The notes beneath the pieces are model-generated. The model was not told the origin of the DNA. It worked only from the letters and a program-made list of their open reading frames with translations, and made no database searches. Below, piece after piece: positions 1-64,000 of a DNA stretch of 64,000 nucleotides. Position numbers and translations under genes: made by a program. This stretch comes from Raillietiella orientalis (taxonomy: Eukaryota): assembly GCA_036172245.1 (NCBI GenBank), contig JAYWIR010000047.1, forward strand, positions 496,001-560,000. The letters are read 5' to 3'. Numbering within the stretch: the first letter of the stretch is position 1; the number at the start of each line of letters is the position of its first letter.

Positions 1-1449
1 TCACTTGTTGTGAGTGAACAGAACATTAAGCGTAGCAATCTCTCCAAGATAGTGCTGTCAGGAAGTTCAATGATTTCTGGGTCAGGACAACCACATAAAT
101 TCTGTACTGTTCATCTTTAGGCATAAGAATGGTATTACATGCCTTAGAATGAAACGAGGTGTAAGTAACTTTTCAAGTAACTTGGATGAAACCTCCTCGT
201 AATGATAGAATTTGAGGCAGCAATATGGAAAAATGATAAGTGATGTAAGGAAGTGATGCTCATGATCCTAGAAGCAGTTTCTATTGGTTTCTGGCTTCTA
301 GGGGAATCATTACTATGAATTACCTACGGGAGCCATGTACTGTAATTATGGGAACATTGTTCGTGAAGAGCAATGGAAACAAACGCGAAGAGCAGCTTCA
401 GTTTCGATGAGAAATTCCTTTATTATTTTTTTTCTGAAAGTCCTTAAGAGATGCGGGGTCTGCGGTGCTAGTTTGATCTCCTTGAGGAAAACTTGGCTGA
501 ACTTTTGAGTCCGAATGCATCAGTCAGATCTTCACTTGTATAATGGCGAGGATTTAGATCAGTTTTCAAACAATGTTCTTCTGTCACAGAGATATCCATA
601 CTGCTGTAACTATTATATAGTTACCTCTCTCCATAAAAAGATAGCTTAGTTTTCATTTGTTTGTTCGTTCTGTCAGATACTGCTGTAGGTAGTAACCGCA
701 TGGCAGTCTCACACTTCAGTGTAGGGAATTCAACTTAAACTCATTGGTAGCAAAGGATATCATGGTTTTGATCGGAAGAAGGTAGCAAAATGATTACAGA
801 AATTGAGAAACTCAAGCTCCAATTAGAAGGCAAAAATAAGCAAAAATACTTTGATCACCATGAATAGAAGGAAAAAAAACGGAATTAAAGGGCTTCCACT
901 TCACAAGACGTCTTCGATTCAAGTAGAATGCAGTTCAAGTTCAGAATAGTGCAAATTCATTTGTTTTAGACCTGTTCATCCATTCATCAAACCAATTGGG
1001 TTGCATGATTCTCATATCCATTTCAGTCTCTCAAATCATCACTGAGGTTGCGTTGCATCAATGAGGTCTTGAAAGCCACTTCAACTTTGGCAATATAACT
1101 AAGATCTTTTATGCTATTTAGCTTTTGACAAGTTTTCGATTAGAATTTTGGTAGACTACACTTTAGTATTTAACCTCAAAGGTAAGGCCATGATGCCTAG
1201 TGTGGCTCTAGGATCCCAGAATGCTCAAATATTTCTCTTTTTCATTTAGCACTCCATAAATCAGATTGAAGAATAATTACGATTTTTCCATTTAGTTTAG
1301 AAAACTGCAACTTGAAGAAACATCTCCAGTCAGGCTCAAAAATGCTTTCATATACACTTTTTTTGTTCAACTATTCAGATCTAACTATAAGTTTATCTTA
1401 TTTCATGTTTTTCCTCTGTCAATAGTATTTGTAAGTTCTCTATAACCAT

Positions 1450-2150
1450 CTATGTGGAAATCAGGAATCCCAAGCAAGTCACGCTCTAAAACTAAAAGTT
1501 CGTTTCTCATTAACATTCAAAAGGTAGGAAGTCATGTGGAAATTTATTACCCAGGAGCAACTGAACATTGTCCAACTAGAGGTTAAGCGCTATGCCATGA
1601 AGTGCATTTATTTAAGGGCTCTGTATCCCAATGGAGAAGGTAATTTATTCGAAGGCGGGTTTCGAAGAGCGTCCTCTAAGGGTCACTGCTTTATACTCTT
1701 AAAATCGCGTTGGGCAGGTATTTGTTGCCACTACAGCTAATAGTACCTCATCCTTATAATTGGAAACGAAGGTTCTTCTCATACAACAGGAGAGCCTCGC
1801 AAAGTAGTATTCGCAACCGATCTGAGGAGAAAGATCAAGAATTGAATAAGCGACATATGCAGATATCAAGTCGATAAAAGTAGCAAATGTATGTGTTCTT
1901 AAACGAAGTTGAAATTCCGTAAGCAATTGGATGCAAGTAAGGAATTCTCGGATCAGATTTACGGGATTCCGTTTTGAAGATAGCTTGCTTTAAAATGAGA
2001 AAATGAAACTGCTCACGCACTTATCTGCATTTTCTTCCACAACTATGAGAAAATTCAAAGCTTATGGTCGATAGACAAAAGCATTATGATGCTTTCATTT
2101 TTCAGAATCTTTTATTAGGAAAACAGGAAATTGGTATTTGGCATCCAGTT
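1450..2150 (-). mobile_element. Highly decayed non-LTR retrotransposon RT fragment (RTE/CR1-like)
   Basis: Minus-strand translation has 'TFATFIDLISAYVAY...QIGC' (cf. RT motif AFIDLxKAFDSV...GC) followed by 'SIKQ*P' (cf. GVKQGC) at plausible spacing. Many stops and frameshifts; boundaries approximate. Confidence 0.4.
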
Positions 2151-2881
2151 TTCATGCTTCTCAAACTGTATGCTCCCTATTAAGACATAATTTATATAAT
2201 TTTCCGAAATATGCAGAGAGCAACATGCGATTGGTACAAATGATGCATTTTTCTCCTTATCTTTATCAATGTACAACATTTCAATGATTTCCATTTGGCA
2301 AAATACTTTTATAATGCAATGGAGAATGTGCTTTAATTTCTCGTGTTTGTATTTGACGTGGAACTGACATTGAAACTGTTTCTTGTTATGAAAAGGGATC
2401 CTTTACTTGTTATAAATAGAATTCCGATAGTAATAATGGAGTTATTTGTTATTGGTCTCGTATCAAACCTTTGGGCTAAGGAAGTGTGCGTAAATGGCTT
2501 ATTGCCTGCAACTCTGCGTGCAGTGAAGCTACAGCACTGGAATATTAGTGTTATGTAAAATTGACGCAATCCATTTTTGGGGTTACCCCATTTCAGAATT
2601 CTTCATCTATTTGTGATGAAGTTTTGAAGGAACTCCTGGCTGGAATTTGATTATACCAGTATTTGTAAATGTTCTTTTTAAATTCAGATCCCTTTTTGTT
2701 TGTGGAGTACTCTAAAGTTAGGACTGTTGATATCACAGTTTGCTTATTTGAAATCCTTAATGTTTCATGATAATTGCAGATATCATTCATACATTTGTTT
2801 TGAGCAAAAAAGTGTTAATTCAATAATTGTCAAGGCCCCATGTTTTAAGTTATCAAAAGTGTTTGCCTGCAGGCCAACCAA

Positions 2882-5800
2882 ATGGAAATGGTAGATCAGT
2901 GTGATAAAGATGCACAGGTATGTAGAATTTAGTGGTCAAAAAAAGGTGTAAAAAATAAAATATTTAGAATGCAATTTGCATTTGATTTTTAAAATAGTTT
3001 TGGACTTTGTTTGAAAAGCATAGGAACAAAAGAACATGTTTTCATTTTTTGCAACTTCTGGATGCAATAATGTATTAAGCGAAGACGAAATTCCTTGACC
3101 TAAACATTTATTTAAGCTAATCATAGATTGTAATAGATTTGCATATATTGTAAGGATTTCCAGGGCCAGTGTCCAATGACCCAGAAAAATGATGAAACGA
3201 CATTGAATTTAAACAATATGGTAAAGTGTTTCTATGAATCGATCATTTAAGATGACTAACTTAGTGACTGATATATGTAGATGCCTTCGGTGAGTCAGGA
3301 ACCTTCTCCTGATCAACCTTTTCCTTTATCAAAAGAACGTGAAGTATCATCAATACCAAAGGCAGACTCTGATGAAAATTGGGTTTATCCTTCTCAGCAG
3401 GTAAAATCATTTTAATTTTCCATCTTTCGTGTCAGATTTCATTTCATATGATCAGAATGCATGAAAATATTGTTCAATGTGCATTGCTTGATCAAATCAT
3501 GCGATTTGTAACATGTAAGATTTATCAGGAAAAAAAAAAAAAAACTGCATTACTCTAACTTGTGGATTTATACAGCTGGAAAGTTATTTTACAATGAAAT
3601 ATTCGTGGAGATTTTGTTGTTCAGAATTATCTTTGATTATCTTCCATTTGATACATTTTCCAGTTCATTCACCGATGACTCTGAATTGTTTTGCATGAGT
3701 AGGGGGTCTTAATTCCTGTATCTGTTGTTTCATTATAATTAGTAACAATCAATTGCTTTTACACAGTAAGAATGCACATTTGTTCCATGAATATTAAGTT
3801 CTTTTGTAGCAAGTAATTTTGTCAATTTTTTGTAATTTTCTGCTAATTTTCTGCAAGGATTTTCCAGGTCAATTTGAATTCCAAAATCACTATATTCAGT
3901 GAAATAGGAATCTGATGTTTTTACTAACTGAACTCCACTATAAATTTAGATGGCATCAAAAGTACTAACTAGTGAACACATTTCTATTTTACGTAATTAT
4001 TAATAAAAAAACTAATAAAATCTTTGAAATTCTCATCTATTATTTTCCTATTTTGAATAACAATACTTGAGGAAACTGAAGTCAGCTTGTTATTCCAAGT
4101 CCATGAAGTAGTATACAGTAGTAAATTTGGTGTAGGCTGCTTTGTCAATGTCATTTCTTTCTAGTTTGCGTTTTTTTGACCTCATTAATATAGTAATTTG
4201 ACATACCACAGACAGGCACAAATTCACATACAAGTGGAATGTGAATTCACTTGCATGTAAATTTGAAACATGAATATGAAAACATGAATATGAATTCATG
4301 TGTATGTGAATTTGAAATGTCGAATAACTATGTTGAAAAATTGCATAAATTTAAGTAAGATATCAGGTGAACCCTTTTGTAGCTGTATCATTAGGAAGTT
4401 TATCTCTCTTGATATCATGATTAAATAACTAGCTTGCTGTGAGTGAAATGCAAATTGTTTTGTCCCCATTGTCAAAATATGCATAATCAAGGACCATTAA
4501 GTAATCAAAAACTTTACCATGTTAAAAAAATAATCTTACAAAGTTTTGTAAAGCATTCTTGCTTTAAAAAAGAGATAAAAGTATAATTGATTGTTTCAGT
4601 TTGTTTATATTGCAATAATAAAATGAAAACTTTGGTCTTTCAAGTTTTGTGAATGAGATTAAAGTGAACAATGTGCTTTTTATTACTGCTAATCATGTTT
4701 ACCAAAAGGCTAGGTTGTTTAAAAATACTGAAATGATGTACCTTCATTGTTCTTTACAATAATATTATTGATAGGTGTTATTAATTGTGAATTAGTTTTG
4801 ATGCAGCTACAATTCCGGTAAAAGTTTTTCATAACGGAAAAGATGTCTTTTAAGATTTCACAACAGGATATAAGCAGAGATTATTGAGGTTCTCACGTAA
4901 CTGTGTTGCACATCATTAAGTATATTTGCGAGTAATTGTATACACAATGAATTGAGTTTTAAGTTGAATTTGCATGCATTCACATTTACTGTATGAATAA
5001 AAAATTTCACATGATGTCCCCAGTACTGACCTGATTTTTGTTCTTAGATGTTTTGGAATGCAATGTTGAAAAAAGGATGGAAGTGGCGAGATACTGATAT
5101 ACAAGACAGTGATATGGCACACATAATCCGGATTCATAATGCAAACAATGAATTAGCATGGAGAGAGGTATGACCAAATTCTGTATTTGGAACTTTGTCT
5201 GTGAGAAAATGATAAAAGTGTGTTTGTTATCCTAACACTTGCATATAATATTTAAAAATGTGCAGTTCTAGCTTTGGTAAATCATTAGTACAGATTTGCC
5301 ATCTGATTTATATTTTTGTTGTAATTTTGTGTATTCCTATTTGAACAGTATTGTGTTCAGTCAAAAGTTTCATCAAAATCATAATTTTGATGAAACTGAA
5401 TAATATTTGGTGAATAATTATAGGTTTCTGGTGAATTATGGAATTTAAATTAAAATTACGAAATATGTGTCAATAGCAGCACTTACAAATGACCTCATTA
5501 CTTGGTTATTGAAGACCTAAGTCTGCTTGTTTTCTATGTGTAGGATATATCTTGGCAGACACTTGTTTTGTAATGTCTTTAAACAGCTTCTTTATGTAAT
5601 TAATCAAATTTTTCATGATGGGCACTCTGCAGTACTAAAGAGCCCAGTTGCAATTATAAGAATTGTTCCATATGTCATCATTCTATGAGCTGTATTAATG
5701 TCGAAGCCAATAGTTTTTCAAATATGCGAAAAAAAGCTAGTTGTATTAAGCAGAAGCAGGCAGTGGACATTTGTGGAGCAAAAGATCAATTTTATAATTC

Positions 5801-8800
5801 CACTATTCGTTGAAAGATATCCTTACTGCTATTCAGAAACAAGAAATTGTTGCTAAACTTTGGAAGAAAAACTAACTGTTCATCAGCAAATGTATATCAC
5901 AAGTCTTAAATATGATATGCAAATATTTGATTGCTTATCAAAAACGAACACAAGTATTGCCAATCCATTACACAGCTTTTATTCATCTCATCTTCTGTTC
6001 TAAATTTTCATTCATCGTTTTTCTGGCACTGAATGAATTATTACACAATTTTGTATTCCAATAAATGCCTGTAAGATGTTACTTGATTTCTCCAAGGTTA
6101 TTTTGCAAAAACAGCGAATGCTTTACATTGTGAATTATCAGTTTGACTTTCTCAATATTGCATGTTTACAGTAATGTGTGCATATGCTTGTACAATACAT
6201 ATATCAATATCAGAATTAATACATATTTATATGTATGATAAGTGTGTTCTAATGTATTTAGAGATTGGATGACACAAAAGTGGGATAACTAAAGATATAC
6301 TTTATTGAGTTTGCTTCGTGTCTTTAATTCTGAGGTAAGATCTTCATTTTATTGGTTAAAACAGAAGAACCATCTGATCCATCATTAAGTATAAGTTACT
6401 GAAACAGCCTTCAAGTAAAAACTCAGTTCTCTATTAACATTCTAATTCATTAAAGTAAACAGAAAATATTTTATGGTTATTGTTTGCAAAAATGAAATTT
6501 TGTCATCTTAGTATAAAAATGTTAATGAAAAATTTCAGAAGTCTGACTGTTGATTTTTTTAAGGGTAGTGTAGGAAAAAGATTTACACATCAGTGTCTCA
6601 AAATGACTGCACTCATTATATGAAGGAATACCATCTGCAAAGAAATCAAATCACTGCATCTTAAATCATAAAAGTTGAGATAAATTTAACAAAAAAAACT
6701 CCCCTTGCAATGGCTTAACGTATAAAGAGTTATTTTAAATTTTATGATATCAAGAAACTGATGTATCTTAATTAGGTGAGCACACTATACCATGAAAGTT
6801 TCTATGCTGTTTTTTCCCAGTTTAAATATTGTTAGAGGCACTATAGAAAAATGAGTGGCGCTAAGTTTTTCTAGTAGATAGTCATATTCCTACATTGGAC
6901 GTTTGCATATGTTTTCAAAACATTATGTATTAATCGCTGATCATATTTATTAAGTTGATTTCCAAACTAAGTGTAGTAAATGGAAAAACTAGTATATTAA
7001 AATTAAATTGTGAATATCACAAAAGGTAGTAAATATTTTAAAGACAATCAGGCATTCTCAAAGAAATGATAAGAAAATATCTTACATATCAAAACATAAA
7101 GTAAAAACATTTCTAGTGAAAGTACAGTGAAATAATCTTGTATGTGGAGCATGAAGTGAGTTGTCTGCTGTGCAGTACTTAATCGTTTATCATTTAAAGT
7201 TTCATTCTAAAGCATTGAAATCATCCCCCCAATGCATACAGCATTATTGAGTTCTTCCTATAAAGCTAACATGTATAAAATTCACTATGATGCATGTTTT
7301 TGAAGACCTAATTAGCATGCTGACATGAAAAATCCTAGAATGGTTTCACTTACAGAAACTGATGAAAATACTTTCTTCTCCCTTAAGTTGTTTAGACGTT
7401 TTGATCGGTTTCGAAACTTTTGGGATTTTTCTGCGTGTTAGATTTCTCCAGTCAATGACCGAGCTGTCTGACCAGATTCTCGTTTTGTTGCCATCTTGAG
7501 ATCACCATTCATGTGGAGTTTTCAGAAATTCGGCTCACAAATGCAGCCAAACTGAGCATCTCAATATGATGATAACAGTTGTACTTTATTGATTCGAGAT
7601 TAGGAATCCCAGTATTGGTTTCAGTTTCAAGTAACCAAACAGTTGATGTTTGTGAAAACTTGTTGCATTTGTCGTAGTTCTTTCCCCGATTTCTTTTTTT
7701 TACAACTTATGATGCACCTGTTGCGAGACTTTAACTATCAGAAATAGCCATGATTTTCATGAGTATTTGCATTTCTTCTTAGAATTTAATTTAATTTGTT
7801 AGTTTCCGAAGCACAGAATCCTCAACAAGCATCTAGCATCTTCAACATGCCATAGTTTTCAAACAATTCGTTTCATTTTTAAATGCGTTTTGCAGGCGAT
7901 TCTATTTAGAAGAGTATGTCGTCGGGGAGCATTCAGTTTTCCTTCAAACTTTTTATATGAAGTTTTCCTTTCTGTGATGTTCCAAAGCATTCGAGTGCAT
8001 TTTAAAGCCTTCCGAAGGGGTGAATCGTTGAAATGTAGGATTTTTATAAGGCGATCTTCACCTTCCCTCCCCCCTGCAACCTTGTCCTTTTATAGTCAGT
8101 TTCACAAGTTCGGATCGGAGGTCATTGCCAATGCCTGTGGCAGAGCTCCGTTCTAGTCAGGAACAGTGCAAGAAAATGTAAATTTTTCTTTGCAAAAATT
8201 TAAACGCAGTCGTCCAGTGGATCGGTTCAGGTTGTCACACTAAAAAGGATCACCATTAAGATCGGATTACTATTGGTATGCATTGCGCTTGTTGGTTCTT
8301 GCTGCGTGGAGGATTTCAAATTTGAATAGTAGCAAGACAGTAAGCTTTTCCCTTTTTAATAAAAATGCATTTTTGTTTGTTTTTGTAAAATGGAGACAAG
8401 GCGTTGGGCTTCAGTTTTTGAAGAAAAGAAATTTGCCCATTGTGCTAATGTCTAATAAAGTTTGATCAAAAAAATGTAAAATTTGGGAACAGTCGTTTGA
8501 TAGGCCTCCGGTCAAGCCATTTATTTCTTTTTCTTGATTGTGTAAGATTTTTTGATATTAATTCGGCTTTTGTTTGTATTTAAGGTACTTAAGTGGGAAG
8601 CTTTCCATTGCAAGGAATGCTGCAGCCCCAAGCTCAAAAGGTTTGGTGGAAAAGCCAAGGATTATTCGATCCGTGCAAGAATCCGTCATTGGCTTGGGTA
8701 CTTTCGTAGATTTCGATTTTGTTGTAATAAATGTACTGTGTGTGTTTCCTTTTTTTTGTTTTTGGTTTTTTGTGTGCTTCGTATCGGACTGAATTTCTGA

Positions 8801-9044
8801 AAACAGACATGATGAAATATTCTGCTTTAGGTATGAGCTACCATTTGATCGTCATGACTGGATAGTCGACAGATGCGGCAAAGAAGTTAGATACATAATT
8901 GATTACTATGATGGAGGGCCGGTTGATGAAAAAAGTTATCAATTTGCAATATTAGATGTACGACCAGCGCTGAATTCGTTCGAAAATTTCTATGACCGGG
9001 TGAAAGCTGCCTGGTGGAGATGGTTCTATTCCACGAGATCTTAG
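2882..9044 (+). CDS. HCCS: Holocytochrome c-type synthase (cytochrome c heme lyase), 6 coding exons
   Basis: GT-AG exons 2882-2917, 3164-3220, 3281-3400, 5048-5167, 8585-8697, 8831-9044 join in frame. Product: ...GQCPM...[19 protein letters not shown]...[20 protein letters not shown]...[20 protein letters not shown]...[49 protein letters not shown]...LDVRPA...WWRW. These are diagnostic HCCS motifs, including a CP heme-regulatory motif. The first exon and start are least certain (possible acceptor at 2872). Confidence 0.93.
7400..8000 (-). mobile_element. Possible very old RTE-like LINE remnant inside an HCCS intron
   Basis: Slightly GC-richer patch. Minus-strand fragments such as '[12 protein letters not shown]...KRESGQ' weakly resemble the RTE C-terminal 'GHVxRMxxxR...KRxxG' region. 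Confidence 0.2.
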
Positions 9045-9249
9045 TCCATTCAGTAATCATCTGAACATCAATAAAAGAATTCCATAGCAATGAATAACTT
9101 GTATGCATACTTAGAGCAAAACATGATTTTGCATGTATCGTTTTGTGATTACCAAGTTGCAGATTTCTTCGAATTGAATGACGCATTCACGAGCAGTCAA
9201 CTGTGGACTTGAAAATTTCTCGTCGTTCCTCATTTTCCTTCTGCTTGAC

Positions 9250-12200
9250 GCCAGCACTTGCGATCATTGCTCCTTTCCCCAGTCCGACGCGCGTTTCTTT
9301 CCATGTGAACATGACAAACCAGGCATTTGAAAAAGAACACAGTACAAAAGGCTCGACTTTCGTTCTGCTCCCCGTAGGACAAGGAGAACATCGTTCCTGT
9401 TGGGTGAAGGTCCAGAGGGAGGGAGATGGCAAAAACTGTGATGCTGTTGCACTAAAGGGTCTGTATGCCTCCTGGATCGTTTGTGGATCTTTCGTAGTTC
9501 ATCGGAGTCCGGACGGAACTCTGCCTCAACTTTGGCCCGTTTTGTTTTTTTATAAGGCCTATCAAGATGTCCCGCGCCGTCAGCTGTACTCGAGGATTCC
9601 CCTAATGATCTCCATCTTGGACAGAATTTGTACCAGGTCTCCTGCTTTTCCGCTTTCCACTTCCGGACAAGGGTTCGGCAGGTATATAGATGAATCTCGT
9701 CTTCAATGCTCCCGCGTGCTGGGCATCTTCCATCATCGAGGTTTCCGGTTCAGTGTTGAAGTCTCGTTCCGCACAGGATCCCTCTATGATAAAACATCAA
9801 CAGGCAGTCCTGGATGTCTGGGGACAGTTTGGATCTGTACAGGACGTTCCCAATGGCTTGTGGGTTCAGGACAGGTTGTTCCTTTGTACACACTCCGTGA
9901 AGAGGCGGCGACTCGGAGGGACCCCCCAACAGGGGGGGTCCGCTCCTTTGAACAACTGGAGAGGTGCCCGTGAGGGCCCCTGCTCCATCTTGAAACCGGA
10001 GGCGGTCCCCCGGTGACGGGGGTCCACTCTCCTTTGCACACAGGAGTGGGAACTCCCCACTCCTTTTATTCCTGGGAGGACCCGAAGGTCGACTCCCATT
10101 GTTCCGGCCTTCATCGGGAGGCCACCGGCTTTATCCACCGCCGGGGCCACGCCCGAATGACTCGGCCAACCAGCGCCGTTGCAGGAGAAACTCGGAACCC
10201 AAACGATGCTATGGCGTCAAGTTATCTGCCGAAGTATTCGAACCCGCGACGCATGGTGCCACGCGCGGAAGCCTTAACCACAAAGCCTCCGACGCGGGCG
10301 AATCTTGCCCACGTAGAGTCCATAGCTGCGGTGTGAGTGCGGTGGATTTTCTAGGAGCACTCAAACTTCGTGGGTGTTTCCACTGATGTAGATTTGATGA
10401 CACAATTGATCAAATGTCTTCTCTGGAGCCGTCTATCGGTGGCCCATGAGACGCTTACGAATACTGAAATCATCGTGGTCAACTCCTTGCTTCAGGATCT
10501 TCAGAGCAATTTTTATGCTGGCTCTTCTGACCAAGTGTTTCGCAGGCCAAGTCAGGTGGATTTTTTTCCACTGCCCCGAAGTTCTGGATATCAGACTATG
10601 GGTTCTTGCGTAGTCTTCGTGGAACACGTACGACCATTCATCCTAGATGCTGACATGCTTGATGTGCCTTCTCCTCAAGCTCGGCGATGCATACTCGTTC
10701 GGCATACCGATGCCCTTTCCTCTAGCGTGCGATACAGAAACTTCCATCTCACCCGCGATTTGGCGATTCATCATATTAATGTTCTTTGGAAGTTGGTTAG
10801 GTTTTTGGCTACTTTCTAGGATGCTATTGCATTCATGTACAGAACAAAGAGCATGGACCTCAGGGCATTTCCCTGGAGATTCCTCTTTGCATGAAATTTC
10901 ATCGGACTTCATTCTGCTGGTGGAGCTTCGAATAAACCGTGCTTCATCCAGGCTACTCGTCACATTACCAGGAATCCCTCTTGGAGGTCCTTTTATCGCA
11001 AGATCCTCAGTAGCATCATGTGGCCGACCCAGTCGAAGACCCTATCGACACCGGTGAAGTCTAGAATCAATCTGTTTCCCACGATGCAGTTGTATTTTAG
11101 AAGACTCTAGCACACTTCATTCTCTCCCACATGTGTCTTCCAGGAATGTCGCACGTTTTGTGTGGAAGAAGCTACGGATCCTGGTGTTACCAAAGCCTCT
11201 TTGCCCAGATCTTAGACAGCCACTTCTCATCGAAGTTCAGGACGAAAGCTAGTCTCCACTGGGTGACTGACTGGAGGTCGCTGCCACTGAGAAGGAGTCG
11301 CATCCTGCTCCGATGGAAGGAGTAGACTCGGACAGTCATCATCTGGAGGAACAGGAGCACGTAGTCTGAGATGTGCCGCTGCTAATGGGTAATATGCCCG
11401 CAGCCACGTCCTTGCGAAGTTCCAGGCAAGCCGTCTTGATCCCGTCCGTGAAGTTCTGGTGTTAGGATTGCTATGGTGCGGAATCGAGTCGCTTCGGACA
11501 CAGCGGAGGACTTGTTTGATCTTTTCTCGTGTGTCCTGCGGAATAGCTCGGATTTCAGTGGGTTCCGTGAGTAGTGCAGGACCGTTTACCTTAGATGGTT
11601 GTCATCTGGAAAAGCTGTCGAACGTCCAGATAATGGACAGCGTGATCCAATACTTTCACACCGACGCCTCCGTAACATTCCAGGACTAATAGGTACTGAT
11701 GTTTACTCTGGGTTTAAGTTATCTTCACAGCAGTCCTCTCTGGATATCAAAATGCTTCTTGGTCTTCAGATCCATGTGGTGGGAGACTGTGCAGACTATA
11801 GGATTTCGGGAGCAAAGACTCCATTCCTTAGATCGGCTGTGTCTCATGCCATCTGATCTTGCAAGCGATCGATCGGTCTGACCGGTTGGTCGTTTTCCCC
11901 ACATTCTCGCAGTGAATGACTTTCAGATCATGGCCGAGGCCTTCTTTCGGCCAATGTGGCTCCTCGAGAAATTCACGCTGTTCACCACTCGGAATTTCTA
12001 TGCCGTTTGAGCAGTGATGTCCGGATTACCGAAGGTGAACACAATTTCTGGAAGTTGATCTCAAGTCTCCGTCCAGGCTGTCTTGATATCTTTCATAGCG
12101 CTATCTAACAGAACGGAATGGAGATAGATGTCCACTGATGAGTTCATCCACTGATACACCAGGATCCTTGTAAGAGGATTGGATTTATACCTTTCATATG

Positions 12201-12550
12201 ACTCGAATTAGCTGGAAAAAGCTTTCAGGGATATGAGAGTAATGTTGCAGTCTTCACGGGAATACTGTTTAGTATCACTTTATCCACCGTGTAGATGATG
12301 GCAGGTTGATAATGCTCATCATATTTTTATGTCTGCTTACCCTGAGAAGACACCACTCTGTATGTTACATCCAGACTGGCCCCGTTCTGGATTCCGTCGT
12401 TGAAGAGATTTGTCAAAAACGAAGCTTCTGGAGTCATCGACGAACCTTTCAAGTGTCTCATGTCCGGAAGGCGAATCAACGGAAAGGTCGTTTACCACTG
12501 GGCGGCCAAGAATCAGAATTCCATTTCAGGCTTTGGACTGTGTGTTCGAA
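9250..12550 (-). mobile_element. Degenerate L1/Tx1-like LINE ORF2 (endonuclease + RT) relic
   Basis: Minus-strand motifs in the expected order: 'DQDGLP' (~11440; cf. KSPGPDGLP), 'TQWRLAFVLNFDEKWLSKIWAKRL' (~11200-11265; cf. NWRPISLLNxDYKILAKILANRL), 'HKTCDIPGR' (cf. QTCGIPGR), 'DRVFDWVGH' (cf. KAFDRVxH). Numerous stops. Confidence 0.7.
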
Positions 12551-14649
12551 TTCTCTCGATGGGGTTTCATCTGCCTAAAAAGAATCGAAGGAGCAGTTGA
12601 TGGAAGCGATAAAAGAAAGTGCACATCCTCTTTACTTTTTGATGGAATACTGGAAAGAGGATGTGGTTGCAATCTGCCAAGCTTCCCGATCTCCCTATCT
12701 CATGGTGAGGCAGTCCGAAGATGATGTGCTGAAGGGAGGATCCTTAGAGAGCTGGCAAGCAACGCGGTTCAGAGCGTAGCAGAAACGTCAACGCATGAAT
12801 CATCTTGTTCATGGTGATGGTTTCAGAAACCGGAATTTGTCAATTTTCTTGAGTCTTCATCTTCCTGAATGGCTAACTTCAAGAATTTCCATCACTGAAC
12901 TGCTGTTCGTATCTTCCCAACCAGAAACCGACTTTCATGTTGCCTCCGGATTCTACCGGAGGAGGTAGCTCGAGAGGGAGTGAAGTGGTCATCTTCCCGT
13001 GTTTTTTAGAAGCAAACTTTTATTCCGCCTAAAACTGAGATCTGCAAAGAAAAGGGGAGAGCATGTCATTTCCTTTCACTTCTCTGAGAGCAAAACTATG
13101 CACGAGAATGGAAATTCTTCCCAAAGAATCATTTCATTTGCACCGACAGCAGCACAAGCTGCTCCTACAAGTGCCATCCTTGATAATACGCATCGCTAGG
13201 CGGTTGGCACAGCCGAGCAGATCTGATCTGACCTCTTCACAGTACGCTTCACAGGAAGAGCAAAATCCTGAATCCTTGGTGAATCCTTCTTTCCAAAAAT
13301 CAGGAGGCAGGGGTGCTAGTGCTTGACAAAAACCCAAGACCTCATCTTGAGAGGGAGCATTGAAGTTGCGCCATGGTTTACAACTTGTTTCGTATTTGGT
13401 GCTGCCTGAAACGCCTACGCTTAGAAAACGTTTATTCGTGAAAGGAGCGGCAGAGACAGAAGACTGGAAGCTCCAAGGTATCCATCAGAAACTCGGAATT
13501 TCTGCACATCAGTACTAAAAGGCGATCACGGGATAAACAACACAGTGGAAGGGTGTGGTAGGTCAAATTTCAAAAGCTGATGACAGTGCATCTTCCTTCC
13601 GTCTGGAGGTTCATTGAAGTGTTAGAAGACAAAGGAGCAACCGAAAAGGCAAACAGCAAGCGGAGAACAAGTCATCACCCAGATTCTTGGTGGTCATTAA
13701 CTTCATGACGATATCGGCATAGCCATACACATATAACGGGGATTCTTGCCAGACAAAAAGGATGTAAAACTAATGATCAGGTCGATTTATGCTAGAGAGC
13801 AATGGCTTGTTGACTTAAAATTAGCCCTTCTCAACAAGTAAGAGCAAGAACAAAGTGAAATAAGAAATTCTTTAAAAATTACAATAAAAATAAGGTAAAT
13901 AGCATTTTATGAAATTAAATGTTGTATCTTTCATGAACTACGGACCAAACAGGACCGTGAACAGCACCAAATTTTGAGGACTTTCTGGAGTCGACCAAAC
14001 GAGAACCAAATTTCAGTGAACCTTCTGAACAGGACCAAATGAACCGCAAGATCTTTTACTAAATGCCCATTTTTCGGTTTCTCCATGCCAAGAAGTCTCG
14101 AAAATTTTCGAATTCATGGTTCTGAACCTATGATGGAGAGAAGATGATGAAAAAGTGCACGTTCATGTTATGAATATTCATATCGTATCAATTCGAGCAC
14201 AAAGGAAAGAATTCTGATAATCCAGGTGCTAAGAGATGCTATCAAAATCTCCTTGTCTTTGAATCGTTGGCAGCCTCACCTTTTCCCCATCTAAAGATGA
14301 TATTTTCTGTTTCTGTTTCAATCTTTTTCCTACTCTTCTCCAGGATCTTCTTCCTCTGCCATCCGATCTGCTTTAACTCGGACACACTATATCCATTTGA
14401 ACCTTGGCTGGAACCCAATCTACGGTGCAACCCATCTTCCCTTCCCCATTTAACGCTGGCTTATAAGAAAAGGCTGGAGTTTTGAGCCGGAAATAGCCGT
14501 TATTCAGCCGTTATCTCCTGTGTCTGGCAAATTTTCGTTTCCTCACTGCTGATTTCTTACTCCAAAATTCATCTTACTGTTAACCGGCGAAGATTGAGCT
14601 TTAGGCGAATATAAAAAAACCGTACGCGGATGCAGTAGCTATAAACCTG

Positions 14650-17500
14650 TTCCATTTCTACCAATCTATTGCATCAACTGCCAGACATCAACACATCTCT
14701 TGAATCGTTCCAGCTAAGTTTCTCTTGTTCGTTTCCTGAACATCTGGAAGAGCCCTTTTTTCTTAAGGTCCTGGATTTTCCAACGATACGAATGGGCACA
14801 GAAACTGGAGGAAACCACTCCATATTTAATCTCTCAAACATTAGAAATTTCAAAGACATTGGACATCCGAAGATGGCCGTAGAAAAATCACGATCCGAGA
14901 AATCCCGGATTTGAGAGGTTGATTCCCCTTCCGGAGAAGTGCGTGCACTCCAGCTCAGAAAGACGTAGTAATTCTTTATCGAGAAGCTCCGGATCAAGGG
15001 GAAGCCGTATCTTGCATTGGGTCTTGAAGCTACTTCCTGTTTACCAGGGGTCGCCTGAGATTCCCCAACGATTTTCTCCTATCTGTTGCCCGTACAAGGG
15101 GCGCCCCACCTCCTTCCCCTTCCCCAAGAAGCGACGCCGTGGATCGGATGGGCACGAGGTGCGCGACGTGGAGGAAGGAAGGAGAGTCTCCTTGCATCGC
15201 TGCTTGCGCACCTCCAGCCCTCGCCGCAGAGAGGCGCCCTGCAGCGAAAGTCGAGTCGCCGTCGTCGTCGCTGCCGCCTGCCCACCCAAGAAGACTCAGC
15301 GGCAGAGTCGGGGCAAGAACGGCTAAGAAGAGAGACCGGAGGTGGGGCAGGGCGGTGCCTCCCGTTCCGTAAAAAGTGCTGGGACAATGAACGACGGGGT
15401 GCCCGAGAACTTCGAGCCCCTCCTCTCACTGGTACGAAGGGGGAAAAAAAAAAAAATGGAGAGGAAGGTGGCGATGCTCTCCAGCATCCAGCGAGACCGT
15501 GACAGACACCGGGGGAGCACTTCGGGTGAGTACTAACTTCCAGCGAGTCTTCGGCGGGGCAACAAGGAGGAGGAAATCGTAGAGAATCCCCGCTAGCATT
15601 GACCTCAAAACTGAATACCTCTGGTCTGGAATTTATCCCTCGTGATCCTTCTGAATGGTAGTTTAGCGCCTCAATGATCCATAATTCAGCAGCAGCCAGC
15701 ATGCAACCCTTTTACAAAGGAAGGAAGCCGTGTGATATTCGAAAGGTTGCAGTGATGCCAAAGCCATTATCGGGGTGTCGCTTAATTCGTGCGGCACATG
15801 TGCTAGGATGAATCCTGAAAGCGGAAAAAGATGCTGAAGCTGCTTTCCCCCAAAACAAATATTTCGGATTGTTTTCATGAAGCGATTAATTTTTTCGTTG
15901 GTCAGGCAAATTAGGAAATCGCTGTCTTGTATCATTGAATATCTGCATTAGGATCGCTACATAAGTATGGATTTGTTAGATTGTAGCTTAGAGTTATTGA
16001 ATTCAAATCAGAAAAGGAAAATACAAGCATTCAATTGAATTCAGTTCAAATTGATGTTATGATTAGAAATATCAGTGTCTCTGGTATTCCTAATCATAAC
16101 AAACTTCGTACAGGCATTCAAGTTTGCGTAAGTTTTCAATCTATCAGAGGTCCAAAGAGTTTTTCGAATCTAGGTATGTGGAGTGATAATTTCCTAGCCA
16201 CCAGGTTGCCCGTTACCACGGCTACCAGCGATTGTTGTTTTGACACGTTCTGGTTCGTACGTTACTGAGTGATCAATCCAGCATTGCATTGAAATCTCGT
16301 TGGTGATTGCTTTAAATCTAAGCATTGGATCTGCGGTCTTTGGAGATGGAGCCCAAGTCAGGAAGGAAGATGACGGACTGGCTGGTGCAGAACAGAAACT
16401 GTTTGCTGGGTGTTGGAGGAATCGCACTCTTGCTCGCGGTAGGCTACCATCTGTGGAACCGCAAGGAGCCCAAGAAGTACCGCTTCGAAAGTGGCAAGAA
16501 ATACTAAAGAGAAAGCCAGGCATTCTCAAAGCACATTTTTCTTCTTCCAAACACTCTGTAGATATGGAACCATGGTAATTTGGAGGTAGGCGCACCCGCA
16601 CGGAAACTGAGACTTCGAAGCTGAAGAGCTTTGAAGTCTTGGAAGATTCAGTTTCTGGGCGGATGAAAAATGCAAGCATTGTACACCAGCTCACCAACCA
16701 CTCTGTTCTTCCAGAGTTCTGCATCCAAAATTGCAAGAATCACATGAAAAACTCACTCGAAAACAGGATGACTCAATGGGACGGGATGTTTGCATACCTT
16801 CGTCTCCGGAAACATCATTCGAATAAAATACTCTTTTACACTAGATGGAAACTCTTTTTACTTAACAAACATAACATCAAGCTTGAGACCAGGGATCTCA
16901 TCTCAAACATGATTACCAATTGTGAGCCTCTTCATCCTGGATCTTCTGTGTAAGATAACAAGACTGTGTGGAACCCCAAACCGAAATGGCATCGTCTATT
17001 TGGCAAAGAATAGTGCATGTGCTGATTGCAAAGCATACAACGCACTCCATGACCACACAAGACGACTCATGAACATGCTGAAAATATCAAAACATAATCA
17101 TTATACAATCTCACCGAAGAATGATCAACACATCATAGACACTCTTCACACTAAAGGATGACAGTACAATCTTTCGGAAGAGATGGAGCTGTAGCGAAAA
17201 ACGACAGTGTGCTGTGAATCCATTTCATGAAGAACTCCGAAAGGTTCACCTCCGGACTGCGGAACGAGAGTATGGTCAAGTTCTTCCCAGGGTTAGTAAA
17301 GCAACCATGCATGAGAACCTGTCTTCCCTAGGGATGGTGCTATTCCTGGCAGTATTCCACAGTGTTCACTGACCCTTTGAGGCTGAACGACCTCACATCA
17401 ACGAATCCTTTTTTTCCTACGACAGGTTTCTTGGCTGATGGCTTTTCCTTATTTAATTACAGTACTCACTCAAACGTTGCCTTTGACCGACGCACAGGAG
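14650..17500 (+). mobile_element. Heavily decayed L1/Tx1-like LINE relic (ORF1 remnant, then endonuclease start)
   Basis: Contains the 560-bp block shared with the ORF1-like relic at 37.3-38.7 kb. 'IRNISVSGI' (~16060) resembles an APE endonuclease N-terminus; the remaining motifs are weak. Confidence 0.35.
15047..15607 (+). repeat. Copy 1 of a ~560-bp inverted dispersed duplication (partner 37327-37888)
   Basis: Reverse complement of 37327-37888. ORF-track peptides are identical across the interior, the A13/T13 run length matches, and mismatches are confined to the edges. Confidence 0.95.
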
Positions 17501-19483
17501 GGATTTTTTTTTGCATGTTTGAAGCATAGTTTTTGGTTCTGCTTCTTACAATCAGTCCAGTTCTTCTCGGATTAAATAGACATGTATGCTGCAACAACCC
17601 GCCTTGTCTTTTGAATCTGATTACGACATGCCAACAGTGTTCCCCTGAAGTGCAGATTAAATTGTTCATCCAGTCTGTCCACCGTGGCATCACATTTTTA
17701 GGGGTTGAGGTTCCATGATCGTTCTTTGTCAGTCTTTATTAGACTATGAGGTGCTCAGCTACTGGTGGAAGCAAATTTACTAGGACCTCTTAATTAATTA
17801 TACCTTACTATGCTTCTGCTTCTTCTAGACAGTTCACTTCCACATCCATGCGACACACTTCACCAGACACAAAATTATGGCTAGCAAATGCCATCAAGCT
17901 TTACTCTCAAAATATTTGATAACAAACGGAGGTTTCTTTACTTACATTCAACTAAGCAAAAAGGCGGAATACCTTTATCAGGAATTCATCTTCCCGAATT
18001 GTCTCAAGTACTCATTTTGCATTGTACACTGTTCAAAACTGTGTGCAGTTGACTAAGATATGCCAGCGTGCTGGAGGCTGCTATAATTCAATTTCTACCA
18101 TTTGCTGAAGAATTAATTTAAAAGAAAAAATGAGAAAGCTAATAGGAGCACCAACGAGACGAATAGCAGGATTTAATTTGTTGTCAGCCCATGTAATTGA
18201 ACGATCGACATTGTACTAGGCTATCTAATGCATTTATTTCAAAGGAAAACTGAATTCATGTTTTGTATGGTTGGCTGTAGAACTAAAGCTTCCAATGCAC
18301 CTGAACATGATGAGAATATTAATATCTGGCACTCCACACAGAAGAGTTCTTTCTTACAATTGGAGGCGCAAGTCCATGCACCTATAATGAGGTACCCCGA
18401 GATGTTCCAGGCTGGAGGATACTGGATAAACAGGTATCGTATGGATCATCTGGAAACAACTGGATTTTTTTACCCTCATATTATGCGTGCATGTTATCCA
18501 ACAATTTCTATTGATTGAGTCCACAGCTGATTTCAGGTGTGTCAAGAGTCTGTAGCATCTCCCACATACAAAGTGCGGTAAAAAAGGTAAAAACACACAC
18601 ACACTCACACACACAATGATTTGAGTTTCGTAAAAGAAGAAGTATTTTGTTCCTTTGTCGTAGATCTTGTATTGTGCTAATGAAAGGTTTCAAAAATGTT
18701 TCGAATAATCTTGAATTCGTTCGCAGAAACTGAGTAAAGCAAAAACTGCTGCAAAAATCCCCGGAAACAACATAGTTCCAGGTAAAATCACGTCACTGTT
18801 CATTTCTAATTTCATTGAGAAAATTCTTAGTTTAACTAACTCATATTGGCATTTCTTCTGGGAATGGAAAGTGATTAAATATCCACTACTTGGGATTTTC
18901 CAGCAAAAAATCGTTATTTATAGCTACGGATACCGTTTCCTATTTTGACGAAACTGTACAAAATTATATAAAACCTTATAGAAATGTGTTTGCTTTTTTT
19001 TTTTATTTTGACGCCAGAGGTAATTTTTTTAAAAAGTTCAGTGGCATTGCATGCACTTGATTCTGTTTCTGTTTCTGCAAATGTATTATTATGTGTTTTT
19101 TTTTTAAATATCATGTTTTTAACCAGCAGGCGAAATTCCGTCACATTTTAAAATGAAAACATGATGGTGTTTCCTGGTCCAGTTTCCTAAAGTTTTTTTT
19201 CTTTTTTGCAAAAACTGCAGCTCGGGTCCGGTCCACCACTTTTGTGGCTGCCAGATGCGAGTTCAAAAACGGTGTGCAGGCGTTGTTGTTTTCAAAACTC
19301 CAAGAGACAACTGCACATGCATTGAATGTTTAGAATGTCATTGGAAAAAACAACAGTCCCAAAACAGAACCGATCGTGCACTTTCTGTACACTTTAGAAA
19401 CACACCTTAAGTTTCGGTCGATAAGGTGTTGCATGCATTGCAGAGGGAGAATCTTAATGCTGAGATGACTTCAGGCGGGAAAT

Positions 19484-19518
<35 letters not shown>

Positions 19519-20335
19519 GCATCCTCCTCGCCCTTTCTCTTCGCGAAATGATGCTTCTTCTCCAAGACTTCACAAAACCACCTAGCATCTTGGAAAAGAA
19601 GGGGAGGGGAGGGGGAAGGGGGAGGTGCATTTGCTGGAGTAATCGATGCCTGATGCTATAGGCAAGGGTGAGCATTCTTACGTGTGCAAAGGGGTACTCC
19701 TTTTATTGTGTGGTGTGCTCACTTTGGTTCTTCTCGGGGTACTTCCTATCGAGCTGAGAGAAACTGGTCGGATCCATCTTTCAAGAGATGAGGAAGTTGT
19801 GTCGAAACAGTTACACGTGCATCTGTAGCGTTGGTTGAGCGAAGCATTCGTTGGGGTCAGTTGGTTGTTTAAGACTAAATCTTCACTGCATTCTACGTGG
19901 TTTGTTAAACTTGAATATACATAAATTGATGTTCAAGGCTATAATGTAAGTGGGAAAAAAGTTTAACATAAGATCCTAAATTGTCCATGGATTCAGCTTG
20001 GTACTTGGTCACGTTTTTTTAACGTCCTTAAGCTAAAACGGATTTCTTTCGGGGGCACCAACGGAATAGAGCCTTTGCTTAAATGAACAGTCCCTTTTAT
20101 TTTTAGCTGAATTTGAACGCATGTATTTAGAGTTTTTTTTTTTATTATTTATACCAACCAATTTACTTCAGCAATCACCAAAGTGTGTTTTAGTTTTAAG
20201 GGTACTTTTGGTGAGGAGAATTTTCGTTATAAATGTGGGTTGCAAATTGCAAGAGATAACGAAAAAAAGATGATGCATCATTCAGTATTCTATTGAAAAT
20301 TCCATACACATCAAGTATTCCAACAGATAGATTGA

Positions 20336-21394
20336 ATGGCTGATAGTGATGAGATAACAGATGATGAAGATCCAAAGAATGTTGATTGCACTGATGATAT
20401 TTCTCACAAGTTTTATGAGTCACCATCTCTATCACTTCCATATTTCGACAGAGAATGCTTGCAAGCACATAAGGCAAGAAAACTAAAAGGGAAGAAAGGG
20501 AAGAAAAACACATTTCGGAGGGGAATTGAAATTTTCCATAAAATTGCTCAGATGTACAATGGAGGCAACAAGCAGGAACGAAAAGTCTTTTCAGAAAAGA
20601 AAGCAAAAATTCCAGACCAGAAATTTGGAAACATAAATTTGAAACAAATTGTATCAGTAATCCTCATAATAGTTGTTCCACTGATTGCCATTGTGGTTCT
20701 TACCCCAGAATTTCTTAAATATCCTAGAAATAAAAACAAGCTGATCAAAAAGGATGTGAACAAAATAGAAGTTATTAAGTCAAAACATCCAGACTTATGG
20801 AATTTTGCATGGGACCACCTACAAGCTGGCATGAAAACAGTTTTGCAAGATCACAGTTCACCTTCAGTGTTCAGTGTATTCAGCTTTCATGCACCTATGA
20901 ATTTGTCAGAAGCAAGAAGAGGCCCAGATAAAACCATGAAGTTGAAAACTCTTTTGCAAGATGTTCATTCATTTCTTTGTGATGTACAACAGACCAGAGA
21001 GAAGTGCTCAGAAATTTTGAAAGTGGTGACAACAGAACAGTCATTCCCAGATTATGCTAATCAGTTGAAAAGTGTGCCCTCAGAACTGATATCGATGATT
21101 ATTGTCGAACACATGGAGTCTGCCACAGGAAATATGCTTAGTTTGTGGCTTTCTCTTGCTGACCATGAAAATGCACCCCACAAAGATGTGTGCATCTTTT
21201 TGCTTTTCCATGTGGATGTACAATCCTGTCCAGCCTGTTATGCAAAAGATCTTTCTCAAATGCAAATTTATGAAAGGGAAAAACTGTTTAGCTCTATATT
21301 TAAGAACTTGCTAGCCAAAAAGCTATCTGAAGATAAAATAACAGCATTAATTTCCCGCATTGGAAATTATGTGTTGGCTATGAAGGCAGAATAA
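20336..21394 (+). CDS. Torsin-1A-interacting protein-like (LAP1/LULL1 family), single-pass membrane protein, 352 aa, intronless ORF
   Basis: Basic NLS-like N-terminus (KARKLKGKKGKK), one TM segment (IVSVILIIVVPLIAIVVL), then luminal motifs 'IVEHMES...ADHENAPHKDVCIFL' (cf. VVHHFES...CDHENAAFKDVALVL) and 'DKITALISRIGNYVL' (cf. DKLSGLWSRISHLVL, arginine finger). Confidence 0.85.
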   Translation: MADSDEITDDEDPKNVDCTDDISHKFYESPSLSLPYFDRECLQAHKARKLKGKKGKKNTFRRGIEIFHKIAQMYNGGNKQERKVFSEKKAKIPDQKFGNINLKQIVSVILIIVVPLIAIVVLTPEFLKYPRNKNKLIKKDVNKIEVIKSKHPDLWNFAWDHLQAGMKTVLQDHSSPSVFSVFSFHAPMNLSEARRGPDKTMKLKTLLQDVHSFLCDVQQTREKCSEILKVVTTEQSFPDYANQLKSVPSELISMIIVEHMESATGNMLSLWLSLADHENAPHKDVCIFLLFHVDVQSCPACYAKDLSQMQIYEREKLFSSIFKNLLAKKLSEDKITALISRIGNYVLAMKAE

Positions 21395-21422
21395 TCATGA
21401 GTGAGTAGCTGTCTTTCGTCTT

Positions 21423-23696
21423 TTACAAACGTTTATTCTTTTTACCTAGGATATTCATCAATTCTTTGGGCATGTAGTAAGGTTTTTGGAGGGAGCCATC
21501 ATTGGTATCCAAATCAATCACTGAAATACAATTAGGTGCTTTCATTTATAAGCAATTGCCTATGACTTACAAAAACAAAGGAATAGAGTGTCCACAGCCA
21601 TGTGATAAACACTGAGAAAACAGTGCACAATAAAAAATGTTCCTATTAATATACACACTAGGGGCACTATGTAGTTGGTAATATCTGCAGGCACAAAGGG
21701 CTGAACTTTAAAGGCAAGTACATAGTAAGCTGGCACTCCAACTGTTAGGAGAACATTAGCCGTCAAAAAAAAAAAGGCGAAATCGGTGACCTAATGAACT
21801 GTATGCTTGAGCATGTGCTATTCAACCAACCTTGTTCACAACAATGACACGCAGAAAGTTCCTGGCTAGAAGCTCTGCTGCATATTGTGCTGAACTGCAG
21901 AAACTGGTACCACGGATTGCACATACAATGTAGGCATTGCGGTTGATGTAACGTAGAAATTTTTCTAGGCAGTAAAAACAGCAACGGGTACAACAGCACA
22001 CACATAGTATTGCTTTTACTGCAACATTGTCTTTATACTTCTTGACTTTCCGGTTTAGGTATTCCAAAATAGCCCTTATGAAGGAAATGACGCCAATAAT
22101 CAAAGAACCATAACAAACTGTTCCCAAATGATAGCCAAGAGCACGCTTCATGCTGCTTGCAATTGGAAATGAGGGAATGTCCATTGGTTTGCGAAAAGCC
22201 CAATACCAGGATCCAAAGGCTCCTGCAAGAATCATCTGGCCTAGGGCTGAAGCAAATGCCAAGCTCCAAAACATGCCAAACAAATTGTAGAACTGCAGGC
22301 CTAGGTAGATGCCATTGTCATAGTGACTGAACTGGCATCCAGGAATCCCCAAGATACATGAATGACACAACTGGGCAAACTCATCTGGTTGACACAGCAG
22401 ACCATCTCTGTAACGTGCAGTGCATTCTGGGTTACAACCTTGACTACTGTTCAGACTCTGCACAGTGTAAATTGCATCTCCTGCTGATGCTAGCATCATC
22501 CCACAAAGAATGAAGAAGAACAAAGTAAACAGCTGCAACAGGGTAGGAAAAACGGGGAAAAAGAAGGATGCAGTAATATCTAAGACAGCTTTGCTACTTT
22601 GCTTGATGAGTGCTACAGCAATTTGGATGCGTTGTCTCAGAAATATGCAAAGCAACAACAGAATGATAGTGACCACAGCCAGCACAATCCCTAATATGAG
22701 CCATAAGGTGGACAAATTATGCTTAAGGATAAAAGAACTTTGGGGATGTGGCCAAAAATACTCTGCAATACTAAAATAAGAGCCAATGGCCATAGCAGTT
22801 AACACTAGAATTATGGATAACCATATGATGATTGCAGCAATCCATCTCATCAGACCGATCCATATCAGGGAAACAATTGCAGCCATAATCAGGCCTGCAA
22901 GAATCTGCTTCCATGTCTTCTGCAGATCAGCAAACACACGTATGGCAAAATCTTCAATCTCGAAGAAAGCTTGCATATAAGAGCTGCTTCTTTGAAGGTC
23001 TTCAACTGTAACATCATGTCCATGTTCATCTCTTAAGATGTTTCCTGGTGTAACCACAAGTTTATCTTCTGGATCAGCTGATTCAGGGAATGGGATGCAC
23101 CGACCAGCAACTAATCTACAGTTAATTAACCAAACAAAAGTTCCTTTACCATTCCTGCTGGGCAAGTACCAGCGAGCACACTGGCCACTCTCCACCAAAT
23201 ATTCAACCTGTTTTGCATCCACCACCCGCTGTGTCAAATCAACATGATACTGGCAAATTAACTGGCTTGATTGTAAGGCAGAGTGATAGGGAGGTCCAGC
23301 ATAAAAGCTGCTGCTAGGGCAGGATGGTAGACATACCTAGGACAACCACAAACAAGTGATCAAGAGAATTCGTAAAATACTTTGGTTGTGGAACATCCTT
23401 TGAAGGGAACATCTGGATGGCCACAGCGGATTAAATCAAAAAAAAATAAGTTGGGTTTGTCTTTGAGGTTTCCCTTTCCACATATGTTTCCTTGTGAGTC
23501 TGTTGGTAAAATGAGCCGATGCAAGTCACCATGGATATATCCTAAAACAACTGTGAATGTGATAAAAGTTAAACTACTTACCAATCGCAGTTATGGCAAT
23601 CCAACCTATAACAAAACAAATGAAAAAAACCAGACATATCACATCAGTACATGATCTTCTCTTAACTATGCCTGTAGATTGCTTGTCATAAGCCAT
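21423..23696 (-). CDS. Choline transporter-like protein (SLC44/CTL family), 6 exons, ~686 aa
   Basis: Exons 23696-23582, 23541-23381, 23336-23150, 23110-21831, 21790-21571, 21520-21423 total 2061 nt, in frame. Motifs: RRSCTD, PTDSQGNICG, VCLPSCP, AGRCIP, YHLGTVCYGS, CCFYCLEKFLRYINRNAYI, AVDTLFLCF, NDGS..KPYYM. The frame stays open upstream to ~23750, so the start is uncertain. Confidence 0.95.
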
Positions 23697-23929
23697 TATC
23701 AATTGCTGTGTGGTTTTATGCACAGAGGCAATAGAAATTTAGGATCATGCTATATTAGCCTAACTGAAAGCACTAACATGCACTGATTTTTCTATTTTTC
23801 GTTATTCTTTCCAATCCTTGTGATAAAACAATGCAGGTTTTAAGTCATGCGACTGCCCATAAAACATGTAGTGATTACAGAAGAGTGGGCATGTAATCAA
23901 GATCGCTTATCGCGACTTTGGGAAATCGG

Positions 23930-24900
23930 AAACCTCCCCCACGGTTAACACACTGTATACGGCTTACGTGACCGAGGGAGGAGGCTAACTTAATTTACCC
24001 GGACCGGGGGCGCAGCACGTAATCAGCAACAAAAACCTCAAAACAAACCCACGTGACACCAACACGGAGGTACGTCGGATCGCAATGGGCCCGCGAGGGA
24101 GCAGCGAACGCGGAACGGACGGCTTCCCAAGGAACCGTTCGCGGCGGGCAGCCGCCCGGCCGCCCGACTTTTGGCCCCTCGGAACGCCGTTGCTTTGTGC
24201 GACTTCCCACCGGACGCTTCCCGCCGAGATACCAACTGATGCGGGATGATCGGCCCCTCGGATCTACAGCTGATCTCTGCACCAGCCAGGCGCGAAAGGT
24301 TTCGAAAGCTCGCGGGTTTCTCCTTGCTGGGAGGCGGCGGTGCACGCAGGGTACGCAGGGAGTCTCCCTCGGACGCACCCCATCTGGGGTGCCCGCTGCT
24401 GCATCTGCAGGCGCTAGTGCCCCCTCCTTCCCCCCCAGCCCGGAAGCGACCCACCACCTCGGTTGAGGGCGGCTTGCTCCCGTCTGCATGGGGGGGGGGG
24501 GGGCACGCACGGAAACGAGAGTACGCTGCAGATAGCTTCGACGGTTTCACGGTCCAGCTGTAAAAACGATCGCGGAATCCTCAGGCGTTTGAGGATACAT
24601 CCGTTCCCTTGCCGACGCCGCGAGAAAAAAGCGAAGGCGGGCACTCTCCGTAGGTGGCTGTTGCAGGAGCACACGATCGCAGGCTCTTCGTACGTGAGGA
24701 AGGAAGCATGCAGGTCCCTCTGGTTGTTCGTTTCCCTTTTTTCGTGTGTACGCTTGTCATCTAGAAAGCTTACCGTACTTGAGCTTTGTGGATACGTACC
24801 AAGCGCCCTTGCAGAATGCACTTGTATTTGTCTGGACACAAACTGCCCTTTCAGTCTGCTTTTGCTTCGAATATCAGTGTTGCGTGATTTGTGACGTAAG
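23930..24900. promoter_or_regulatory. CpG/GC-rich island immediately upstream of the CTL gene
   Basis: Abrupt shift from AT-rich to CpG-rich sequence ~250 bp 5' of the CTL start. Could be a promoter or a TE end. Confidence 0.3.
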
Positions 24901-25899
24901 GCAGTTAATTATCAACTTCCTTTGTCGTTAACCGCTCCTGTTTGTCATTTCCTGATAAAGGGGTCGGCGATCTCTGGCAATTACTTAATTGCGAACTCAT
25001 CCTACTTTGCTTTAAACCCAAATTGCGATCTGCAAATCAGATCGATGCACAGAAATGTTCGATGAAGAGAAAAAGTAGCATCTCTGTGATCTCAGACGCT
25101 GTTACTTCGAAGAATGCTTTACGCACCTTCAGTAACGGGGTGGAAGGAGAAATGTTCTTCGACAGCTGCAAAATGTCCTGCGATTGTTTCGTCCTGCAAT
25201 CATCTACACATCCTGTGAAAAGCACTGTACATCGATGACTTTTGAAGGCATCCTGGGAAACTTCATGCAGTAGCGCTTTTGATGGATGGTGCGTCTCCCG
25301 TTGCCATCGACAGAAACGCAACGGGACACCCATCGTGAGTGGATCCGTCGTGTTCTACAGCCCACAAAATGCATTTCAGCACAGAGAATCCGAGCCTCAA
25401 AGGGGATTGCTTCAGAAAGAGCTGTTAGTGCTTGTGCATGGTGTTAACACCGGCATCTACTCCTATTCATGTAGGCAATGAAGGCACACATCAAACCGGA
25501 AATCGTTTAGCCATCAGTAAGCTACGGAGCGCTTCCTGAATCACTGATTATGACCACGGATGTTCTGTTTGCCTTCCAATTCGTCATCCGCCGTCTTTGT
25601 CTGGTGGATCCCACTGCTCACTTCGGGCACATCTTCGAGCTACTTCGTAGTCTCTGACTCGCGGCATTCGAAAACGCAGCCAGCTGACCTCTGTCGGAGC
25701 CACAACGTGCCTGTTAACTTTTGCCTGCTGTATGCAACCTGGAGTGTTCTCGCGCTGACGTCGCCTAGATTTTCTCGTCACACGTTTCCTAATCTAAACC
25801 CACCTGCCCATGCACAGCTTCATTGCCAACGAAAAGGAAGATTGCAATCCAGTGCCATTTCCTGGATGCTATCCTTGTCGGCACAAACGCATCTGATGC

Positions 25900-28800
25900 T
25901 TGCGTCCGCTCGCCGGATGAACTACTGCGCACATCTTTCACTTTCTTCCTGAGAGAAGCCTCCGGGTGAGGTGAGGAAAGGTGAGGAAACTTCGTCCACG
26001 TTGCTCATCTCTCCGGGATCAGATCACGTTTTCTTCTCTCGGCAGCCATAGCTGCTGTGAAGTCCCAGTATGTTTTTCGAATCTCATTCTGCAGCAATTC
26101 TTCTTCACCGATCTGGTCCTAGCGTAAACACTAAATCCATTTCTTTGGCTCGAAGTCCACCGCAAGGATAAAAAGAGACAAAAAAAATCTGTGGTGCCAC
26201 CTCTCTTTCTTTGCACTCCCCACCAATCCCCTGCTCGTCTCTTGATTTGTATGCAGCTTGGATCCCAGAGTTTTGGTAGGTGGTCTAAACTCAAGTTTCT
26301 TTTTTCGGCATGCCCTCTTGCTATTACTCATCTTTTCTCCTTACTGGGACTACTGAGGAGCATCGACGTGAGCACATTGGTGCATCTCCGATTATTCTGC
26401 TTCTTGATCTTCCTGATTCCTTCCTGGGTTTGAAGATGTTCGAAATGTATCCTTCAGAAGCCCATCCTATAACCTCATAGCACCTTTTTTTTGCATCCCT
26501 CCAGACTTCGTATTTGGCGTTCCACGGTCTCTCTTCAGATCTCACTCCAAGGAAGCATGGCAAGGTGGTTGTCATCAGCGATTACGAAGTGGAATAAAAC
26601 AGACTATGGAACGTCGCCTGGAAATGCAAGGCGCTGCTGCACTCCCGGAACATAAAGGCTGCTCTGAACTTTCGGAAATGCCTCGGAAGCGCAGGAATAC
26701 AAGAATGGGAGCTATTTCGTAGTGGATGGGTGGGGATCCACTGGGCAAATTGAGGCGACCATTGCCCTCTACCTTCATCATCGAAACAAAGGGCGCTTCT
26801 CTGGAGGCCTGGACGGTGGTGGACGGCCATAAGATGGACGGACTCTTGTGGTTTCCTCCACGGCTGCTTGGGGATACTGTGGGCCGCGTCACGCAGCGCA
26901 GCTCACCTTAGATCTGACATCACCTTCGACCACTTGGCACGATGGCCTAAGAACGAGAAGTCAGCTCCTGATGGACGCAGTCTGCCCGTGCCTCTCTACA
27001 CTGCTTCTCTCTGAGCCACATTCCAGAGATGGTGCCTAGAGGATCGCATGGATACAAGGCTTCCATGTCTGGTTCTCTCCGCCTCCTCGATACCTTGTCC
27101 ACTGAGTCCTCTGAAGAACCCTCGGAGTATCCAGAGAGATTCGAAATATATCAGAGCACCAAGACCTGAGTGAGGAGCCATGGTTTAGCTTTTCTGTCCG
27201 TAACCCATGGCACCCGCTTCCCAGGAGGCTGTTGACGTCACTCTGTATGTTTTTTGGGTTTCCCTGTTCTGTACTTACCGAACAACTGCTGTTGGTCAAA
27301 ATACCTTGCCAGGGCGAAACACACACACAAAAAAAAAGGGTCCACCAGGCAGGGTACCTTTTCCAGGCCACAATTTCCCTACGATCAGGAGCTATTCCTA
27401 TAGGGAAAGATCGAACTGTGTCATCGCAGGACCGGATCTAGGGGACTTCTCGTTGTTTTCAGGGATACCCTAGCCCCCAGGGCGCCAACTCTCTTGGTAT
27501 TGAGTGATCGGCGGGCTCAGGCAAACGAAGTTGTTCCCACCAAGCAGGCATGAAGCGGGTGTTCTTCCGATGTTCCCAATCCAGATTGCCGGGCGTTCCA
27601 ACACCGCCTTTCGAGCCGTTGCGCTGCCGACTCAGTTTATCGACAAGCACTTAACATCAGGTAGGAAGTGAACTTCGCTGTGGGGCCGGTCCAATCAGGG
27701 AAGCGTCCAAGGGGGAAGGATGGTTCTTATGATCAAGAGGATGAGGACAAGAGATGAATAAAATAAGTAAAATACACGCATGAGTGATGAGGGAACAGGA
27801 AGGAGGGTAACCAGAGGATTGAGCGCAAACCAGTTCTGGTACTACGGATTGTTCACTCCAAGAGGGCGATGTCTTACTACCCGCAGAATCGAGTTGAAGG
27901 TCGCTGCACCATGGCAGCGTCGAGGATAGTCCATGGTCCTCCTATCCAGCTGACACTTTTTCCATATCGAGAGTGCAACTACCATGCCGCTGCAAAAGCA
28001 GAGCAATGTCGCGTCTCTTGAGGGCACTGGGAGAGTCCTTGGGAAAAAGGCGAACCGCTTAGTGAGGTTCAAGGGGATGGCGGAGATCAGGTCATTCGAA
28101 AGGGTTGCAACTCCGATTATTCTGCACCTCCCCCCCACTCTTGCTGGAGTGCGGTCCTTCCCTCCTCCCATACCGATGGAGGGGCCGCATTCCAGTAAGC
28201 GCTACGGGATTGCCCCGATCACACTCCAACGTAACACAGTTTCGGGACATCGAGCACAGAGTTGGTACAGGAGTCAGGATCTGTCACTACTTCCTGTTCT
28301 CCTCTCCGGCTAAGATTTTCGAGCCAACTGGACCTCATCCAAGGATATCCTCATGTCCTGTATCAAAGAAGAGAACATCCCATCTCGAGCGCCGTCAAGC
28401 ATATTCAGCAGCGCAGCAGTGGTCCTGGTCCTGCTCTCATCCGCTTCCGTCGAATTCGTGGATCGAGAATGGAGAGTCACGGTCCGGCTCCAGATGCGGA
28501 TAGTCTCCATTGTTTCTCTGTAGACCTATCAGGAGTCGCACCGACCCAGCGTGAGTGGGAGCGATTCGGGAATGACCCCAGTTTGCTGCCAGAGGATTTT
28601 CCCTCTTCTTCTTCCAGAATGCTCGCAGCGGTATTCTGGTTGTGCTTACCACTTTTCCACAAGGCTGAATTTGTGATTCCGCTTCCTCTGTCTTTGACAT
28701 CTCCCTCCCTTCCATAGTGGACTCTGAGAGTCCGAAGGTAGTGGCGGACACAGGGAAGTGGATTCTTTGGTGCACCTACGAGGCTGTTGGTTTCGAACTC

Positions 28801-31000
28801 CAGAAGCTCTCCCGTCCAACTCCGGAAGATTAGAAACGGACTACGATGAATTCGCCTGGTCCGGAAGCACGGAACCCTGGACGCTTTTGTTTCGGTACAG
28901 CGGGCAGTGTCCTTCCACCTGATGCAGTGGTTCCTGGGATCATCGTGGAACACCCGGCGCTGTCGGCTCGTAAACTCCGGATTGACCCGCATCAGCTGCT
29001 GACCAAGGAACGCATAGCAGCTGGCAGGGAGGCGCTGACGTTGGAAGGTGCGGCTCTTTGTGGACAAAAGCAAGCACAGCAACCAGCAGCCAGGTTAGCA
29101 AGAGTACCAGATCGCACACGCAGAGCTGAGATTCCAGACTGGGTGGAATCTCTTGCTCGGACAAGGAGTGAACCACGTGAGTTCAAAGACGGATCCACTC
29201 TTGCCGAGAACTCTGGGGGTGAAATCGACCGCCGTACCCGGATCGACCCGCAGTTTGCTGCTGTCTACTCTGTTCCCCTTCCCCCACCCGCGTCTTTTGT
29301 AGAGAGCAATTTCTGCGGAGAGGCAGAAAGGCTCAGTGGATGACGGCAGGACGTGCCATTCCACTCATTGGGAGAGAGGGCGCGTTCCGAAACGGGAGCG
29401 ATGTCCCTTGATGCTCCCCGAGCTGAGGGAGTACACAGGGTGGGTGGTGCACTCACCGAGAGAGCTCTCGATAGAAACCAGCCGAACCTATGTGTTAAAT
29501 AGTGGCTCTTCGCTTCAGAGGACCAGTTTCTGCAGCTCTTGAGCTCTTCCATGGAGCAAAGGGAGGAGGGAGGGTGATTGCTCTTCCGTTCCCTGGTCAG
29601 TACGCTGATAGGTACTCGCCCTTCTGATAATCAGCTTCAACTCTGTGCCTGCGTGAAGGAAGATGCTGACTTTTGGTCAGAAGAGAGCAGATGATTTGAT
29701 TACTTTCGGAGGCTCCCGGAAGTGGAATGACCTCATCTCTGGGAGCTGCCTACATAGACACGGGACGTTCATCCTCTCTCTACCTATGTCTCTTTCCTTA
29801 CACTTTTCCTACCTGGTTAACAATTATTCCGGAAAGCATGCACCTAGCTGTTATTTTTCTATTCTGGAAAATACCCCACCTATTACTGAATTCCCGATGT
29901 ATAGTGGCGTTTGCTACTAGACACGCTAGAGGTCTTGAGTAGTGTCGACATGGTTCTGCTTCATTTCTTAAAGCCCCTGTTGGTATGTCTTGGTGTGGTT
30001 GTGGGAACAGCAGTTGTTCCTCTTCGTGTGCTGGTGTCCGCGATCCTCCACTTTTTCTCTGCTCCGAGAATCTTCATCCTTCCATGTGTTTATATGGAGA
30101 AGCAAACCCCCTGTCCCCGCTCAGGAATCGTTCCTCAATGGCAGGATAAATTGAACGAGATTTCTGGTAGCTCCGAAGGACTTTTGCCATTTCCCGTTCT
30201 CCTGCCCTCTTAGGAGACTTCTGAAACTCAAAGCAAGCAGACGATTACGTCTGCAGCCGAGCCACAAAGTGCTCGGTGTGTTCCTCTAATCGCGATTACG
30301 GAAGGCTAAGTTGCTGCAATCTCCTTGCACAATTAAAGCAGGCTGCATCTTTCATCTTCCGTTTCTTGCACGCTATCAGACTGGGGACCCGACTTAACTG
30401 TTGGAACTTCCAGCAGCAGTACCGGGCTTGGTTATTTACGATACTCGGCAATTGGGTGCCTGGGATTCCTGGAAGATGGTTTCGAGTTTTCAATGGCCAA
30501 TTAAGGATTCCTCTGGATTAATTCATGCTCCCTTCTTCTTTCCCATTACCCCTGGCTGTTGCCACCGTTCCGTCTAGGGCTTCCCCTATGCCTTCAACAT
30601 TTAATCAATCGGGTCATAGAGGACGGATGTTCCTGTAGGCGAAGCACCACCTGCCTCTTGAAGGAAGGCAAGCTCTTCGGTTTGGTCCCCAAAGTTCTCT
30701 TCTTCACACAGAAGAGAATTCCAGTCCACCCTTCGCTCCCATTTGCGTTTTTTTTATTTTTGCTCTCAGTCGGACAAAGTCGTTGCCGAAGCAACCGATT
30801 CATTTCCGTCGAGGGCCCACTCCTCCATGGAATGAACGCCCCCCGGATCGTCATAGGAGATTACGTCACCAGAGTGCTAACGCGCAGAGCCGGCTACTTT
30901 TAGCTCCTCCCCAGCTCCTACGGGGGCAAACTTCCTGCGCACATGCAGCGCGTCATTGAAACGGACGTCATGTAGGCTCCTTCCGCTCCTGGCATCGTGA
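25900..31000 (-). mobile_element. Near full-length but degenerate L1/Tx1-like LINE (ORF1 zinc-knuckle remnant + ORF2)
   Basis: Ordered minus-strand remnants: 'ACFNC' knuckle (~30320), endonuclease-like patches (29.0-29.9 kb), 'CRIIGVATLSNDLISAIPLNLTKRF' (~28.1 kb; cf. WRPISLL...LANRL), 'LDMEKV' (~27960; cf. LDxEKAFD), 'CDDT' (~27420; cf. YADD), 'GNGRLNLP' (~26750; cf. GGLGLP). Confidence 0.65.
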
Positions 31001-31507
31001 TTCCCGGCCTCTTGAGTTGAAAATCATTCCAGGTTGCTGAAACTCAGCTTACTCTTCCAACAAAGCTTTTCGGGAGAAGACCAACGAGAGTTCCATAAAT
31101 CTTGTGGAATCCGCTTGAAGGACTGCTTTTCTTGTCCATACTGAAGACCCCACCAAAATAGCTGGGAAATGGACATCCGAAGTGACGCGGGGGAATTAAC
31201 AAGATGTTTATATGGGAACTAGAAGGTATTTGCGAGCCCCGAGTGGAGCACCCACTTGAGGAGGACCACATCTCGGAGCAGGAGACCAAGATCGAACTGT
31301 CCCAGGTGCAGACGAAGGAGCACGCCACCTCAGCGATCACGTGACAGATATCCTTAGCGTGACTTACAGGATCGCTCTTTGAGAGAGGGAAGTCGCCCTC
31401 GATCACTACCTCGCTCCACTCCAGTGCTTAGCCAAGAGGTCACGGCTTTCCCTGTTCTGTCGAAAAGGGAGGAACTTTGCGATGGATGGGATTTGGTCTT
31501 CCCAGGT

Positions 31508-32669
31508 CACTCGCCACACCGCGATTCTTTTCTGCTCGTCCACGTTTCACGATGGATCTTTTATCCATGCATTTTGGGTATCCGAACCTTGTTACGTGCG
31601 TGCCGTCTTCGCGGCGCATAGCTGGTCCGTCGACGTGATCTTCTTCCTCTCCTTTCATTCATGCGCTGCTCATATATAAGTAGCATGCACGTATACCTAC
31701 CCACTCCATCGAGGTAAGGCTTCGCGAGATGTTCTACACTGCACACCAATCGTCTGATGCAGGTACGGGGAGTTCTTCCGTCTCATCTGGCCGCCTGTCT
31801 GCTCCAGCGGTGTGCTGCCCCGCGCCACCATTTCGGATGCAACGAGCGCCAATCTGGGAACTCGGAACCAAAACCAATGAGCCGACGCTCCTCTATTTCG
31901 ATTTTCACTTCCGGTTGCACGGGGTATGCGGGGGTTGGGGAGGGATCGTCCAGACCATGCAGCCGGTGACGGTCATCTTCGGACCCCGAGTGCGTCGACG
32001 ATAGATGTGCAGCCTGCAAGATGGAGACGAAGGAGCAGCGCCTTCGCGGACCCACGGTCCGTACAGAACGCAAGGCGGTGCCTCGGAAGCGCCGGAAGGG
32101 AAAAGCATGGCCGAAGGCGAACGCACGAACACGCTTCTCGCGTGTTCGTGCGTGGCTGTTGTCCCAACGCCCCGCTGCCCAGCCGGGGCAACGGCGAACC
32201 GCTCCGGAGGCTGTTGGCGGCGACCAAGTCCCTTTCCCGGTTTGGCTGCGGATGCGCGAGTCAGCAGCAGGTTGGCGGAGCAGCGAGCCCCGCGTAGGCA
32301 AGAAGCCGATGCCCACCCGAACACAGCTCGCACGAAAGCGGCCCGCATGTGGCCCGCTCGGAACGCTTGCTGCGGAGGACTCTGCTGCCCGCGTTCATCC
32401 GCATCTTGTTGATGGGTGCTTTCCCTGTTGCCGGGACGGCAGCCTCTTGCACCGCCGCCGGGAGGTGGCCCTGTGCGGGCGACGCCTCGTGATCATAACG
32501 GGTGTCGCATCCTCCCATCCGTGGAGATTCGAATTCCCAAGTGACGGGGGAGATGTAGTGTGGTTTCTGACTAGCACATCTCTCGAGATGGCTGTCCTGG
32601 AAATCGGAGCAGCAAATCTACCATAGGCAACGAAAAAGCAAATGCTCATAAGACATCCGTTCACAACAG
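31508..32669. repeat. Composite repeat copy 1: flank A (31508-31566) + 942-bp core (31580-32521) + flank B (32523-32669)
   Basis: The core is a direct repeat of 55161-56102 (offset 23581; ORF-track peptides identical). A and B are reverse complements of 56104-56162 and 55010-55156. Confidence 0.97.
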
Positions 32670-33369
32670 AGGGAGTGAACCGGGCATCGGGGAGAACGGT
32701 TTTGAGGAATGAAGATGGCTTCGGAAGGTCGCAGGCGAAGCAGATGAAACGGTTGGCCGGTCTCTTTGCGTGGCAGGCGCTGCTCGCTTGCTGCTCGCGT
32801 GCCGGGGATGAACAAGGATCGGGTCGTAACAAGTTCGCTCTCCCGGAATGATCGCCTTGAAGACACACTCGGGGTCCAGGAAGCCGTGCGAGCGTTCGGT
32901 TCCATTCCACGGTTCACCCCGCAGGAGACGGGATCCCGCAGTAGCATGCTGGCTGGAGCATCACTGGCTGCTCACCTCTTGACAGACAACACCCACCCTG
33001 GAAGCTGACGCCGACACGGATGCCACATCTGGATGTCGGAGAGGGCTCTGGAAAGGTGTGGTTGTCCTCAGAGAGGTGCTCCATGGGCGCCTGTCTCACC
33101 GGAATTCTCCCGTCACGCGGCATCACCGAAGCCCCGTGCTCGCTGAAGATGATCGTTAACTTTACCTCAGTCCGACTCACGTTGGGGTCAGTTTATTGCT
33201 CTTTAAGCATCCACAATCGATCAAGCAAGAATAACGGGAACGAAAAAGGTGTGCGAGCACGTTCTGAACACTTAGATATGTCTTTGTTCTTAATCTTTGT
33301 TCTTGTTTGCGTCTTCTCTACCGGGCAAGGATGTGTCCACTGTATGCATGAAAAAAGGGATGGAGGAAG

Positions 33370-34100
33370 AGGATTATTTATTGCACAGCACTTTCTTTCT
33401 GGTGTCCTTGTGTGGGTTCCACTCGTCGTTCGGATTGCTGCATCTTCCTAGAGGTACTGCTGATTGTCCAAACTGCTGCAGCCTCGTGTGCCGATCTATC
33501 TCTTCGGGAGTACCGTCGACATTTCCCTGGCACTCACCTGAACTCCTCGTCGAGGCTTCGTCCTCCTGACGAGAATGCTTCTGACGAAGAAGAACCAAAG
33601 TGACCCTGGACGCGGAGTTGTATATAAGGGGGATGACGACTCCTCGACCAATGAAGAGTCCTCGAAGGATCTCGATTCCGATTTCCCCTTGAAGCTCCAT
33701 TGCTTGCTTGACCACCCCCATCATGTCTTGCAGGTGTAGAGACGAAGATTGTCTTGCATACTCCTGCAGGCAGGACGGCCTCCATCGGGTTGCCGATCCA
33801 ACATCGGAATCTGATGCCTCTCAGGGTCCTTCCGACACAGAACATCACCGCTGAAGATGGCAACTGCCTGGAGCAGCCGTCTCTTGAATGTCTTTGCAAG
33901 GGATGGAGATGGTCAGTTGGATGGGAGACAAAGCCATTCGGTCGGCTGCAGGTGCCGTCTGGATCTATAGACGCGCTCTGAAGTGTAGTTCCCTGGGAGC
34001 CCAGCGCTCGAACCTTCAAGGAGGTCAGATAGAAAAGGGACAAACACCCAGTGGCGGCGTTATCGCGACAGTCATGAGTCTGCGCTTTCACAAAGACCTT
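33370..34100 (-). mobile_element. Possible Tx1-like ORF1 remnant
   Basis: 'VVKQAMELQGEIGIEILRGLFIGRGVVIPLIY' resembles the Tx1 ORF1 'V.M.L...IPS.L.IG....Y' segment. No intact ORF. Confidence 0.3.
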
Positions 34101-35299
34101 GAAAGGATGGCGTGGCTCGCTGCAGCGGCACCACCTGAAAGCCTTCGCTGGTCGGGGAAGCCGCTCAGCCAGGACACACCCACGCTCCGCGGGGGAAAGG
34201 GAGAGGAAACATCGCGTCCTCTCCCGACTGGATGGAGGAGGAGCGAAACTGGTGACCGAACGCCCACGCCTCTGCCTTGTACCACGCGGAAGAGGAAAGT
34301 GGGCTTTCCGAAGCCCCCCTCTACTCCATTAGTGGCTCGAATTTCGCTTATCTCTCCGGCGATAAGAAAGCGATAGAGACGTGACCGACGCCCACGGAGA
34401 AGCCCAGGGACAACGACGCCATTCCCCTCACTCGGTAGGCTAGTCTGAGGAAGGGGAGCTTTGCGTGCCTCACCCCCGTGAAGGTTCCTCTCTCCATCCT
34501 CTCTGGCGGGTCACGTGCTCGCGCATGCGCATGAGAATCGGGGCGTGGGGCAGTGCGAGTACGCACCGGCCTTTCGCTGGATGGATGGGAACGCCTGACT
34601 GGACACCCGATTCCCCCTCCCTTCGGATGGATGAGGGAGAGCGCGCCGACCACACGCACATTGCGCTGGCCTGCCGGAGGGTCACCCGCACCGCCCTTGC
34701 ACGCAGTTGTGCCAACGCAGGTCCTCCTCCTGGGCCAAGGGCCTTGCGGCGGTCCTCAGATGCCGCACCCGATCTCTCCCTTCTCGTCGGAGGCGGAATC
34801 AACCCGTCTCGGGTTGCCGCTGCCTGAGCTCGTCCGCGGAGGCGGCGAGCGTAGCCGAAGTCGCCTCCGGACACGGCCGTGGTTTCAGCCACCGCTCGGA
34901 TTCGTCGGCGCAGTAGACGAACAACGTTCCTGGAAGGGGCAACGGGGGAAATCCCGAGGATCGCAGCAGCGTGGGCCACCCCATTCGTCTTCCCCTTCGG
35001 CCAATCAGGCCAAGCGAGGCATGCGATCTCGTGCCCAGGCAGAGGAGGATCGCCCCCTCCGCGGGAGGGTCCGTAATGAGCGATACAGCAGAAGGGATGC
35101 CGCGGAATTGGCGCTGAATGAAAACGTTAACGAACGAAGGCTGTGCACGTGCCGCGCGAGCGGGCAGTGTCGGAGGAGCCCAAGGGGTCACTGGAGGCGT
35201 GCCTTTCAGCGGAGCGGGCTACACTAACCAGGTAACGGCATTGATAAGGTCTGACGCGGGGGGAAGACGGGGAGGGGGACTGAGGTGTTCGGGGACCCT

Positions 35300-37250
35300 C
35301 GCATCGAACGAGGGAGATCCCGAATCCCGTTTGAATGAGGCACCGCGAGGAGAGTCCGGGTGGCTCTGCTCTTCCGGTAATTCAGTTATCCCGATCTCCA
35401 TTATCGAGTCTAGATGGACACGGACCTTCCTCTTCTCCTGAAACCCATTCATCTGCGGTTTCATTTGCGAGCATTCACATCCTTCGAAAGGGGCAGGAAA
35501 ATCTCCACTCCTTGGGAACTGGCTGGTTGCCGCAAGCGGTCGTCTCGAGACGCCGGGACTGTCGAGAAGGTCTGGCTGCGAAACGCGAGACCGAAGGCTA
35601 CGGTCCTCTGTGATGCGCCGGATGGGTCCTTTCTTTTCAACCCCTTCTCTCCGCCTCCCCACACTCTTTCCCATCCTACCCATCCTCCACTTGGTACCAT
35701 GTGGATGCGGAGAACGGTCTCTGGGAGAGAGGAAAACAGCCCTGAGTTCGCCGCTTGGACTGGAAGCCCTGAGTTCGACACGGAAAGGTTTCGCCCACGT
35801 GCCGCGTATTGACCTGCGTGAATTCCGGCATCCTGAGGGACCAAAATTTCATCTTCTGGAGGATTTCCACCATGTGGATCTGGAGATGCTTTGCGCGAAG
35901 GACTTGTGTGTTTCGCGCCGGGACAGAGTCTAGGTCTCCTGATGCTGGAGCGAATGGAGCTATAGTTCCAGTTTGGAACACTTACCCTTGTGGCAAACCT
36001 CTGCAGCACCGCCTGGTGCCAACCTGCACGTCTTCTCGTCCAGCAGACCACCGGTAGCGTGGGGCTTTCGTTCTTCCTTGCGCGCCATCCATGCAGTCTC
36101 ATCCACGGAGGACTGCACTTGAGGCAGGTGGCCACGCTGGCGAGGAAAAACGGATGGATCTCGTACTGCCCCGCGAATGAAAGTGCCTGTGGGAGAGCAT
36201 CCAGGAGCCAAGTCCCGAACAGATGCGATGTTTCCCGTACGCTCATAACAACAACTGCACGCTCCGGGAGATCCTGGAAGATCCCGCGAGGAGTGCGTGG
36301 GCAGGCAGAACCTCCCTCACCGCCGCGCTGCCTCCCTTAGGGAGCACATGGACAGCAGCCTCACGGCTAGATGGGAGGTTATTGTGGACATCTCCGGAAG
36401 GAGAAGAGGCCCGGGAGAGTGGACGACAGGCCAGCTCACCGACCCTGCGACCCCGAGTCCTCTACCTCATGGACTTTTGCTACTGGGTGTGCTACTAGGT
36501 ATTTCGGAGGAAGATCTGCAGTGGCCCACGGTGATCATGAACACCGCATTCTCCCCTTGAAGTGGCAGGGGTCGGCATTGATGCTGCTGCACTGGGGTCT
36601 CCCGTACAACGCCCGCTGGCATCACTGGACACAGGTGTGTGTGGATCCAAACTGTGCAAGGTGCGGGGAGCGGGAATCCCTCCCGCACCTCCTATTGGAC
36701 TGTGTTGCCCTCCGACCCCTTTGATGACGCTTTTTTGCGACCCCTGGAACCCCCGGCGGCAATGCCAGACAAGTTTTAAAGACCTTTTCCTGCGCAACGC
36801 CCTCACTGCCGGCCGCATCCCTCTCTAGCAGCACTTTGCTGCTCACGTGGCGGGATCGTTGCTGCTCCATGCAGCCATCTATTCTGCAGAGCAGAGAAGG
36901 CCAGAACGACAGGGACGCCATCTATTCTGCTGTCCTCTTCATGAGAACAGCGTCAAGATGGCCCCACCTCGGAGTCTTGAAACAGGAACTTGCCGGCATC
37001 CTTACAAGGTTGTAGAGGACACCCTCCAGCACACAGTGATCTCTTCCCGAACCACCCACCCCACCCCCAATTTTTGACGGTACGCTTTTTGTTTTATTTT
37101 TTTTCTTCCTGTTTGTCTCCCCTTCCCCTGTGCTGACGAAGCGAACTCTACTGGCCTGTACCCAGCAGGCTCCTTTTCGTATTCATAAGTAACGTGCCAG
37201 GAACAAATGTCCTGCCAAGCCATCTATGTTTATTTTGTAAATAAACGACC
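35300..37250 (+). mobile_element. 3' half of an L1/Tx1-like LINE ORF2 with 3' UTR
   Basis: C-terminal zinc finger 'LLHWGLPYNARW...DPNCARCGERESLPHLLLDC' (ORF 36371-36724; typical zf-RVT CxxC...HxxxxC), then a pyrimidine-rich 3' UTR and AATAAA at 37240-37245. Frameshifted. Confidence 0.8.
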
Positions 37251-37326
37251 CAGATTGACCAGGTCTCAACCATGTGGATCTGCACTCAGTGGTCAGGAGG
37301 GGGCATCTTGGCCTCATTTACGTGGG

Positions 37327-37888
37327 TGAGGTCAATACCAGAGGAGATTCTCTACGATTTCCTCCTCCTTGTTGCCCCGCCGAAGACTCGCTGGAAGTTA
37401 GTACTCACCCGAAGTGCTCCCCCGGTGTCTGTCACGGTCTCGCTGGATGCTGGAGAGCATCGCCACCTTCCTCTCCATTTTTTTTTTTTTCCCCCTTCGT
37501 ACCAGTGAGAGGAGGGGCTCGAAGTTCTCGGGCACCCCGTCGTTCATTGTCCCAGCACTTTTTACGGAACGGGAGGCACCGCCCTGCCCCACCTCCGGTC
37601 TCTCTTCTTAGCCGTTCTTGCCCCGACTCTGCCGCTGAGTCTTCTTGGGTGGGCAGGCGGCAGCGACGACGACGGCGACTCGACTTTCGCTGCAGGGCGC
37701 CTCTCTGCGGCGAGGGCTGGAGGTGCGCAAGCAGCGATGCAAGGAGACTCTCCTTCCTTCCTCCACGTCGCGCACCTCGTGCCCATCCGATCCACGGCGT
37801 CGCTTCTTGGGGAAGGGGAAGGAGGTGGGGCGCCCCTTGTACGGGAAACAGATAGGAGAAAATCGTTGGGGAGCCTCAGGCAAACCCC
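37327..37888 (-). repeat. Copy 2 of the ~560-bp inverted duplication (partner 15047-15607)
   Basis: Direct comparison with the reverse complement of 15047-15607. Confidence 0.95.
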
Positions 37889-37889
37889 G

Positions 37890-38660
37890 ATCGCCTTCCA
37901 GGACGAGGCAGCGACTTCAGCAGGATGGCGAGGTGGTGGACAAGGCGAAGAATCGCCACTGCCTCCCAGCATTTACTCCATGGAAACTTGGAGAGCGACA
38001 ACGGGAACGCCGCCACGAATTGAACGAAGTGGCTTCGCATATAGTCTGGGTTTTCCTTTTTTTTTTCTTTTTCAGCCACGCCGGCTGGAAAAACCTGGAT
38101 GCGCGTAGTTGGGGGCGATGGGGAGCGTGACCCTCGCAAACGTGGGAATCGCAGCAAGACCGCATTCTTCTCGAGTCGGTCGTTGAAGTGGAGGCCGAAA
38201 TGCGCCGCTGGCATTCCACCCCACTGGTCTCCGGAGATTCGCCACGCCGGAGACCGAAACGCAAGGAAGGAGGGATGCGTACCCTGGGGAGGCCAGGCAC
38301 GGGTGGTCGTTCGAGAGGCTCCGTTCGCAAGGACCCCATCTCCGCGAGCGGAGTCCTGCCGCCAGAGGTTGCGTCCGGCGGAACCGGATGCGGACAGCAC
38401 GTTGGAGGTCTTCGGCAGCACCAAGTGCCGCGACTGTGGTGTCGCGACAAGTGGCTCAACGACCCAAGGGGGAAGGCGAGGAGTTGAGGACTGCAGCGCT
38501 GCTGAACTGGCTGAACTCCCAGGTGGCGGGATTCTACGCAGAGGGTCTCAAAACCTTCGTGGCTCAAAAGCCTCGTGGCTTCTTCCACGGTGTCAAAAGT
38601 ATATGGCAAACGATGGTGACCACGTAGAAAAGCGACATAGGGATGTACGTGTTTCGAACC
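37890..38660 (-). mobile_element. Tx1-like ORF1 remnant
   Basis: 'TFDTVEEATRLLSHEGF...VQPV...RIPPSLRFG' resembles the RRM-like region of Tx1 ORF1. It continues into the duplicated 560-bp block. Confidence 0.45.
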
Positions 38661-39099
38661 CACCAGTACATTTTCGTTCCTCTTATTTGTTCTTCCTTTA
38701 TATCCAATCGGCCCCTACCTTTGAAGTGCTCCTCGCACATGTACTATGCTGCAGACTACAAAGCATAAGCGATTTATATTCTACAATATACGTACCACTT
38801 ACGCTATGGTGTGCGAAAAAGTAAGTAGTATACAATAAGCGGCATAGTACGCCGGACAGGTGTAAGCACATCAGTACAAGCGGCGCGTTCTAGCTCATAC
38901 GTTATTCACGGTAATGTCCAAAGAATCACTATGGTGAAGTAGTGTACCATAATGGGTTTATGTACAATGTAAAATGAATGATTGCTATTGCGATTTGATA
39001 TTGCGATTGATATTGCGATTTTTCGCCTCGGTCTGAGGAGTCTTTTCCGGATAGCCCACAAAGAATTCATCATGCTAAGCCTAAAACGGAAGCACTGGA

Positions 39100-40000
39100 A
39101 TTCAGCTCAGGGAAGAAAAGAAAGGGAAATGGAAAGGCGGGAAGAAAGAGGCACAGTTACTAGTTGTCGAAACAACGAACAGGAGAATCCAGTCACTTTC
39201 GTGTCACATGTAGGAAAAAAAATAGCGTAAGTAGCAAATGAAATGCGAGAGGTTACGCTGTTTTTTAACTCTCTCAGAGAGCTAATGAGTTCCCGGATCC
39301 CACTGAGACAGTTTGCTCCAGCTCCCGAGCATCCCAGACAACTACTGCTGATGCCAAACTGCAACGCCTACTAGTGGGAGCGCGTGGTAGGACTTGCCGA
39401 CGTCTCAGATAAACCTCGAGAGGACCTTGACGCAGAAGCAATCGATTCTGTCGAAAGTCCGACGCCGTTTGGGAGCCAATTGGGGAAAGGTGGGGGGGAA
39501 GGTTGCAAGACTGGGATGCAGCAGCATCCTCGCTTTTACGTGCACGGGCGTGGGAAGCATCGCCCGTTTGCAAGAGAAAACAGAAAATGCTCTTCGACAG
39601 GTGGTCCTCGGAATCATTAAGCAAGCAGGACTGCATCTTAGCAGCTCAGGACCTCCCAACCCGTGCGATCTCGCCAGCAAGGGTCGCCTAAGAACACACT
39701 TTGAACACACTCCCGAATCTCGGCAGAGAGGAAGCCGCAGAGGAGATACCCCCTAGGGCAGGCAGACATTTCTGTCCGCGCTGGCGGCCGTGCGGCTGCG
39801 GGGTCTCTGCGCGTGGCACCGACCGTCGCGGGTTGGAATCCCGTCCGGTGCGAAGCATCGACTCCAAGAAAGAAGTGGGGGTGCGTCGTGTGGGTTTCGA
39901 GTTTACCTCCGCAAGGTGGCGCTGGTTGGTTCCTTGGTTGGCTCCGGGTGCGACACTGGTGGAAGGCAGATGCTCCCGTTGACTGGCTGGGATCAGAAGT
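39100..40000 (-). mobile_element. Decayed LINE ORF2 C-terminal fragment
   Basis: 'RPLLARSHGLGGPEL' (cf. LP...GGLGxP) followed downstream by 'CLGC'. Weak. Confidence 0.3.
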
Positions 40001-42435
40001 CGACCCTTCGGAGTCCTTCCAGAACATCAAGGAGTCCTACGGGGTTCCACCCTTCTGTTCGTGCTAACGGAGCCGCTCCTCCACCCCTTTGAGTGGAACT
40101 CTCCATCGCGTACCTCGGGGTTGCCTCTCCAGAGGGTAAGGAGAGTGCCTCTCCCTTCAGCGAAATTGGGGAGCGTCCCTTCGGGGTTCTCTTCGGAGGA
40201 GGAAGCTAGGGGAGAATCTTTTCTGGGGAGTTCCTCCGAAGAGAACGAGGAAGTGGTGGTTTCCTCGGAGTACCCCTCCCAAGAGTAAGACGAACGGACC
40301 CCTTCCTCCGGAGCCTTCCTGGATTCATAGGGTGGTCCCTCCGGGGTCACCTCCTATAATTTGAAGAGTAACACGTACCCTCGGATGGCTTGAGCAGAGT
40401 CAAAGAGCTTCGCGACCCCACCCCACTCCTAAGGAAGTTCTTGAGTACTTGGCGAACCAAAAAAAAAAAAAGAAAACTGGAAAAGAGGGAAGAAACCTGC
40501 AGGGCAGGCTCTGGCTGATCCCATCGCTTAGGAGCGCAGCGCCGAGGCTGCGAGGGCTTCTTGAGTCGCACCTGAGGTTTCCGCAGACCCTCCCCCCTGT
40601 GAATGGCTCCGGAGCACAACTCGCAGGAGACCGCGTGCTGTTCCATCGAGGAAACGACCTCTTCAGCAAGTCACCATGGAAGTCCTCGGTCCCTCGAGGC
40701 TGTCGTGTGGCGCCTCAAGTGGACCGAGCGCTGAATCCGGGAAGAGAGATGAATGAAAAGGGGGAAGAGATGGACGTCTGGGAGGGTAGTTTTCGGGTGT
40801 GACCTGGGCGCGCGTCGCCGCCGCCTCGACCTGCAATCGATGCCAGTATCTCCCCGTCCTCGCGCGCCCCCCTCTGCCCAGGGTCTGCTGCCGACTGCTC
40901 GCTCGGTCTCCGAAGCAAAGGCGGGACGCCGACAGTGCCATTGCGGTGTCGTTTCTGCCCCTCCAGGCGCGTGGCCACCACTGCGCTGCACGTGCAACCC
41001 GACCTCTCAATCACCGCGGCTGTCTGGGACCCCTCCGGAAGGGCCATCGGCGGAAAATTCGGAAAGGAGGGCTCATCCGAACCCCCCCCCCCCCTCTTAC
41101 TTTGCTTTCTTCCTTCACGTCCGTGAGGGAAGAAAGCAAAGTTTCCTGAAACAAAGCCCTCCCCAGGTCGGAGAGCGCGCGGCTGCGCCTGAGACCGGCA
41201 CAGGCAACGCGGGTGCTCGAACCCTGTCGCGCCTCGGCAGGGGAGTTTTCTGGACCCCCGGAAATGTGAGCTGGAAGCGAACTCCCGCAGCCATGCCGTA
41301 GTCCGGAGGAGGGACCGTGCCGACTCGCGGGCCGGCTTACGCGTGGAGGTCGGTGGCAAAGAAAGGGGAGAGCTCAGGGCAAACCGTCCCGGATCCTCCC
41401 TTCCCGGAGGGACCAGCCCCACGAGACCTTCCCCCGACGAGCGACCGCCCATCGGACTGGCAGGAGTCCCCGCTCGGGCGCTCGGGATTCGGGAGCTCCC
41501 CCACACGTGTGCGCGGGCTCCGAGGAAGGCGCCGCATCCCGGCAGCTCGCGTCCTGCGCGTGTGTCTTGTGGTCGTTCCCCACCCCCTTTCCTCCACGAG
41601 GGGCCAGTTCCCGCTTCGTGCTCTGCTGCCCCCAGCAGGCACGTTACAGAGCTGTTCTAAGGCAGCAGAGGGAGCCACCAAGCTCTCGGGAGAAAACCCT
41701 GAGAGGTCCGGTCCTCCCCTTCCGGCTGCTCGGAGTCTCCGGGTCGGCTCGGAGACCGTCCGATTTGGCCTGCAGGCAACGGTGGCTTCTCTCTTCCTCG
41801 TGGAGGGAAGACAGCGCGGTGTTGAAGGAAGGGGAGGGGAGAGGGGGCAGGGACTCGATTCCGATGGTCCAGATGGAAGAGAAGATGCAATCCAATTGCC
41901 TGGGGACATCGAAACACATCGAGCTGTTCCGAGAAAGCGCTAGAGGACAGGGACGGTCAGCCGGAGCGCCCAGCTCCTGGTGCGCGTTTCTCTCTTTTTT
42001 TTTTTTTCCTGCCCATCCGCGCCCGCGTGTGATTCGGCCCTCGGCTCTCCTTTCCTTGACCAAGTTCCAACACCAGAGGTTTGGAGCCTCTTGCCGCCGA
42101 TGCTTGTTTCCAAGTTGTCCTGGCAGCCGGCCGCGAGCTGGCGAGGACTGCCTCATCTTTCGCGGCAGGGTTTGCTTGTCTTTCCCTGCGGGAGACCATC
42201 GAGAACTTTCCGTTTCTCCAAGGGGGGTTCCTTCTGTGGGAAAGGCCGCCGAGATCCACGGTCTTCTGGAAGAAGAGCTCAAGTGATTAGCGGCAAAGCG
42301 GCTCAAGTGATTACCTTCGCAGACGGCAATTTGTTCCGGCAGCAGTCCACTCACTCATCCTCCGGAAGTCGCTCCCACAAGGCATCGCGCTTTGCCCCAT
42401 TTCTCTAGCGCGAGTGTCTTCGCCGCACCTTGGCT

Positions 42436-43027
42436 GCTGACTTCCAGGTCACGTTCATCTCTCGCTCCCTCGCTCTCCTCTTTTTTTTTTTTTTTGGTTC
42501 GCTAAGTACCTCAGAGCCAGTCGCGTGCCTCGCGGCGCAAGTGGCTCTTTTAAACACACTGTTTTGTTTCCACGCCTCTCCGCCTGCGGCAACCCGCAGG
42601 GGGGCGTGTAATTCGGGCAATTCTTCAGTTCTCTTGGTTTTTCACCCGGATATGCCGGGGCATTTATTACTAAAATTTTGTGAACAAAATTTTATAATAA
42701 AGTCTTAAATGTTTTTCCAGGCAGAACACGTGGTTCGGACTGTCTTGGAGCAATTGTCTTTACCGACCCTCAGGTCAGTGAGGTCCCCTTCGCCGGCGAA
42801 GGGGGAGGGAAAACCACAAAAAAAAACAGACACGAAGGGAGGGCCATTTTTTTACGGGAAGGGGAGGGAAGGGAAGGGATCACAGTTCGCCGCGAGGGGT
42901 CCTCTGCATACGAGTTTGGATGCGGACAAGTGCCGGTCTAATAGTCCTTAGCCGGGCCCATCGGGAAGCCTTCTCCATGGAGCTGGCTGACTTCCAAGTC
43001 ACGTTCATCTCTCGCTCCCTCGCTCTC
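42436..43027 (-). mobile_element. ~508-bp poly(A)-tailed insert flanked by 42-bp direct repeats
   Basis: GCTGACTTCCA(G/A)GTCACGTTCATCTCTCGCTCCCTCGCTCTC at 42436-42477 and 42986-43027 (1 mismatch). T15 at 42481-42495 lies 3 bp from the left repeat. Confidence 0.6.
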
Positions 43028-45116
43028 TTGGAAACTGCAGTTTGGTTTCTCAGAGGGAGCCGATGGCCGCATCCTTCACAAGACAAGATGCTCACCTTCC
43101 ATCGTCTTCTCTCCTTGCCCTCTCTCTTGAAACTGCTCTCTTGACGAATCTTCCCGTTGGGGAGGCTGCACATCCGGTCAGGGGAGTTGTCCGGGATAAC
43201 CCACGTGAGAGGGCAGTCGCGTGATCCACCGGGGAAGAGTTTCTCTAGGCAGCACTCGCGCCTTCCCAGCTCCGCGCATACTCTGCGTGGCGCGGCTTGT
43301 TGTTCAGGAGAACCCCCACAGCTCGGTCAGGCCAGGAAGAAGGAGAAGGAATCCCCTCCTTCGCGTCCACTGCATCCGAACGCGTGCGAACGGACTGGAC
43401 GACTCCCTGCTTCCTCTTCGTGGGGCGGTTACCTTCCTTCCACTTCCAGGATTCGGGGCTCGACACCTCGAAGGGAACAAAGCTGTCGGGGGCGTGGTCT
43501 CCTGGCAGTACTACTACAGCTGCGGTGCTGTTCCTTGCTGTTCCTGGCTCTGCTTTCCTGCGGAAATGGACCTCCATCAAAAAAATGCTGCTGGACTGGG
43601 GTGGGGGGGAGGATCAGGTCAGACATTTCTAAGGGTATGTCCGCGAAGGGGAGAGCTTCCTACTTCCCAACTGCCGGAGAGAGCAAAGGTGCAGCGAAGG
43701 TAGTCCTCCTCTTCTCCTCCTACGAAACAGGGGTGGCACGGGGAGGTTCGTCTCCCTTCCTCTCTAAACAGATCTGTGCATTTCTCTCAACCTTCGCAAA
43801 CCTAACTTTCAAACTGGGCGTCCGAGAGACACGGCACTTGGCTCACTTGGGGGGTTGAAGCGGCGGTCAACGCACGGGTCGATCCTGCGTCCGTCTAGCA
43901 CAACCATACTCAACCTACGGCCCGCCAAGCTTCCATGTGCGGCCCATTTCATGCACAGTCATTAAGTATTTTTTTTCAAACTTCTGCTAGTCGGGCGGTG
44001 GTTTTTACGAAAGGCCAAGTGTGAGCAGTTGGCACCCACGCGCACAGCGCCTCTCGCGGGCTGCCGCTTGTTTGTTTGTTTAGTGACTCAGTGCAATGAC
44101 GTTGTTGCGTACAGTTTCTCTTCGTATCTGTAAGTGTTGGTACACTTAACTCGCCACAATTAGAAAAGTATTCGTTTACATCCATATTCTTCAGATTTAT
44201 TTGCACAAAATATACGAATGTAGAATAAAGTTATACTGTGTTGAAATTTGTAGAATTAATTAAAATATACTAATGTAGAAATTTTTTTCATATGATTATA
44301 TTTTAATATATAACGTACCATATACAGCTCGCGTACTGTTGCAAACTTATGTATGTGGCCCGGAGAAGAAGAAAGCTTGAGTGTCGCTGGTCTAGCTGGA
44401 CGGGACGCAAAAGGATCCAGCTCTTTCGAACCGAGCTCTTCGCCACACGTCCTGGCGGCGACCAGGAGGGGTCGGCAGCCTCCGTCGCGCCCCATCCGAC
44501 TCCTTGCCGTTCATCTTCGCCTGCCTCGGGGTGAATCCTCCATGGCATTCAGCTCTCTAGGAAGCTCTCGGCTGCAGCCGGAAAAGAACTCTTTGCACAT
44601 TCGATCTCGGAAACCGCTCGCTGTTCAGACGCTCAGCGATGGTCAAGAAGATAAAAGAGAAGGCTGGGGTCACCTGAATCTCATGTGAACGGATGCACTG
44701 AGAACACGCAGTGCTCTCGGTGAACGAGCGGACCGAAGAGGAACTTCTTTGAAGGCTTTCCTCTGAAGAACTGATAGGCTGTCAGCGGATGGCACTCGAA
44801 CAGTAAACACGCGAAGACGATCGTCCCCCGCGTGTCCCATGTTCCCGATGTCCGACCTCGCACCGAAGAGCGGCATTCCCTATCACCACTGAAAGGAGAA
44901 GGACGCCTGTAAAAGTCAAATCCACGTCCTGAAGAGGAGTCCGAGGACGCGAAAGCAGCGCTCCAGAGGGAAGCTGGAGTTCCGACTCTCGGTTCGAAAA
45001 TGAACGGACGCGCGACGACGTTCCCTTGGGTTACCCAGAAAGTCACCCTCGTGGAAAGAGGGGTGGTATGAGACGGCATCTTCTTGGGAAGCATGTGTGA
45101 TGTAAAACTTGCATGC

Positions 45117-45251
45117 TTTTGTTTTTGTTTTGTTTGGTGGTGGGTGTTGTGTGTGGGGGTTGTTGTGTGTGTTTTGTTTGGTTGGTGTGTGTGGGGGGGT
45201 GTTGTTTGTTGTTGGGGGGGGGGGGGGGGGGGGTTGTGTGTGTGGTTGTTT
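45117..45251. repeat. 135-nt G/T-only low-complexity tract with a G20 run
   Basis: No A or C on the + strand across the interval. Confidence 0.9.
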
Positions 45252-46449
45252 CTCCTATTTTTATGTCTTATCGGGGTCCAGTCTATGCTAGCAACCGTCT
45301 CCTTCCGAGCGGAGGCTCACCTGCCGCGCCCACTCGTCGTCCGTGTCCTCTTCGTGAACGCACCGCTGCGATTTCCCGAAATCCTCCCGAAGGGAGGAAG
45401 GCGGAAAAAAACCGGTTCCGAAAATCTTTGCCTGTCGTGATCAAATTGTGCATTTCTTCAACAGCTCAGGAAATTCCGCAGGCGTTGATCCTTCGAGAGG
45501 GATGCTAGCAATGATTCACTGGGAAGTATTTTCTTTTTTTTTTTTTTTCTATTTGAGATGTTGCATTTTTTTTTTTTTTTTTCTCCCCAATAACTCGACA
45601 TTTTTAGCAGAATAAGATCAGCTAAAGTACTCTTTATAACAGTTGGATTTTTTCCCTTAAAAAAAAAAAAAAAAAAATGTTAACGACTGAATTCCTGATT
45701 AGCAGTGAAATGACCTCTGTGTTGACAGTCAGAACCAGACGCTGTATCCACCGGGATGGCTAGAAAAGAGTCAGTTTTTGATTTGATGTAACCAAAGTGG
45801 ACCGAGATTTCATGCAAGAATTGCGCATATTCGATGAACCTCTGTATTAAGGTTTCAAGTTATATATGGAAGCCGGATCAGAAAGTGGTATATTTGCCAT
45901 CATGATGACGTGTAGAAAACAGGAGACTTCCTGGGACACTACTAGTAAGTGCTTCGGGTGTGTTTTTGAGTTCGGATTTGTTTTCGTGAGCTGCTCTGGG
46001 ATTGCTTAGCGTAGAATCGACGCGGATGTTTTTCTTTCTGTGAAAAATTCTGAAACATTTTGCCGAGTGCATCTTGACGGATACATGTTAGCGTAGGGTT
46101 TGTCGCTCTTACTATTAATACCTATTCAGGATAGGGATTATACACATAATTCAGAACATCAATGTAAAAAAAAAAAAAAAAAAGTATGGCAACGGAAAAA
46201 ATGCCGATTTTTGTGGAACCCTTTTTTTTTTTTTTAATTCAGTGGTGTCTCCATTTTAGGAACATCGGTCATGGTAGTCGTGCTGCTGCTAGCAGCTTTG
46301 GGCATCAGCTGCACCTCATCGTTTCAGTTCCAATACAGCGGTGAGAAAATTGGTTCATTCGAGATGGGAAGGGGGGGGAGGGGAGATAGAAAGAGAGAGA
46401 GAGAGAGAGATTTTGTTTACACTTTCTTCGCCTCCAGTAGTCGTAACCT

Positions 46450-48050
46450 CAGCGGTCGCAAAAGCTTGCAGGTCGTTTCTCTGCCGGAATGCATCCAGCA
46501 GCTCCTGTCAACAGATTTTGACCTCAGTTATGTTCGCACCCGCTTGAACAACGCGTTCCATCTGCGCCACGTAAGGGAATTTCGCACTTTTCTTCCCACG
46601 TGCGGATCCGTCGCCACCCTGAAAGGGGAACTTCCGTCTTTCTGCTCCTCGTCCCGTTGCCCACACAGTCGGAAAGACTGCGAACGCCTTCTCGAAAACT
46701 TTTCAGCAATCTTCCCGTCCCGGTTTCCAAGTAAGGTGTGTGCCATGGGAAAACACATCCGTGGAGTGTGTGTCGTAAGCAAACAGTGAGGGAACGCGGG
46801 AACAGTGCTTTCGTCTTCGTTAGTCGAAAACCCGTCTTTCGTTGCGAGGGAACAACATCCTCTGGCAACCACATCTTGAAAATGAAGGGATCGTGTTGCA
46901 AGCATGCACTGATTGCTGCGTGCCACTGCCACAAAGTGACTCTTAGTGTTGCGGGCATCCCAACGAATGGGATGTTTTCCTACGAAGAACCCTTCGCGGA
47001 GGTCCCGTGCGTTTCGTCTGCTCCCTTAGAGGAGGAACCCCTCATTCGAAGATCAGGCCAACGAGAGGTCCTTGCATTAGGTCCAGAGGGCGTCCACGTT
47101 GACTCGGCTTCTGTTTCGGATCCTCAGCAGCAATCTCCAGGAAAGGTGGGACTGCTTGCTCGAGTAAGTGGCATCTTAAACGGGACGTTTCCGAAATAAA
47201 ATCAGAAAACCAGCGAGCCCGAATTTTGGCAGGAGCTGAAGGGACTCGAAAACGCATTGAAATATAGAGACGAGCAAAAGTAATCAGCTGTTACATAATT
47301 AGAAATGTGAGAGTTTATATTGGAATTAACTTTACATACTGAAGACACTGAGCGGAGGAAAGTGGGAGAGGAAATTGCGACAAGCGTGAGTAACAGAGCA
47401 TTTTCTGTGTCATATGTGACGGTTTTCTGAGGTGCTCGTTCGTGTGGATGTGCTTCCCTTTGGTGGTTACTCCCCAAGGAGCAGATGTAATGATTGAATG
47501 ATTGAATAGCCTAGCTCGTTTAATGCCAAATAATGATTAACCAAGTTACCGGTGAGCAACTCGCAAGTGAAGAGCGCATCTGCCCCCCTCCCCTCCACTT
47601 GCAAGGAGTTCTGTGAACGGTTTTAAATGTTTCGAAACTTCACGATCGTCCAGATTCACAGCAAACGTACTTTTTCAAATCTTCCTGGATACCAAAGAAG
47701 CCCTCCCAGAGCGGTTAGTTTTTTTTTAATGCCTCCTCCGGTTGAAAGTAAGGCTTTTCTCCACGTGCTGGAGGGCCAGATGCGTCCCGACTGTGAGCTC
47801 CGTCAGACCCAGTTGTTTTTGAGTCTCAAGAAATTCCTCCCTTCGATTCCTTCTGGCATGGAGCTTGCTATCAATCCTTTTCCGAAAAGACGTTTTCCAC
47901 TGTTTGGTGCTGAAGCCAGTTTGGTGAGCAGAGTCCAAAGAAAAATCCTGGGCTCAGTGTCTTGGAAGCGCCACTCAGATCGAGAGTAGAGGGGAAAGAG
48001 GAAGGGGACTTTGGACCTAAAATGGCTGATTCGCATGTTTGGGAGGAGCG
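46450..48050 (-). mobile_element. Decayed LINE RT fragment interrupted by an AT-richer segment (~47200-47620)
   Basis: 'EWRFQ...IFLWTLLTKLAS...GKRL...EGR' and 'QHVEKSLT' loosely follow the WRPISLL/LANRL/GR/EKAFD order. Confidence 0.4.
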
Positions 48051-50999
48051 TTTCGTCCTCGTAGTGATAACCAGGGGAATGGCAGGCACTCTATCCTCGC
48101 TATCGCGGGCTGTGGCCTAACGAGAGAGGCCCCACCGCATCTGTCGCCGCTGCTGGAGAAGTCAACTCTGCCTACTGGGGAAGGATGGGGGGAGGGGGAT
48201 CGCTGGCGAGCGAGCGAAGTGAACAAGCTGCTGAGCTCTGCATGTATTCTTATAGGATTCTGCGTGGGGGCAGCAGCAGCTCCGTTATTTCGGAAAACTC
48301 CCAAGGTGCACGTCCTTACCCACATGCAATTTCCCCATCCTGGTCAAATGGACCTTTTTTTCTCAGCCTCCTAACCTGCAACGTAGCCGACGCCTTCCCT
48401 TCCTCCGCACGCAGTTTTTTTTTTTTTTTTCTTTAAAAAAAAAGGGGAGGAGAAGGAGGGCAATAGGGAGATATAGTGCTTGCGAGACATGCCTCGGGTA
48501 TCCCTCGAAGTTCATTGTGTCTTTATCCACTACCCCTGTAGGTGTAGGAGGCAAGCGAAAAGAAATGACATGAATCGTAGGTGGCGAATAATGACACATA
48601 AGTGCCGCACCAACGGAAAGTCCAGGACGGAAAGAGAGGAGAGGGAACCTTACGGCTTTCTCGAAGTGGCGAAGGGTCCCAGAGAAGGACTTGCCACCTC
48701 CCTTGAAGGAGGAAAGCCACCTGAGTGGTTTTCTTTCTTCCCGACCCCTCCTTTCCCTCGTCCCTCTCATTTCTTCCGATCAGGGGGAAGTGGCACTTTT
48801 CCTTCCTGTGCGTTCCCTCTGCAGCGGCCACTCTCTCAGCCGCTACCGTCTTTTCCTTTTCCTTCGAGTCCCGTTCTCATCCTCCAGAGACGTCTTAACT
48901 GCTTCTCAGGTTTCATGCCGGGCTCTCCCCACGCGGTCGTTGCCAGGAAGGTGATGCTGCTCCCTATGAGGTAGCGGCAGGCAACTTGCCGGAAACGAGA
49001 AAGGGGAGGGATAAAGGGGGTGACGGAATCATTCGTTCGCCCGCAAAGCGACACGGTCAGCAACTCAGAAAGGCAGACAAGTGTGCGAGAGAACGGAGCA
49101 GTTGTTTTCGACCTCGCGAGTTTAGACCTCGCGTTCCTCCTCTTCTAAAGCTCCTCACCTTGCTGTCTCCACGCGGGTAGGCATCATATCCACAGCCTCT
49201 TCTCCAACATCGCGGAGAAAAGAGGACTCCCACTCTTCTTCCGTCCCCATGCGCCCCGACACGTTGCTGTGGACCCCTTTGGAGCATCCCTTGCGTTCCA
49301 TTTCCCATCAGGTGCATCTCATCTTCTAACTCTCCAGGAACGCCCTGGAAGAGGTCGCTGATCGCTCTTTGGCTCTCAAAGAACCCCCTGTATCCTACCC
49401 TCCAAGTAGGGCAGATCATTCCCCTCACAGAGAACTTTTCTTTCCAGATGGACCTTTGCAGCAACCCTCTCGAAGGTCGCTCGGATCGACTATCCTTGAG
49501 AATGGAGGACGAAGGTGGCTTCCCGTGGACGCGGGGGAGGAAATCGACACCGCCTTCTTTCCCTTTCTCCGGGGCGCGGAGCCCAAAAGCAGCGGACTGA
49601 AGCTCGCCGTCCCTGGAAGAGAACGCCTAAGAGATCTGAAATCTCCCGGTGGCGCAAATCTCTGCTATCCCCCGATGGACTGCGACTACGAGCCCTCCAA
49701 AGAGTCCCAGAAGAGGAACAACAACGATGGGTCCCGGGTCAGGGGCACGGGCCTCCAGCTCTTCTCCATTGCGGACCTCGTCCACAGGAACATCCCTTAT
49801 TTCTGGAACAGAGAGACGAGCCGGCGGACGTGGGGCCGGGGAAGCAGCAGCCTCGGCATGAAAAGGACAGGTCATCACCAGCCTACCAGCAAGTACAGCC
49901 CTCATTACCAGTGGATCGGTCTGGGCAAGAGAACAACGACTCCGGCGGAGGAGGAGGGAAGGCAGCGACTGGCGGCCGAACGTTCTGGAGAGACGGCCAT
50001 CCACTCGTTCCGCTCCGGCATGGCGACAAAAGCGGAACGTCGCAGTCCCTGGAACCCCCCTTCCCAGGGAAGCAGGATAAAAGGAACGGAAGGGAAGGAG
50101 GATGAGGATGAGGATGAGATGATCTCAAGACCTCATCCCTTGGGGCGATATGGGGAGTACAGCCGTGAAGAAGAGGGCGGTGACGAAGAAGACGACTTTC
50201 CAGTCGACCCCGACGGGTCCTTCCGGACGCTGCTGCTCGACAGGAAGCCCGGTGTTCTCCCCTAATCACCGTCTTCTGAAGAAACGGGCTCCTCCTGGAA
50301 CCCTGAATGAAGAAGAAAAGGAAAAAAAAGAAAACAAAAGTCCGTCAGTGTCTCGGGAATTTTCACCGAGTCAGTAACGATGGGAAACTTCATAATCCTC
50401 TCATTCTCATCTCATCTCCTTTACTCCACATGAGGGTGTGCCACCCTCATGCGGGAAAGGGAGCCACACGCGTGCTCAAGGTTCTAGCGCCTTAGAAGCG
50501 GGGAACACAAGCCGTCCCATTCCACTGGGGAGGATGGGGAAGGAGTTTGAGGGTGCCAGGACTCCTCTGCTGACGTTAGCTTGGCCTGTCTCTTTGGAAA
50601 AGGAAAGGAATGGGTTCTCGCAAAACCCGCCTACTCTTTGCCTTGGGAAAGGGAGCCACAGTAACGCAGGCCGAGTACCTTCGCACATTCGTTCGTGTTC
50701 GACAGGGGTGAACATGGTTCCTGGATTAACCCCTAGGAATACTCAGCCAACAGACCTCGCTACCGCTCTTCCCAGGGGAAACACTAGGATCTGGAGAGGT
50801 CGAAGGGGAGCTTGAGCCGCCTGCGAGAGACCTCAGGTGGTGCGCCTCATCAATGGACGTCCGAGGAAAGAGGGGGGGGGTCGAGCACAGGGCAAGGGCG
50901 AAGGAGCGAGCCGAAAGTGGAATCAGTAGCCACGTGTCTGTGATGCGGGAACAAATTCCAGACGCAGGGGTCGAGACGAGCAGCGCGAGCATTGCTCAG

Positions 51000-53900
51000 A
51001 GGGCTCCTTGTCATTTGGGAAGCTCAAGGAAAGCTGGTGTAACCATCGTCTCTGCAACGGTGTTGGAAGCTGAGAAGGACTCTGGCGTCCTGCTCGCTTT
51101 CCCGTGCATCAGGAGGAGATTGCAGGAGGCTCCCATCGGATTTTGGACATATCTTCTTCTGTGAAGATGTGGAGGAGGCGTATGGGAGGAGTGACCACAA
51201 ATGAGCGGAACAGCGCTCTCGTTTCAGGTGACCGGGGAGACGACCTCGACCATACTGAATGCATCTCTTCCCTCTCCCCAAGGAAGCACTCCTGACCTCC
51301 AAGACGATAGCGACAGACACGGCCCAGAAGGTCCGGATGCAGAGTCGTGTGATCCCATCCGCATCCGTCTCTCTGCCTGCTCAGGATCGGACTCTCTACC
51401 CTATACAGCTTCTTCATCCAGCTCCTCCTCTCCCATCCGTTTGCTTCCCTGCAATTTCTAGGGAATCTGAAAGCGTTTGCTTCTTCAGATGCGTTCGAGT
51501 TCTCTCGAACAAACCGGAGGGCATCGACAAACCGGCGCCTTGCATCTGAAGCTGCTGAGTCGGGAAAGTTCTGTAATATTCATCCTCCTTTCTCCAACTC
51601 CAAGAAAGAAAACATCCTGTGGTGAGCATTTGTTGGACTCTCTCGGCAGTACCCGACCTCTCTTCTTGTTCTTGCTTTCGTTCCTCCCGTCATCCATGAA
51701 ACCACTTGGTGCTGCAGCTCACATCACCGGGTTGCGTCCAACTTCATCTACTACGCCACCAGTTTAGCCTGGCGACAATCCTTTGGCTGACCCTGATATT
51801 CTGGGATGCCTTCTGGATCCTGGAAAAGCAGCATTTGGGTGTGTTCCTCTGCAAGCCGTTTCAATGGGTGCTGCCCTTCCTCCATGGGACTCTGCCCTCT
51901 TGACTTGAGCCCGGCTGAGGGTCCTTTCAAAATGCCGAGAAAGAACACCCCTTTTTCATTCTCCTTCACCTCTAGATATCTGCGTTTCTATTAGAATAAA
52001 CCTGGAGCATTAGTGAGCGCAAGCCTCCTGGTACAAAGCGCTTGCCTTTCTTGTCGCAATCGTATCTCGAGCCTCAGGTCGTTGGCTCCAAGTTACACAT
52101 TCCCGGAAAGCTCGGCAGCGGTCCTTCTAAGTAACCGTATCAAATTCCAAAAGATGCTGCCGCCCTCTCATCTCGTTCTCCTCGGCTCAGTTGAACCCAA
52201 TTGCATTACGTTCCGGTTCTCATCCCCCATTTCCCAACACTAGAAGGTCCCCCCCCCGTACCTCCCTCCCACGCCGCTCTCATCAGCGCCCAGCACTGCA
52301 GGTTGTGGAAACGTTCCAGTCGCTTCCCTTTTTAGCGAATCCTTTTACAGCTCCTTTGTTATGGCGGATTCGTGTCCTCAGTGAAATTTATGATCACGAA
52401 TCCTTCTGGAACTCCCTCCACTACAACTGAGAAGAGAGCGCCGTCTTTTCCGTCTGCATCGCTTGTCAAACCCCGTTATCCAAGATCTGGTTATCGTCAT
52501 TCTGAAAGCAGCCGAAAGGGAAACGCTTTATTGAAGCAGCTTCATTAAGAACACATTTGTTTCCATCTTCGAGGCAGCATAGATAAATCGATTCTAGAAC
52601 CAGGGATCCAGAACTTCAGCATCCCGTTAAAGAAACGCTAACCATCTTCCAGAGTCTCTCTGCAGGTAAACCAACACATAACATTTTATTGGGACCAATC
52701 AGCTGATCTTGCCAGAGCGCCACCTTGGCTCTGGAACAGCGCTTATAGAGCTTTTAGATCAGCCATGTCGGAGAAATCCACTTGGTTGGATTCAACTTGC
52801 TCACGGGAGGTGTCTAGAAAGTTCCGGATATGAAATCAGCAACCAGGACTGGGACGGAGGCTTTTAACATGGGGTTACTTGAGTTCAGTTTCCTCAGCAC
52901 GCCGCCTACACTCGGAAACCCGTGCACCCAGGGCACCGAAGGAGAGAGTTTTTCACATGACCTTAAGACTTTGCGTCTCATAGTAGTGCTGGAACACCTC
53001 GAATTTCATCCGTTTAGCGGCTGGAGCTTCCACAAAAGAGCCCTGCTTACTTTCAGAAGGGAAGTTGATATCTACTATGTCCACATGAGAAGAAGACGAG
53101 GCGATGACATCCAATCTTAATGGATTGTCGGTTTCAGGAGTTTCTTTGCCTTGGCTTCATCGACTCTGGTTCCATTCTTGTGTTTACAATTTCTTCAGAA
53201 GAAGAATATGGTCTCTTGGGATGCAGTTCTTTGTTCCACTACCTCTAAATACATATAGCATAGTTATGCTGTAGTATGCAGATCAGGGCATCCAGGCAGG
53301 AGATCTCTGTGGAGGTTCGGCACTGTTGGCAAGAAGCTACACCAGCAATCACACCCCAGACCGCGCTTCACATTTACATCTGAAGGAAAGACCAAGGTGT
53401 CGGAAGCAACGATGCAGAACGTGGCTGAAGGTTTCCTTCGGACACATGCACTGTGTCGACACTGTTTTTGGAATCCGGATGCTATCGGAAGCTATTGAGA
53501 GTCCGTTTTTTCCATCTCGACTGATGAATAAACCACCATTCGCAAAAGCTGTAACCTGTCACATTGATTGCATGGGATAAGATGAGAATGAGGTGCAGTC
53601 CTCTCTGGCCAGGCTTGGCACTTTCGCACAACCAGAGCGCCGTTGCAGATTGCGGGTGCAATGCTTCTGCGAATCCGTCGTCCGCTTTTCCTTTCGAATA
53701 GACATCGTGTCCTCTCGGGTTTTAAGTTTTCAGCGAGGAGTTTCCAGTGACTCTGAGCGAACTTGCCGCTTCCTGTTTCTTCCTCATCTGAAGTGTGCAC
53801 CTTCACATATCGAGTTCACGTTTCATCACATATCTTCAGCAGCCTTCCTACAAACCGACCAAGATTCTTCTTGCAACTCCGAACACTTCAGCATTCTTAT

Positions 53901-54550
53901 GCTTGTTGGCAGTCGCCTTTATCCACGAGTTGTATTCCTCCGATAGGCTACCGCGGCCAGATGGGAGCTTCCCAACAGGCACAGAGTACGCTCACGTGCC
54001 CAAACAGTGAAGAAAGACACGAACTCTCTTGTGAAGACGAACATGAGTCTGAAAAACGAGAAGAGTAGCGAAGGAATCAGTTTCTCTGGAGATTTACAGA
54101 TATGGTTGGCTTTCATCGATGTTGGCCTCAGTTCCATTCCTAGGAGGCATAGGTGGAGCAATGCCCGTGTCAGTTAGCATCTCATGAGACCATGCAGATG
54201 AATTAAAATCAGACAAAGGACAGCAGAAGTCCATGTGTGCAATATTTCTCCTTCCCCAAGTAAGCATTCACATTTCTGGTCCCAAAGAATTCTTTCAAAA
54301 GCGTACGGCTTCCCATTGCGAAGACAATGGGCAGCGTACCTCGTGCCGATCTTTCGCTTTTTCCGAATTCTCCTTGTACCGCTTTCCATCTTAATGTAGC
54401 CGAAGAGACGCAGAAGGGATTCGTTAAAGAGGCCGCTGCTTTATCGAGCTATTTGGCACTCCCTACCGACTTAAGGGAAAATCTGATTAAATTCTTGGGA
54501 AGCTAACGACTCCCATTTCTTCCGGTCGCAAAACTTCAGCAACGTTTCCT
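51000..54550 (-). mobile_element. Degenerate L1/Tx1-like LINE ORF2 relic
   Basis: Ordered remnants: 'STYAS' (cf. NVYAP), 'GSGKFAQSHWKLLAENL' (cf. GxGxWKLNxxLL), 'KETPETD' (cf. KSPGPDG), 'ADLKAL' (cf. DxxKAFD), 'DADG' (cf. YADD), 'ENEKG(G)' (cf. K..GGLG). Confidence 0.6.
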
Positions 54551-55009
54551 CAGTTCCGACTCTCTCACTCCCGTTTTTCTTTCGGTGTATTTATCTGGTG
54601 CTTCTCATCTTACAAGGGTTGCCATCTCACAACAATAAACACAAAATAGGGAGGCTTAAGATGCACAGAGAATGTCATCCAAGGAAGAATTTATGGTTCG
54701 AAAAAATTTTTTTTTTTTTAAAAAAAAAGGTTTCCCTTCTTCTAAAAGATGTTTTCATTCTTCATGTTGACATTTCGCAGAACATAAAAAAGCACACAGA
54801 ACTATTGTGTCCATCAGTAGTGATTTCATAATGCCATTTCTTCAAACATGGGATATTTTGCTTCAGACAGTCTCAGTTTCCTTTAATTTTATTAAGGTGA
54901 AGCGCGATATCCACTCTTCAAGAGAAACAAATAAATTAAAAGATCAAAACGTGAGAAAGCTTTGAGATTTCCCTTTTTTTCCAATCCGTTGACACCTTTG
55001 TGTTTGGGC

Positions 55010-56162
55010 CTGTTGTGAACGGATGTCTTATGAGCATTTGCTTTTTCGTTGCCTATGGTAGATTTGCTGCTCCGATTTCCAGGACAGTCATCTCGAGAGA
55101 TGTGCTAGTCAGGAGCCACACTGCGTCTCCCCCGTCACTTGGGAATTCGAATCTCCTTTGATCCGAACCTTGTTACGTGCGTGCCGTCTTCGCGGCGCAT
55201 AGCTGGTCCGTCGACGTGATCTTCTTCCTCTCCTTTCATTCATGCGCTGCTCATATATAAGTAGCATGCACGTATACCTACCCACTCCATCGAGGTAAGG
55301 CTTCGCGAGATGTTCTACACTGCACACCAATCGTCTGATGCAGGTACGGGGAGTTCTTCCGTCTCATCTGGCCGCCTGTCTGCTCCAGCGGTGTGCTGCC
55401 CCGCGCCACCATTTCGGATGCAACGAGCGCCAATCTGGGAACTCGGAACCAAAACCAATGAGCCGACGCTCCTCTATTTCGATTTTCACTTCCGGTTGCA
55501 CGGGGTATGCGGGGGTTGGGGAGGGATCGTCCAGACCATGCAGCCGGTGACGGTCATCTTCGGACCCCGAGTGCGTCGACGATAGATGTGCAGCCTGCAA
55601 GATGGAGACGAAGGAGCAGCGCCTTCGCGGACCCACGGTCCGTACAGAACGCAAGGCGGTGCCTCGGAAGCGCCGGAAGGGAAAAGCATGGCCGAAGGCG
55701 AACGCACGAACACGCTTCTCGCGTGTTCGTGCGTGGCTGTTGTCCCAACGCCCCGCTGCCCAGCCGGGGCAACGGCGAACCGCTCCGGAGGCTGTTGGCG
55801 GCGACCAAGTCCCTTTCCCGGTTTGGCTGCGGATGCGCGAGTCAGCAGCAGGTTGGCGGAGCAGCGAGCCCCGCGTAGGCAAGAAGCCGATGCCCACCCG
55901 AACACAGCTCGCACGAAAGCGGCCCGCATGTGGCCCGCTCGGAACGCTTGCTGCGGAGGACTCTGCTGCCCGCGTTCATCCGCATCTTGTTGATGGGTGC
56001 TTTCCCTGTTGCCGGGACGGCAGCCTCTTGCACCGCCGCCGGGAGGTGGCCCTGTGCGGGCGACGCCTCGTGATCATAACGGGTGTCGCATCCTCCCATC
56101 CGAGGATAAAAGATCCATCGCGAAACGTGGACGAGCAGAAAGGAATCGCGGTGTGGCGAGTG
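55010..56162. repeat. Composite repeat copy 2: rc(B) (55010-55156) + 942-bp core (55161-56102) + rc(A) (56104-56162)
   Basis: Direct comparison with 31508-32669: core in the same orientation, flanks swapped and reverse-complemented. Confidence 0.97.
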
Positions 56163-59100
56163 GACAAATCGGATCGGAGGATGTGTTGGGGTGTTGGGAA
56201 CGGGAGTTACGGCTGTGGGGCAGCTGCCAGTCGGTGATCGGTGGCTTTCGTCAGCTTTTTCGCTTCTCTTTGGAGCTCCCGAACGAAAACGGCAAGGAGG
56301 TGATGCACCGAAGCATCCCCCAAACAGGTCCTTTCCTTCAGGATTAGTTCCTGCACATGCTAAAACTTAATCTTTCGCTTCCACAGTGCCTGCTTCTTCT
56401 TCTCCTCTCCCCCTTCCCTCCCTCCCCCTTAAAATTTTAGTTGACTCTTTTTGAAAACTAAGGCGAAGTGATGTTGAGAAACATTTCTGCTTGTTTGTTG
56501 GTCACAGTTTGATGCACCTTCGAATTCGCGACTTTGTCCACGATGTTTCATGGAGACACATCTGCTAGATTGCAGTGTTTGGATCCGAAACTTTTGTGAA
56601 CACAGGAAATGGCCGTGAATCGTTCTGAACTGTCTCCTCCCTTTTAATTAGTCCACGTGGTCATTGTGTGGCTGAACGTCAATTTCGTGGAAAGTCGAAG
56701 CTTCCTGATGAATACCACAGAGATCGGTTCAAAAAGTACCACACGCCACATGACACAAAGTTGGGTGTAAAATCGACCATCGAATTTCCTGTCGGAGGAT
56801 GCTCATCTTGGCCTTTCATCTTCGAGTTGTGTTCTGCTGTGGCGGAAGCGGAGCTTCTGAAGAATGAAGCCTGCCCATCCCACTGTGGGTCCTGGGGCTG
56901 TGGTCCGGAATGCTCAGAAGATCCCCAGCTGCACTTATGATATGCGAATGAGAATTTCTGATGAACTGCATGAACCATGATGGGAGTCGAACAGGAATTC
57001 GGTGCCGACCAACAATTTACCACTGCTGCAAAAGAACGTAAAGAGTGGGGCACTTGAACAGTTCGTCTATAAGGATAAAGATAAAGGAAGCCAGAAAAGC
57101 CACGAGCAAGCCGGAAATGTTTTTGGAAGCATCGGTTAGCAAGAAGGTCCGCCGATTTGAGAATAATTCTGCCGAAAAATGGGTGCATCCAGAAGAGCAC
57201 GACCCAAAAGTGGAGCAAACCCAACCAATGCACTCGTTCGATTTAAATAATGCTGACAGACATTGAGGAAAAAAGACAGCGAGAAAGGAAAACACGAAAC
57301 GTACAGCTACGAAAGCGCGAATCGGAAGAAAACAAAAAAAGAAAGGTTCGACGGTCAGCTGCCGACAGTCCAACTTTCCAGAGAGAATAAACGAAAATGC
57401 ACTTTGCCGGGGCTGTGGTGGCTGCCACAGCCTGGGACTTTTTTTTTGGGGTGGGGGTGGGGCGCCGTTCTTTCGCGGTGACGACCGCGGCGTGTTGACC
57501 CTATCCGCCCCACGATCTCTGCGGATCTCTGCGAACGGCAGCTTCCGTGACCGTGCGCCGGAAGGCGTTGCGGGGGTGCTGGGTGGGGGAGGGGAGGGTC
57601 CCCAGCGTCTTTTTGCGCGGCGGACTCGTGTTTGACTGCAAGTGCGTTTCCAGCAACAGCATTTCTCCCTCCCCCCTTTTCGAACGAGGTGCGCGCACGC
57701 CCACGGCCGGTTCCCCCCGGAAATTCTCCGTGGAAACCCCCCAAAGTCACTGTGTGCAAGAAACCAACTGCTGGTGCGTCAGCCTGAAGGTGATCGGGGC
57801 CTACATTTGGGCAGGCTCGGCCACACGCGCAAAGTGGGGAGGGGGGGGGGGGCTTTGCACGCACCCACACGTATTATGGGGCTAGAGGACATGGATGCTT
57901 GGTATGCCCCGTGCATCAATTTTAGTGCTGGAATTACTTCCGTGCTTGAAACGAATGCAGCCTGCAGTCATTTGCTGACGACAGATTGCAAGCCATGTAA
58001 ACACGCAAACGTCTGCACCTGAAATGTACGGTACACGGTTGTGGCTTGGTGCACGACACCGTGTGAAGTGTGCAGTAAATTTATTAAGAATTGTCTTCCC
58101 CACAGCGGGTCAGCAAGCGAGCGAGAATATCAGCTTTTCAAATGGATAGTCCACATTATGAAGTACCACGTGAATTAAAAGTGAGTATTTGCAGTGGTAT
58201 TGTGTTGTATACAAAAAAAAAAAAAAAAAAAAAGAGGAACTGGATTCGTTAAATCTGTTATCTACGGTGTTTACTGAATGATACAATGATGTGCCAATTT
58301 GCAGTATATCTGACTACATTGTGATTCATTCGTATCATATATTAGGAAAGCCATTCAGCGTTGAAGTGTGTAAAATGTGAACCGTAGAGATGTCTTTAAG
58401 GTGTATTTTTTGAGGATTACGTATTCAGACGAATACTTAAAGCACATAATTCCATGTCAAATGTGGTTTGGCGTTGGAAATCAAGAACCAGGTCGTGGTG
58501 ATCACATTTTTATGCAGTGTTCCATCATCATCAGTGTTTAATGTTTGTCCAGACAGTTAGCAAGGCGTATTTTGGCCTCCATATTAAAAGGAAAATATGT
58601 GATAGCCAACGATGGAATGGAATCTATTCCTCACTATTGATTTTTAACTCAAAAACAAAAGCGCAGTTTGCCGAGATTTTAAATTGACATCAAAGCAATG
58701 ATTCTTATTCAGAATTTATTGTATGTGTTTTGCTGCTTGGCTGCACCAACAAAGGCAGGGCCTTAATTCGATGGATGATGAAAGATAGAAATGTTCATTC
58801 TCTGCAAAATTCTTCTTGCAGGTTCACTATACAACCATCTTTTAGAAAAGTGAAAACCAGTACTAGTGTTTTTTGGATTTCCCATTTCTATCTAAAAGAT
58901 TTTTGCTTTCAGTGCTGCAAACTGCCCCCTGCTATTTACGAAACATTCGAATTGTAGATAGAAGGAACTGTATTTTGTAATTTATATTTTGCATGCAATG
59001 GGACATGTATGAAAGAATTTGTTTTTTGCCCTCCAGTTTTCTGTGCATTGAAGTTTCTTAAAACAATATTTTATCAGAATGTTAATGCATGTACATTTGA

Positions 59101-59911
59101 AAAATCAGCATCCTTAACGTAAAAAGTCAAGGTATAATGAGCCTATTCAAAATTTTAAATATACATTAAATACATTTTAAAACCAATAATGACGATCATC
59201 AATATTTCTTGGCACATTTGATATGAACAATATTATTCTTATATGGGAAAATTCCTGAAGCATTATTTCTTAAGAATAATTTTTTTTTCTCTTCAACTTC
59301 CCATAACCATAATGTAGGAGCCCTTCTTGAAGAATGAGTGTGCAAATAAATTTGGGAATTTTTTATTTGTTAAATTATTTTCTATCATTAGTATTTTAGA
59401 ATTTCAGAATCAAGCTTTCTTTTATGATTTTTGAACGGTTTCTAATAACCCATAAGACTTATAACATTTGTTTGAAGTTCCCTTGAAGTATAAGCATGTT
59501 CCATGATCAAAAAGTATCATTCATTGATGTATCCTCAAGTGCCTCAAAAAGCCATAATCATAGGGATAGCCACATGTGGGAATTTGTTTTGGTTTGTAGT
59601 TGGAATAATAGTGCAAGGTGATAAAAGAATCATCAGTTTATTGTACCAAATATGAATATGAGAAGAGAAGTAATATCTACAAAACAAATGTGTTGGTTGA
59701 ATTTTGTTTTTTATCTATGACCATGAGCAGTGATTTTAGAAAATGTAAGGTGGCAAAAGGTGATATAATGAATCAAAGGTTGTTTTCCACCCATACAACA
59801 GATATTCCAAAGCCACTTTTCAGTCCCCAAATTTTGTAACTTGAGTTTAGGTTAAACTCATCAATGGATGTCTCATTAAAAATAAAAAAATCGAATTTTA
59901 AAAGGTTTCCA

Positions 59912-60059
59912 ATTTTAATTATTTTGATCTTTTTGTCTTGTTTACAGATTATACCACCTTCATGTTGGTTCTTATTTTGGCTAATTGGCTTTAGTTACTC
60001 ACAGAACACCTGCTGCTTCAGTATATGTAGGACCTGTGCATTTAGCTTGTAAGTAGGAA
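59912..60059 (+). pseudogene. Degenerate duplicate of a PKA-R exon with its splice sites (source 61878-62030)
   Basis: Matches intron 3' end + exon + GTAAGTAGGAA donor. Carries a 1-nt insertion, GAA>TAA at the FGE codon, CGT>CCT at the cAMP-binding Arg, and a 3-nt deletion. Confidence 0.9.
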
Positions 60060-60567
60060 GTGTAGTTATGGCTGTCATATGCATCGGAATTTTCAATTGT
60101 ACCAATTAATAGAGGTATCTATGCACCAATATAAGTTGCAAACTACTTTAGTAGTCTAAAGTTCAAAAATTGGTTTGCATTTTTAGAGTTATAATTGTAT
60201 TTTTTTTGGTTTGATTTGGTTTGAAGAGGTCTCAGTGAAAAGACTAGGATCTCAGTAGTACTCATTTTGTGTTGAATCAAGCTGATTTCCGTTTTTGGTT
60301 TGTCAGATTTCTTTGTTTTCTTAAATGTGTTCTTATATCAATAGATTTAAGCATGATTATGATATACTTGCTTCAGTATGCTTTCAATGTACATGTGATG
60401 CAACATTCTTCCATTTCTTGAAGGTTTTGTATACAATTTCCAAGTTTTCACAGAATTGGCAGAAAATTTAGCGAGTAATGTATGACTGGCAGTGTCTGTT
60501 TGGGGCTTTCATAGACACAATATTTGTATGTTTTATTACAGGAATTAAAGCAGGTTTTATTTTTAAG

Positions 60568-62194
60568 GAAATCTTATTGGAATTTACCATTGCAGTGCTG
60601 GTTCAGCGGCCCAATGACATAATTAATTTTGCATCTGAATACTTTACGAAATTGAGAGATGTGAAAAGAAGTTTAAATCTTGGAGGGAGTTTTGAAGAAG
60701 CCAGTTCTGAAGAAGCAATCTCTGAAGTTTCAAGTGGTACGCTCATGTTGGTTTCCTTTTAGAACATGGTGTTTGCATGTTTTCTGCAGTTGTATTTGAT
60801 TACATGATTATCTATTATATAAGTGTATATTCACTGTTTTTTTTTTTACTGTAGCTATTTACTTTATGGCATTTTTGTTCCAAAATTAGGATCAGTCATG
60901 GTGATTCCAGTAAATGCTTCCAGAAGGAAGTCTGTATTTGCAGAGACATTTGATCCTGAAAAAGAATCCAACACAGATAAAGTCGTTTATCCAAAATCGG
61001 AAGAAGAAAGAGAAAGACTAAGAAAAGCAGTGGGAAAACTGTTTCTGTTTCGATCATTGGACTTAGTAAGAAGTGCAGTTTTTAGTGCACCATGTTCAAA
61101 ATTGCAAATGCTTAACAATACACGAGAATTCAAGAAAGCTTTGAAAGCTAACAATACTAAAAGCAGCATGTCGATATTTTTACAATAGCAAATTTACTTC
61201 TACAGAATGAAATGGATGATGTATTGGATGCTATGTTCGAACGTAAGATTGCTGCTGGTGAGACCATCATTTCTCAAGGTGATGATGGAGATAATTTTTA
61301 TGTAATAGAAAAGTAAGAAGTAATTAGGAATAAAGATTTACACTACCACATGGTTAGTGGAATTTATGACATCTTTGTTAAGGGTGACAAGGATGCAAAA
61401 TCCAGGTGGATCGGAAAGTATGAAAATTGTGGCTGTTTTGGAGAACTCTCACTCCTGTATAATGTGCCTCGAGCTGCAACAATCAAGTCAGTTACTGAAG
61501 GACGCCTTTGGGCAATGGGCAGAAGCGTTTTCCGTCGTATTCTTCTGTCTTCGGCTTTTAAGAAAAGAAAAACATATGAAGATTTTTTGCAGAATGTACC
61601 TCTTTTAAAAAGTTTGGAGGTATTTGACTTGAGCAATCAACAGATATGCAGTGTACTCATTCTTGTAATCTTGATTATTTTTCTGAGTTACAAAGGTTCT
61701 ACATTGCAGAAATATGAACTGATGGTATTAGCTGATGCGCTAATTCCAAAATTATATGAGGATGGAGAACAGATTATTCAGCAAGGTGATGTTGCTGATG
61801 GAATGTATTTTGTTGAGACAGGTACAGTGAGAGTGACGATGGTGGATGAAAATGGAGAGGAAAAAGAGGTGCTGGTTATTTTAATTATTTTGATCTTCTT
61901 TTTGTCTTGTTTACAGATTAGTCGCCTTCATGTCGGCTCTTATTTTGGCGAATTGGCTTTAGTTACTCACAGAACACGTGCTGCTTCAGTATATGCTGTA
62001 GGACCTGTGCGTTTAGCTTGTAAGTAGGAAAAGCAGATTCCCATGACAAAAAGGAAATTTAAGTTTTGAGCGTGGATGCATTTGAGCGATTGCTGGGTCC
62101 TTGCATGGAAATCATCAAGCGTAATATCGTTGATTATGAGACCCAGGTGCAGTCAAGCTTTGGCTTCAAAGTCAAGCTCTCAGAACTTAATTGA
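60568..62194 (+). CDS. Pka-R2: cAMP-dependent protein kinase type II regulatory subunit (first coding exon not located)
   Basis: Exons ~60568-60736, 60890-61065, 61206-61312, 61358-61619, 61710-61868, 61917-62019, 62064-62194. D/D domain ([11 protein letters not shown]...FASEYFTKL), inhibitory site RRKSV (Ser = type II), two cNMP cassettes ([28 protein letters not shown]), C-terminal [16 protein letters not shown]. Confidence 0.95.
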
Positions 62195-62654
62195 TTAAGG
62201 TAAAAATGCTGTTTAATGCACTTGATAACCAGTATATATCTCCTTTTCTAGTGTATTGATACAGGAACGCCTTGATTCCTTATATTTGTGTGCTTGCTTG
62301 ACCATGTTATTTCAATTGTTAGCATTGCATATATCAAAATACTATGTAGTTTTTCAGATGAAAAACACCCTTTTTAATGTTTCTCGCAATAAATTCTTTT
62401 TTGTCGTATATATACTAGGATTTGAAAGACCACATTAGTAAAGTTAAAAGAAGTTGTTGTTTATAATTAAAGTTGTAAACAGTGGCATCCATGTGTGCTC
62501 ATCTGGTGCACTTTGTGGTGTTGACACCCTGATATTGTCTACCATATGAATGAGTTCATAATGATCATAAAATTGATGGTGCTCCAGCCTTAGATTACCC
62601 TTTTTGGGATTACATTTCCCTCAGTGATATCAGTGTTTCTTTGAGCAAGGTACA

Positions 62655-64000
62655 ATGTCTGAAAATGTAAATCGAGACTCAGGAAAAACCTCGCTTCCTG
62701 TCGAGAATAAATGGTCTCTGTTGTTGACAGCTCAAGAGAACAAGTTGGTGTTTAGTCTCATGGGCACAGGTTGCCAGGTATGCTAATTATAATAATGGCA
62801 CTATTTGATTTCAGTTGTATCTTATCAGTCTCTGTCCACAGCTGTGGTACAAGTTTATTTGACAAAACCTCCTGTTCACAGTCAGTGGCACAAGCATTGT
62901 TGTGGGGTTGCTTGCTTTGTTAAAGACTGCAACCTGTGTTCCTATTATATCCGGGTCTTCAGTATGGATGATAGGAAACTGGTTTGGCAGCAAGAATTAT
63001 ACAACCAGTTCCAATATCATGTGGTTCTTGAGAGATTCCATTCATTTGAAGCAGATGTATGTTGTGTTCAAGGAGGAACCTCAGCTGAAAAAACACCTAT
63101 TTTAGAAAAGCATGGCAGGACTCAACTTTGCCGATAGCCGAGAAGCACAGATGTTTCAGGAAACAATCCAGGGAAGGTTGCAAGAAAAGGAGAGGCGCAA
63201 GCAGCGTAAGCATGACAAAGAAAAAATTCATCCAAAACATAAAAGTAAACTTAGAGAGGAGGCAGATGAATCAGCAGCCTAGGATATCCACACACCAAAA
63301 CGGACAACTGGCGAATAATCATCTTGGGTCTTCTTCTAGCCTGGCCAGCAACAAAAAGCACAAACCCAGACGCTCCATCAATAAGGATGACATTTCATGG
63401 CCAACCAATGTTTACCATGTGCATCATGTGGGTTTTGATAAGGACCTAGGTCTCATACAGCAATACAATGATGTACTAGAGGGTTATCCTGTCAATGAAT
63501 TGCAAGAGTTTCTTCAGTTGGTAAGGATGCAGCATGGTTCCTTTATCCTTGTTTCTCCTATGTTAAGCCTGTGTTTTTGTGTCTCAATAGGCAGGGGTGA
63601 CGAAGAGCCAGTTGCAAAACAAAAAGACTAAGGATTACATTTATAGATTCATTGAAAAAAGGGGAGTGATAGAGGCAATTCAAGAAGTCAAGAAACAGAA
63701 TGCTCCTGAGCCTCCTCCTCCTCTTCCTAGCAGACCCTCAGCAACACCATTAGTAAAGAGTACCACTGTTTCTACAAGCCGTCCTGCTGTGCCATTACCC
63801 CCTGCCCGTACAGAACCCTGTGCTCCAGTTCCCTCAAGTACGTTAAGCAGAAGCCAATACTTCCTTCTAAGCTTGTTGATTTTGCAGCTTCTGCTATACC
63901 ACCGCCACCACCCATACCTCCACCCATGATGCCAGCACCAACTATTAAGGTGACTACATCCAAAGATGAGAAAGATGAGCCGTTAGGCAATGGACCACAA
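62655..64000 (+). CDS. WASp: Wiskott-Aldrich syndrome protein (WASP/N-WASP), 3' end beyond the window
   Basis: Exons 62655-62777, 62829-63056, 63106-63205, 63255-63520, 63591-~63837, ~63889-end. WH1 domain (STAVVQ...CGVACFVKD...WQQELYNQF...FHSFEAD...GLNFAD), basic region, CRIB (DISWPTNVYHVHHVGFD...AGVTKSQL...IYRFIE), then poly-proline. Confidence 0.95.

What the first reader, a model, noticed from the sequence alone, without database searches (positions are those of the whole stretch)
31508..56162. 942-bp cassette occurs in both orientations between the same flanks (candidate invertible segment)
Seen: copy 1 reads A-core-B (31508-32669) and copy 2 reads rc(B)-core-rc(A) (55010-56162). The two 1.15-kb composites are therefore inverted copies, except that the core is flipped in one. 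The core appears identical over 942 bp, while the flanks differ at about 7 of 206 positions. The core starts and ends with ATCCG. Both flanks end in TCC/GGA next to the core, each within a near-palindrome (GGATCTTTTATCC; GGAGATTCGAATTCCC). Left junction fillers differ (ATGCATTTTGGGT vs TTTG), as do right ones (T vs A). rc(A) and B share CGC(G/A)GTGTGGC, so the flanks are weak inverted repeats of each other. Inference: either a site-specific or repair-mediated inversion inside a mobile unit, repeated orientation-independent insertion into a preferred target, or a mis-oriented collapsed repeat in the assembly. No recombinase gene is visible in the window.
Basis: partly seen in the sequence, partly recalled or inferred. 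Interest (0 to 1): 0.75.

Follow-up and report, generated by a model that had tools for sequence, protein, structure and literature searches.

The report
Local duplicate with a flipped middle
A 1.15-kb piece of non-coding animal DNA occurs twice, 22 kb apart, and in one copy the middle has been turned round; it looks like the ordinary scar of a one-off break-and-repair accident later smoothed by copy correction, not a genetic switch.

Summary
An identical 942-bp core lies twice in direct orientation (31580-32521, 55161-56102) between flanks A and B, which are inverted and 3.4% diverged. The 210-Mb animal genome shows only these two copies and no empty A|B site. The switch reading fails its tests. 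The core ends share only a 3-bp inverted match (TCC/GGA). The two states are not reciprocal products (956 vs 947 bp inside, scarred junctions). There is no TSD or TIR, and no PF00589 recombinase match in the genome. The identical core is not special here. In 664 kb of the contig, 7 of 286 repeat pairs carry exact tracts of 150 bp or more, including a 515-bp tract between two copies of a LINE family whose other scored copies are 74-83% alike. Best reading (0.6): inverted local duplication, one error-prone micro-inversion of the middle, then gene conversion of the long core, while the 59- and 147-bp flanks, below the ~200-bp efficient length, drifted. A Drosophila subobscura breakpoint is a published parallel. 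No reads were available, so an artefact is not excluded. Earlier notes on this genome describe similar converted duplicates; a word search found no flipped core.

The parts
31508..31566 (+). Flank A, copy 1 (59 bp), ends in TCC
31567..31579 (+). Junction filler of copy 1 between A and the core (13 bp)
31580..32521 (+). Core, copy 1 (942 bp, 62% GC, no Pfam match; TATA-like word at 31673 and donor-like word at 31712)
32522..32522 (+). One-base filler (T) between core and B
32523..32669 (+). Flank B, copy 1 (147 bp), starts with GGA
32670..55009 (.). 22.3-kb spacer: GC-rich, decayed repeats and unique DNA, no Pfam match above the curated cut-off
55010..55156 (-). Flank B, copy 2 (inverted; 5 differences from copy 1)
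55157..55160 (+). Junction filler of copy 2 (TTTG)
55161..56102 (+). Core, copy 2 (identical to copy 1, same strand, so flipped relative to A and B)
56103..56103 (+). One-base filler (A) between core and inverted A
56104..56162 (-). Flank A, copy 2 (inverted; 2 differences from copy 1)

Best explanation
The structure is a relic of three ordinary steps in non-coding DNA. (1) A ~1.15-kb segment A-core-B was copied about 22 kb away in inverted orientation. (2) In one copy, or in the fragment while it was being inserted, the middle was cut out and rejoined backwards by error-prone end joining at a 3-bp inverted microhomology (TCC/GGA). This left small gains or losses at the junctions and made the two cores a direct repeat. 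(3) Ectopic gene conversion, which is active in this region, kept or made the 942-bp cores identical up to the breakpoints where homology ends. The 59- and 147-bp flanks are too short for efficient conversion and drifted to 3.4%. SHOWN: the geometry, two copies only, balanced but scarred breakpoints, unequal divergence, and identical tracts in neighbouring repeat pairs. INFERRED: the order of events, the repair pathway, and conversion as the cause of core identity. UNDECIDED: which copy holds the ancestral orientation. No function is indicated.
For: Only two copies of core, A and B in 210 Mb and no empty site. Both orientations use the same two breakpoints (TCC| and |GGA), as a balanced inversion would. 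The interiors differ (956 vs 947 bp) and do not equal the exact reciprocal product. Identical middles with diverged margins recur locally. 15089-15588 is a 500-bp exact tract with 5 and 4 differences in its margins. The LINE at 36252-37272 has 0 differences over 515 bp but 49 differing columns in the next 207 bp against a copy 64 kb away, while 36 other scored copies are 74-83% identical. 7 of 286 repeat pairs in 664 kb have exact runs of 150 bp or more. Efficient conversion needs about 200 bp of identity and is favoured by short distance (PMC3924818, passages). A micro-inversion that turns an inverted duplicate into a direct one is described at the D. subobscura O7 breakpoint (PMC7584159, passages). 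Inversions commonly carry flanking gaps (PMC5829575, passages).
Against: Conversion must have reached within 1 bp and about 13 bp of the two core ends, whereas the 15-kb/37-kb pair kept unconverted margins of about 20 and 41 bp. At 3.4% divergence two clean 30-bp ends have a chance of about 0.13 (my arithmetic), so this is only mild. A single recent mis-oriented copy explains identity and flip in one step. No outgroup and no reads are available, so neither polarity nor reality of the junctions is shown. Only 39 of 5681 candidates were scored, so a closer LINE copy elsewhere is not excluded.
Confidence: 0.6

Rival explanations
1. One recent mis-oriented repair event. An old collinear inverted duplicate (3.4% diverged) broke in one copy. 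The broken end invaded the other locus at the TCC/GGA microhomology on the wrong side, copied the core in direct orientation and returned (microhomology-mediated template switching). The core is identical because it is a fresh copy.
For: Explains flip and 100% identity in one step. Scarred junctions with 3-bp microhomology. In yeast, complex insertions of adjacent pieces of one locus in inverted orientation are ascribed to microhomology-mediated template switching (PMC11724301, abstract and section 19).
Against: Both switches must land within about 13 bp of the positions that keep A and B whole and adjacent. Frith and Khan argue that adjacency of fragments favours breakage and rejoining over template switching (PMC5829575, passages). 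Fold-back stems at two junctions (6 bp) are at background level, 15-17% of random sites.
Confidence: 0.2
2. Assembly or amplification artefact: a chimera or a mis-resolved repeat placed a copy of the core backwards at one locus.
For: 100% identity of the core is what a collapsed or chimeric repeat would give. No reads could be laid (one search listed no runs).
Against: All four junctions have distinct sequence, with different fillers, which a mis-join at an identical repeat does not invent. The flanks are diverged and the outer neighbours are unique and unrelated, so the loci are not two alleles. The contig is 1.34 Mb, and a 942-bp repeat is short for such an assembly (inference).
Confidence: 0.08
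3. The core is a mobile element that inserted twice, in opposite orientations, at the centre of a TCCGGA palindrome in a pre-existing duplicated 206-bp A|B target.
For: Both inserts sit at exactly TCC|GGA. Young identical insert plus older diverged target fits the divergence contrast. This genome has target-specific LINEs: the 35898-37272 family sits antisense at one position of another repeat in many loci (earlier notes).
Against: No other copy of the core, and none of its ends as a family. The 5' end has 2 hits at up to 2 mismatches. The 3' end has 13 further hits at up to 3 mismatches against 6.6 expected, and none of the 7 examined shares flanking sequence. No TSD, TIR or poly(A), no coding match, no empty site. 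It needs six new junctions instead of four.
Confidence: 0.05
4. A working orientation switch. The core, which holds a TATA-like and a splice-donor-like word, is flipped either by a site-specific recombinase or by cassette-type gene conversion anchored in A and B.
For: Both orientations exist between the same flanks. TATA-like word at 31673 and donor-like word at 31712.
Against: No 10-20-bp terminal inverted repeats (defining feature per PMC5903667, passages). States differ by 9 bp and one base. No PF00589 match in the genome. Flanks are short and diverged, unlike the identical 2-kb repeats of Ogataea (PMC5720833, passages), and anchored conversion would have homogenised them. The two words occur at about 0.3 per kb each in the island. 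The recognisable genes lie 4 kb (PKA regulatory subunit, my reading) and 8 kb (choline transporter ORF) away.
Confidence: 0.04

Closest known systems
Drosophila subobscura O7 proximal breakpoint (PMC7584159; passages read)
   Same: Intergenic duplicates of 95-98% identity in which a 2-kb micro-inversion makes one duplicate direct instead of inverted; filler DNA at a junction; end-joining or replication-based repair invoked.
   Different: There the micro-inversion borders a 9.9-Mb inversion and the ancestral state is known; here the micro-inversion lies inside one copy of a 1.15-kb duplicate, the core is 100% identical, and polarity is unknown.
Localized rearrangements in human DNA: opposite-strand non-tandem duplication, inversion next to or in deletion, conversion (PMC5829575; passages read)
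   Same: Each step proposed here is one of the recurring classes listed there.
   Different: Here three classes are stacked on one 1.15-kb unit; no reads confirm it.
Interlocus gene conversion and concerted evolution (PMC3924818 and PMC3924837, passages; PMC3924815, whole text)
   Same: Long nearby identical tracts; conversion limited by the length of homology (about 200 bp) and disrupted by large structural differences.
   Different: The homology break is an internal inversion rather than an insertion or substitutions; conversion is inferred from tract patterns, not from polymorphism data.
Bacterial invertible switches (fim, hin, Cdi; PMC5903667, passages)
   Same: A roughly 1-kb non-coding segment found in two orientations between the same flanks.
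   Different: No 10-20-bp terminal inverted repeats, states not reciprocal, the two orientations are at two loci rather than alternating at one, no tyrosine recombinase match.
Yeast mating-type switching: Ogataea flip/flop and Saccharomyces cassettes (PMC5720833, passages)
   Same: Two loci about 20 kb apart with shared inverted flanks.
   Different: Flanks are 59 and 147 bp and diverged, not identical 2-kb repeats; no genes in the core; no evidence of switching.

Membership tests
Recombinase-driven invertible segment | Terminal inverted repeats of about 10-20 bp | tested here: not met
   Longest inverted match across the core ends is 6 and 5 bp, the background mode; only TCC/GGA lies at the breakpoints.
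Recombinase-driven invertible segment | Conservative, exactly reciprocal states | tested here: not met
   Interiors 956 vs 947 bp; predicted and observed ends differ.
Recombinase-driven invertible segment | Tyrosine or serine recombinase available | tested here: inconclusive
   No PF00589 match in G000 and none among 188 window ORFs; serine recombinases and divergent or intron-split genes were not searched genome-wide.
Recombinase-driven invertible segment | Both orientations at one locus in reads | not testable with these tools
   No run was listed.
Homology-driven flip/flop or cassette switch (Ogataea, Saccharomyces MAT) | Long identical flanking repeats | tested here: not met
   59 and 147 bp at 96.6% against identical 2-kb repeats.
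Transposable element (TIR, LTR, non-LTR) | Dispersed copies | tested here: not met
   Two copies only; extra 3'-end pattern hits share no flanks in 7 of 7 examined, of 13.
Transposable element (TIR, LTR, non-LTR) | TSD, TIR, TG..CA ends or poly(A) tail | tested here: not met
   Four TSD tests gave one offset 3-mer; end-to-end inverted matches 4-5 bp; no A-run of 8 or more in the core; core ends are ATCCG, not TG..CA.
Transposable element (target-specific insertion) | Empty target site elsewhere | tested here: not met
   0 matches to A-end + N{0,30} + B-start in G000.
Local segmental duplication with internal micro-inversion | Low-copy nearby duplicate with a balanced internal orientation change | tested here: met
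Local segmental duplication with internal micro-inversion | Ancestral single-copy state in an outgroup | not testable with these tools
   G000 has no relatives here; no metagenome match to the A-end pattern.
Interlocus gene conversion | Identity tract significantly longer than the flanking divergence allows | tested here: met
   0/942 vs 7/206, p = 5.5e-6; parallel tracts of 500 and 515 bp nearby.
Interlocus gene conversion | Shared polymorphism between copies or orthologue comparison | not testable with these tools
   One assembly, no reads, no relatives.

The most novel reading that the evidence does not exclude
An animal two-cassette orientation switch. A promoter-like 942-bp segment is stored in both orientations 22 kb apart, and repair anchored in the shared flanks A and B (or a crossover in A that swaps the two states between loci) toggles its direction at one locus in somatic or germ cells, without any recombinase.
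Probability: 0.03. Interest if true: 0.8.

Novelty: new member of a known kind. Interest (0 to 1): 0.15.

Why it matters
As read here it is a tidy single example of known processes: an inversion breakpoint that marks the edge of a gene-conversion tract, with short flanks left to diverge. It is a minor addition to the evidence that this genome homogenises nearby repeats. If the switch reading were true it would be a programmed DNA inversion in an animal without a recombinase, which would be a major surprise, but the sequence tests run here go against it.

Tried and rejected
Reads: none was listed for 31300-32900, so none could be laid; this is no evidence either way. Metagenome scan with the A-end pattern: 0 matches. 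A and B as weak inverted repeats: not above shuffles. TIR-element readings (A-core-B as a unit; the whole 24.6 kb as a unit) and core-as-LTR: no TSD, no TIR. Crypton-like insertion through ATCCG (family features recalled, not from a call): both copies carry extra bases on both sides, so they are not precise products, and there is no PF00589 match. Third hit to the core's 3' end at G000:C33:2143209: about 30 bp only, no homology in 4 kb. The looser pattern gave 13 non-self hits against 6.6 expected from a third-order Markov model and 2 for the reversed control; 7 of the 13 were examined and none shares flanking sequence with the core. Fold-back signatures to decide which copy is derived: 6-bp stems at one junction of each copy, background 15-17%, so undecided. 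Bias of flank changes (6 of 7 are C/G in copy 2): p = 0.125. My first idea that the LINE at 35898-37272 was broken by a local inversion was wrong: in other loci it sits inside the repeat that is intact at 39776-40500. Outer neighbours as markers of an insertion site or a staggered-break inversion: unique DNA, no marker. Rfam: 0 matches in the window. Literature searches gave the parallels cited and no listing whose title or abstract start describes this exact layout as a switch; the library lacks most subscription journals. The avian IGH preprint (10.64898/2026.09.05.749481; abstract and section 5) concerns many gene-bearing inverted duplications and is not a close parallel. PMC2943611 was seen as a search listing only. 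No supplements were read.
Full report
Setting. The window is G000:C47:496001-560000 of a 210-Mb genome in 491 contigs; the contig is 1.34 Mb. It is an animal. Pfam finds a choline transporter (21825-23336), a cyclic-nucleotide-binding protein (61317-62024) and WH1 plus PBD domains (62796-63628). The best named relatives of the transporter are arthropod proteins, mostly at 35-39% identity. Between about 24 and 58 kb lies a GC-rich island (47-62% GC) with no Pfam match above a curated cut-off among the ORFs scanned (188 of 193 ORFs of 100 aa or more; 24 shorter ORFs around copy 1, chosen from the 92 listed) and no Rfam match.

Observation. Confirmed. The core is an exact 942-bp direct repeat (31580-32521 = 55161-56102). 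Flank A (59 bp) and flank B (147 bp) are inverted between the loci, with 2 and 5 differences, all transitions. The contrast 0/942 vs 7/206 is significant (Fisher p = 5.5e-6), so core and flanks do not share one simple age. The claimed weak inverted likeness of A and B is not above chance (84% of shuffles score as high).

Copy number. Searches of the genome with the whole unit, B, the core and 5.2 kb around each locus return only these two copies. The tool warns that counts are lower bounds, so I added pattern searches. The core's first 21 bases have 2 hits at up to 2 mismatches. Its last 21 bases have 3; the third, on C33, is a patch of about 30 bp with no other homology in 4 kb. A looser 3'-end pattern gave 13 non-self hits against 6.6 expected, and the 7 examined share no flanks. 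No empty A|B site was found.

Junctions. Both orientations start after the TCC that ends A and stop before the GGA that starts B, so the change is balanced, as in an inversion at a 3-bp inverted microhomology. It is not conservative. The interiors are 956 and 947 bp, and inverting copy 1's interior predicts ends that differ from copy 2's by nine bases at one side and one base at the other. The longest inverted match across the core ends is 6 and 5 bp, the mode for random pairs from the island. Bacterial invertible segments are delimited by inverted repeats of about 10-20 bp (PMC5903667, passages), and the Ogataea flip/flop uses identical 2-kb repeats (PMC5720833, passages). No TSD, TIR or poly(A) was found under four element models. 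PF00589 has no match in the genome, while it rang in 14 of 14 control genomes.

Why the core is identical. The same pattern occurs twice more in this window. The inverted pair 15047-15607 / 37327-37887 has a 500-bp exact middle and 5 and 4 differences in its margins. The LINE 3' end at 36252-37272, compared with a copy 64 kb away (L006), has 6 differences in the first 300 bp, none in the next 515 bp and 49 differing columns in the last 207 bp. The 36 other scored copies of that family are 74-83% identical (only 39 of 5681 candidates were scored). In 664 kb of the contig (0.3% of the genome), 7 of 286 repeat pairs have an exact run of 150 bp or more: ours and six others, two of which share a copy. 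One of the six is simply a 99% young duplicate, and some are LINE pieces that may be young insertions. The only orientation switches detected were our two junctions. Homogenised tracts are therefore common here and the flip is rare. Conversion is efficient above about 200 bp of identity and over short distances (PMC3924818, passages) and is disrupted by large structural differences (PMC3924837, passages). This fits a 942-bp core that is converted and flanks of 59 and 147 bp that are not.

Mechanism. Best reading (0.6): inverted local duplication, one error-prone micro-inversion of the middle, then conversion of the core. It needs four new junctions. Its geometry and local context are shown; the order, the pathway and conversion itself are inferred. 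The main rival (0.2) merges the last two steps into one recent mis-oriented template-switch copy, for which yeast offers a model (PMC11724301, abstract and section 19). Against it, adjacent fragments favour breakage and rejoining (PMC5829575, passages). I could not separate the two, and could not tell which copy is ancestral: fold-back stems are at background level and the outer neighbours are unique. An artefact (0.08) is not excluded without reads, though four distinct junction sequences argue against a simple mis-join. Double insertion of a mobile core (0.05) lacks every element feature tested, although this genome does have target-specific LINEs. A working switch (0.04) has for it only the layout and two common words, TATA-like and donor-like, each about 0.3 per kb in the island.

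Comparison. The nearest published case is the D. subobscura O7 breakpoint, where a micro-inversion explains why a duplicate is direct rather than inverted (PMC7584159, passages). The structure works like that scar, not like an invertible switch, whose defining features were tested and not met. Earlier notes of this scan describe several inverted duplicates with conversion elsewhere in this genome (not checked by me), and a word search for a flipped core found none. Verdict: real in the assembly, an ordinary kind of event, interest 0.15.

Noticed in passing
window 15047-15607 and 37327-37887: Second local inverted duplicate: 500-bp exact middle (15089-15588, 62% GC in 42% GC surroundings at the first locus) with diverged margins.
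   Followed up: partly
window 36252-37272 and L006 (G000:C47:597442-598469): Two copies of a LINE 3' end (weak zf-RVT match) share a 515-bp exact tract next to a ~76% identical tail; likely an ectopic conversion tract.
   Followed up: partly
window 39776-40500 and loci L006-L034: The LINE family of 35898-37272 sits antisense at about position 39950 of this second repeat in many other loci, so the window holds an empty target. Matches earlier notes on target-specific LINEs.
   Followed up: partly
window 59912-60059 and 61878-62030: A 90% identical direct copy of a late exon of the PKA regulatory-subunit gene lies upstream of the gene's start.
   Followed up: no
window 42436-42477 and 42986-43027; 42635-42989; 43906-44395; 33550-33760: A 42-bp direct repeat adjoins a ~355-bp dispersed repeat; two further dispersed repeat families lie in the spacer.
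   Followed up: no
G000:C33:2143209-2143230 (L119): About 30 bp resembling the exact 3' end of the core; expected count 0.016 under a Markov model, but no further homology. Probably chance; unexplained.
   Followed up: yes
window 1-64000 and G000:C47:296001-760000: Composition alternates between AT-rich gene-bearing blocks (30-37% GC) and GC-rich islands (55-67% GC) with CpG ratios near 1 in the window.
   Followed up: no
window 14174-14482: Weak Pfam match to Rolling stone (PF21534, E 2e-5, below cut-off).
   Followed up: no
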